Of a stretch of 64,000 nucleotides of DNA, positions 1 through 64,000 are shown piece by piece. The notes below the pieces were generated by a model. That model was not told where the DNA came from. It was given only the letters and a program-made list of their open reading frames with translations, and made no database searches. The stretch is taken from NCBI GenBank assembly GCA_965285935.1, contig OZ260667.1, positions 61,876,001 to 61,940,000 of the forward strand, in the 5' to 3' direction. Numbering within the stretch: position 1 is the first letter of the stretch; every line of letters starts with the position of its first letter. The position numbers and the translations under genes are program-made. The DNA is from Ophelia neglecta. Lineage: Eukaryota.

Positions 1-2209
1 AAACAAATTATTCTGATCAATACTAAATGTGACACGTGCTCTTTATTTGTTGATGATCCAGTCCAAGAAAAACATTTCTTGAAATGAGAATACAACAAAT
101 AATTAGGCCGTGTACGTGCACTTATAGTTTATCTTTAAACGCAGTCTTATTGTTCAGACTCAAGATACTAAGTTGCATTGTAAATGTACGATTGAAGAAA
201 TCTATATATTTTCATTAGAATACACGTATAAACGAGTGAGAAATGTTTGAAATACAATTTCTTAACGGTATTTTTTGGCCTTCCCTTGCCCTTTGGAATG
301 AGACAGGGCTTTAATTTCGCAAAGACTGTTTGAAAAAAGAACCCATTTTTTATGTTATCACTGACATGTATTTTTTGGCGAACTGAAAATTTGCAAAAAT
401 GAAGAAGCAGTTTCAAACATTACAGGACTATCGGAAACAAAGAATGGAATAGGCCAATCTTTATTGATGTACTTATTCTCATAGCAGACCTGCTGACATA
501 GATAAATATTTTAGGTACGGGTTGGAGGAGGGTATATCAGGTTGAGGGAGTGGGGGTGGGGGGGGGGGGTGGCTGCGACGTTGGTGTCTACAAGGGTGTC
601 GGCCCATTGAAAGAAACGGAAGTGAACACCCGGGGGAAAATGCAAATTTATTAATTAAGGTAATCAACAGTAACAATCAGATTCAAACGTACTTACATCA
701 ATCTTCAGCTTCCCAGGAGTTGATAAACAAGTATTGAAATTAAGAATAAGAAAGTAAAATTCTAACAATTGAAAAAAGAAGTATTCAACAGTTTTCCCCG
801 ACACAACGTGTATTTTTATTTTATGTTTAACTAATTCATTCAACAGATGTGACAGACTATCATTACGTAAGCGCATCGATCATGTCCGTCTCTCTAGTCG
901 GAGAGTAGGGCTGCATCATGTTAAAAATCACATTTGCGATATAAACAAAGAAATCATGGCAAATGTATGGAAGATATGTCGCATGTCAGGAATGATCGTG
1001 TATGTAAATAATGCATAAAAAGAACAACAATTAATTTTGTTTTTTTGTCTTTTTCTTTTCTTAAGAAAAAACAACAAATTGTCCCGTCTAGTTCCTCAAT
1101 CAAGGTCCATATTTGTTTTATTATACATCCATTCAAATATTAATTAATTGCACATCGGAACAATCCCTACCATTGTCATAACCAATGAAATCACCTAAAT
1201 CTTCATTGGATCTTATAATAGCTTGCACAGTACATATTAATAGTCTGGTTCATGTCCAGATAGCTTCCTTGGCTAAGAGGTTTACCGTATTATGTTCTAC
1301 AGTAATTCTCCTGAGGCGCCACCTGTGCCATATGTAATTGTCTGGAAAGGTAAACGGAGAATAAGTCGGTAGAACAAGCGCTCAGCGGCAAACAAGACAA
1401 GTCTAGTCCACAGTTATCATCCAATCAAATATACCCTGGATGTATAATGATATGTGTTAGAACTTTGCTGATTAGTTGCATCGAGCCCAGAGATTGGATG
1501 TCATACGCGGTAACCCTGCCATGGACACCATGCCTCGCTCATTCTTGGCATTTGTAGTGCCAACAGCGATAACGATACGCTTGATAATGTCCCATATTAA
1601 TATGTCTGCGATATTACCTAGTTAACTATGGAAAATGGCAACTAGTCATAAATGTTTTTGGAAAATTTGAAAATAATTTGTATCAATAAGGAACATCTTT
1701 GAATACATTCAAAACGCCCTTTCAAGCAAGTTATGTGTAAGTGGTTTGCTGACTAGTTCTTTATAAATAATTGATTCCCAGTCGTGTCTTTCCCAGCTCA
1801 TCTTGCATACAATTTTTTCAGTGTCTGATAAGGTTTTGTTTTTGTTAGGGCTTACCCTACTTTGACAATACAGGTTCAATACCTAGAAAAGTACTCAATG
1901 GACTGTCCCATTCAAAATGTCTCATAATTGTGGGTTAATTACCCCGTTCGATTAATATTTCATAACAAAAGAAGCAACTTTTATGGTCAGCCCTACTCGC
2001 CTCTGCAGTCGATGATGGACCGTCAATGGTAACCGGCATAGCATTGTATTACCCATACTAACAATTTCTAAGTGATCAATATTTTGTTGTACACAATTAA
2101 TAATTCATTACATTGATCGCATGTTTCGAATGTAGTTATCGACATGTTATAACAAGATTACACAAGGACTGAGATTTGACTTGGCAGTTAGTCTAGTAAC
2201 GGTAACAGC

Positions 2210-5200
2210 ATGGCGAGGAGGGACATCTTCCGTGTGTTCCTCTACAGTATTGTACTGGTCTGTTTGGCGTCCTGCGCCCAAAACGATGTCTCTATGACAT
2301 TTTATAGGCAAAATATATGTTCTACAAATCCCATTGAAACTTACGTTGCCTATCGTTCTGGATGTTCCATGGAATGTCTAAGTAGATCTAGAAGAGGAAA
2401 CCAGTGTAGGGGGTTTGTTGTGAGACCAAGGCAGGAAGAAGACGTGTTTCTCTGTCACATGGACTCCGGTAACACTAGCAGTCATCTGTACTTGTCATCG
2501 ACAGTCACAGACGATACCTACTACCAAGGTTACGTAAGAATAAATAGTCATCCAAAGTTTCATTTTTTCCTGTAAATCAGGACTGCATGTTGAACTTTCC
2601 TTCGCATTTAACCAACATTTTAAATTTTTTAAGCTTTGCTACAATCTCGCATTTTTTTTAATTAATTTGACCGCGCACAAGTTTAACTCTACAACATGAA
2701 GAATACAACATAACAAGTTGAATGTTTTATACGTTGAATCGTTTAATCACGTTCATTAACGTGGTATACCTAAATGTATATGGGACCTTACGTGTGATTT
2801 AGCTGTGATGAGCTGTGCAATTCCTGGCGTAATATTTATTTGCTAATTGCTACCCAAAAACAATTAATGTCACTAGGAGTGTTCCTGTTTCTAAGAAAGA
2901 CAGGTTTTCGGCGGACAGGCATTGACTATAGTTTCTTTTCAGCATATATGTGGCATATTTCTGCTGGCACTTGGCGACTTTTTTGAATGAAGAGAATCAT
3001 TCTCACTATTGCCTTGTCTATTGAACTCTTAAGCTCAATATTTTGTTAGTGTGATGCCAATTAAAACTATCATTAAAAAGCATTAACGCTAATATTAATG
3101 CCCGAGATGTGAAATGTCGTCAAATTCCTGATGGTGGTGTCTATTGCTATATATACATTTATTCATTCGATCAATATTCTGTAGTAGACAATAGATAAGT
3201 TATAAAATCGAAGGTAGCTTGGCAGATATCCTGGTAGGTGTTCTAACAACATGGCACACACATAAAACTTGTTCAAACACAACTTCAATGAAAGTTTTGT
3301 CTCGTTGTCGATCATGGGGAGTTTATGGGAAATTATAATAAACAAAACAAATGCGCAACCAACACATTTGAGTTTGAGGGTTCGTGTGCAATGTGCCCTA
3401 CTGCGCTACAGGGCTGTATAGAGGGAATATTGTGAGACCACAGCAGGGCGAAGAAGGCGCTCTCTGTAATCTAAACTCTGGCAACACTACTACTCTGTTG
3501 CATTGGCCAGCAACAATCATTCAGGATACGCACCAGGGTAAAAAAAACAGCAAATAAAGTCATTTCTCCGTTGTTTTTGTTGATAATCCTCATTTAGCGC
3601 AAAAATGCAGTTTAGGACATTGTGTTTACGCCCACTACTTATCTATGAAAACACAATTACGTAAGATATTTTATTTTACCATGCGAATGCAATTCATAAT
3701 GAACTTTGTGACATATCTACTTTCGCTATTTTGATACAGCCACAATGATAATCAATTCCACGTTATGTTTAGTAGTAGTGAATGTATGAAATCTCAAGTA
3801 TAAGTTGTAGAAAAATATTATTTTTACAGTCATAAAAGTAACAATTTTGACACTTGTCTTGTTGGCAGCATAGCCAGCAACTCCTTTTATAGTCTAATTA
3901 GCAATATTATAGTTCTGAAATATTTTTATAATAAATAATGATTATACAAATAAATTGTATATGTTTTATAATTAATAACACCGTAATAAAGCTTGCTTTC
4001 TTGTTAATCTATAGAATTGACAGTACTATGCAACTAGCTTTATTAACCACATTACAGGTTATGCATCTACTCGATCAGTGGAGGAGGCAACAGGTAGAAT
4101 ACTACTTTGGTACCAATTCTTAAACTGCAAAATACCATGCCATACTACTTTTGCATTCCAATTAGACATTTCGAAATTACAAATGATCTCGTGGAGTTTT
4201 ATAGTTGATAGTCGTTTGGTAGTGGGTACGGACATAGTAGTACACAGCGGATGTGGGAAGAGCAAAACCCCTTTATCATTACATGCAATTTTAATGAGTT
4301 TTGTACTACTCAAAGCAAAATGATATTTGGGGTCTCTCAGTAAGATGCCTTCAACGTTAGGACCCCATTTATTTCGATCCCGTTTAAACATACTTTTCTT
4401 TTAACCTTAATCAACACCACAGGACGACTTCTGTCAGCCTCTTCTTCATATCAATCTCGAGCGGATCACGGGCCTCAATGTTCAGTTCTCGGTGTGCCTA
4501 AACCAGGCAGCTGTCACAGCGGTGCTTGGGCTTCTGGCTCTCAGATGGTCAATGAATGGATTCAGGTGGGCTGACATTATTCTTGAACTTTGGTTTAAAC
4601 AATTTTATAAAAACATATACCTTGTTATTGATATGGGTTGCCAGAGCAGATGAGTTATGGTTTTGTACGCAACATGCAACGTGTGCGTTTTGCATTCTTC
4701 TGGCTGGATAGGCATTTACCTAGCAGCGAACTTATACAAGATTATTGCTCGGCAGGATCTTATTTCTCTGACGACTCACCCTTTGTGTACTTGCCCAGCG
4801 CATATTAATTGTGGCGCTGGAGAACGATCATTAAACACCACTATAGACCATATTGTTATCAAAACGTCTACTCTAGACTTGATATAACCCTGCGCAGTCA
4901 TGGAGAACAATGCTTTTAACCTCAGTGATCAACTACCGATTGTGGCAAAATAGTGATGCAGTGGCAACTCTGTGTTAGTCCGTTGTTGCTGTCCTAACAG
5001 AGGCCGGTAACAAACACGTTTCAAAGTCAAAGTATATACCCTCTTTAAGCCCGTATTGGAAACCCTGTGGTCTAAGCTCCCCCAAACAAAATGTCATGTC
5101 AAAGCGTCACACGTGGACTACAGCTGGCAAACCAAGAGGAAACCACCGACTCTTCAAGCAATATAAATAAGCAAAACGTTTTTCAGATCCAGAATGCGGC

Positions 5201-7118
5201 AATGTGATATTAATCTAAAATGGGAATTCCAAATGGACTTAGAGTCCGCAGACGTTAATCAGAACCTGTTGTGGAAAGTGGTGCGTAACTCTTACGCCAA
5301 ACAGGCGTCTGAAACACTCGAACTGAAAGTTAATGATAAAACATTGAGATCATCTGAAGATATAGTGCACACCTGGTAAGAATACATTTCATGTCTCTAC
5401 ACCCCTTTTGAGGAGCCAGGCTTTGGTAATGGATACAAAGCACGAGAAGAAGCCAAGTTTGAAAATACCGAACTTTCCTTATTGAATCACGTCAGCCAGG
5501 GGACTTACATGAATGACACCTTATTGAACAAGCCGATTCTCATAAGTGAACTCCGAAGTTATGTTGCCAAGATGGGTACAGGAAAAGCCCCAACCATGAT
5601 AATTTCACGAATGAAAACCTAAAATATGGCGGTTTAAAATGTAGGAGAGCCCGTACCTCTTTATGTGTTCCACCGTGTGGTCTAAAGAGGGTTGTCATGT
5701 TTGGCATAATACCATTTTCCCTACTGTTTCAAAATTAATCCACCTGGCACAGATGTTTAAACAAGTGGGTCCTATTTTCTAATCGTCATATTTTGATATA
5801 CATAATATTGTAAAGTCTGTATTCTTATATCATGCAAAAAGAGGAAATAAAGATAATATATATGGTTACAATTTGCATTATTGTGATATGCCGTAGTATC
5901 TTACAATTCGCCCACGTGAATTTAATTTTTTACCTGTATGGTTTATAACAAGACAAAATAGAACTTTGTATTTGGACTTTCTGAGTTTCATCGCCGCAAT
6001 AAGTGACCGTTGAGGTGGGCCATCTTTTGAATAAAAATGAGAATTAAAAAAATATCTGAACCTGGCCTAATATTGGACCACATGATATGTCTTTCACATC
6101 AAAATAAGATTACTTAACCTGAGGGGTCGGACACGTTCAATATTCCGGACTATAAAAGGAATATTGAGTGTGATAGTTTGGCGGCATAAGTTACAATTTC
6201 GTCTGTTACGTGACTGTTCATCAAATTAGTTTTTAATTGATTTATATTTGGTTATGATTGTAGGCGGACCTAGGTATACCTTACGATATAGTCGCCATTG
6301 CCACAAAAGGAAGAAAATCTGGCCAGTCACAGTGGGTAACGTCATACAAGCTAGCCACCTATGACGGAAGTGAGGTCATATTTTACCCCGATGGGGTAGA
6401 AGAAACAGCCAAGGTAAAGCACAAGAAGCATTTCTATAAAATCTCAATTGTTATCACTAAATGACTTATATAATCACGTGGCTAAATGATCGCCGCTTAT
6501 TTTCTGAAAATTGACAATTTAGAGTACGTTGAATTTTATTATATCGGTGCAAGTATTATACCTAGATACTATTTTTATGCTGGGCTAAAAGCATATGTCT
6601 CTCTACCAATCATTTAAGAGAACCTAAGCCCAGTGAACCTGCTGTGCGAGTACATTATGCTGTGTTGGTATATTTTTTCAGAAAAGTTCCCCGATTTAAG
6701 GTTATATTACACATAATAATGTGTTCTCCGCTATAATGCGATGATACATATTAAACAGGATTTTCAACATAAGGTTGTAGTCCCCATATGCAACTGCCAA
6801 TGATATAGAGTTATATTTAATAGCGGTTGTCCGACAAGTTTATATAAGCTATATTCAAATGATTACCCTGAAGTAGTTATGTAATCAAGCAAAAGCTTCT
6901 GCAGTTTCTTATGAATATCCGTCACCTTCCACTTGTGCACATTTGAAATACGTCATTTATACTTTCTTCAGCTTTTCAGTGGAAACTCTGACGAGGATAC
7001 TGAAGTTAAGCACACCCTGTGTCCCCCTCTAGTGGCCAGAAGAGTAAGGCTGTATCCTATTACGTACAGTGGTTACTGTAGTCTCAGGTGGGAGCTGTAC
7101 AGCTTCGCAGCTGCATAA
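2210..7118 (+). CDS. Secreted PAN/apple + F5/8 type C (discoidin) protein, subfamily A copy A1 (splice sites weakened; may be decaying)
   Basis: Exons 2210-2528, 4058-4093, 4405(or 4423)-4565, 6264-6413, 6972-7118; phases 1,1,0,0; about 270 aa with no internal stop. Hydrophobic signal peptide; PAN-like C-x3-C...CRGF...C; FA58C motifs LSASS, AW, EWIQADLG, IATKGR, QWVTSYKL, FSGNSD, ARRVRLYP, SLRWELY. The intron 2 acceptor reads AA (AG in paralogs) and the intron 1 donor is GTTACG. Confidence 0.8.
3251..3537 (+). pseudogene. Decayed signal+PAN exon-1 copy inside intron 1 of A1
   Basis: aacaacATGG start context; remnants KQNKCATNTFE and VRPQQGEEGALCNLNSGNTTTLL; ends at cag g|gtaaa donor; has stops and frameshifts. 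Confidence 0.8.
4690..5640 (+). mobile_element. Degenerate non-LTR retrotransposon ORF2 fragment (end of APE endonuclease to start of RT) in A1 intron 3
   Basis: Remnant motifs TTIDHIV, NLSDQLPIV (SDHxP), LLWKVVR, GKAP..DNFTNENLKYGG; absent from intron 3 of A2; boundaries approximate. Confidence 0.7.
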
Positions 7119-8198
7119 ATCGAAACAGAAACGAACATAATCTGAACAAAATATGAATGAACCGATATTATAACAAACTATTACGATAACTGATTGTTAT
7201 GTCCACTGTTAGATAACCCAGTACACGTTTACGACCTCCAAACGACCTTGGACATTGATCCTGACGCTCTGCTTATATACCGAATAATCATTACCTTGTT
7301 AACTGTATATCAATATTGAAGGCTTCTGTGCGAACAAGGTTGTAATCAACATAAAAATATGTTTGCGATATAACCGTGGAATCATGGAAATCACGCTTGC
7401 AATTCAGTTAGGGTTGACGACCTCCAAACATCCTTTGACATTGATTGATTTCCTCTTTGTTTAATATTTACATAGTAAGCCATTTATTGTGCAAACAAGG
7501 TTATATTACCACGTTATTATGTCTGGGACAAAGCCTAGATTACCATGGAAACAGGAGGCGGGAATATGTATATCGGGATATCATGCATAAAAATTTTGTC
7601 TGAAGAGTATATAAACCCATGTGTCAATATTTTATTTTCTCAAAGTTCATCACAACTAGTTTAGTACGCGCTAGACTTTTCTGCATTGTTTGTTTAAATG
7701 ATTACTTTTTTCAGGTATGTTACATAATTATCTTTAGAAGAGTACCTTGCGACCCTTAGGGTTTTTATCTCAAGGAAAACCAACAATAACCAAATCTAGG
7801 GAAAGCAGTTAATAAATTTAAGTCCTTTCTTTTACTTCTTGTAATGCAGCTGGGAAACTATTGGGCTTTAATTTTTAACTACGAGATTTAATGTAATAAT
7901 CTTACATTCTGAAATAATTTGTGCGGAAGAATGATCAGGTATTGATAATATTAAGGTTCTAACTCGGCCTGAGCTGTCTAGGTTTACTCCCACGAGACCA
8001 GAATAACAAAGGAAACCCGATAAAGCAACATTCCTGTCTCTGCATGATTTAAACAAAAACATCTATGATTTTTCAGCCTTAAGCAATGCACACAAGTGAC
8101 CGTCGGCGGTGTAGAACTATGATCTGGCACTCCTCCGAAAACAATAACACGTAATTATCAAGTACAAATTGTTAAGATTTTGTCCTGTATATTCTTAA

Positions 8199-8994
8199 AT
8201 CATCTGAGAAACATAGCTAGGATAAAAACATTTCTGACAAAGGAGGCTCTCAAAACTATTATCCATGCATTGGTCATATCAAAACTAGACTATTGTAATT
8301 CCTTGTATATAGGTTTGCCTAAATGCCTTTTAACTAAACTGCAGAGAGTGCAGAACGCTGCAGCACGGTTAATTTGCAGAGTCCCTTATCGTGAATACCT
8401 CACGCCATTTCTTATGGAACTACACTGGTTGCCTGTTGAAAAACGCATTGTTTTTAAAATTTGTGTACTGACTTTTAAAGCTGTTCACCAGCAACTACCT
8501 AATTACCTGTCCAATTACCTTCAACCCTACACAAGTTCTAAATTTTTAAGATCATCAGATCAAAATCTCCTGACAATACCAAAAATTCGTACTCGTACTT
8601 ATGGTGAGCGATGCTTTCATTATTCAGCCCCTGTGTTATGGAATAGTTTGCCCCAAGACCTTAGAAGCATAAACTCTATTGCATCTTTTAAGAAGAAATT
8701 AAAAACATACTTTTTAAATTAGCTTACACAATCTAATATTTTATTGTTTCCAAATTCGGTTTTTCACCTTGAATTTTATTTTGTTGAATGTAATTAATAC
8801 CTTGTATTGTGTAATTCTTATATTTATTTTTGTGTAATTTATTTGTCCTTATTATATTTTATCAATGATTGTATTTGAGATTGATTGTGTTTTTATTGTG
8901 TTGTATGCTAATTGTTAAGTGCTTTTGAACAATCCATGTACATTGTAAAAAGCGCTATATAAGTGAAATAAATAATAATAGATAATAATAATAA
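8199..8994 (+). mobile_element. 5'-truncated L2-clade LINE (ORF2 C-terminus + 3' UTR + TAA-rich tail)
   Basis: HALVISKLDYCNSL..LQRVQNAAARL..LHWLPV..LWNSLP..FKKKLKT; 3' stem gtgcttttga..aaaagcgc then (aat)n; empty site attcttaa|agggttctaa in the paralogous block at about 51730. Confidence 0.92.
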
Positions 8995-9042
8995 AGTGTT
9001 CTAACACAAGTTGACTAAAATTTAGTTTCCCGGGTTTCAATT

Positions 9043-9285
9043 AGGTCCCGTGTTCTCCTGTCCATAACTATGATAGTCTCTTTGGAGTTTTACATCAGTT
9101 GTGATTTGTTGCCATGTTTTTTTAGAACATATGTGCAACCAATACCTCCGAGGCTTTAGATAATAGGCTTTAGTGTTGTGCCCTAAAGTGTGTCAGCAGG
9201 ACAAGGATGCGTAGAGGGCATACTGTGAAATCAGATCAGTGCAGAGGCGGCGTTTTTTTGTGATGAAGACTCAGGCATCTCAAGT
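9043..9285 (+). pseudogene. Decayed signal+PAN exon-1 copy
   Basis: ctgtccataactatgatagtctct, aacatatgtgcaaccaat, tgtgccctaaagtgt, tgtgat..gactcaggca match exon 1; frameshifted; paralogs at 46703 and 51778. Confidence 0.75.
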
Positions 9286-9449
9286 CAAATGATTATATCG
9301 GACACCCATTTATATTCCTTGATCATATATATCATACAATTATTACGGACGTAGCCGGTTAGAAGCACGTTCAGACTCTAGTGCGGATGTCGGGCACCTA
9401 TTTAAGGTGCTATAAGTATGGGTTGCACAAAAGACTTCGTTATAAACCA

Positions 9450-9640
9450 CCTGATGCAACTAAGTAAACGGAACATTTTCGCAACAAACAGAATTGAGGT
9501 CTTGTTAGGATTCATGGCGAATGTGCCCTCAACTGTCTGAGAAGAGGAGGGCTGTGTAGAGGGGTTTTTGTAAGACCATAGCAGTAAGTATTCTAGACAA
9601 GGCATCCCTAGAAATGTGCTGTATTATAGAGCAACACTGT
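9450..9640 (+). pseudogene. Decayed PAN exon-1 copy (5' part missing)
   Basis: gcaacaaacagaattgaggt, gaatgtgccctcaactgtctgagaagaggagggctgtgtagagggg (ECALNCLRRGGLCRG); frameshifts and stop. Confidence 0.8.
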
Positions 9641-11347
9641 TAATATTAATGGTGCAATAGCAGTAAATATCCCAAGGAAACTAAGAGTCCCCTTACACTC
9701 ATAACAGACTGGTAACGGTTTATCGCCGGGCGGAAAACAGCGAGGGGGGGTCATGATTGTGCAAAAAAGAAGAACATCTTGCACGTTGAAAGTATATATT
9801 ATTTTTAGATAATATAAGTCAGGTATATATAAAAATAATGTAAAGATGATAGCATGATGCACAGACTGTACAATCTAAGTCAGACACTTATAAATGGCAG
9901 AATGGTAAACATTTGTAGAATTTAAGGCATAGTGGCAGCTTACCCAAATGATGAAAACTAAACCAGTGAATCAAACATGACCACTTGGGTGCAGCACTGG
10001 CAACACCAATGAACTAAAATGGTGAGTAGTAATGGTATGGTATCCATTCGGCAAATAGGAATCAATTATGCTGACAGCCTCTGCCCACCCCACCCCCCTC
10101 CCACCCCCACCCCCATAGAAGTATTGGGAAAGTTAAGAAGTTATGTTATAATTTCAATATGATATGTAAGAAATTAATACCAAAAAACATGAAACATTTC
10201 GTTGATGATATTGGCCAAACGAACTCTGTCACAAAGGTTTTAAATATATGTACCCATCCCGCTCCTCATCTTACAGAGAATAACCCCGACACTGATACTA
10301 ACCCTACCGTTGTCCGTGGATCGAGGTCGATGTTGGCAGAGTTTACCTATACGAATTTGATTTAATTATACTAGTAAATAAGTAAGTTTATTTGTACTTC
10401 AGGCTCAACGCCCATGGTACATTAATAATGATACAAAAAATATAATGCTACAGGACAGAGATTCTAAAAAAAATTTAATTATACTAAAACGAAATGTAAG
10501 TCGTTTTGGACTGGATCGTAAGGAACGCTTATGAGACAACATGCAGTTTATTCACAGAACACACCGGAAACATATCCAATTCAACTTGTAGGGACAACTG
10601 GTATTTATTGAATTCTATACTATTTAGGGTATATATACACGCAAGTTACTTATATAGCTCGCTCTACTGCCGCTTCACGGCTGTTAGAGAGATTTCTATA
10701 AGCATGGGTTGACCAAACATTTCGCTATGAACAACCTGGTAGCGTGTGTGATGAATTTATCGAAACAACTTTATAGTATACAATGTCAATTGTATTATCT
10801 GCATGAATATCTGATACCAGATAGCCATGGACTAAAAGCTATGATACAAGGAGGATCGATGGATACGCTTTTAACCACTAAGAGCCATGTCATGTAAAGA
10901 AGTGGAGGATGTTGAAAATGGGCAAAATAGTAACCAGGCACAGCCGCACGTACAAAACAACATAATATTTCCTGGTCAACGCCATCACGTATTGTGTTGT
11001 TTCTACCTAATCAAACATTAGTTTTGTTGTCTTAAAGTGTTTCCTAGCTAAAGACTATGTACACTGCCATTGTGTTTTTGAAAGCTACAACAAACACGGA
11101 ACAATTATCATCGATCTTTTCAGTGTTCTATATATCCTTCTTCATATAGTCTTCATGTCTCGGGGGGTATAATACTCTCGTCTTTCATCCTTCTCTATTC
11201 AGTTTATAAGACAGTGTGCCATTGGCCAGTCTTAAGATTGTTGGGAACTACATATAGGCGAGTCAAACTTGTTGTGATAACAAAATGACACCATCGTTGA
11301 CCAGATGGGGCGCAACTTTATGAACATACACTAGCAGTGTTAGCGAC

Positions 11348-14078
11348 ATGGATGGACGAGACAAGATCCACCTATTTCTGTCCATAACTCTACTAGTGTC
11401 TTGTGTGTTCTGCGTCGAATGTGAATTTGTTTCCTTGCAATTTAGTAAGGGGAAAATATGCGCAGCAAACACACTTGAGGTTTTGGTTAGAAGTCATGCA
11501 GAATGTGCCCTAAAATGTCTGAGACGAGGAGGGTTATGCAGAGGGTATTTTGTGGGACCTCAGCAGGGCGGAGATGACTTTCTTTGTGATATAGACTCAG
11601 GCAACACTGGTACTCTGCTTTACTATACAACAACAGTCACCGGAAAGGACTACTCTCAAGGTAACCATTTATTTTCTGAGAGTCATTTACTGATATAACA
11701 CTTTATGTAATGGCTTGCGGCTTGCATATATTTGATGTGTGTGAAATAGCCGTTATATCCTTTGTATTCATGAAATGTTTATCTTGACGCTAAGTGGAAA
11801 TGTTTTCGAAATGTTTCACTGTTAAAAAAATCATTAAGAAAATAATCATGAACACTTTTCATAGCAAAAGTTAAAATAGTATGTAATGACACAGGAGAAG
11901 CAGCTGTTTCAAAGTTCCATTAATTATATGCTATTACTAATATATAAAATATACAGTGTATTTGTAATTGGAAATCACCACTCCTATGTTTACAAGCGCA
12001 GTTTAAGGAATAGCATTTCCTTCCCATATATTCACCGAACAATTGGATACAGACAATTATTCTAGATGATTCCACAATAAGTATCCTTAAATTATATAAA
12101 TGATTTGATATTTCAGAAGCAGCAGGCATTCGTTCGGTGGAAGAGGCAGCACGTAAGTCAAACTAGAGACTACTCCTAACAATTGAATATGTTAATAGAT
12201 ATGAATTTTTTTTTTTTTCTTTCTTAGAAATGACTGATAATATAAATTTTATTGTATCTGTTCAAGGCATTACGGGGTACAATATAGACTGTTGGCTTTT
12301 TATAACGCACACTTATTGTCTAGTATATATTTTCAAAGCCGCTCACGAATACTAGAGATGATATACTAGGACATTAAGTTAACAGCAAGGTAATGGAAGT
12401 AGCAAAATACCTAACCATTACATTCCCTGTTATTAGATGTGGATCTCTTTTCGAAACTAGCAGAGCCAAGGGTTCGCTCCAAATATATATCTTTGCCCCT
12501 CGATACCCCCTAATCAACGTCCGTGTTCCGATCTCCGAATACAGCCCTGATCACCACCACAGGAGAACTTCTGTCTGCCTCCTCGTCATGGCCGTATGTA
12601 CAAAATCACGGGCCGCAATGTTCGGTTCTCGGAGTCCCTACACCAGCAGATTGTTACATGGCATGGGTTTCTAGCAACCCTTCGGGAGGGGATTGGATTC
12701 AGGTACACTGGCTTTATTTTCAGATGTCTTTGGTTTAAATTGACAAAACTGTTGCTATGATATAAGAATATATAGGCGTATTGTTTTCAGGGCTGTAAGT
12801 TAACGATATATTAAGGTTAATGGTGATTGTTATCAGGTAATGAAATATGTGAGTTAAGTTTGCTGTAAATCGGGGTCAAAGGTTAGATTTGGTTTTCTGG
12901 GATAAGGAGATATGTAAGGAGCGTCTACTCTCTTGACTGCCTTACAGTCTAGTTAAAGAAAATTTATGTCAATGTTGTTAGTGTTGGGTAATTTTTGATT
13001 AAGTTAATGTTTTATTTTGGGATGTATAATTTGAAATACTTTTTCATGTTTTGTATTTGGTTACGTAGGCGGATCTCGGCAGTACCTATGATGTAGTTTC
13101 CATAGCAACACAAGGGCGTGGCGATAGGGCACATTGGGTAACGTCATTCAAATTGGCCGCCTATGAAGGTAATGCTGTCATATATTACCCCTCTGGAGAA
13201 GAAGAAACTGCCAAGGTGAGGCACTTAAAAGCTGAATCGCCATTTATGGTTTACATACTGGAAGAAGCAAATATTTTTATTCATACCGGAACCTGTCATT
13301 TTCCCCACCAATTGTCACCGGGAAAAATTAGACCAGGAATCTGGACAGAAGGTCCATTTGTCACTGGGTAAAATCAAACTTTCACTCTAGACAGAAAGTC
13401 CATTTGTCTTCGGGCAAAAAGCAGACCAGCAATCTAGAAAGGTCCATTTTTCACTTGGTTAAATCAGACTTGCACTCTGGAAAGAGGGTCCATTTGCAAT
13501 TAGACTCTGTACATCGCAGCTTCATACCAGCTGATCACGCAGCCTAATCAAACATTAACTGATCACGTGAACAGTTGATTGGTAATGCTCACTACCTAAA
13601 TCCCTGACCTAAAGCAATGTAGATCAGCCAATCCTGGTAGGAATAAATCATATATCTCTTATATCACTGACATTTATGTCTACCTTTTTTATAGCGATAT
13701 GAACTATGGTCAGGTGATAACAGTCCTTTTCTAAATTTCTAAATTAATCACCGGTCAACCTGTGTTCAAACAGACGTTCTATATTCAGTTATGGGTTTCA
13801 ATTTTTATAATAATAGGAATCTTAGATATTTGGAAATAAATGTGGTAAGTCAATTTATCTACCATGGCAGACGAATATATTTTCATTCAATAATGTTCAT
13901 GAAAAAAGTATATTGTATTATTTTGTTCAAGGTTTTTTATGGAAACCTTGACCAAAACACTACGGAAAAGCACACTTTATGTCCAGTTCTGGTGACCAGG
14001 AGAATAAGGCTGTATGTTTTTGCATGTTACAGTATCTGTGGTCTCAGATGGGAGCTATACGGCTTCGGGACTGCTTGA
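11348..14078 (+). CDS. Secreted PAN/apple + F5/8 type C (discoidin) protein, subfamily B copy B1
   Basis: Exons 11348-11660, 12117-12152, 12545-12702, 13069-13215, 13932-14078; all GT-AG, phases 1,1,0,0; 801 nt = 266 aa + stop; ECALKC..CRGY PAN core; DWIQADLG..IATQGRGD..WVTSFKL..GNLD..LRWELYG. Confidence 0.92.
13320..13510 (+). repeat. About 46-bp degenerate tandem repeat in intron 4 of B1
   Basis: Repeated gacagaaggtccatttgtcactgggtaaaatcaaactttcactcta-like units; paralogous array at 55870-56070. Confidence 0.8.
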
Positions 14079-14313
14079 TTGGAAAACGAATGCACATGAA
14101 CATACATTCATCATTGAGCGGGATATACCGAAATATAATATATTGTGATTAAGTTAATGTCAAATAATCCAGTGCATGTTAACGACCTTCAAACGACCTT
14201 GGACATGGAACTTAACCCACTTTGCTTATACCCTGGATTAATAGTAGCATAATTACCATGTTTAAATACCGAAGAAGAACAAGAACCCATTGTGTTAATT
14301 TTTTCCTTCCTTC

Positions 14314-14319
14314 AATAAA
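14314..14319 (+). terminator. Putative polyadenylation signal of B1
   Basis: AATAAA about 235 nt after the stop, conserved in B2 at 56882-56887. Confidence 0.45.
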
Positions 14320-14929
14320 AACTTAGCATACTATGAGTTAGAAATTGGCTGATTCCTTGATGTTAAATCATGACTTCTCAACTGTGTGGAGTTCCAGTTA
14401 ATTTTCAAAGAGACTGTCGCATCTTAGACCACCGCACCATAATGTAAAACACATTCAACATTAACTGCTATATTGTCATGTCCCAACACCACACTTAGAT
14501 ATAATAATTATATAAGGAATAATGTTTGTTGGAGCACCGAACAATAATGTAAAACACATTTAACATTAACCATTTAATTGTCATGTCATGTCAGGTTTTC
14601 GCTGTTGAAATCTGCTACCAAACGGTTACAAAACATAAGCGCCTCTTTGATAGAGGAACAGCTTTCTAAAACAGTGAGGGAGCGACTGATAAAGTTGGCA
14701 GCAATTTCTGACTCTCTGGATATAGAACACAATGGCTACTACCAAGCAAGCCCATGATATATCTCACGGCTTGTACAATTTTGTACAGGATATGTTAGAA
14801 AAGCGTAGGAAAACAAGACTGAAATCAATAGCATCAGAGTCCCTAGCTCCGACTGGTATATCAATGCTGGTTCCCGAGGACAAGTAACCTCCGGACACTT
14901 CGGACAGTAACTAGTAGTGTAGAATTCAA

Positions 14930-15834
14930 TTGATGGGTGTGACTATAGAGAGGGATCGACTCAATAGTAAAATTAGTAAATTAAGGGACCAGCTAAGGAC
15001 TACACAATTAACAGCTTCAAACTTACAGAATCAAATTTCCAAACATGAGCTAACCATTGCCAAACAGAACTCTACGATAAGGAACTTAAAACCGCATTTC
15101 CCTGTCATGTCAAAGCCAACGGAAAAAGTAGCAGCCACCGACATGAGGATTAACGCGCAAGAAAAACCGGAACAGCAAGTCCACCATACACGGCTCGAGT
15201 ACAGTCTGCCAACCCGAAACAAGTTTGAATTCCTGGCGTCTGAACACCCTGAGTCAACCAAACGAGACACTGGGCCATCAAAAAGCGAAAACTGTGTTGG
15301 GCATAAAAAAGGTGGAGTAAAAACATCGTGATTGGCACATCAATCGTACGTGGTGTTGGTTCGTACCTCTCCGACAGTCTGGTCTACGTCAATCCGGGTG
15401 CAAAAATTGCATCTCTGAAGGAGAGGGTTAAATTCATATTCATGTTGGGCGATGACAAACCGGAATGTGTGGTTCTACAAGCAGGAACAAATGATGTTCG
15501 TGGTAACAGTTCACAAAGTGTATTTATAATGTATTCTGACTTAGTGGATGAGGTTCATCGATGCTGCCCGAAAGCTAAAATTCTGGTGTCAGCTCTACCC
15601 GTGAGGTGCCGCAACTCATGGGAAAACACTACTATAGAAAATGTCAACCACCTCCTGAAAATATATTCCGACGGCCATAGTTACCTGTACTTCGCTGACA
15701 ATTCTCCGCCCATTAAACAGGTCTTCTACAAAAGAGACAAGCTACATTTCAATGCCAAAGGTACAGCTGTCTATGGTAGGAAACTGACACAAAACATGGG
15801 TTTTACAGAGGCATTCCCGAAACTAGTCAGGTAA
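14930..15834 (+). pseudogene. LINE ORF1: coiled coil + SGNH/GDSL esterase-like domain, frameshifted near 15325
   Basis: Heptad-rich LNSKISKLRDQL..LQNQISKHEL; NKFEFL motif; IGTSIVRG, LQAGTNDV and DKLHFN esterase blocks. Confidence 0.85.
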
Positions 15835-15872
15835 TATCTGCTAATGAACAGCCTCGAAACATTCCAGTAATC

Positions 15873-18425
15873 GTGTCTTCTCGGCGTGAAGTATTGAAAT
15901 GTACATCTCGGTTGAGTCCTGTGCTAATAACTATTGACCCATCGTCTGTATTAACAGCTAATAATCTATCACATGATGACTGTATTTTTGACTTACAGAC
16001 GGTTAACTCCTCACGGAAAAAACTAACAGGCTGCCTACTGAACGCTAGATCTGTAAAGAATAAGACCGGACTACTCTATGATCATATTGTGTCTAATGAT
16101 TATGACATCATCGCCATAACGGAAACATGGCTAAGACCTGATGACATTGATAATGTGGTAATTGGTGAACTTGTGCCTAAAGGGTACGAAATTAAACATA
16201 TTGCTAGAAATACTGGTTACGGTGGCCTAGCCCTCATTTTTAGATCAAGTTTCAAATTCTGAAAGAGATGACTTATAGCTTTCGTTCATTTGAACTATTA
16301 GATGTTTTATGTAAATATAATGTGTACACTATTAAAAGGTTGATAACAGTTTATAGACCGCCACCATCCTCTAAGAATAAGTTAAATTTTACTCTGTTTA
16401 TTGATGAATTTACACCTTTTCTACATTCCTTGTCGCTGGATAAAAATAATTTTGTATTACTGGGGGATTTCAATCTACACATTGATAACAATTTGGACTA
16501 TAAGGCCCAGAAATTTCTTGACATTTTAGAGAACTGTGGCTGTACACAACATGTAACAGAGGTCACCCATAAAAATGGCCACTTGCTTGATCTTATTATA
16601 ACTAGGTCTCAAGATAAGTTATTAGAAAATGTTCATGTTTCTTCTCCCTTTAGCGACCATTTTATTGTACACTTTGAAATGAATGTATATAAACCTGATT
16701 ATCCTACCCATAAGGTTAATTACAGGAAGTTTACAGCCATCGATATGGCACAGTTCAAGCACGATATTAATGGGCTAGGTGGGGGAAAGAATTATATATA
16801 TGGTGAAGGCGTGGAGGTGCTTGTTGATCGGTACAATACAGATTTAAGGACAACATTAGACGCAAAACGCAAAAAACGTAAATTTGAGAGATTGTGGCGC
16901 AGAACAAAACTTCAAATTCATCATGATATGTTCAAACAGCATCTGTCTATACTAGATAAAATTTGTATGACTCAAAGGCCAATTATTACACAAATGAGAT
17001 AATTCAAAATTCCAAAGATCAGAAGGCACTGTTTGGTATTGTCAATGCCTTACTGCATCGTGATGGTAAGGCGCCTCTGCCTACTGATAAGTCGACGACA
17101 TCACTTTCTAATAGGTTTTCAGATTTTTTCACTGAGAAAATTACTAAAATTCAGAAAGAACTTGCGTCCCTGCCCACGCATGATTCTGGTATTATTGCTG
17201 AACATACTTTTGGAGGGTCAGAATTAAATGATTTCTCGCCTGCTAGTGTCGATGAAGTAAAAACTGTTATTCTTAATATGAAAAACAAGTGTTGTGAACT
17301 TGACCCCCTCCCTACCCGGATGGTCAAAGATATGCTTGACGCATTGCTGCTGCCTAATACTTGTATAATAAATTCCTCTTTTGTTCAAGGTATAGTACCC
17401 AATACTTTGAAGCAGGCTATCATCAAACCGGTATTGAAAAAGTCCAATTTGGACAAAGAGCTGATGTCGAATTTTAGGCCAGTTTCTAACCTGCCTTGGC
17501 TTTCTAAGTTAGCAGAAAAAATTGTGGCCAGTAGATTGTCTGCCCATATGAAAATTAAAAATTAACAATTCTCTACGCAGATGATACACAGCTTTATTCA
17601 TCATTTAAAACTGCTTCCTGTGACGCTTTCCATTCAACAAGGAGTGCCATGACGGGTTGTATATCAGAAATACGTCAATGGATGGCGTGTAACTTTCTGA
17701 AATTAAATGATTCAAAAACAGAATTTCTGCTGGTGGATCCAGGAAATGTCAAAGATTATGGCATGCTGAGTATACAGATTGGCGAATCCACTGTTGAAGT
17801 CAGTGAACGTGCAAAAAATTTGGGGGTAATTTTTGAGGGAAATGGTTCAGTCTGTAAACATATTAATCAGGTTTGCTCATCGGCATTTTTTCATCTAAGG
17901 AATATAAGCCGGATAAAAGGCTTCCCCACAAAAGATGTACTTAAAAACATTATTCACGCCTTAGTAATTTCAAAACTTGATAATGTAAATTCTCTCTATG
18001 TGGGTATGCCTCAATACCATTTGTCTAAGCTGCAAAGAGTTCAGACCGCCGCCGCGCGTATGATCTGTAGAGTTGGCTATCGAGATCACATAACGCCCAT
18101 TCTTACTGAATTACACAGGTTACCAGTCGAGTTCCGCATACAATATAAGATTGCCTTATTAACTTTCAAGGCAAAACAGGGCCTACCACCAAGTTATTTG
18201 AATGATATTGTCATTCCCTTCGATATGCCAAGAACCCTTAGATCCTCAAGTTTGAATTATCTCGACGTACCAAGGGTACGTACTCAGAGGTTTGGGCATA
18301 GGTGTTTTGCTTATGCAGCACCAGTTATTTGGAATAGACTCCCTGCAGGTCTTAGGGCCACTGATTCATTGTATATATTTAAGAAAAACCTTAAGACTCA
18401 TTTATTCAGACTAGCTTTTTACTAG
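15873..18425 (+). pseudogene. LINE ORF2 (APE endonuclease + reverse transcriptase), disrupted
   Basis: LLNARSV, AITETWL, VYRPP, LGDFNLH, GHLLDLI, SDH; NFRPVSNLPWLSKL; YADDTQLY at 17574; stop at 16260, frameshifts, and the RT segment between RLSAHM and YADD is deleted. Confidence 0.9.
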
Positions 18426-19385
18426 TACAAGTGTTTCATATGTATCTCGGAATCCATTTTTCTGTGATAGGACACTGAAGGTGTGTATCTGTCTGTGATA
18501 GGACACTGAACACATATAATTCATTTAATTTATGCATGGGATCGAGTGTAATGTGTGTATCATTGTAGCGAGGTAATTGTGAATTATAGTATTGTAGGTC
18601 ATGTAGTGTATAAATGCCAGTATGCATGTTTGATGAATGTGTGTGTATTATTGTATTGTATGTCGAGTATAGGAATGGTGAGGTATGTGTGTGATATTGC
18701 GTTGGATGTAGTGTATATGTTTAGCGAGGTATGTGTGTGTTGTAATGTTTTTTATGCAATGTATTTTTATAGTGAGGTATATGTGTGAGAATGGGGCGGA
18801 TATGTTTATCCAGATGTAGTTCCTATTCCCCATCAGTGTAATCATTTCAGTTTTTACCCTTGTGTATTTATTGTGAAGCGCTTTTGAAAGGTTTTATTAC
18901 TGTAAAAAGGGCTATATAAGTCAATAAAAAAAATTAAAAAAATATTTCAGTTCTTGGCAGTTTGAAAAGCCTGGTAACGTATAACGCGCTAAATATTTAC
19001 TGACAAAAGTTCCACACAGTTACGCTCGTTCGATAGCAGGTAATTATTTCCTATATAGTCCCCCCCCCCCCTCGTGTTTATCTTTTGCCGCCAGCAGTTG
19101 TGATCGAGCCTCCAACTTCCTCTTTTGTATAAAGGCCGTTGCCAGCTACTCTTCCACTTCAGAAATACCTACCAGGGATTGCAATCAGTTACAATCAGCA
19201 ACTAACGCATTGTCATGACTCTACTAATCAGAAACCAGAATCAGAAGTCATATATCTGCTACTGACAAACAAGTTGTATATATAACGACTCCGTCAATAT
19301 CTGTTATATATCAATTTATGTGAAACTTTTGGTTTTAATCAATTCATTATTAATTAACTATGCCTAATCGAGTAATATTGCAGCT

Positions 19386-20876
19386 ATGAAAATGATAACA
19401 TTCAAAGTCGGCCTCGTGTGCTTCCTTTTATGGTTGGCTTCAGTGTCTGGTCAAAATCCTTCTTCTGGTAAAAAACCTTCTTGTTTCACGTTTATGAATG
19501 TACAGTACACTTATGTTAGAACATTGTAAGCATTTCAATTTCTAGTAGCAAACTAACAAAAAAATCGTTATTATATTATCTTATTTCCGAACTTACTCTT
19601 GCTCAACTTGTTGTTCTGAGGAAAAAGAGATAATTGACATTATGACAGGGATATAACGGCAAATTGTTGTCTAAAACAAACAAACAAATTATTAATGTGC
19701 CATTAGTTGTTAAGGGTGAACTGCGTTCCTCCAATCTACCTTTCAAGGACTTTGTCTTTATTCATAATTCAGGAAATAACTATGCTACAAGTTGCGTATT
19801 GCAGATAGTGGTATAAGGGCGACAATGAAGGCCATAGAAGAGGCTTTCGAAGCCGGAGATGCGGCGGCGGCGGCAGTGGTACACAGAAGACACTACACTT
19901 GTAAACATAGATCGCACTTTGCATGGACGAGAAAGTAAGCATTGCTTAAAGAGGGTATAAATTTATTCAAGCATGTACACGTCCATTATCCGATGATGAC
20001 AAAACTATATATTTCTGAAAAGCACATAGTTATGTTATATGTATCAGTTAGGTCATTTACTACGAGTGGAGGCGTAGGTTGGATTTAGTTGAAAATATAT
20101 TCCACCGTTCAATTTAAAGTTATCCATGGGTCATTTGAAAGAAGATGCATTAAATTGACATTATACAGGGGCAGATTGTACACATTATGCACATTAATCT
20201 TCTATCGTAGACATGGAAGAAGTGTTCGGTGTCTTTCTGGAAACCTATGATAAAACAGCGTGGAACAAAAATACTAGTACTACATATGGCAACATGTCCA
20301 GTGAAGCTTGAAGGGGCTCTGTCCGTGTCACAGAAACAGTCAGTGCTATGAGGACACACGGGCAAAAATGTAAAATTGGACTTTTATCAATGAGCGAACT
20401 TGTCGGGAATTTCAAGCACAGTTTCGAAAATTCTTATCAATTCTGAATCGATATATATTAATATACTATATTTATGTATCTTATAAGGTCAGTGGAGAAA
20501 TAACACTCTAGTTTGACCAATCTGGTCCCATTTAAAAAAAATCAGAGCAGTGTGCAAGGTAATAAACCGGTGCTGACCTCTGTTGGCCAGTATAGTTGTT
20601 CTGCAATCGTATTGCAATCTTAGAAAGTAGAGAGAGCCTATGGTATTCAAACCATATACCGTATACTCCTTAAGGTAGGGAATTATTTGACCACAAATAT
20701 CTTGGCTGACAATTTAACGATTATGTCTGTAAATACAAATATGGCCAATGGGGATAGAATGATCAAATTGTATTAAATATTCTGTGTATTTTATTTATAT
20801 TCTGCTGTAAATAATTTTTTTCAGGTATGCAACTACCTACGTCAAATGCGATGATGGTAAGTGGAGGGTACGATAG
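19386..20876 (+). pseudogene. Secreted NTF2/SnoaL-like gene, copy 1 (pseudogene)
   Basis: Exons 19386-19467, 19805-19934, 20211-~20338, 20825-20876 homologous to the 25084 gene; 2-nt loss in a (GCG)n run at about 19861, GGA>TGA at 20309, exon 3 donor deleted. Confidence 0.85.
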
Positions 20877-21394
20877 GCCACGGAATCGGTACATACTAAA
20901 GTTGTCTAATAGTTTACAAAGTCCCATCCGATAAATTTGTATGCACATTGGTTTTGGTTTAAACTCATTGTCATTGATTTTGTGGCTTGAAATTATTTCA
21001 TGCAGCATTTATCCATAACCTTTTAACAAATAAATGACATTTTATTCCAAACTGTCGCTATGTTCGTGTAAATCTTTGAAAAAAATAAAAAGCACATGCA
21101 TAGAAACAAATAAGTTTCGATCTTCGTGTATCCATTTGTAGTTCTATGACTTTATGGAATCTCAGTAAACAAAAATCTCGTTTCACAACGGTTCCGATTT
21201 TAATTCACCACAGTACAAATGTCTAAGGAAAGGTGTTCTAGTGACAATAATATTGTATGTGGTTTAATTGTAGTAGAAATGCTAACAAAGAACATCGTTA
21301 CATATTATTTTGTAATTAATGATAAGGGATGCCAAACTGTGCGCTAAATTGTGATCAAAGAGAGAAGTTAAGTACTATTCAGTGACTTCACTGT

Positions 21395-21630
21395 TGCGGG
21401 ATTGCCAATCCACAATTTTTCCTAAGAGTGGAATATGTGTTTTAAAAATGAACTTTGAATAAAATAAGAAGATAGTTGAATTATAATATCATGTCTCTTC
21501 TTATATCGAATAACTGCCTGCCGGGTTGCAACTCCGCAGTGTTTTTCCTAAGACTGGAAAATGTGTTTCAAATATGAACTTTGAATAAAATTATAGGATA
21601 GCTAAATTATAATAACATGTCTGTTTTTAT
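21395..21630 (+). repeat. Imperfect direct duplication of about 110-125 bp
   Basis: tttttcctaagagtggaatatgtgttt..atgaactttgaataaaat..ttataat occurs twice in tandem. Confidence 0.75.
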
Positions 21631-24600
21631 TTTAAATTACACAGGATTTCTAACTTGGAAACACTATTTTAGTAATGGTTCGTAACTGCTGCGAGCAGAT
21701 ATTCTAATAAATTCTAATTTTGCTAAACAAAAATGCTACCGATTAATTTGATAATTGGCGTGCGGTAAAAAGGCAAAATCAACAGCCTTGTGATGAAAGC
21801 AATGGCCAATTCACTTAGGGGGGGGGGGGGGCGCCGACTAGACAAGTACTTGTATGACCAGATAAGAAGCTCATTACACCAAATTCTCATACTTTTTGTC
21901 GACATATTTCTATTGACTAGGTCCGAAATGTAGTTCAATATACAACAACCCGGTAACCCATGCTATTTATTGAGGTACTTGTCGTCAATCCTGAAGGAGT
22001 TTGGCAGCCACAATCAAACTATGATCGTTTAAAATTATATTATAATTTTCAAAATAATAATAGAAATCCTTCTTCGTATTTAGTTTGATAGGCCTATGTC
22101 ATTGGAGATGCAGAAACCAGAATCAGGCTAAAGACTAGGGGTCGTTTTCCTTACAAACAACTAAAAAACACTATGAAAGTAACGTAAACTCGTCCTTAAG
22201 TTTGTTACAAGAATTCGCAGAGAATATAATTGTGTTTCAAGAATAATAGATACGTTGGTTATATATATCAATATTCATCATAAATATTGTCGAACTATGT
22301 AACAATACATATAATTTTGTTCATACAATTAAATCAGTTGAAATATTCAGTGAACTATGGTATATTGCACTTGGAATAAAGGCCGTCGGCAGTGTTAGGA
22401 TGAGTAGTGTTTCAGCCCTTTCTTTCAATAAAACATGCCAAGACGGAAAATGACCTTATACCCTTGTTCAATAGTACAATAAAAGAATAGCACACGAGCT
22501 AATACAAAAGGTTGAACGTCGAAAAGACTCACACTATTACTGGGTATTTTGCAAACAACTTCAATATTTACTTGTCTAGTTGAAGAAAAAAGGTAGCTTT
22601 AATGCCAAAACTGGTTAAACCTAACTTAATCAAAGTTTCAGGTCTGTATTTATAACACTTTAATACGCCTTGGATGTAAATATTAATCATAGAGACTATA
22701 TTTTTTCAAGTATTCCCACTGAATTGCCTATTTCCCCCAATTAAGCTAAGCTCGGGCACGTTTTACAACTTGCTTCTTTGAATATAAGGATCATGGAACA
22801 GATTGCAGACAAATATAAATCAATTGTAAATAAAGTAGGTAATCCACTTCCGCCTAAGAATGTAATAAACACAAATGGTCAGCCTATGCTTCTGAGTTAC
22901 TTTTCGGTAGCACCATCCGAGCTGCATGTACATTTGGGTCTCTACCAGTAGATGCTTTTTGTTTGACACACAATATTTCCAGTCGTAGAATCAACTTAGG
23001 AATCGTGACCCGGTAGACAATGCAACATCGCTGCAACATAGGGTGGAATTCTCCAGCACCCGGTGTCTTGGCTTCCCTGGACCAGCAGTAAAAGTTTAGA
23101 CCGTTTCCAGAAAACGGGCCCAAAAACCGTCGTCTGCAGGCCCTCTTACATGAATCCCCAGTGTCCTTACTGTACCAAAAAGTTGCCAGGCAGACACGGC
23201 CAAATCATCGCTCCCAATTAGTCCATCAAATCGAAATCCGAAATTATAAAGCACTTACAGCCACCGGCCACAAACATTAATTCCGAGCTCCCAAACAGGA
23301 GCGAAACGTGTTATAGAAAAAAGAAGATATTGGTTTTGTTATAACTAACAATCGGAAATCATAGACAAATTTCAATGATGTCAGTCAGGACACAAAACAA
23401 ACGATTCACGATCAAATTCTTCTTAGACAACAACACGAAATTTAGGTGGTCTTAATGAATCTTTCATCGCCTTGATGTGGTAAAAACTGACATGATGTTT
23501 GAGGGACCGCCTGAAATTACTTAAAAACAGTTGGGAGTGCAGTGATTCGAGGGCATTTTCTTCTGCTAAATAACTAGTAAATCTGCTTTGTGTCTTATTC
23601 CCTTAAATGCCACATGAAAATGTCTTTTACTTTAACTTTGGTAGTTTTCTTAAAAAGGCTTAAAGCTAATAATTTCCTCTTATATTATCAGTTGAACATC
23701 GCCACAATATTATAAGATCGATTTTGTAATAATTATTAAATTAAATCTGTGTCCTTTTCCCCTAAGAAGTTCTATACATCCGTTTGGCTGTCTAATTGAG
23801 CTGTTTCAAATAAGTTGTGCTATTATTTTAATTACATGTCTCCCGCACTATTCGGTCTCCAATTGATTTTTCCATAAGTCGCTTTAAACTCAGGATTATA
23901 TTCATACACAATATTCCATGTGCTTGGGAATGATAGAATTTGAAGTCATGTTCATAATATAACATCAGACATCTGTCACGTTTTCACTTGGCATTCAATC
24001 GATGTTAACAGCAATGTCGTTTTACTTGAAATGATATATTTATGCCAATATACTGGCTATTAGCATAAGCTATGTAGCCAACTACGATGTATTCGAGCTG
24101 CATGGACGTGACAAACTCTGTGCAGACAGAATAGTGCATGTTTCAAACCAAGACATTGAGTTGTAGTAAATACTAATATTCTGTCAAAGAGGCTTATAAT
24201 TATCAATATTTCAATATTCGAACAAAAATAGGGGACCAAAGGTTATCTGTTACAACGAAAATTATATAAATGTTAATATATTTCCTTCTAATGCTTGTAA
24301 ACTATTATAAGTTTGATATTAAGTACCAATTTGTGTATGGCCTTTAAAGCTAATTATTCACTGCTGCTGAGTATTTCTTTTAATTGTGGTAAAATTGTGA
24401 AGTTCAGGCCTGAAGATATAATTGAATACAATAGAATAAAATTTTGACATTTGAAAGCTTAGAAAATGATAAGTTCATTTCTATAATTTGTATTCTACCT
24501 AGCCATATTGTATAAGCTTTCCGGACACTAGATGATGATATTATATATATTGTTATACCGCAAACTCATCGCACTACTGTAAACAAACCTTAGAGATTAC

Positions 24601-24656
24601 TTATGACAAAGGACAATAATTTGCTGGCTGGAGCTCGCATATGAATCATTTCGCCG

Positions 24657-24719
24657 TATATAAAGACCCACCTGCGCAGGTCAGGGTGAGCGAAGAAATG
24701 ATATCTAGTGACTCCAAAG
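24657..24719 (+). promoter_or_regulatory. Putative TATA box and short leader exon of the intact NTF2-like gene
   Basis: TATATAAA at 24657-24664; aag|gtaag donor at 24719/24720; ttgcag acceptor just before the ATG exon (also present in copy 1); ATG at 24698 would be in frame after splicing. Confidence 0.45.
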
Positions 24720-25083
24720 GTAAGAGCTGTATATATACAACTATACATTAATGTCCAAGGTGTATTTAATGATATTCCATCCAGTTTATCTTTGAGCCGA
24801 TAATTGAAGTTAGATGTCTGTGGCGGGCTGGTCCTTATAATTTTGGACCAATTTCATTGCCCATCACGCATCATAATCTGTTACAATCAGCTATCACTCT
24901 TTGTTATGAAGTTGCCAATCAGAAACCAGAATCAGAAGTCATGTATGTGTAACTAACAAACACGTATCATATACAACTACTCTGCCAATTTTTAGATTTA
25001 TTTCTATTGGCGTGAAACTGTTGGTTTCGAAAATATTATTACTATTGCCTAATTGAGTAAACTTCTGAGTTGCAGCTATAAAA

Positions 25084-27919
25084 ATGATACCAATCAGAGT
25101 ATGCCTAGTGTGCCTCCTATCATTATTGGCTTCAGTGACTGTTCAGAATCCTTCTTCTGGTAAGAAATCTGCTTCGTGTATGCATATATACATGTAATAT
25201 GCACTAATGTCAGCCGGGCATTGAGTTATTAACTTATCATGACCGGGATTCAACATTTATTCGTTTTTCAAGCGCACGGACTTTCTTTATTGTATCCTTG
25301 GAATATTCTGTCTCAAATTGTTATCAATCTACATTTAAATTGGCAAATTTTATTGGGATATGGGCAATAGACGTAGGGCAAGGAATAATCAAAAGGTGTG
25401 GTCAGTTTCCATTCTGCGCCGCTCTTCGGCGGCCCTGGTTGAAAAAAAGGGTGAGCATGCAGCTTAGAAAGGCCGCGCCGTCCCATACGCGATTCTCTCG
25501 GCGTTTCGACCTGCTTACCGGCAAGCATATAAAATTATGCCAATGCCTTTCCCGTAGGTAAATATACGTGCTGTCCCGATTATACACGATTATATTGCGT
25601 GCGACGTATCAATTCAACGATACATGGCGGCAAAATTTTTTGCCGTTAGCTAATACAAGATGAACTCTCTCGGCGAAAATAGACCGTGTTATAAGTTTCA
25701 CATGTTCTTCAAAATGAAGCTCGGCTCTTACGACAGCACCGAACTAGGCCAGGTTAGGTCAATCCTGACTTTAAGCACACACCCGTATTCGGACCCGCGG
25801 CTTGACGGCTGCGTAAAACACGATAAACTAAACTCACATAAAAAAATGATTTTACCTTTGCCTCCTGAGAGAAGTGTTAAATAATTGTATTTTTTTCTCA
25901 AACTATTAGGGTCTATGTGTTTTCTCTGGAAGACCATGTGAAGTGTTTATGTGTAAATCATTTAACTTTAACCATATATCTGTTTCACTCTTTAACCATT
26001 TACATTTAGTACCAATGCTCGTTTGAACTTGATTGCTATTTGTTTTTCTTGACCATGACATTTTATAATCTCGCGGAATAAGGGAAACTTTCCTGCTGGC
26101 CATAATGTCCTGATTGAGAAATTTTACTACCTTATAGAGTGTATGACGCAAACCATAACTCATTAGGAATACATACGATTTTAGTGTAACCTCAGCCTGA
26201 ACTATCAGAAATAGAAATATATACACGAACTTTTTAGTATTCTTTGGCCTAAAGCATCGGGTTCTCAGTATTACCGGAAGCCAAGAAAAATTTCAGAGCA
26301 GCTAAATTTGCTTATAAAATTTCATAATATATTATCGACAGGAAATGCTTTCTCCGAATAAGTATATAGAGTAGTTTGCGATGGAAACTAGGGCCATGTA
26401 AGGCACTCGTATCCCGGACATTTACACGAACCACCAGGTTAAAGCAAAAATTCAGGGCTGCTTTTCTTCGGTGCAAGGAATGACCAATCACGAAGTTGCC
26501 TTTTATCCGGTGACTGTAGAATTGTAGCAGTTGCATATCCATATGCAAAAGTAGTTTGGCACTACTTTGTGGCGCGGATAGTTCACAAATTGCGGATTAG
26601 GCATGTTAGTTTCCTTGCTGCGCGCGCACATGCCTGTTATGGGTGAGTTGTGTTACGGTCATGTAAAAGTAGGAATAAACGAGAAACGAAATATATCACA
26701 TGAAACTACATACATGCTACTTAGCCTCAGTGTGCGTCTTAACCTCATTGTAGTTAATACGATAAATATACTACAAGTCGTGTATTTGCAGATGATGGCA
26801 TAGGAGAGTCTATGAAGGCCATGAAAAAAGCTTTCGAAGCCGGTGATGCTGCAGGGGTGTTGCAATGGTTCACTGAAGACGTTACTTTTGTTAACGAAGG
26901 TAGAATTATCAATGGACGAGAGAGTGAGTTATGCTTTATAAGAGGTTTTAAATCAAGTCCTAGATGAAGATGTCCTTTATCGGATGTCGCAATAGTTATA
27001 TCTTTTTTTCCAAAATCGTCCTTATATCATATGCATCATATTTAGTCATATACTAGGCGAGAATAGGTCGGTTAGATTAAGATTTAAACATGTTACATTT
27101 AAATGGCGTGAAGGAATTTGGCCAGAGTTTATTCCACTACAACATTATAAGTTATGTATGTCCTTGGTCGTTAAATTCACCCACTTAAACTGAAATGCAC
27201 ATTATTATAAAGGTTCAGATTGTGTAAGTAATAAAAATTTATATTCTATCGAAGACCTTGAAGATTTGTCCGCTGCCTTTGTGCAATTCTATGATAGAGA
27301 AGCGTGGAACAAAAATTCACGTACTGCATATGGTAACATATCCATTGAGGCCGGAAGGGGCTCTTTCCGTGTCAAAGGAACGGACAAATGGATTGCAACA
27401 GTGTAAGGGTACATTTTATTGATACATACTACTCATAGCAATGTTAAATAGTAGCTTATAGTTGGTTTAATTTGCCTTGCCGCCGAAAAACATGTGAACT
27501 AAATGAAGGGGTCACTGATATAAGGACACAGGGGCAAGGTGCAATATTGCCCCTTAATTATTAACCAAAGAGACAATTTGTCTAGAATACGTTGATATAG
27601 GTTACGGGTGATACTAGATATATTAATATGTCATAATATGTGTTATACCGAAGACGACATTTGTATAAAATATTTCAGCCCTACCCTTCGAAAGATTTGC
27701 GCTGACTTTTAGTTAGATGGCAATATCATTCTTAATACATGTGTTTGCTTTTGTCTTGGAGTGTGCTGTATCAAGTCATTAGAGAGATATCATATAGCTT
27801 ACTTTCAGCCGCAATTGTTCTGCTCTAATTAACGTCAATATCTTATTTTCAGATATGTGTCTGTCTATGTCAAGTGCGAAGATGGAAAGTGGAGAGTACG
27901 ATATGCCATGATGGATTAA
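25084..27919 (+). CDS. Secreted NTF2-fold (SnoaL-like/DUF4440-like) protein, about 140 aa, copy 2 (intact)
   Basis: Exons 25084-25159, 26792-26923, 27255-27402, 27853-27919 (phases 1,1,2; 423 nt). Signal MIPIRVCLVCLLSLLASVTV; KAFEAGDAAGVLQWFTEDVTFV..INGRE and YVSVYVKCEDGKWRVRY are typical NTF2/SnoaL N- and C-terminal motifs. Missed by the ORF track. Confidence 0.82.
25232..26670. mobile_element. Probable non-autonomous DNA transposon in intron 1 of the NTF2-like gene
   Basis: Intron is about 1.3 kb longer than in copy 1; imperfect terminal inverted repeat acttatcatgaccgggattcaac versus gttgtgttacggtcatgtaaaagt; no transposase ORF and no clear TSD. Confidence 0.45.
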
Positions 27920-28559
27920 ACCGAAACGAATGAAATGGTACATTTCAACTCTGAGAAATTGAAGTTGGATAAACTTGCCAAGCACTATCTATGAGCTTTT
28001 TTCCGATATTGACAGACTGGTCTTTTTCTCAAGTTTTAAGTAAATACGCATTTTAATGATTAATTGCTTCATTAATTCCGTTCGTTTAAACATTCAAATG
28101 TTCTATATAAACTGCCCTAAACAAAGGTAACACAAGCATTGTCTAATAATTATGAATGATAAATTATATTAAAAATAAGGAAAATTCATGTTGTCTTATT
28201 TAGGCAAATATTTAAACTTAAGTAGCTTCAAAAAATTGGATGTATTTCATATTTGAGAATAGAGGTAGTTTTCGTTAATTAAACCATTTCCTCATCCGCC
28301 AATATTTTGTTTTATTCTTTACTTATTTCATGGGTTAGTTAATCTTCTTGTTAATTTTTAGATTACTGGTAACCATTACATTTTCACGAGAAGGAGTATT
28401 TCGCTAACCATATTTTAAAATATGTATTTGACGCTTTGGAAGATTTTCTTTACAAGTAAAGCTACTTTGATCGGAACGAAAGGAACCATAGCAAAACCGT
28501 ACAGGTTTCCAGTTCAAGTTCCGACATTGGTCTACAGTAATTGATGTCTTGGTTTACAG

Positions 28560-28680
28560 TACAGTGAAACCTGTAAATTAAGACCAACAGAGGGACTGGA
28601 AACCTCACCGTCGGTGATCTAATATTCGATGGATATGCTTAATATAATTTGATTAAGCAGGTCATGCAATATTTACAGTT
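28560..28680 (+). mobile_element. Possible Tc1/mariner(pogo)-type MITE end remnant
   Basis: TA-CAGTGAAACCTGT..aagacc resembles common invertebrate pogo-like TIRs; matching other end not clearly found. Confidence 0.3.
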
Positions 28681-29209
28681 GTTCAGTATTTAGAACAAAA
28701 ACAAAGATTAGTCGCTAAGAAATATATTAATACAACCTAGTTTACAACTATATACCAACTGAATTACCTTTAATACTAATTATTCACTTCTGGTGGGCAT
28801 TGGATAAATTTCGAAAACTTATAAGGATCACGCCTAAATATATATTTGGATACTCTTTATATTAAGTCAGCAATAGGATTTCTTAATTAGAAAAAAAGTC
28901 ATCGAAAAACAAATCTTGGTTTTCAGTTATAGTGACATAGCAATGATTTAGGTCCAAGTATTAATAATAGTTAGTTGTAAGTAACACTAAATGGTGGAAG
29001 ATTAAAAAAAATCAAATGGTTGAAGTTAAATGATCTTACACATAAACTGTGAGAGCAATTCTTTGTTCAGTCTTGATTTTTTAAGTATTGGCTTTTTCAT
29101 CTTATCTGGCCTTTTTCATCTTATCTGGCAATATTCCTTTCTCCAAAGACAAGTTATGATTCCGGTTATGGCTTGAAGGAGCTCATCAAGTGAAATAGTG
29201 GAGACCAGG

Positions 29210-29365
29210 ACAAAACTGCTATAAACCCAAATATAGTAACTACTGTAAACCAGAACATTTTATCATCTGTAAACCAGTGCATTAAGTGCTGTTAACCATA
29301 ACATCACTACTATAAACCAAGAATATAACAACTCTATACCATGAATACAAAAACTGTATGCCACT
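29210..29365 (+). repeat. Degenerate 20-25 bp tandem repeat
   Basis: Recurring aactactgtaaaccaga / actgctataaaccca units. Confidence 0.6.
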
Positions 29366-29832
29366 GTCGCGAACTGAAACTTCCCTGTAGGATATTATCC
29401 TATAGTTCCTTCCTTTCCCATCAAACAAACGCTTCTCAGTGTCAAAGTTTTATTTCCAACATTTATCGTAAAATATGGTTGGGAAACTGCTCTTGCTCTT
29501 CAGTTCTCTAAACATTAACAATAAGAATAATTGCAATACGAAATAATTAGTGAATAGAAGAAATACTGAGTAAATTTGAACTACATTATTTGACATGTGT
29601 CAAATAAAAAAAAGATATAAGGCAGACAAAAAAAAAGTTAAATCAAATGCTTTTAGAGGGCTATATGAAATTTACCTTTAGGACCTATGTACATTTTCCT
29701 TTATAAATATTACACGAGGATTACATTAATTTTTCGTTAAATGGTTTCAATTAGTGTCATTTAAACCCTTAAGTCATTTAAGTGGCTAGCATGCGATAAT
29801 TCAAATATTGGGATTATATATTATCATTTGGA

Positions 29833-30439
29833 TTAAATCGCACTGTTATATCGTATTCTCCACTTACCATCTTCGCATAAGACGTACGTATAAAGATACC
29901 TGAAATTGTATTTTTGTAGAGCCAAACAATACCAGCTAAAAAAAACACTTTAATATAAATTGGCCTTTGCTGCTCGACAGGTGTGTGCGCCGGGTAATTA
30001 CCGTCAACACACTGTTATGATAGTTCAAATTGCGGGCCAAAGAGATCGGATTAGTGTGAAACATCACAGTATGAGTTCAAGAAATTTATAAAGATTTATG
30101 GATTCTTAATTAGTAAGCATTTTCTCAATTGCCTATGAAATCGGCGCATTGGGAAATATTTCCGTAGTTGCCCATCATAAAGTCAACTATTTAACAGTTG
30201 TATAAGTAGTACATAGTTAGGAGGTTCTCTCTTATTGGTATTGCTAAGAGCACGATACGGGCCGTAAGTATCAATCAAATGATAATCTTACGGCGCAGAA
30301 TTCCAAGAGCCTGTTCCTCTGATACGAAAAACGCCGTTTTCGGTTTCACTGGACTTCTCGTCATTCATAATACGAGTAGTGTCATTCCACATCATCCTAT
30401 CATAGGTTTGCAGAAAGACAGCGAATCCCGCTTCTATTT
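29833..30439 (-). pseudogene. NTF2/SnoaL-like copy 3: exons 3-4 only, minus strand
   Basis: Exon 30439-30292 (148 nt, IEAGFAVFLQTYDRMMWN..GVFRIRGTGSW) and exon 29899-29833 (67 nt, YLYTYVLCEDGKWRIRYNSAI*); same lengths and phases as copy 2, GT-AG intact; exons 1-2 not found beyond the gypsy insertion. Confidence 0.8.
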
Positions 30440-30487
30440 CTACAATTGAATGTTGGTATGCATTATATGTACAATCAAGGTCAAATG

Positions 30488-30654
30488 TGTTCTGATGTAC
30501 CAATAGTGAGTATTATTGTAAAATAAACACGCCGACTTACAAAGGCAACGGCCATACTATTTATTCAGGTCACACACAATCAGAACCTACTTATGGCAGC
30601 GGTAATATGTTAAGTGTTAATGTCGCAAAAGGAAGTAGTGAGGACATCACCACA
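30488..30654 (-). repeat. 3' LTR
   Basis: 167 bp; 7 substitutions versus 34948-35114 by manual comparison. Confidence 0.95.
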
Positions 30655-30881
30655 TCTGTACTTTTTTTCTTAAACCAAAACAGTTCAGTCTCTTTAAAGC
30701 ATAACAATGTCCAATCAGTTGACCGATACTTAATATGAGAAGATTTATAAATTGCAATCTTACTAATTATAACGAAATCTCCTTGAGAGGAGAGGTCCCA
30801 GTACTTCACACTCAGTGACTAGCCTTTACCGCTAGCTCCCTAACACATATTACTATTACTATTAAACAAATTTTATTATAA

Positions 30882-33800
30882 CTACACAACGTAATCCTGG
30901 TACTTGATTGGCATCTTCCTGTCGCGAGATGATCTTGTAATTTGAACCGGTGACATTTTCTCAGTTTTGTCACCGGAACCCGTCACATTACCGGTATCCT
31001 CCTCTTGAGAAACATCAGGTGCTTGAAACTCTGCCTGTTGATGTGGGAGTGGCCGAGATGCGAACTGAGGGGCCCTGGTTGACTTGGCAAGAGGAGGTGT
31101 GCCTGGCAGAAGACGCTTGAAAAATGACGCATTTCTGGTAATAGTAAAGTCTTCATTCCCTGCAGTTATCATAGAGCCTTTCTTAGTCTGTATTTCTAAA
31201 TGTTCTGGATTATATGGCAAACTCGCTGTGTTTTGTTTTGGCTGTTTACGAGCACTTTATCACCCTCGCAGAGGTAGAATGGTTTAGCGCTTCTGGCCGT
31301 ATCAGCATAATTTTTCATCTTCTCCTTGTTTTCCTGATCTGATTTGAAAATGTCTATTTTCTGTCTCTGAGGGATTGATATTTCATGAAGCTGAGTTTTC
31401 ACTTTTCTCCCATTTAATGCCTCTGCTGGTGAAATGTGCGTACTACAATGTGGCGTTGCTCTGTACTGAAGAAGGGACTTGTAAAGCTCTTGTTTCCAAC
31501 TTTTACCTGTAGCAGCTGCGATACGTAATGTTTTTGCAATATTTCTCATGAACTGTTCAGCCTCACCATTCGCCTGAGGCCATAATGGAGTAACTTTCCG
31601 GTGTGAAAAACCCAAATAATCTGTAAACTGACTAAATTCTCTGCCATTGAACGGGGGACCATTATCCGTTTTTACTATGAATGGTATTCCCTGTCTGGCA
31701 AATATAGCATCCAACTTCGGAATTGCCGCTTTGGCCGACGTAGTGGTAACAACCTCCACCTCCGGAAACCTGCTAAAGTCATCAATCACAACAAGCAAAT
31801 ATTCCCCTGAAGGCAGTGGCCCTTTAAAATCCACAGACACCTCCCTCCATGGGCCTTCTGGTAAAGGGGTGGGTTTTATTGGCTCAGGCGGCTGTCTGAC
31901 ATAAGTTGCCACCTGACATAGACTGAACTGTTTCACAAGTGTCTCTACACGTCTATCGATTCCAGGGAACCAAACTTTTTCTCTCAGGAGAGCTTTTGTC
32001 TTTGCTATTCCCTGGTGACCAATATAAGCAAGATCTATAGCTTCCTGTTGAAGTGACGTGGGCATAATCAGCCGATTTCCTCTCAAAACTACTCCTCTGT
32101 ACATAGCTAGCTCATCTCTTACAAACTTGTAAGGCCTCAACTCTTCATCTTCATCACTCCACTGTCCTGTCTCTACATATTTGACCAACTTCGTCATATA
32201 ACTGTCATGCTCAGTTTCTGCCTGGATCCTGGATAAAGTCATTGCCTTCGGAACAGCATTTTCACAAACGTATCTGATATATTCTTCTGCTTTGTCACAA
32301 ATTTCTTTGTTTTCTGGGTGTCTGCTCAAAAAATCAGCAGGATTTGCTGCACCTCTTCCTGGTCTATAAATCAGTTTGTATTCATAAGGCATGAGTCTTA
32401 ACCTCCATCGCTCTATCCTTGCTGACATTGGCTTCTGGCTATTGAAAATGCTTAACAGTGGTTTGTGGTCAGTGTTTATCTCAAAAAGTGCTCCATACAG
32501 GTATAAATGGAAATGTTCCACTCCCCATACCACAGCCAGCATCTCTTTTTCTACTTGAGAGTACCGACTCTCAACATCAGATATTGCTCTGCTAGCATAA
32601 CTGACAACCTTGTCACCCTGTCTCAAAAATTGCCCCAAGTCCGTTTGGTCCAGCATCCACAAACAACTTGCTATATTTCTTTTGATCAAAATAGTCAACT
32701 ACATTTGCGCCAACTAGGTGTTCTTTCAAACAGCTGAACGCCTCCTCCTGCTGTGTTTCCCATTCCCACGGATGATCTTGGTGTGTGAGACATCTTAGCG
32801 GAGCTGTAATATCTGCGTAGCCCGGAATGAACATGCTAAAATGTTGAGCCATGCCAAGCAGAGACCTCACCTCACTGGCATCTTTTGGGCTCTGGAACTG
32901 GACAATAGCATTCACCTTTTTCGGATCTGGCCCAATCCCATTTTCATTCCATATGTAACCATAGAATGACACTTCTCGCTGGGCAAACTTGCACTTTTCC
33001 CTATTTAGCTTTGCATTGTTCTGCCTGAGCCTCTCAAGAACTCCGCGCAGATTGGCATCATGATCATGATCATCTTAACCATATACAATAATGTCATCTG
33101 AAATGTGTTTGCATCCAGGCAGCCCACTGAGCAGTTGTGCTATCAAATCTTGGAAGTTTTCAGGTGCAGCGCTGATTCCAAACATTAACCTATTATAACG
33201 TCGAAGTCCCACATGAGTACCGAATGTAGTAATATACCTGCTTTCTGGTGCCAGTTCCACCTGGTGGTATCCTGCAGACATGTCCAACACACTAAATACT
33301 TTTGCCCCATTTAAATCAGACACCAGTTCCGCGATGGTGGGCATTATATGTTTTTCTCTTTGAACGGCTTTATTTGCTTCCCGCATATCGACACAAATGC
33401 GAACTTTTTTTCGGGAAAACTACTATTGGACTCACCCAAGGGGTAGGGCCTTCCACTTTTTCTATTATTCCCTGATCTTCCAAACGTAAAAGTTCATTTT
33501 GTACATCTTTTCGAATATGAAATGGAATTCTCCTGTGCTTTTGCCTCTTTGGCATAAATTGTTCATCAATATGAAGTTTAAGGCTGATATCTTTCAAGTT
33601 TCCAACCCCATCAAATACATCCGTAAACTCATCTGCTATATTTTCTGAAGCTACTCGATACACTCCAGGCATCTTGATTTCTAAGATTCCCAGTTTTAAT
33701 GCTGTCTTTCTACCAAGCAGAGCCTCTCCATCACCATCGATAACCACTACCTCAGCCTCGGTTTTCCGGTCAGAGACCTCACATGTGGAAGTAAATGTTC

Positions 33801-34898
33801 CAAGGAAGGTAAAGGTATCTTGGATCCATATTAATACAACTTTTTCTTAGCAGTTGTTGTCTTACATTTAACTTGCTTCATCTTTAACTGTTCCCACAAA
33901 TTCTTGTCAATTATATTTGTGCTTGAACCGGAATCGACAAGCATTTTCGCACTCACTCCTCCAAGAACCAAATTGATGTAGTCAGCAGTACTAGCATTAA
34001 TACAAAAAGTGCACTCTTTATCCTCGTTCAGGTTATCTGGTTTCATAGTACATTCGTGACGCCCTTCCTGAGCAAAATTCACCTGCAGCTTATCCGGTTG
34101 TTTACATCGTACAGCGAAATGTCCAACAGCCTGGCATTTTGCACACTTCCGGTCTATAGCTGGGCAACTCGGGTCATTTGCTTTATGGCCATCTCTTCCA
34201 CAGCGGAAACAAGTAATTTTCCATCTTTCTGGCCCCTGAGGACGTTTAAAACATTGCTCCGGTCTGCGCCCTTGCCCAATTTTATTCACAGCTTCTTCTT
34301 CAATTTTGTTTACTGCTACTGGCTTATCCGAGCTAATAGCCATATTGTCCATCTGATACTGTACAGCCTCAGTTGATCTACCTATTTTCTGTACTACTTC
34401 CAAAACTAAATCTGCCCCTTTTTCAAGGTATTTTCTCCTTAAAGTATTGGAATGGCAAGCATGTACAACCTGATCCCTGACTTGATCATCTTTATCTGTA
34501 TAACCACAGTTCTTAACTTTCTCTTGCAGTCGTGCTACAAACTGATCAATAGTTTCATTTTCCCCTTGTCTAGTGCATCGAAACACGTGCCTCTCGTACG
34601 TTGTGTTCAGCTGGGGCTTAAAATAGCCATCCAACAAATTACTACCACGGGCATACACAGATACTTCACCGGCTGCCGGAGGCGCCTCTTCGTCTAAAAT
34701 ATCATAAATGTCTTGTACTTGCTCACCTGCAAGGCATAAAAGAAGGTCCACTTTTTGTTGCGGGTCGGTAACACCTTTTCCTCCGACATATCTACGAAAT
34801 CCTCTCATCCATTTCACCCACCTGGGCCCTACACTAGTGGGCTCACTAGAAATGTCAAACTGACCTATATTTATCCCGATATCTATGTTCATCGCCAT
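30882..34898 (-). pseudogene. gag-pol polyprotein (two CCHC knuckles, aspartic protease, RT, RNase H, integrase) broken by stops and frameshifts
   Basis: CFRCGRDGH..C and CAKCQAVGHFAVRC; LVDSGS; PWVSPIV, LDMSAGYHQV, ISDDII; YSQVEKEMLAVVWG, TDHKPL; SVDFKGP, TDNGPPF, QANGEAE; stops at 33831 and 33075, frameshifts near 33400, 32690 and 31250. Confidence 0.93.
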
Positions 34899-34933
34899 CT
34901 TTTCAGGCTCTACAATCTTTTCCGATTTGAATT

Positions 34934-34946
34934 ATCCTCGTCGCCA
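34934..34946 (-). other. Primer binding site, tRNA-Ser(GCU)-type
   Basis: TGGCGACGAGGAT directly after the 5' LTR; complementary to the ..ATCCTCGTCG-CCA 3' end recalled for metazoan tRNA-Ser(GCU). Confidence 0.75.
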
Positions 34947-34947
34947 A

Positions 34948-35114
34948 TGTTCTGATGTACCAATGGTCAGTATTAATGTAAAACAAACACGCCGACTTAC
35001 AAAGGCAACGGCCATACTATTTATTCAGGTCACACACAATCAGAACCCACTTATGGCAGCGGTAATATGTTAAGTGTTAATGTCGCAAAAGGAAGGAGTG
35101 AGGACATCACTACA
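34948..35114 (-). repeat. 5' LTR
   Basis: 167 bp, TG..CA, adjacent to the PBS. Confidence 0.95.
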
Positions 35115-36129
35115 AAATGCACTTTATGTACACCCCTGGATGTCCCTGTACTGGATCTGTTTTCATCCTTAGGCAGACTTGCTATAGCCTTTTGTGTAAT
35201 AAACTGTTTCAAGTTAACTTTGTCTTGTGCTGACTAGTCTGTAGTAAATAATCAATTAATGGCTGTTGCACAGTATAAAGAATCTTTAAAAGAATACCTT
35301 GCAAGGCTCCAAAACATTTGTATTATATGTGATAAGGTATTTTGCTTCACTATATCAGGACTGAGAAGTAATTGGGGAGGGAAGTGTTGCGCGTTATAAA
35401 TAAAACATATCTATCTTGTCTGGTGTATATACAGAAACAACCTACAAGGGTGTATAGTAAATTCTCTTAGACCTGTGTCAGCCTAGGCCTTCTCTAATAG
35501 TCAGCGTTGTTACTCTGAGCTAATGAAACTTAAACCAAATCTGGTGAGATCAGTTATCAAAATTTAAGAAGTTGTGTGTAATGAAGCCAGGTGTCAAATT
35601 ATTGCGTTTTATTTCGAAAGTTAATATATATATATATATATATCTTATAGTTATATTATATTATATCTTAAAGTTCTGTTATAAATCAGGTATTGCTTAT
35701 GGCCCTACTAAACACGGTGGGTGTGGTCAGGGCTTTACCTCACTATAGACATCCATAGCCACTAAAGGACTCGATAGACAATCCTATAGTCTTATGTCTA
35801 GATGATTAAATCTGGTAGGATCTGACTGTTGTTCAGCCGTTAGGCCGTGGACCATGTAGCCTTCAGCAGTGTGGCATCTTTATCTGTCTCTCCCTCGACA
35901 AGAATAGAGCTTCATTATGAATAGGAAAATTGTCTTTATGTTACATGTTTCTTCTTGCCACTGACCACATAAAAAGAGAAAATATATCAGTAGGAGGGCA
36001 GGTCAATTTTAACCAGTTTAAACTTTCTTAGTGATTGTCCATAAATATTTGATCAATATACATATATAGCTGATATAAGTAGACCGCAAATAAATAAAAT
36101 GCCGGACCTATGCCAATTTTCTGCCAAAG

Positions 36130-37826
36130 AGACTGATGTTATCGACCTTATTACTTATTAATAGATAGCAAAACAATATTCATAGACTGATTTAGAAAGA
36201 CAAAGACAATCCACTTTCAACAAGCAACATAATTGTAGCTGTTACCACCCACCGCACATAAACAACTCCACGCTATCTACACAAAATTCCCACTTTATCT
36301 TTTTTTTAACAATGGCATCGGGACAAGAGCGATTATAACAACCGATGTTTTTTCTTTTGTTCTACGAGCGTTACTTTAAAAATCTTATATTGGCGCTAAT
36401 TAAATTGCCAAGTTTTATAGACTATGCTCTGATTAACTGCCGATATACTACTAAAAGAAGAGAGTGGAGGATCGAAAAGCACCATGAGCATGGACTTCTT
36501 CAATCGCCAGCCAACAGTGGTGTTGGCATTTAGGATGCATTCAGCGCAAATCTATCGGAATAGATGCTGCAAATTTAGTTTGTGGGCGTAACCATTTACG
36601 GCATTTTACGGGAGTACCGTCCCTGAGGGTAATTTTTGAACGTTGAGGTCGCGATCCCGCTGTATCAACAGCAACAACCAGATCCAATCGTACAAACATC
36701 AATATCCAACTCAAGGGGTCAATAAACAAAAAATGAAATAAATTGTAAAGAGTAAAATTACTAACAATTGAAAAAAGAAGTATTCAACAGTTTACCAAGA
36801 CGCTAAACATGTCTTGACTTGCTAATGTGGGATTCTGGAAGCTGGATTTGGTCTCAAACTTAGCCTTTATAGTCTAAAACCTACCGTTGTCATTGAAAAA
36901 CACCAATTAACTGGTACCAGTTAATCGGTAAAAGGCCAATTTAATCCCGTAACTAAAGAAAGCTTCTAGAAGCCGGGTGCGGGTGTCCAAGACCCTACTC
37001 AGTTTATGTCGAAACGTAAACTGCACAACACTCAAACGGGCAACGGTTGAATGGGCGAGTTCGCAAAGATTATAAGCAACTTAAATATTTTATCAATATA
37101 AAATAAACAAAGCGGATTTCTGGCGGACAAAAAAAAACATTATTCAAGACTGATGTTATCGACCTTATTACTTATCAATAGATAGCAAAACAATATTAAT
37201 CGACTGATTTAGAAAGACAAAGACAATCCACTTTCAACAAGCAACATAATTGTAGCTGCTACCACCCACCGCACATAAACAACTCCACGCCATCTACACA
37301 AAATTCCCACTTTATCTTTTTTATTTGAACAATGGCATCGGGACAAGAGCGATTATAACAACCGATTACTTTGTTTTTTCTTTTGTTCTACGAACGTTAC
37401 ATTCACAATCTTATATTGGCGCAAATTAAACTGCCGCGTATTGTAGACTATGCTCTGATCAACTGCCGATATACTACTAAAAGGAAAGAGTGGAGGATCG
37501 AAAAGCACCATGAGCATGGACTTCTTCAAGCGCCAGCCTACAATGGTGTTGGCTGTTAGGATGCATTCAGCGGAAATCTACCGGAATAGATGCTGAGAAT
37601 TTCGTTTGTGGACGTAACCATTTACGGCATTTTACCCTAAGTACCGTTCCTGGGGGTGCTTGTTAAAGGTTGAGGGTGCGATCCCGATCCGCTATATCAA
37701 CAGCAACCATCTAATCCAAAGGTACAATATCCATATCCGACTCCAGGGGTTAATAGACAAGTAATGAAATAAAGTTTAAAAAGTAAAATTACTAACAATT
37801 GTGAAAAGAAGTAGTCTACAGTTTAC
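36130..37826 (+). repeat. Direct duplication of about 670 bp (36130-36795 and 37147-37826)
   Basis: gactgatgttatcgaccttattac..caccatgagcatggacttcttcaa..aaaattactaacaattg appears twice, offset 1017 nt. Confidence 0.9.
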
Positions 37827-38618
37827 CGTCTCTCCAGTCGGTGAGTAGGGCTTCATCACATTAAATACCACGCTGACTGTAGGCCGGGGCGGTACAGCTT
37901 CGGCGCTGCATATACTTTAAGGAAAATTAACGAACTAATTGATAAATAAATGAATATAAAATATGATAACAAACCATTGTGACGAGCTTAATGTGCGATG
38001 TGAGATAATTGTTAACAACCTCTAAATGACCTGGGAAATTTACCAGAACTGTCTTTTCTATACACTAATATCCCCAGGTTGCCAATGCGCACAGATATAT
38101 TAAACATTATAATACGTTCCCGAAATAACCAAAGAAATCGTAGCAAACATTTTATTACATTCATTACGCTCCTTCAAGTCAACTATGTGTTAGTGGTCTG
38201 TTGACTAGTTGTTAGTAAATAATTGATTTCCCTTGCGTCTTTCCCTGATTATCTTTAAATAAATGGGTTTTACCTTCCATGCCATTTTTTCAGTATCTGG
38301 TAAGGTTTGGTTTTTGTTTTCAAGTTTCTCTTCTTAGACAATATAGGTTCAATAACAAGAACAATACACTTTGAACTGGGCCAAGTTTCTGGAAGCAATC
38401 TTAACCAAACTTGGATCAAAATCAGGATTAATGTCAAAAAATCAGGTCCAGTAACGGCATCACTCTGCTAGAGACCTTCGCGCTAGTTTGTAAAGACATG
38501 TCTCTCCTCCAGCTTCTTTTTCTTAATACTATTCCATATAAAATTCGATTTGATGCACGTTAATTGTCCTAGTCATATCTGGCAAAAAATCTTGAGCATC
38601 TGTGATAAGGTGAATCAC

Positions 38619-38920
38619 AATGTGTATATCGGACACCCATTGTATTATCGTTCCTAATGTGTATATTGGACACCCAATGTAGTATCGTTCCTAATGTGTA
38701 TATCGGACATCCATTGTATTATCGTTCCTAATGTGTATTTTGGACACATGTTATTATTCCTAACGTAAATATCGTACACACCTTATAAATCATATTGTGT
38801 GTATCGGACACATATTATTTATCATAATGTGTACATTGTACACACCTTATTATTCTTGTCATGTTTATCCGACAATCTTTTTTAATCTTAGTGTATAAAT
38901 CGGACACCAAATTAATATTC
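38619..38920 (+). repeat. About 37-bp minisatellite decaying toward its 3' end
   Basis: aatgtgtatatcggacacccattgtattatcgttcct x3 followed by degenerate units; paralog at 59612-59790. Confidence 0.85.
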
Positions 38921-39403
38921 CCAAGATATATATACCATACAACCATTACGTTTTTAATTATTATTATACTTTTAGTAGTATAAATCCGTAAGATTCACAT
39001 AGCGCTTATCTACCCAACTATGTTCTAGGCGCATTATATTTAAAGCCAAAAAAAAGTAGTATCGAGACAGGTATAAGAAAACATCGTGGTTTTCATAACA
39101 ACCAAACATAATATTGACTGGTCAATGTATTTATATTGTGTGGTTCATAGCTAATCAAACATGACTCCATTAGGCTTTGGGGTTGAACGTGTTTTACAGT
39201 GAGGGCATATACACTGTCAATGTCTTTTTGAACGCAGCAACTAACACAGAACAATGACTATCGATCTTGCAGGGCCCTTATATATCCTTTTCCATTAAGT
39301 CTCCAGGTCTCGATTGTACTATACGCCATGGTTTCCTACCTTTCCTATTTAGTTTCTAGTAGTATAGACCAGCCATTTACCAGACACTAGTTGTGTTAGC
39401 GAC

Positions 39404-39717
39404 ATGGAGGGACGTGAAAGATTTCGGGTGTTTCTGTTCCTTACAATGATAATCTCTTTTGTGTGTTTCGTCGAATGTGAATCTGTTTCCATGCAATACA
39501 TTCAGGGGAACATATGCGCAGCAAACACAATCCAGGTTATGGTTAGAGTTCGTACGGAATGTGCCCTAAAATGTCTCAGCCTAGGAGGGCTTTGTAGAGG
39601 GTTTTATGTAAGACCACAGCAGGCCGGAGACGGCGTTCTCTGTGATCTGGACTCCAGAAAAAACTAGTACTGTGCTGTACTATACAACAACAGTCACTGA
39701 GGAGGCTTACTACCAAG
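39404..39717 (+). pseudogene. Orphan signal+PAN exon 1 (third type, C) with a single +1 frameshift
   Basis: MEGRERFRVFLFL..TECALKCLSLGGLCRGFYV..CDLDS; one extra A in agaaaaaact (about 39658-39663); the correct frame resumes as TSTVLYYTTTVTEEAYYQ g|gtaaa; no exons 2-5 before the next exon 1. Confidence 0.85.
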
Positions 39718-40580
39718 GTAAAAAGAAACTGATTCAGTCATTGAACCGTGATATTGCCGTATTATCTTTTATAAGGCCATCTTTTAGGTAAATAGTGTGT
39801 AGTTTCCCACAGGAATTCCCTAAAATCTATTTGATAATTTATGTTAATATATATGTTATTTGACATATACTTTCGCGATTTTATTCAATTAACACCAGTC
39901 TAAAAAAAGTCAATATTTCTTTTTATTATTTGGAATATTGATTTTGGTACTTGGGCGGCAAATGGTGCCCCTGAGTAAAAAAACAACCTCGACGGTTAAA
40001 TTTCGAAATATAGACATTACAAAAATCGTTTTAAACTAGATGACCTGGACCAATACTGATATCTCTGACATTGATGATGATTATTCAAATGATATTTATA
40101 GAAAGCACAATATGGCCTATATGAAGGAGAAACATTTATTGAATTTAATTGTCTACAGCCGTCTGAAAAGACCCGATGATGTTTTACAAAAATCAAAAGG
40201 CTTTGCAGGCTGCTACCCCCTCCTTCCAAATAAAAACCACCCGCAGTCCGCAAAGCGCCTCCCTGTCCCACCACCACCCTTAGCCCTCCGCCCCGCCGCG
40301 CCGCGCCCCCTCCCTACATCCTCACCGAAGCAAATATCCTCCCCAAAAATTGACGGCAGGTCCGTAATGAAGACAAAATAAATCAATGACGATTGACAAA
40401 TTCCTTCCTTTGTACTCTTTCGAATAGGTAAATATAATTGTGTGCCACATTCAAAGTGGATCACCATTGTGTTTGCAATATCTTGTTAAAGTATATCAAT
40501 AATCATTGACTTTCATTGTATCTGGTCGATGAAACGTCGACATCAACGAACAGAAGTAAATCATAGATCATTAATATAAT

Positions 40581-40670
40581 AAGTGTAGAGGGTTTGTTGT
40601 GAGACCAAAGCAGAAGGAGACGGTTTTCTCTGATATTTGGACTCCGCTTACACTAGCAGTCTACTGAATT
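40581..40670 (+). pseudogene. 90-bp fragment of an A-type exon 1 between two copies of an upstream segment
   Basis: aagtgtagagggtttgttgtgagaccaaagcag..tggactccgct..ctactgaa; flanked by direct repeats 40390-40575 and 40671-40850. Confidence 0.85.
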
Positions 40671-40998
40671 GATATATTCCTTCTTTTGTACTTTTTACAA
40701 TAGAAATAAACAATTGTGTGCCACATTCAAAGTGAATCGCCATTGTCTTGGCAGTATCTTGTTTGAGTCTGTCAATAATATTGACTTTCGTTGTATCTGA
40801 TCGATGAACCGTCGATATCAACGAACAGAAGTTAACCACTGGCCATTACTACATTGATCATACCCGTTCTGAGTCTGTGCAAACATGATAAACCAAATAA
40901 GAAGGGTCCTGGAGTAGGGAAGTTGCTATAACAATAGGACGCAAACATTACAAAGTATTGACTTTCCACCAGACAGTCAGTCTAGTAGCGGTAACAAC

Positions 40999-43900
40999 AT
41001 GGCGAGGAGGGACAGGTTCCTCGTGTTCCTCTTTAGTATAATGCTGGTCTGTTTGGCGTCCTGCGTCCAAGACGATCTTTCTATGATATTTTATAAGCAA
41101 AATATATGTGCCACAAATCTCATTGAGATTTTAGTACCTGGTCGTTCTGAGTGTTCCATGGAATGTTTCACAAGAGGAACAAAGTGTAGAGGGTTTGTTG
41201 TGAGACCGAAGGAGGAAGTAGACGGTATTCTCTGTTATCTGGACTCTGCTAACACTAGCACTCTGCTGAGTTTTACGGGGACAGTCACAGAGGAAACTTA
41301 CTACCGAGGTAACGTAAGCATAAATAGTTCAAACGTTAATTTTACGGAGACGACTTACCTTCAATCCCATTGTTAAGAGTCAGTTTCCGGTTGTTCCTGT
41401 TGGTAAGACACACAGGTTAACGGTGCTCATGTTTATCAAAGAGACAAGTTTCGAGACACGTTTCGGGATTTCCTGTTGGTAGGTGAGTTTTGTTCTCGTT
41501 GTTTCTATTGATCAGAGATACAGGAAAGGGTTCCTGCTTGTAAGAGAAACATGTTCTGGTGTTCCTTTTTCTAGAAGAGTGGTTCCGGTTCCTGTTGGTA
41601 TAAGAGAAGGGCTCCGTTTCCAGTTTGTAGGTCATCCTCTTAGTAAAATTGACATGACCCAGTTGTTACCATTGGTAGAAGAGACATGTTCCATTGGTAG
41701 GAAAGACACTGTCCTATTTCCGATGGTCGGAGAAACACCTTTCTGTTGCTCCTCTTGGTAGTTAGAGTTGTTCCCGGGTTTTCCTGTCCGTGAGGGGGCA
41801 GGTCAAAGGTGTTACTCTTGGTAGGAGAGACAGGTTTCCGTTCCCTTTGGTTTGCAATTTCATTATATTAATGATATTGGTGTCTATTGATACAAATACA
41901 TAACTCATTCGAAGAATACTTTGTTTTAGAGATTAATACGTCATAGCATCGACCGTTTCTTGGGACATATATCACTTACAATGGTTTTAGCAACATCGTG
42001 TACACATTCGAATCGTTAGAATACAAATTATACAATCTCGATACTGACCGTGGTGAAATGAGACAGGGGGCCTGTCATTTCTATTCATAACTATGAAATT
42101 CTTTTTGGTATTTTGCGTCGAGATTTGACTTTTTCCATAAGATTTACCAGGGTCAAGCTATGCGAAACCAATACCATTGAAATTTGGTTAAGGTCTATGT
42201 ATAATGTACGTAATAATGTGTGAGAAGTAAACGGCTGTGTAGAAGGTATTCTGTGAGAATAAAGCAGGACGGCGTTCTCTGTGATCTAGACTGGTAATAC
42301 TAGTAGTATGGTGTATTTTCAGCATCAGATATTTAGGACACCTTCTTCCAAGATAACAAAACAGCATATATAGTAGTATATATGTAGTACCATCATTATG
42401 TTTTCTGATAATACTTATTTAGCACACAACATGCAATACAGTTTCTTATGGCTTCACCCACGACTTTTGTATAAAACACAATAACAAACGTTTATTTCTT
42501 TGCCATACGAGGACACATTATATTGGGCTTTGCGATCTATCCACTTTCACTATTTTGATGCAATAAAATAAATTATTTGTACAATCAAAATAGTCTACAA
42601 ATTGAAAGCTATTTTTCGTAGTATTGCTTGTATGAAATGCCAAATATTACTTGCAGCGGAATAATATTTGACAGTAATAAAAGTAGTATGTTTTGCCACT
42701 TTTGTTATTAACAGAAGATCGGGTTACTTCTTTGAATGTTGATTTTAGCAATATTCTAATTCCGAACTACTTATGGTATAAAAAACATTATAAGTACATC
42801 GTTATCTACTGTTGTATTGTTTCTAATTCTATTAACGGCATTTCAGAATATGCAACAGTTCGATCAGTGGAAGAGGCAACAGGTAGGGAACTACTTTGGT
42901 ACCCATCTCAAACTCTAATATATATTAATCCGCCAATGATTGTTTTTTACTTACTAACCATAAATCACAATAATAGTACTCCGGGAGGCTGCCCTATTAT
43001 CACAACAATGATTAAGCCTCCCATTTGGATATAGATTAGGCTGAGACAATGTCACATTGGAGATCGATAGTCCACTTGGTTAATACAGGAACAGGTGCAG
43101 CTGAGAGATTTTTATTTAGGCATCAACTAGTTAACGCTCATTGCTGTATCTACCCATCTGTTAATATGGAATGCCGGTACCAGCCGCTCTATTTTTTCTT
43201 CTAGTTGTAAAACACAGTTTATAAAACAAATATGTAATGTTTCAATCCCATTAATGGATGTGTTTTAGGGGCCCCTCATCCCGCTGTAATATTTAGCATC
43301 CTCGAGGTAAATACAGAGCTAATGTAAATATACAGCACTCTTATGCTGAACTCCTTTTCGAAACTATAAATAATCTTGTGGAGGTGCAATAGTTGAAAGG
43401 GGCTCGGTAGTGGTTATAAACATAGTAGTACACGGCGGATGTGGGAAGAGCAAAACCATTTTCCATTACGTGCTATTTTAATACTACTCTTAGCAAAATG
43501 ATTTTTGGGGTTCCTTTAGTAAGGATGCCCTGATCCTAAGGACCCCATATTTTTTAATCCAGTTTTAAATACTTGCTTTTCCTTTTAGCCTTAATCACCA
43601 CCACAGGACGACTCCTGTCAGCCTCCTCCTCATGGCAATCTCGAGCAGATCACGGGCCTCAATGTTCGGTCCTCGGTGTCCCTACTCCTGTCAGCTGTAT
43701 CAGCAATGCTTGGGCTTCTGACACTCCGATGGTCAATGATTGGATTCAGGTGGGCTTAAGTTATTATTGAACATTTGATTTAAACAATCTTTCTAAAATT
43801 TGTAAGTTGTTATTGATATGGGTTGTCATAGCCGATGAATTATGGTTTTCTTCGCAAGTATAGTATAACGTACTAATTGATATTAAGACTGTATGTTTGT

Positions 43901-45231
43901 TCAGTATGGTTACAATGTTCAGTAGTGTGATATACCGTTATATCTTACAATTCGCCCAAGTGAATAAAATTTCAACCTGTATGGCTTATAACAAGAAAAA
44001 TTGAACTTTTTTTTTACTTTCAGATTTTCATCTCCACAATAAGTTACCATAGAGATGGGCCATTTTTTTAATGTAAAAAAGAATTATAAGAATATCTGAC
44101 ACTGGGCTTATATTAGGCGACATGATAAATTTTTATATCATAATAAGATTGATTAACCTGAGGTGTCGGACACGTTCAAAATTCCCGACTATTAAAGGAA
44201 TATTGATTGTGGTAGTTTGGCGGCAAGTTACATTTTCGTCTTATACGTGACTGTTCATCAAATTAGTTTTTAATTGATTTATATTTGGTTATGATTGTAG
44301 GCGGACCTTGGTATACCTTACGGTATAGTCGCCATTGCCACAAAAGGACGAAAATCTGGCCCCTCACAGTGGGTAACGTCATACAAGCTAGCCACCTATG
44401 ATGGAAGTAATGTCATATTTTACCCCAATGGGGTAGAAGAAACAGCCAAGGTAAGGCACAGGGAGCATATCTAGAAAATCTCAATTGTTATCACTAAATG
44501 ACTTATATAATCGTGGGGCCAAATGAGCCACGGTTTCTCTATTATTGTCGTCAGATAACTGCGGAAAGCAAGACTAAATAAAGTATCCAGTTAGAAATAT
44601 ATACAATGCAATTTTCTGACAATGAATATTTTAGAATACTTTTAAATTTGTATTATATTGGTGCAAGTATTATACCTAGATACTATTTATATACTATGCT
44701 ATAAGCATGTCTCTCTACCAACCTTTTAACAGAACCTAAGCCCAGTGAACCTGTTGTGCTAGTACATTATGCTGTGATAGTAATTTCATCTTTAGAACAG
44801 GTCCCCGATTTAAGCTTATATTACACATAATAATGTGTTCTCCGCATTAATGCTATCCTACCTATTATACAGGATTTGCAATATAAGGTTGTTATTTACA
44901 TATGTAAAGGTCTCCGATATAAGGTTATACACTGTAATGGTTGTATGATATTAGTTTATGTGACGTATATTTAAGTGACCCAGGCGTAACTATATATACG
45001 GGCAAAAGCATCTACCGTGTCAAATGACATTTGTTAACACCCATTTGTTTTTATTTTGTTATACTTCTTTTATTGTTTCTTCAGCTTTTCATTGGAAACT
45101 CTGACAAGGATACGGAAGTGAAGCACACCCTGTGTCCCCCTCTAGTGGCCAGAAGAGTAAGGCTGTACCCTATTACGTTCAGCGGTTACTGTAGTCTCAG
45201 GTGGGAGCTGTACAGCTTCGCACCTGCATAA
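40999..45231 (+). CDS. Secreted PAN/apple + F5/8 type C protein, subfamily A copy A2
   Basis: Exons 40999-41308, 42847-42882, 43589-43749, 44301-44450, 45085-45231; all GT-AG; 804 nt = 267 aa + stop. Confidence 0.92.
41370..41845 (+). repeat. Degenerate ~30-bp tandem repeat in intron 1 of A2
   Basis: Recurring tttccggttgttcctgttggtaagagac-like units; a short related stretch occurs at about 2880-2910. Confidence 0.7.
42050..42355 (+). pseudogene. Decayed signal+PAN exon-1 copy inside intron 1 of A2
   Basis: ttctattcataactatga, tatgcgaaaccaataccattga, ggctgtgtagaagg, gacggcgttctctgtgatctagac; donor lost (caag|at); same position and 3' flank as the 3251 copy in A1. Confidence 0.78.
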
Positions 45232-46279
45232 ATCAGACGGAAACGAAGATTAATTGACCGAAATATGAGTGAACCGATAATACAACAAGCTATTACGATA
45301 ATTGAAAGCGATGAGCACGGTCAGAAAATCCAGTACACGCTTACGATCTCCAAACGACCTTGGACATTAATCCTGACCCTCTGCTTATATACCGACTAAT
45401 CTTTACCTTGTTAAATATATATCAATATAGAAGGATTCTGTGCGAACAAGGTCATATTCAGCATAATAATATGTTAGTAATGTAACCTAGTTTACAATGG
45501 GAAACACGTATGAGATCCAGTTAACGACCTCCAAACAACCTTGGACATTGATTGTATTCCTCTTTGTTTATACCATGTTTAATCTTTACCTAAATGACCA
45601 TAAATTAGTTGTTTGGGTTGTTTTTGCAACCAATTTATATTACACATAACAATATGTCTGTGATAAATCTAGTTTACCATGGAAAAAGGAGGGTGGCATA
45701 AATATACAGGAAGATCATGTATATAAATCGTGTGTGAAGGGTGTCGGAACCCATTGGGTCAATATTTGCTTTCCTTAAAATAACCAAATCAAATTTATTA
45801 TTTGTTAGTCGTTTGCTGGCAAATTTGTTTAAATTCATACTTCTCCATGTTCTGTTTCACAGTTAAAAGCATACCCTGCGAGCCTCCATAACATTTACCA
45901 TTAGTGAACATATTGCTTGGTTTTAATTTTACCTCACGTACGATATCAGGAGTGTATATTCCTTTGGGCAAGATGCGGTAGGCGTTATAAATACATTTTT
46001 ATCAGGTCTGTAGTACTTCCAGAAACATGAAAACGAAAACTTACAAGGGTGTATGTTCTCTCGTGCTAGTTAATTGTCTTAAGCTGGTGTAAGCGTAGGC
46101 CGTCTTTAAAACCCAGGGTTTTTATTCCGAGGAAAGGCAAACATGAACCAAATCTGTGGAGAACAGTTTTTATAATTTGAGACCTGTTGGGTACTACTAC
46201 TAAGTCAGCTGTAAAATAATTGGGTTTTGTCGTTTTTATTTAGGGAGTTAACATGTTTATCATTATTCAACAGAAGAGC

Positions 46280-46430
46280 AATCAGGCATTGATGTTAATA
46301 AGGTTTTAACGCAGTCTGAGCAGTCTGAGCAGTCAGGCATTGATGTTAATAAGGTTTTAACGCGGTCTGAGCAGTCTGAGCAGTCAGGCATTGATGTTAA
46401 TAAGGTTTTAACGCGGTCTGAGCAGTCTAG
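46280..46430 (+). repeat. 51-bp tandem repeat x3
   Basis: tcaggcattgatgttaataaggttttaacgcggtctgagcagtctgagcag at 46282, 46333 and 46384; single unit in paralogous flanks (about 7935 and 51465). Confidence 0.92.
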
Positions 46431-46702
46431 GTTTACCCATAGAGACTTCAATAGCGACAAAGTAGATAAAGCAACATCCCTGGCTCTGCTTGAATAAAAC
46501 ACAAAAGGTCTGGGACTTTTCTGCCGTTAAGCAGTGCACACAAGTAGCCGTCGGCAGTGTAGAACTATAATCTGGCCATCCTCCGAAAAAGAATAACACG
46601 TAATTATCAAGTACAAACTGTTTGGGTTTTGTCTGGAATTTTCCTTTAAAGGTTTGAACACAAGTTTCAAAAATCTAATCTTGTTATAATCTTGTTATAG
46701 CC

Positions 46703-47012
46703 ATAGGGGGACGAGACAGGTCCCGCGTTCTGTCCATAACTATGATAGTCTCTTTGGAGTTTTGCATCATCTGTAAAAATGTTTCCATGTTCTTTAGCAA
46801 ACAGAACATATGCGCAACAACAACCAATAAGGGTTTAGTTAAAAGCCTTGTGGAATTCGCCCTGAAGTTTCTCAGCAGGGCAGGGTTGTGTAGAGCGCAT
46901 ACGGTGAAATAACATCAGTGCAGAGACGGCGTTCTTGGTGATCTAAACCCAGGCATCACAAGTAAGGCTGTATTGTACAGCAAATGTCATCGACGAGGCG
47001 CCTACAATCAAA
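46703..47012 (+). pseudogene. Decayed full-length signal+PAN exon-1 copy
   Basis: ATA in place of ATG, then GGRDR..; cagaacatatgcgcaaca; gccctgaag; gggttgtgtagag; ends at caaa|gtaacc donor. Confidence 0.8.
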
Positions 47013-47729
47013 GTAACCATCCTTTTTAGTCTTCAAACTGTAATAATTTCCCCTCTTCTCGAAGCATTATATTGAATTACGCTACTGCTTATATCTAATT
47101 GTGGAAAACAACCGCAGCAGGTATCGCATGAAAACGAACAGTCGTGGTATACTACTCATAATTGATCAGCGGCCCGGAAAGGGAGGAGTCATTTGATCTA
47201 AATTACCAATGCACGTTGAAGGTATAGATTACTTAGGTCATTCAAATAATGTAGGTCAGTTAGCAACAATATTTCAATATTAAATGATGGCAGAATATAA
47301 CACGTTTTAGAAAATCCACCTACACAGTTGAAAGTAACACTAGCAACCTGTTGCTGACCGTTTTTTCTTTATTTGTTATCAGGCTTCAAGGTGAGAAATG
47401 TGCAGCTTGGTATGTGTAAGTTATAAACACTCTAAATGATGAATTCTGAATTGATCCTGAATACCAAGTTAAATATTTATATCAGACACCCATTTATACT
47501 CCTAGATCATATATATCATTATTACAACCGTAGCCGGTTAGATAAACGTTCTGTCCCTAGTGCGGATATCGGGCACCTATTTTATAGGTGCTATAACCAT
47601 GGGTTGCAGAAGCAACTTCCCTTTAAACTACCTGATTATGTTTGGAATTGATCGAAACACCTTGATTATATAATTCTAACTGTATCTTCTGTATGAATAT
47701 CTAATACAAGGTGCAAAGACTTGCATATC

Positions 47730-48160
47730 TGAGGCTCCGGCTTGCCCTGTATGCCCTGTATTCCCTGGCATGACCTGACAGTCACTGGCATACCCCTGTA
47801 TGCCCTGGCAGGCCCCGGCTCGTCCTGACATGGCATGGCCCTGGAATGAACCGGAGTGCTACTGCTCCGGCGCGGGCCTTTGAATGCCCCGGAAGGGGCT
47901 GGCAGGCCCTGCCAGTCTCTGACAGCCCATAAAATGCCTCCTAATGCAGCCCTGGCTAGTAGTATAATATCATCCCCTCCCCTGGTTGTGCCTGACGTGC
48001 TCTGGGGGGCTTTTGAATGCCTTGGAAGGCCCTGGAATGAGCTGGCAGGCCCTACCAGGCACTGGCAGCCTATGGAATGCCTCCTTAAGCTGCCCTGGCT
48101 AGTATTTGCATATCATCTCCTCCCCTGGTTGTACCTGGCGTGCTCTAGGGAACCTGGCCT
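47730..48160 (+). repeat. GC-richer degenerate gccctggca repeat
   Basis: Many gccctgg(c/a)a / atgccc units and a duplicated atcatcccctcccctggttgt segment. Confidence 0.7.
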
Positions 48161-49056
48161 AAAACAAACTACGCCATATTTTCATTGTTGTTATCATTCA
48201 TGATAAACAAATAATAAATTATGAACAGAATATCAACTCAAACCCTTGGCTGGCCTAATATTGGGCGACATGATATTTTCTTACATCAAAATAAGGCTGT
48301 TTAAACTTCTGAGGTGTCGGATACCGTCTATATTTCTTTTTATAGCAGGAAATATTGATTTTCGCTAGTTAGCCGGTAAAAAGGTGTCCCTGACTAAATA
48401 ACAACCTCGACAGGTAAACTTCAAAATATGGATATTACAAGAATCCTTTTTGACTGGATGATTTGGGCCTAAACTGCTATCTTTGACACTGATGAAACAT
48501 TTTTAAATTAAATTGTGGATATTACAAGAATGTGTTTTGACGGGATAATCATAAATACTATATTAGACATTGATGAAACATTTATTAGATTAAATTGTCA
48601 AAAGCTGTCTGAAAGAATCAGATAATGTCCTACAAGAATCAAAAGGTTTTGCAGCCTGCAAACCCCCTTCCCCTCTAATAAAACCACCTGCAGCCCGCAA
48701 AACGCCACCCTCAGCCCCCCCCCCCCCCGTCCCCTACCTATCTCGTCTCCGAAGTACATGTCCTCCCCAGGTATACATTAAATGAGGGCAGGTCCGTATT
48801 GTGGACAAAATAAAGCAATGAAGATTGATATGCTTGCAGTATCTCGTTAGATTATATCAATAATTATTGACTTTCACTGTCGATATCAACGAACAGAAGT
48901 AAACCATAGACCATTGACACATTGGTCAAAGCCGTTCTGTGTCTAAGAAACCAAACAAGAAGGGTCCTGGAGTAGGGAAGTTTCTATCATAATAGGAAGC
49001 AAACATAACAAAGGATTGCCATTCACCTAGGTATTCAGTCTAGTAGCGGTAACAAC

Positions 49057-50718
49057 ATGGAGAGGAGAGACAGGTTCCGCGTGTTCCTCTTCAGTATAAT
49101 GCTGGTCTGTTTGGCGTCCTGCGTCCAAAACGATCTTTCTATGATATTTTATAAGCAAAATATATGCGCCACCAATCTCATTGAGATATTAGCTGAGGGT
49201 CGTTTTGAGTGTTCCATTGCATGTTTGACCAGAAGAACCAAGTGTAGAGGGTTTGTTGTGAGACCAAAGCAGGAAGGAGACGGTATTCTCTGTTATCTGG
49301 ACTCCGCTAACACTAACACTCTACTGAACTTTCCGGGGACAGTAAGAAAGGAGACTTACTACCAAGGTAACGTACAAATATTTTTTAAGTACTTAAATAT
49401 TACAAATACATCGTAATATACATAATAGGTATTTAGAGAATAACAATAACACCATATTATACATTTCAGGGTATGTGCCGTTTCAATCGGTCCAAGAAGC
49501 AACAGGTAGGATACTACTTTGGTACTCATATTAAACTCATATATATCAATCCGCCAACCATTGTTTTCTACTTACTAACCACAAATCACAATAATATGAC
49601 TCCTATGGGGCTTCCCTATCATCCAGACGTTGTTTAATTTTAACGTGTGATATAGTTTTAGCGCAGGTCATGTCATGTTGGTGAAGGATGGTCCACTTAG
49701 TTAAATCAATGGTGCAAATGAGATGTTATCATTTTGGCAATTAATAATTAACATTTATTGTTGTACATTCCCACTGGTTAATCTGGTATGCCGGGGAGGT
49801 AAGGCCAATTCCATTCTTTCTTCAAGTTGTAAAATACAGTTCTAGAACAATAATGAAATGTGCCCATCGTATTGGAAGTCACCCCAATTAATAGTTGTTT
49901 GTTAGGGGGTTCTCATCAAGGACATATTTTGAATCATCGAGGCAAATTCCTGGCAAATGTAGATATGCAGCACTCCTTTGCTGAACTCCTTTTCGAAATT
50001 ATAAATGATTTTGTGGAAGTGTAATAGTTGAAAGGGGTTTGTTTGTGGGTGCTAACAAAGTAGTACTTAGAAAATCTCAATTGTTATTACTAAATGACTT
50101 ATATAATCATGTGGCCAAATGATCGCCGCTTATTTTCTGAAAATTGACAGTTTAGAGTATGTTAAAATTTTATTATATCGGTGTAAGTATTATACCTAGA
50201 TACTATTTATATCCAGCGTTGGGAGCAAATGTCTCTCTACCAAAATCTAAGACTACCTAAGCCCAGCGAACCTGTTGTGCTAGTACATTATGCCATTTAA
50301 GGTTATATTACATATATTAATGTGTTCTCCGCCATAAAGCTATTCTACATAATAAAGAGGATTTTCAATGTAAGGTTGTATTTCTCATATGCAAATGTCT
50401 CCAATATAAAGTTATACTTACTAACGGTTGTCGGACATAAGTTTATATTACCTATATCTAAATAACCCTGAAGTAGTTATATAATCCTATAAAAGCTTCT
50501 GCAGTATCTTATGAATATCCGTTAACTACCACTTGTGCACATTTGACATACGTCGTTTATTCTTTCTGCAGCTTTTCAGTGGTAACTACGACAAGTATAC
50601 GGAAGTGAGGCATACCCTGTGTCCCCCTCTAGTGGCCAGAAGAGTAAGGCTGTATCCCATTACGTACAGCGGTCACTGTAGTCTCAGGTGGGAGCTGTAC
50701 AGCTTCGCAGCTGCCTAA
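49057..50718 (+). pseudogene. Subfamily A copy A3 lacking exons 3-4 (PAN-only product or pseudogene)
   Basis: Exons 49057-49366, 49470-49505 and 50572-50718 are intact; intron-2 sequence joins intron-4 sequence at about 50066; splicing exon 2 to exon 5 is out of phase and gives ..EAT-AFQW* (119 aa, stop 50583-50585). Confidence 0.85.
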
Positions 50719-51777
50719 ATTGAACGGAAACGGAATAATCTGCACGAAATATGAATGAACTGAAAATATAACAAACTATTACGAAAACTGATTGTGATAT
50801 CCACTGTAAGATGACCCAGTACACGTTTACGACCACCAAACGACCTTGGACAATGATCCTGACGCTCTACTTATATACTGATTAATCTTTACATTGTTAA
50901 ATATATATCAATATCGAAGGATTCTGTGCGAACAAGGTTAAATTCAACATAATAATATGTTTGCTATATAACTTTGTTAACTATGGAAATCACGCATGGA
51001 ATTCAGTGCAGTTTGACGAACTCCAATCATCATTGGACATTGATTGAATTGCTCTTTGTTTAATCTTTACATAGTAAGCCATATATTGTGCAAACAAGGT
51101 TATATTACCACGTTATAATGTCTGGAACAAAGCCTAGATTACCATTGAAACATGTGGGTGTAATATGTATTTAGGAATATCATGTAGTTTAGTACTAGTT
51201 TAGTTTAGTACACGCTAGTCTTTTCTGCATTGTTTGTTTAAATGATTACTTCTTTCAGGTATGTTACCCAATTATCTTTACAAGAATACCTTGCGAGCCT
51301 CAGGGTTTTATCTCCAGGAAAAGCAACATTACCAAATCTAGGGAGAGCAGTTAATAAATTTACGTCCTTCTTGTAATTCAGCTGGGAAATTATTGGGCTT
51401 TGAGTTTTAACTACGAGATTTAATGTAATAATCTTACATTCTGAAATTATTCTACGTAAGAATTATCAGGTTTTGATAATACTAAGGTTTTAACTCGGCC
51501 TGAGCTGTCTAGGTCTACCCCCACGAGACCAGAATAACAAAGGAATCCTGATAAAGCAACATTCCTGCCTCTGCATGATTTAAACACAAACATCTATGAT
51601 TTTTGAGCCGTTAAGCAATGCACACAAGTGACCGTCGGCGGTGTATAACTATGCCCTGGCCCACCTCCGAAAAGAATAACACGTAATTATCGAGTATTAG
51701 CTGTTAAGATTTTGTCCTGTATATTCTTAAAGGGTTCTAACATAAGTTGACTAAAATTTAGTTTTCCGGGTTTCAAT

Positions 51778-52020
51778 AAGGTCCCGGGTTCTCCTGTCCA
51801 TAACTATGATAGTCTCTTTGGAGTTTTTCATCAGCTGTGATTTTTTTCCATGTTTTTGTAGAACTTATGTGCAACCAATACCACCGAGACTTAAGATAAT
51901 AGGCCTTAGAGCTCTGCCCTGAAGTGTGTCAGCGGGACAAGGTTGCGTAGAGAGCAAACTGTGAAATCACATCAGTGCAGAGGCGGCGTTTTTTGTGATG
52001 TAGACTCAGGCATCTTAAGT
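51778..52020 (+). pseudogene. Decayed signal+PAN exon-1 copy (paralog of 9043)
   Basis: Collinear with 9043-9285. Confidence 0.75.
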
Positions 52021-52179
52021 CAAATGATTATATCGGAAACCCATTTATATTCCTTGACCATGTATATCATACAATTATTACTATCGTGGCCGGTTAGAGG
52101 TACATTCTGACTCCAGTACGGACATCGGGCACCTATTCAAGGTGCTATAAGCATGGGTTGCACAAAAGACTTCGTTATG

Positions 52180-52365
52180 AACCAACTAAGTAAACGGAAC
52201 ATTTTCGCAACAAACAGAATTGAGGTCTTGTTAGCATTCATGGCGACTGTGCCCTCAACTGTCTGACAAGAGGAGGGCTGTGTAGAGGGGTTTTTGTAAG
52301 ACCAAAGCAGTATGTAATCTAGACAAGGCATCCCTAGAAATGTACTGTATTAAACAGCAACACTG
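52180..52365 (+). pseudogene. Decayed PAN exon-1 copy (paralog of 9450)
   Basis: tgtgccctcaactgtctgacaagaggagggctgtgtagaggg; collinear with 9450-9640. Confidence 0.78.
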
Positions 52366-53902
52366 TTAATATTAATGGCGCAATAGCAGTAAGTATCGCG
52401 AGGAAACTAAGAGTCGCCCTACACTCATAAGAGACTGGTAACCGTTTATCGCCGGGCGGAAAACAGGGAGGGGGGGGGGTCATGATTGTGCCAAAAAGCA
52501 GAACATCTTGCACGTTGAAAGTATATATTTTCTAGATAAAATAACAAAGGTAGAAATAAAAATTATGTAAAGATGGTAGCATAATGCAAAGCCTGTACAA
52601 TCTAAGTCAGACACTTCTAAATGGCAGAATGGTAAACATTTGTAGAATTTAAGGCATAGTTGCAGCTATTTCACAAATGATGGAAATTAAAAAAGTGAAT
52701 CAAACATGACCACTTGGGTGCAGCACTGTCAAAACCAATGAAATAAATGAAATAAAATAGTGATTAGTAATGGTATGGTATCCATTTGGCAAATAAGAAC
52801 CAATTCTGTCGTGAAAGCTGAGCCTCAAAGTAGTATTTTGAAAGTTAAGAAGTAGTGCTATATTTATTATGATTAATATTTGTTGATGATATTTACCCAA
52901 CGCACTTTGTCAAAAAGTTTTAAATTATTTGTACTCATCCCGTTCCTCATCCCAGAGACTTACACTATGTTAATAACCCCGACACTGATACTTACCCTAC
53001 CCTAGTCGTTGGATCGAGTTCAATGTTGGCAGCGTTTACTGTATACCAATTGAATTAAATTATTCTAAAACGACATGTAAGTAGTTTTGGACTGCAACGT
53101 ATCGAACGCTTATGAGACAACATGCAGTATATTCACAGAACACACCGGAAACACATCCAATTTAACTTGTAGGGACAACTGGTATCCATTGAGTTCTGGA
53201 CTATTTACGGTGTGTAAACACGCATGTTACTTTTATAGCTCGCTCTACTGCCGCTTCATGGCTGTTAGAGAGATCTCTATAAACATGGGTTGCTCAACAT
53301 TTCGCTATAAACAACGTGTGTGATGAATTGATCGAAACAACTTTATAGTATTCAATTTCAATTGTATTATCTGCATGAATGGCTGATACCAGATAGCCAT
53401 GGACTAAAAGCTATGATACAAGGAGGATCGATCGATTCGCATTTAACCACTAAGAGCCATGTCATGTAAAGAAGTGGAGAATGCTGAAAATGGGCAAAAT
53501 AGTAACGAGGCACAAACGCACGTACAAAACAACATTATATGTCCTGGTCACCGTCATCACGTATTGTGTTGTTTCTACCTAATCACACATGACTCCATTA
53601 GCTTTGTTGTCTTAAAGTTGTTTCCTATCTGAAGACTATGTACACTGCCATGGCGTTTTGAAAGCTACAACAAACATGGAACAATTATGATCGATCTTTT
53701 CAGTGTTCTATATATCCTTCTTCATATAGTCTTCAGATCTGGGGGGTATAATACTTCTCGTCTTTCATCCTTTCTCTATTCAGTTTATAAGAATCTGTGC
53801 CATTTGCTAGTCTTACAATTGTTGGCAACTACGAATAGGCGAGTCAAACTAAATTTTGTCCAGGTGGGCGGCAAATGTACATACACTAGTAGTGTTAGTG
53901 AC

Positions 53903-56635
53903 ATGGATGGACGAGACAAGTTCCTGTTCATAACTCTACTAGTCTCTTGTGTGTTCTGCGCCGAATGTGAATTTGTTTCCTTGCAATTTAGTAAGGGGAA
54001 AATATGTGCAGCAAACACACTTGAGGTTTTAGTTAAGAGTCATGCAGAATGTGCCCTAAAATGTCTGAGTCTAGGAGGGTTATGCAGAGGGTATTTTGTG
54101 GGACCGCAGCAGGGCGGAGACGGGTTTCTTTGTGATATATACTCAGGCAACACTAGTACTTTGCTTTACTATAAAACAACAGTCACTAGAAAGGACTACT
54201 ATCAAGGTAACCATTTATTTTTTTCCGATTTACTGATATAACACTTTATGTAATGGCTTGCGGCTTGCATATACTTAATGTGTATGATATAGCCGTTATA
54301 TCCTTTGTATTCATGAAATGCTTGTCTTGGCGTTAAGTGGAAATGTTTTTGAAATGTTTCACTGTAAAAAAATCATTAAGAAATTAATCATGACCACTTT
54401 CCATAGCAAAAGTTAAAATAGTATATAATGACACAGGAGAAGCAGCTGTTTCAGAGTTCCATTAATTATATGCTATTACTAATATATAACATTTACATTG
54501 TATTTGTAAATAGAAATCTCCACTCCTATGTTTACAAGCGCAGTTAAGGAATAGCATTTCCTTCCCATATATTCACCGAACAATTGGATACAGACAATTA
54601 TTCTAGATGGTTCCACAATAAATATCCTTAAATTATAATAAATGATTTGATATTTCAGAAGCAGCAGGCATTCGTTCGGTGGAGGAGGCAGCACGTAAGT
54701 CAAACTAGAGACAACTCCTAACAGGAATAAGTTAACAATTGAATATGTTATTAGAGATGAGTAATTTAATGGTTATTTCTTCTTAGAAATGACTGATAAA
54801 TTTTTTTTTTATTCACCAATGCATTACGGAGTACAATATAGACTGTTGGCTTTTTTATAACGCACACTAAGTGTCTAGTACTTATTTTCAAAGCCGCTCA
54901 CGAATACTAGAGATGATTTTATCACAAATTCCGGGGATAATTCGGGACATTAAATTAACAGCAAGGGAAATGGAGCAGCAAAATACCTAACCATCACCTT
55001 CCCTGTTATGTGACCTGGCTCTCTTTTCGAGACTAGCAGAGCCAAGGGTTCACCTCAAAATATATATCTTTGCCTCCTCGATAACCCCTTATTAACGTCC
55101 GTGTTCCGATCTCCAAATACAGCCTTGATCACCACCACAGGAAAACTTCTGTCAGCCTCCTCTTCATGGCCATTTACACAAAATCACGGACCTCAATGTT
55201 CGGTTCTCGGAGTCCCTACACCAGCCGGATGTTACATGGCATGGGTTTCTATCAACCCTTGGGGAGGTGATTGGATTCAGGTACACTGTCTTTATTTTCG
55301 GATGTCTTTGGTTTTAAAAGGCAAAACTAGTGCCGTGATATAAGAATGTGTAGGCTTATTGTTTTCAGGGCTGTATGTTAACGATACATAAAGGTAATGA
55401 AATATGTGAGTTAAGTTTGCTGTAAGTCGGGGTCAAAGGTTAGATTTGGTTTTCTGGGATAAGGAGATATGTAAGGAGCGTCTACTCTCTTCACAGCCTT
55501 ACAGTCTAATTAAAGAAACTTTATGTCAATGTTGTTAGTATTGGGTAATTTTTGATTAAGCGAATCTTTTATTTTGGGATGTATAATTTGAAATACTGGT
55601 TCATGTTTTGTAATTGGATACGTAGGCGGATCTCGGCAGTACCTTTGATGTAGTTTCCATAGCAACACAAGGGCGTGGCGATGGGGCACATTGGGTAACG
55701 TCATTCAAATTGGCCGCCTATGAGGGTGATGCTGTCATATATTACCCCTCTGGAGAAGAAGAAACTGCCAAGGTGAGGCACTGAAAAGCTGAATCGCCAT
55801 TTATGGTTTACATAGTGGAAGAAGCAAATATTTTTATTCATACCGGAACCTGTCATTTTCCCCACCAATTGTCACCGGGCAAAATTAGACCAGGAATCTG
55901 GACAGAAGGTCCATTTGTCACTGGGTAAAATCAAACTTTCACTCTAGACAGAAGGTCCATTTGTCACTGGGTAAAATCAAGCTTTCACTCTAGACAGAAG
56001 GTCCATTTGTCCTCGGGCAAAAAGCAGACCAGCAATCTAGAAAAAGGGTCCATTTGCAATTTGACTCTGTACATCGCAGCTTCATACCAGCTGATCACGC
56101 AGCCTAATCAAACATTTACTGATCACGTGAACAGTTCATTGGTAATGCTCACTACCCCTGACCTAAAGCCATGTAGATCAGCCAATCCTGGTAGAAGGAA
56201 TAAATCATATATCTCATATATCACTGTCCTTTATGTCTACCTTTTTTTATAGCGATATAAGCTATGGTCAGGTGATAAATGTCCTTTTCTAAATTTCTAA
56301 ATTAATCACCGGTCAACCTGTAGTTCAAACAGAAGTTCTATATTCAGTTATGGGTTTTAATTTTTTATAATTATAGCAATCCTAGATATTTTAGAAATAT
56401 AGTAAGTCAATTTATTTATCATGGCAGACGAATATATTTTCATTCAATAATGTTCATGAAAAAAGTATATCGTTTTATTTTGTTCAAGGTTTTTGATGGA
56501 AACTTTGACCAAAACACAACGGAAAAGCACACTTTGTGTCCAGTTCTGGTGGCCAGAAGAGTAAGGCTGTATGTTTTTGCATGCCACAGTATCTGTGGTC
56601 TCAGATGGGATCTGTACGGCTTCGGGACTGCTTGA
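53903..56635 (+). CDS. Secreted PAN/apple + F5/8 type C protein, subfamily B copy B2
   Basis: Exons 53903-54206, 54659-54694, 55123-55280, 55626-55772, 56489-56635; all GT-AG; 792 nt = 263 aa + stop. Confidence 0.92.
55870..56070 (+). repeat. 46-bp tandem repeat in intron 4 of B2
   Basis: gacagaaggtccatttgtc at 55901, 55947 and 55993. Confidence 0.85.
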
Positions 56636-57120
56636 TTGAAAAACGAATGCACACGAACATACATTCATCATTGAGCGGGATATACCGAAATATATTATAT
56701 TGTGATTAAGTAAATGTGAAGGGCGCTGTCAAATAATCCAGTGCATGTTAACGACCTTTAAACGACCTTGGACATGGAACTTAACCCACTTTGCTTATAA
56801 CCTGATTAATATTTGCATAATTACCATGTTTAAATACCGAAGAAGAACCAGAACCCATTGTGTTAATTCTTTCTTTCCTTCAATAAAAACTTAGCATACT
56901 ATGTGTTAGAAATTGGCTGATTTCTTGATGATAAATCATGACTTCAAAGAGACTGTTGCATTCTGGACCACCGCCCATAATGTAAAACACATTTAACATT
57001 AACCATTTAACCATTAACCATTACCCCACACATAGGTAAAAAGAATACAATGTGTCATAATTTATAACGTAAAAGAAGTTAAACTACTGCAGATATGGAA
57101 GAATCTTAAATTATATGAAA

Positions 57121-59400
57121 ACAAATTATGCCAATTAATACTAAATGTGACACGTGCTCTTCATGTGTTAGTTGTTTAGTTGATGATCCAGTGCATGAAA
57201 ATAACAAAAGACATTTATAATCCTATTTGTCTGCAAATTAACTTGTACTGAACTTAGAAATTAACATTTACCGTAAAGTAGAATAGAACGTCAAAAATGA
57301 CTCAGAAAAGAAAGAACGAACCATGGTGCATTGCGATAAACAGGTCTGTTTTTCACAAATCCATTCAAACAAAACCAAGTGTTGAATCTTGAGAGATTTT
57401 ATGAATATTTCTTGACTTTAGAATACATCAAATACTTGGTCGTATACATGCACTTGCAGGTTATCTTTAAACGCTGTCTTATTGTTGAGACTCAAGATAT
57501 AACTAAGTTGCATTGTATATTTACGATCAAATAAATCTACATAGTTTCATTAGAATGCACTAGTGGAAAAAAAAATACAATTTCTTGCCAGAAAGTAAAA
57601 TTACTAAGAAACGAAAAAAGAAGTCGTTTTCCACGACACAATTTTTATTTTTTCCCACGACACAACGTGTTTTTTTATTGTTTGTTTAACCAATTCGTTT
57701 AATAGACGTGACAGACTATCAATACGTAAGCGCATCGATCATGTCCGTCTCTCCAGTCGGTGAGCAAGGCTGCGTCACAATAAATACCACACTGACTGTA
57801 GCCCGGGGTGGTACAGCTTCCTTCAAATGACCTTGGTAATTGATCACAAATGGCTTTCCTTATACACTAATTTATTTTTACCTAATTACATATTTTAATT
57901 CCCAAGGTTGCCAATGCACACACAGATATAATAAACATAATGATATGTCTGCGATATAACCAAAGAAATCATAATAAATGAAGTCGATGAGCAAGGCTGC
58001 ATCACATTTAAAACCACGCTGACTGTAGGCCGGGGCGCTACAGCTTCAGGGCTGTATATAGCAATAGGAAACTAACGAACTAGTCGATGAATAAAGGAAC
58101 CTAAAATATGATAACAAACTATTGTGACGAGCTAAATGTGCGCTGTGAGACAATCCAGAACTTGTTAACAACCATCAAATGACATTGGAAGTTGATCAGC
58201 ACTTTCTTTTCTTATACACTGATTATGTTTACATTATATCATAGTTTAATTTCCCAGGTTGCCAATGCACACACAGATATATTAAATATAATGATACGTC
58301 TGCGATATAAACAAATCTCTCATGGCAAATGAAGGAGTGCTACATACATATGATGATCGTGTATATCAATAATGTCTTAAAAGATCATTAACTAATTTTG
58401 TTAGTCGTTTACTTTTTCTTCAATAAACCACTTCACATATAGTTAATGCATATAGTCCATGACTTGTGGACCTAGGCTTAATATTTTGTCCCTAGGGAGT
58501 GTCTTATGAAGTTTTCCCGTGACGGATAGACAAAATGTTCCGCCTAGTTCCTCTATCAAGGTCCATATTTGTTTTATTATACATCCAATCAAATATTAAT
58601 TAAATGCTCATCAGCAGAAACCACTGTCTTTACCAATTAAACGTGGTGAAATCACCGAAATTTTCATTGGATCTAATAATAGCTTGCACAATACATATTT
58701 GTAGTCTGGTTCATGCCCGGATAGCTTCCTCGGCTAACAGGTTTGTCGTATAATAATATTCTACAGTAGTTCTCTCGAGGCGCCACCTGTGCCATATGCA
58801 ATTTTCTGGAAAGCTAAACGGAGAATAAACGGCAGAACAAGCGCACAGCGGGAAACAAGACACTCTCATCCACAATTCTCAACCAATAAAATATACCCTG
58901 GATGTATAATGATATGTGTTAGAACTTTGCTTATTAGTTGCCACGAGCTCACAGGTCGTATACCATACGCTGTAACAAAGCTACGGACACCATGCCTCGC
59001 TCATTCTTGGCATTTGTAGTGCCAACAGCGATAACGATACGCTCGTTAATGTCCCTCGTTAATATGTCTGCGATATAAGCTAGTTAATCATGAAAAAGGC
59101 AAATAGTCATAAATGTTAAAGGCACAATTTGCATATAAATGCTAACCATAAGGGAGCATGTGCCCATTGTGCTTACTTTTTATTACCTTCAAGCCAACTA
59201 TAGGTCTGAGAACTAATTGGTAGTAAATAATAGATTCCCGTTGCGTCTTTCCCAGATTTTCTTTAAATGATTTGGTTGTATCTCTCATGCCATTAGTTCA
59301 GTATCTGGTAAGGTTTTGTTTTTATTTTCGAGTTATCCTTCTTAGACAATATAGGTTCAATAACAAGAATAATACACCTTGAACTTGGCCCAGTTTCTGG
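57121..59400 (+). repeat. Segmental duplicate of the intergenic region at 1-1900 (parts also at about 36740-38400)
   Basis: aatactaaatgtgacacgtgctct, acgtaagcgcatcgatcatgtccgtctctc and ggacaccatgcctcgctcattcttggcatttgtagtgccaacagcg are shared in the same order. Confidence 0.88.
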
Positions 59401-60057
59401 AAGCGGTCTTAACTAAAATTAAAGTCAAAAAATCAGGTCCAGAAACGGCATCACTCTCCTAGAGACCTTCGCGCTAGTTTGCGAAGAAAAATCTCTCCTC
59501 CAGCTTCTTTTTCCAAATACTATTCCATGTAAAATTTGATGAGATGCACTTTAATTGTCCTTTTTTATATCTGGCACAAAACTTGAGCATCCGTGATAAG
59601 GTGAATCACAAGGTGTATATTGGACACCCATTATATTATTGTTCTTAATGTGTATATTGGACACACTTTGTTATTCTTAACGTATATATCGTACTCACCT
59701 TATTAATCATATTGTGTGTATCGGACACATATTATTTATCATAGTCTGTACATGGGACTCACGTTATCATTCTTGTTATGATTATCTGACAATCGAGACA
59801 AGTTCCATCTATTATAAACTCATTCTGCGTCATACAGAGAAGTAAAGGGTTGTTTGAAGGGTAAATAGTGAAGAGGCACGCATACGATGACAAAACAACC
59901 TGGTTGTCATAACAACTAAACCTAATACTGATTTGTCGACGTCATCACGTGATTATTGTCTATACCTATTCAAACACTAGTGGCTATAACAAAAATTTCA
60001 CCATCATTGACCAGATTGGTTGCACCATTTTTAACATACACTAGCAATCTGAGCAAC

Positions 60058-60340
60058 ATGGAAGGACGAGACAGGTTCCGGGTATCCTGTCCTTAACTCT
60101 TCTAGTTTCTTTTGTCCTGCTTCGAATGTGATGCTATTTCTATACAACTAAGTAACCGGGACATTTTCGCAACAAACATAATTGAGGTTTTGTAAGGATT
60201 CATTGGGAATATGCCCTCCACTGTCGACAAGAGGAGGTCCGTGTAGAGGGGGTTTGTAAGACCATAGAAGGGGGAAACGGCCTTCTTTGTAATCTAGGCT
60301 AGGCATCCCTAGAACTGCACTGTATTATAAGGCAACATTT
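60058..60340 (+). pseudogene. Decayed signal+PAN exon-1 copy with ATG retained
   Basis: cactagcaatctgagcaacATGGAAGGACGAGACAGGTTCCGG (MEGRDRFR); frameshifts and stops follow; same lineage as 9450 and 52180. Confidence 0.82.
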
Positions 60341-60607
60341 CATGTTAAATGGGCAATAGTAGCAGTTATCGCTCGGAAACTGAGGGTCGCCTTATACTAA
60401 TCATAAAAGACTGGTAATGGTTCATCGCCGGGCCGGAAAGAGGTGGGGGGGGTCATGATTTATGCAAAAAAAAACAGAACAACTTGCACTGTAGCAGTTA
60501 TCAATTTTATATGTATTAACCATTTGCAATAATGACCGGCTGTGAACATTGTGAACAAGAAATAGAATTGATATTAAAAAACAAGTAAACCTGTCGAATA
60601 GCCAGTG

Positions 60608-60732
60608 AGGAGAGGAGGGCTGTGAAGAGGGTATTCTCTGAGACCACAGCAGTGAGGAGACGACGTTCTTTCTGATCTAGACTCAGGCAACACCAGTATT
60701 ATGATGTATTATACGGTAACAGTCACTGACGA
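60608..60732 (+). pseudogene. 3' half of a PAN exon-1 copy
   Basis: agaggagggctgtgaagagggtatt..agaccacagcag..gatctagactcaggcaacaccagt..acagtcactgac. Confidence 0.78.
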
Positions 60733-61571
60733 TTTTTATTGATTTTGGAAATATTCTAGGAAACTATGATTTTGAGGTATTCTCATTTGAAAGTCGGCCT
60801 CAAACCAGTGAATCAAAAATTGGCCAATAGGAACCAATTTTACTGTGAAATCTGTCAGCCTTTGCAGGGACATTTTGCCCCCCCCCCCCCCAAGTAGTAT
60901 TTTGAAAATTTATGTTAGAGACCTCTCTATTAACATGGGTAGCACAAACATTTCGCTATGAACAACCTGATAGCGTGGGTGTTGAACTGATCGAAACAAC
61001 CTTATAGTATTCAATTCCATCTGTATCATCTGCATGAAGATCTGATACCAGGAGGATCGATCGATATGCTTTAAACCATAAAATGGCCATGAATTAAAAG
61101 CTATGTCATGTAAAGAAGGTGAGAATGTTGACAAATGGTTAAAATAGTGACGAGGGACAAACGCACCGACAAAACAACATAATATTGCCTGGTCACCGTC
61201 ATCACGTATTGTATTGTTTCTACCTGATCAAACATGACTCCATTAGTTTTGTTGCCATAAAGTGTTTCCTATCTGAAGACTATGTACACTGTCATTGTGT
61301 TATTAAAAGCTACAACATACATTGAACAATTATAATCGATCTTTCAGTGTTCTATATATCCTCCTTCAAATAGTCGCCAAGTCGGGGGTGTATAATACTC
61401 TCGTCTTTCAACCTTTATCTATTCAGTTTATAAGAATGTGTGCCATTTGCCAGTCTTACAATTGTTGGCAACTACATAAAGGCGAGTCAAACTAGTTGTG
61501 ATAACAAAATGACACCATCGTTGACCAGATGGGGCAGAACTTTATAAACATACACTAACAGTGTTAGCGAC

Positions 61572-63590
61572 ATGGACGGACGAGACAAGTTCCAGCTATT
61601 CCTGTTCCTTACTCTACTAGGGTCTTGTGTGTTCAGCGTCGAATGTGAATTTGTTTCCTTGCAATTTACTAAGGGGAAAATATGCGCAGCAAACACACTT
61701 GAGGTTTTAGTTAAGAGTCATGCAGAATGTGCCGTAAAATGTCTGAGCCGAGGAGGGCTGTGCAGAGGGTATTTTGTGGGACCGCAGCAGGGCGGAGATG
61801 GCTTTCTTTGTGATATAGACTCAGGCAACACTAGTACTTTGCTTTATTATACAACATCATTCACTGAAAAGGACTACTATCAAGGTAACCATTTATTTTA
61901 TTCTGAGAGTCGATTACTGATATAACACTTTATGTAATGGCGTGCGGCTTGTATATAGTTAATGTATGCAAGTTTGAAATGTTTCTATCGATGTTTGGAT
62001 GAAATCCAAACATACAAACAAGTCAAGCAATTTGAGTGTATTTAATAGCCGTTATATCCATTGTTTTCATGAAATGATTTTTATTTACGCTTAGTGGAAA
62101 TGCTTTATTAAAATGTTTCACTGTTAAAAAAAATCATGAAGAAATTAATCATGACCACTTTTAATGGCAAAATTTAAAATAGTATGTTATGACACAGAAG
62201 AAGTAGCTGTTTCAGATTTTCATTAATTATATACTGCTACTAATATATAACATAAACAGTGGATTTGTAAATGGAAATCACCACCCCTATGTTTACAAGG
62301 GCAGTTTACGGAATAGCATTTCCTTCCCATATATTCAACGAACAATTGGTTCCAGACAAATATTATCCACAATAAATATCCTTAAATTGTGAGAGAGGTC
62401 TAAAACGATCATGATACTCTGAAAGTTAACAGTGTATTCATTAAAGAAATGATTTAATATTTCAGAAGCAGCAGGCATTCGTTCGGTGGAGGAGGCAGCA
62501 TGTAAGTCAAACTAGAGACAACTCCCTAACAGGAATACATTGACCATTGATTATGTTATTAAAAAGGGTTATTTCTTCTTAGAAATGACTAATAGTATAT
62601 ATTTCATTGTATTTACTTTTCAAGGCATTACGGGGTACAATATAGACTGTTCGCTCTTTTATAACGCACACTTAGTGTCTAGTATTTATTTTCAAAGCCG
62701 GTCACGAATACTTGAGATGATTTTGTCACACATTCCAGTGATAAACCAGGGCATTAAGTTAACAGCAAGGTAATGGGAATAGCAAAAGACCTAACCATCA
62801 CCTTCCCTGTTATGTGACCTGGCTCTCTTTTCGAAACTAGCAGAGCCAAGGGTTCACCTCAAAATATATATCTTTGCCTCCTCGATACCCTCCACTTAAC
62901 GTCCGTGTTCCGATCTCCAAATACAGCCTTGATCACCACCACTGGAGAACTTCTGTCAGCCTCCTCGTCATGGCCATATACACAAAATCACGGACCTCAA
63001 TGTTCGGTCCTTGGAGTCCCTACACCAGCAGATTGTTACATGGCATGGATTTCTAGCAACCCTTCGGGAGGTGATTGGATTCAGGTACACTGTCTTTATT
63101 TTCGGATGTCTTATGTTTGAATAGGAAAAACTGGGGCTGTGATATAATAATGTATAGGCGTATGGTTTCAGGGCTGTAGATTAAAGATGTATAAAGTTTT
63201 ATGGTTATTGTTATCAGGTAATGAAATATGTGAGTGAAGTTTGCTGTAAGTCGGGGTCAAAGGTTAGATTTGGTTTTCTGGGATAAAGAGTAATGAAAGT
63301 AACGTCTACTCTCTTGGCTGCCTAACAGTCTAGTTAAAGAAACTTAATGTCAATGTTGTTAGTATTGGGTTATATTTAATTAAGTCAATGTTTTATTTTG
63401 GGATGTATAATTTGAAATACACGTTTTGTAATTGGATACGTAGGCGGATCTCGGCAGTACCTATGATGTAGTTTCCATAGCAACACAAGGGCGTGGCGAT
63501 ATGGTACAGTGGGTAACATCATTCAAATTGGCCGCCTATGAGGGTGATGCTGACATATATTACCCTTCTGGAGAAGAAAAAACTGCCAAG
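61572..63590 (+). CDS. Secreted PAN/apple + F5/8 type C protein, subfamily B copy B3 (exon 5 expected beyond the window)
   Basis: Exons 61572-61884, 62466-62501, 62927-63084, 63444-63590; all GT-AG and in frame. Confidence 0.88.
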
Positions 63591-64000
63591 GTGAGGCACT
63601 AAGGAGAACTCTCAAGAATTTCTTATGCATCATTACCCCAACGTCTGAGGGTCATAAGCGAGTTGGGATAGCTATTCCGTAGACAGGTGGTTTTATCAGC
63701 CAACCATCAGCATCCCCGCTGTATCGCCATTGGGCCATTTATGGTTTACATGCTAATTTGAACCAGAAAATATTTTGGCTTATACCGGAACCTGTCATTT
63801 TCGCTCCACTTGTTACAAGGCAAAATCAGAAAAGCAATCTAGACAGAGGGTCCAATTAATATGAGCGAGTCCCATGACTCACTAAATTTTGACATGATGG
63901 CTTTAATATACACTGAGGACTAGGTAAATTTTCACAATGACTCATACGTTTTCCCACCATTTAATCCTTGACTTGTGCCTCCCAATGTCTAAATGAATCA

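Follow-up and report, generated by a model that had tools for sequence, protein, structure and literature searches.

A tandem family of genes for predicted secreted PAN-discoidin proteins evolving by birth and death

The whole stretch of DNA analyzed here, a window of 64 kb, holds six related loci, which all lie on the + strand and follow each other as A1, B1, A2, A3, B2, B3. With confidence about evenly balanced, we read them as a birth-and-death tandem family of secreted ~26 kDa two-domain proteins, putative two-site surface binders. The plan of the protein is a leader and a PAN domain (exon 1), a 12-residue linker exon and one F5/8C (discoidin) domain (exons 3-5), after which the frame stops. 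A sequence-only reading had proposed the same loci in the same order, and both were recovered.

Gene models and layout of the array

The 36-nt linker exon described in that reading was present at all six loci, and the identical phases that it claimed were found as 1/1/0/0, with GT-AG borders, at every modelled junction (Table 1). Its statement that six copies share one five-exon plan stood for A1, B1, A2 and B2, whose spliced frames are stop-free, keep the same phases and encode 263-267 aa (a ~265-aa product had been proposed), but not for A3, which lacks exons 3-4, nor within the window for B3, whose exon 5 lies beyond its end. In A3 a clean deletion junction at 50066/50068 accounts for 1,040 nt (1.04 kb) gone in A2 coordinates, and joining exon 2 to exon 5 gives an out-of-frame product with 2 stops. 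All exon length differences between intact copies are multiples of three. The exon-3 acceptor of A1 deserves mention, as the upstream site that the other models use is AA in this gene, and the exon was modelled from an AG 21 nt downstream, leaving 7 codons fewer. An alternative B exon 2 near 12350-12400 was rejected for its in-frame stop and non-conserved donor. The two interspersed subfamilies were confirmed by amino-acid identity, which reaches 78% between A1 and A2 and 88-90% among B copies, and falls to 51-55% between A and B.

Table 1. Coordinates of the genes and exon-1 copies in the window
Feature	Span	Strand	Exons or parts	Remarks
A1	2210..7118	+	2210-2528, 4058-4093, 4423-4565, 6264-6413, 6972-7118	Complete, 264 aa
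Decayed exon-1 copy	3331..3547	+		Within A1 intron 1
Decayed exon-1 pair	9058..9636	+	9058-9277, 9455-9636	5' of B1
B1	11348..14078	+	11348-11660, 12117-12152, 12545-12702, 13069-13215, 13932-14078	Complete, 266 aa
Exon C, orphan exon 1	39404..39717	+		Third subfamily; 1.3 kb 5' of A2 exon 1
Decayed A-type exon-1 fragment	40581..40670	+		Short; 5' of A2
A2	40999..45231	+	40999-41308, 42847-42882, 43589-43749, 44301-44450, 45085-45231	Complete, 267 aa
Decayed exon-1 copy	42077..42359	+		Within A2 intron 1
Decayed exon-1 copy	46693..47020	+		A2-A3 gap; sister of the 9058 and 51794 copies
A3	49057..50718	+	Exon 1, 49057-49366; exon 2, 49470-49505; exon 5, 50572-50718	Broken
Decayed exon-1 pair	51785..52362	+	51794-52012, 52183-52362	5' of B2; duplicates of the B1-upstream pair
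B2	53903..56635	+	53903-54206, 54659-54694, 55123-55280, 55626-55772, 56489-56635	Complete, 263 aa
Decayed exon-1 pair	60052..60732	+	60058-60337, 60606-60732	5' of B3
B3	61572..63590	+	61572-61884, 62466-62501, 62927-63084, 63444-63590	Exons 1-4 open, 218 aa; cut by window end, exon 5 expected past it

Leader and domains

The architecture of signal peptide, PAN and F5/8C domain put forward earlier was supported, each part by its own kind of evidence. Hydropathy, applied as a heuristic, predicts that the N-terminus is a hydrophobic leader and that no membrane anchor follows: a peak of 2.3-3.1 lies inside residues 7-23 in 5/5 proteins, and the only later window above 1.8 is in A2. The proteins have an acidic pI (5.2-6.0), and each of the two domains carries one invariant spare cysteine (C37 and C233 in A1).

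On Pfam and PDB matches, exons 3-5 are confirmed as coding for one predicted F5/8C domain. Among the three genes tested (A1, B1, A2), F5_F8_type_C (PF00754) matched exon 4 in 3/3 at profile positions 40-72 and exon 5 in 3/3 at positions 86-127; single exons score under the cut-off of 28.2, while A1 exons 4 and 5 sum to 49.7 bits. Exon 5 also matches factor V/VIII C domains, discoidin II and neuropilin in a PDB search. Exon 3 gave 0/3 Pfam matches, and its profile retrieved nothing below E 0.3 from PDB sequences; it aligns with P0005, a Pfam-verified F5/8C protein, at E 4e-13. The ends of F5/8C domains are usually, though not universally, joined by a disulfide, as in factor V/VIII and lactadherin. 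The corresponding cysteines, at the start of exon 3 and after the final strand, are absent from A1, A2, B1 and B2, which makes this a variant F5/8C domain for which the profile match still stands. The first discoidin loop is aromatic in B and polar in A, and only B has an RGD in its fourth loop; as it aligns where discoidin II carries the same letters, near the family's usual loop, this RGD may be incidental.

Exon 1 appears to encode a distant PAN/apple domain, which lies below the Pfam cut-off and to which four weak tests point (Pfam, ESM Atlas, profile search and fold comparison). Five invariant cysteines in a CxxxC...C...C pattern were found in 7/7 exon-1 translations, and PAN/apple domains, which bind proteins or carbohydrates, have four to six core cysteines (PMC9249922). 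Of the Pfam families that the sequence-only reading had named for checking, the discoidin profile was found in exons 4 and 5 and PAN_1 was sub-threshold: it was the only match in 3/6 mature domains (E 0.03-0.09, 13-14.4 bits, cut-off 21.4), the other 3/6 had no PAN match in Pfam, and neither had any of five exons scanned with the leader. Argos and defensin matches on A1 exon 1 were rejected as sub-threshold matches to the cysteine pattern. ESM Atlas gave 0.93 to PAN/apple clusters, and the profile search retrieved one PAN_4 protein; a search of PDB sequences with the exon 1 profile returned nothing below E 0.3.

A first structure model kept the leader, whose helix ran into the domain, and two fold searches with it named no PAN. 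The model of the mature domain (mean pLDDT 57, core residues 14-63) was compared by VIA-align, and ranks 1-7 and 15 of the top 20 matches were PAN/apple-bearing chains, the best having Z 5.2 and rmsd 2.5 over 47 residues (Z range 4.5-5.2). The PAN name stands in the title of 4 of these 15; the remaining ones we take to be PAN/apple-bearing chains. A Foldseek search with the mature model returned nothing at E 0.001. In the model, then, the PAN fold is indicated by enrichment among the top matches and not by a high Z.

Disabled copies of exon 1

A nucleotide map of the window revealed exon 2 six times, exons 3, 4 and 5 five times each and exon 1 seventeen times. The 11 exon-1 copies beyond the six genes all carry frameshifts or stops (11/11); they had been overlooked in the earlier reading. 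Exon C is the best preserved, keeping its ATG, signal peptide, all five PAN cysteines, GT donor and phase, with dN/dS of 0.42-0.55 against the intact copies; one surplus base in a six-A run leads to a stop after 87 codons, and exons 2-5 of its own are absent. If that frameshift were an assembly error or a minor allele, exon C could serve as an alternative first exon on A2 exons 2-5, or yield a free secreted PAN peptide.

The excess of exon 1 over the other exons, the A-type 5'/3' mosaics described below and the position of exon C just upstream of A2 would fit a cassette system, in which interchangeable PAN heads and a smaller set of discoidin bodies would form a small combinatorial repertoire of two-site receptors with an inter-domain disulfide lock. 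We consider this improbable. Loci with variable first exons, of the protocadherin/UGT1 type, have several intact first exons and shared constant exons; here 11/11 orphan copies are disabled in the assembly, exon C by one homopolymer base.

Duplication, recombination and selection

The cluster evolves by birth and death, through segmental duplication, deletion and inter-copy recombination, much like many recognition and adhesion families of invertebrates, an expansion mode that had been suggested before and that the 11 disabled copies, the A3 deletion and the mosaics support. A block of ~8 kb was duplicated together with its pseudo-exons and flanks (6435-14465 versus 50068-57003, 83-88% in pieces), and the flanks of B1 and B2 are as similar as their exons (0.86-0.94 versus 0.90-0.97). 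A-type copies are recombinant mosaics: the 5' half of A3 is A2-like and its 3' half A1-like.

The duplicated block and the similar flanks would also fit mostly neutral churn, with one ancestral A and one ancestral B function, the extra copies being products of unequal crossing-over within repeat-rich DNA that are now decaying, so that copy number has no adaptive meaning; the broken state of A3 and exon C fits as well. We regard this as unlikely, given that even the young B copies show dN/dS of 0.34-0.50 (p <= 0.03) and that exon lengths of intact copies keep to multiples of three. The genes are under purifying selection: dN/dS was 0.34-0.57 in 10/10 pairs and, in the 5 pairs put to a test, lay below 1 with p from 0.03 to 2e-10; no value above 1 was obtained in any region or pair computed. 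Amino-acid changes concentrate in the discoidin loops (11/46 columns versus 9/103 in B; 12/48 versus 5/99 in A). Within one subfamily, this excess was not significant against silent changes (p 0.11 and 0.15), so relaxed constraint explains the loop changes equally well.

Search for relatives

No full-length relative was found in the databases searched, which hold few animal gene models. Word-index searches gave 0/8,000 candidates at E 0.01 for the exon-1 alignment among longer proteins, 0/94 for the mature PAN alignment among near-length proteins, and 1/4,418 for the exon-3 alignment, namely P0005, which has no PAN. A profile search of 1.84 billion representatives gave 4 matches: a low-complexity repeat, the PAN_4 protein mentioned above and two without a PAN call. 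Two loci from a metagenome scan of 131 stretches were discarded as chance matches, the other exons being absent. Our literature searches found no paper naming a stand-alone PAN-F5/8C architecture. The description of the family as lineage-specific fits these blank searches, weakly so because of the scarcity of animal gene models in them.

Possible function

The protein would be exported and work as a two-site surface binder. Its discoidin loops may hold on to a surface (cell, microbe or matrix) through a glycan or an anionic lipid. A second glycan or a protein partner may be bound by the PAN domain, which might alternatively dimerise; we propose that the two activities combined would tag or cross-link surfaces. 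The spare cysteines of the two domains may staple them together. Since A and B differ most in the discoidin loops, the subfamilies probably prefer different ligands. Within the two-site-binder reading we rank immune or mucosal non-self recognition first. In a snail, a recognition protein carries an added PAN domain (PMC7588048), and the lectin-like molecules of rotifers include single-domain secreted F5/8C proteins (PMC8878817).

"Lectin-type recognition", as the family had been called, goes no further than a reasonable guess. The F-type fucose motif, His-X24-Arg-X-Asp-X4-Arg/Lys (PMC5712786), was absent from 5/5 proteins even with its spacing relaxed to 22-28, leaving "lectin" unproven, and so was the cation-binding motif h2DGx (5/5); dN/dS did not exceed 1. 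The record of F5/8C proteins in adhesives and in skeletal matrices is as good as that in immunity.

Less probable than the two-site-binder reading, yet the most serious of the rivals, is a structural or adhesive part in matrix, glue, tube, shell or skeleton, whose modules would cross-link matrix glycans and proteins and whose expansion would reflect dosage or layer-specific use, not pathogen pressure. The acidic pI, the RGD of B and the lack of detected positive selection agree with such a role, whereas fast turnover of copies (11 dead exon copies, mosaic genes) is more typical of recognition families. According to passages of PMC10057474, F5/8C domains recur in adhesives of sea urchin, sea star, flatworm and limpet, and those of sea-urchin nectin have loop cysteine pairs and a free cysteine; the known adhesive proteins are described there as large and multi-repeat, while the present protein is small and has each domain once. 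The shell proteome of a brachiopod includes a lactadherin-like F5/8C protein (PMC4453069), and PAN-F5/8C forms the core of matrix polydoms, according to excerpts of PMC12549020.

A gamete-surface family, of egg coat or sperm, whose diversity would stem from sperm-egg recognition, seems to us a poor candidate: small secreted binders with variable loops would suit it, but dN/dS never rises above 1, the F-type motif is lacking and the window offers no pointer to gonad. A further point in favor is the related F-type fold, which functions in oyster sperm bindin; the reference list of PMC8878817 cites bindin.

Returning to the putative two-site binders, the family is ordinary in kind and unnamed in detail, PAN beside F5/8C being already known in cnidarian polydoms (PMC12549020, in excerpt). 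With it, the invertebrate repertoire of secreted recognition and adhesion proteins gains another unnamed family with fast turnover. The family represents the smallest form of a pair otherwise described in giant polydoms, which makes it a handy object for questions of ligand and domain packing; A and B together make up a loop-swap experiment set by nature. Should heads and bodies truly be mixed, by exon C or by recombination, the locus would provide a compact invertebrate case of combinatorial diversity. The array, known from sequence alone, leaves current views unchanged.

Comparison with known systems

Like PAN/apple modules (PF00024 PAN_1; HGF N domain, kallikrein/factor XI apples, the lectins Sarcocystis SML-2 and Toxoplasma MIC4), the exon-1 domain has the CxxxC helix followed by two cysteine-bearing strands, and in the model the same strand-helix-strand-strand core, PAN/apple chains being its top fold matches; it differs in having five cysteines, one without an obvious intradomain partner, and in falling under the Pfam cut-off. 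Exons 3-5 are clearly related in sequence to lactadherin, factor V and VIII C domains, neuropilin b, CASPR2 and discoidin I-II. Here, however, the domain is single and without end cysteines, alignment to factor V and lactadherin shows its first loop to be shorter, and an extra cysteine pair sits in an exon-3 loop, as in P0005.

F-type lectins (fucolectins) have the same overall jelly-roll fold as F5/8C domains (PMC5712786), and are likewise secreted and expanded in invertebrates. Sea-urchin nectin shares the loop cysteine pairs and an integrin-type tripeptide in a secreted invertebrate F5/8C protein, but as far as the excerpt of PMC10057474 goes it has six F5/8C repeats and no PAN, against one F5/8C plus PAN here. 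A further likeness, by architecture only, is with cnidarian polydoms (Hydractinia, Hydra, Nematostella NvPolydom1), secreted matrix proteins with a proposed immune or adhesion role in which PAN/apple is directly followed by FA58C (PMC12549020, partial text). Polydoms are described in the same text as giant mosaics with vWFA, pentraxin, Sushi, HYR, EGF and CUB domains; in the present frame, which opens with the signal peptide and stops after a single F5/8C, the Polydom/SVEP1 flanking domains (vWFA, pentraxin, Sushi, HYR, EGF) are absent, and five exons encode the pair with only a signal peptide ahead of it.

Array and gene models

The window (37% G+C) is animal-type and carries spliceosomal introns and retroelements. 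The array is real, but it was partly mis-counted in the sequence-only reading, which had listed six gene copies on a common five-exon plan. When the copies were reconstructed from splice signals four of them stood as complete genes, namely A1, B1, A2 and B2 (A and B being the two subfamilies), with open frames over five exons of 264, 266, 267 and 263 aa respectively, every junction flanked by AG and GT and phases 1, 1, 0, 0. B3 retains four open exons (218 aa), being cut by the end of the window within its intron 4, while A3 is broken and consists of exons 1, 2 and 5 only: its match to A2 stops at 50066 and takes up again at 50068, inside intron 4, after a jump of 1,040 nt in A2 coordinates, and with its exon 2 spliced to exon 5 the frame meets two stops. 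Identity was 78% between A1 and A2, 88-90% within B and 51-55% between A and B. Exon 3 has two candidate acceptors 21 nt apart, the downstream one alone being retained in A1 and the upstream one alone in B3.

Domain assignment

With the leader left on, none of five exon-1 translations matched any PAN model in Pfam; once it was removed, PAN_1 was the sole match in three of six domains, at E values of 0.034-0.094, below the cut-off. The ESM Atlas gave 0.93 to PAN_1/apple clusters with 153-164 features in common, which is the range of distant relatives, and when 1.84 billion proteins were searched with a profile four matched, one of them bearing four PAN_4 domains. Foldseek returned no match for the modelled mature domain, whose mean pLDDT was 57 and whose strand-helix-strand-strand core scored 70-78. 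VIA-align placed PAN carriers in 15 of the 20 best-ranked rows (best Z 5.2, rmsd 2.5 over 47 residues), including SML-2, the kallikrein and factor XI apples, MIC4 and the HGF N domain; PAN or apple is stated in four titles, and the others we take to be PAN/apple carriers. Five cysteines are invariant in 7/7 copies. Individually weak, these tests taken together with the cysteines make it very likely that exon 1 encodes a PAN domain, as had been proposed. C37 of A1 finds no partner within this domain, and C233, in exon 5, is invariant; a disulfide between them is putative.

The second proposed domain, F5/8C (discoidin), holds as well. In the three genes tested exons 4 and 5 matched positions 40-72 and 86-127 of the Pfam F5_F8_type_C profile (E 5.5e-6 to 0.079), and exon 3 had no Pfam match. 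Exon 5 of A1 matched factor V/VIII C domains, discoidin II, neuropilin and CASPR2 in the PDB. An alignment search with exon 3 led to a single database protein, P0005, an F5/8C member at full score, which aligned with an E value of 4e-13, both loop cysteines included. The ends of factor V-type domains are closed by a disulfide, whereas the array proteins have no cysteine at either end of the domain. The B copies carry aromatic residues in the first loop and RGD in the fourth (3/3), the latter being absent from the A copies; it may be incidental, since discoidin II has the same letters at the matching place. The fucose and cation motifs of F-type lectins, as defined in PMC5712786, were found in 0/5 proteins.

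Selection

Whole-gene dN/dS was 0.34-0.57 in 10/10 pairs and significantly below 1 in all five pairs tested; neutral churn of the array is an improbable account. With the six discoidin loops delimited by flanking motifs, amino-acid differences affected 11/46 loop versus 9/103 framework columns in B (p 0.018) and 12/48 versus 5/99 in A (p 0.0008). Measured against silent changes, the loop excess was not significant within subfamilies (p 0.11 and 0.15) and reached p 6e-6 across all five. No region had dN/dS above 1, the top domain values being 0.64-0.65. By these measures the genes are alive and their binding face drifts faster, the loop data falling short of demonstrating positive selection.

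Orphan exon-1 copies

A nucleotide map counted exon 1 seventeen times, exon 2 six times and exons 3, 4 and 5 five times each, so that 11 extra exon-1 copies had been overlooked. All 11 are disabled in the reference frame by frameshifts or stops, and two lie in intron 1 of A1 and intron 1 of A2. Of the 17 copies, 16 (all but a 90-nt fragment at 40581) went into a tree, which resolved one clade for A, one for B and two further clades with three pseudo-exons each; these pseudo-exons were duplicated together with the genes.

The youngest orphan, C, belongs to a third subfamily. A single additional base within a run of six A (39648-39675) is its sole lesion and may be a sequencing error; the stop that results ends 50 nt upstream of the donor, about the usual limit for nonsense-mediated decay. 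Since its dN/dS against the six intact exons is 0.42-0.55 (p < 0.05 in 5/6), C was functional until recently. The boldest reading remaining, a cassette system in which PAN heads are combined with shared discoidin bodies, we consider rather unlikely.

Array growth and recombination

The block 6435-14465, which starts in A1 intron 4 and takes in two pseudo-exons and B1, is repeated at 50068-57003 with 83-88% identity in pieces. The exon-1 block of A3 has 54 sites in common with A2 and 17 with A1, and the block from its intron 4 to the 3' flank 128 with A1 and 53 with A2 (two-block contrast, p 2e-11); A3 is a mosaic of A2-like and A1-like parts. A1 and A2 are themselves 80% alike in exon 1 and 94-95% in exons 4-5, and the pattern across the three A copies reflects unequal crossing-over or conversion among paralogues.

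Three runs (X1-X3) of a single sample yielded contigs which, placed on the window at 88% likeness, span 40500-57200 in 30/30 bins. Two joints, one leading from 50058 back to 43424 and the other from 44484 to 50082, occurred in two of three runs each. In such contigs A3-like intron-2 sequence runs on into the exon-3 side, and sequence from the exon-4 side into A3-like intron 4 (43419-44484; 50058-50082). As a lead only, the joints fit an undeleted A3-like copy in that sample with exons 3-4 kept, either an allele or a further paralogue. In run X1, 474 of 1,302 placed contigs were just 90-95% alike and may include further copies.

The region upstream of A1 (1-1894) is repeated upstream of the pseudo-exons before B3 (57119-59375) and partly upstream of C (37836-38810), which suggests additional lost gene copies. 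A non-coding block 50-400 nt 5' of the start codon is conserved at about 71% among B1, C, B2 and B3, and is probably a promoter or untranslated exon; a TATA-like word precedes the B copies by about 200 nt.

Other elements in the window

A second small gene family sits mid-array. Its four-exon member has a SnoaL/NTF2-like start, matching SnoaL_2 (E 0.0013) and DUF4440 (E 0.019) in Pfam, both below cut-off, and exon 3 gave only leads under 0.9 in the ESM Atlas; an animal protein that is secreted and SnoaL-like may merit separate study. The Ty3/Gypsy-type element is flanked by direct repeats agreeing at 96% over 167 nt.

Features located in the window in addition to the gene copies
Feature	Position	Strand	Remarks
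C, youngest orphan exon 1	39404-39717	+	start codon, leader, five cysteines and donor kept
Upstream conserved block	10959-11162 (B1), 39105-39358 (C), 53531-53789 (B2), 61176-61432 (B3)		
SnoaL-like four-exon gene	25084-25159, 26792-26923, 27213-27402, 27853-27919	+	open frame of about 155 aa with leader
SnoaL-like copy	19387-20890	+	2-nt deletion in exon 2, stop in exon 3
SnoaL-like copy	29848-30487	-	exons 3-4 only, adjoins retrotransposon
Ty3/Gypsy-type LTR retrotransposon	30488-35114	-	gag zinc knuckle, protease, RNase H and integrase matches; several broken frames
Long LINE-type element	14900-18430	+	reverse-transcriptase match, broken frames
3' fragment of similar LINE-type element	8120-8990	+	downstream of A1; by eye
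Probable LINE-type fragment	about 5100-5650	+	A1 intron 3; by eye
Tandem repeat, unit about 60 nt	46263-46450		readable as repeated peptide
Tandem repeat, unit about 92 nt	13308-13496 and 55865-56056		intron 4 of B1 and B2
Direct duplication, 680 nt	36130-37827		36.1/37.1 kb

Possible role and comparison with known systems

The proteins have a leader, no anchor and two folds of binding type, and their genes show constraint and turnover; the predicted pI is 5.2-6.0. PAN domains make protein or carbohydrate contacts (PMC9249922), and the bottom loops of F5/8C domains are proposed as contact points (PMC10057474). The proteins, being acidic, would be exported two-site binders that could tag or cross-link surfaces. 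For recognition in blood, mucus or gut we see an even chance; gamete recognition would be a long shot.

Homologue searches, in databases with poor coverage of spliced animal genes, returned no full-length relative. Combinations of PAN with F5/8C are common among unnamed gene models of corals and molluscs. No naming of a stand-alone signal-PAN-F5/8C family was found in the accessible main-text literature, and supplementary domain tables could list one. The cnidarian polydoms are described as having a core made up of PAN and then FA58C (PMC12549020); the order is like that of the array proteins, in which, however, the pair stands alone behind a signal. Other sources describe PAN attached to a fibrinogen-type recognition protein of a snail and to some such proteins of limpets (PMC7588048), secreted single-F5/8C proteins among rotifer lectin-like molecules (PMC8878817) and F5/8C proteins in a brachiopod shell proteome (PMC4453069). 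A matrix or adhesive role for the array proteins is conceivable, though less likely than recognition. The array is a tandem family of secreted modular binders, apparently lineage-restricted and of a familiar kind.
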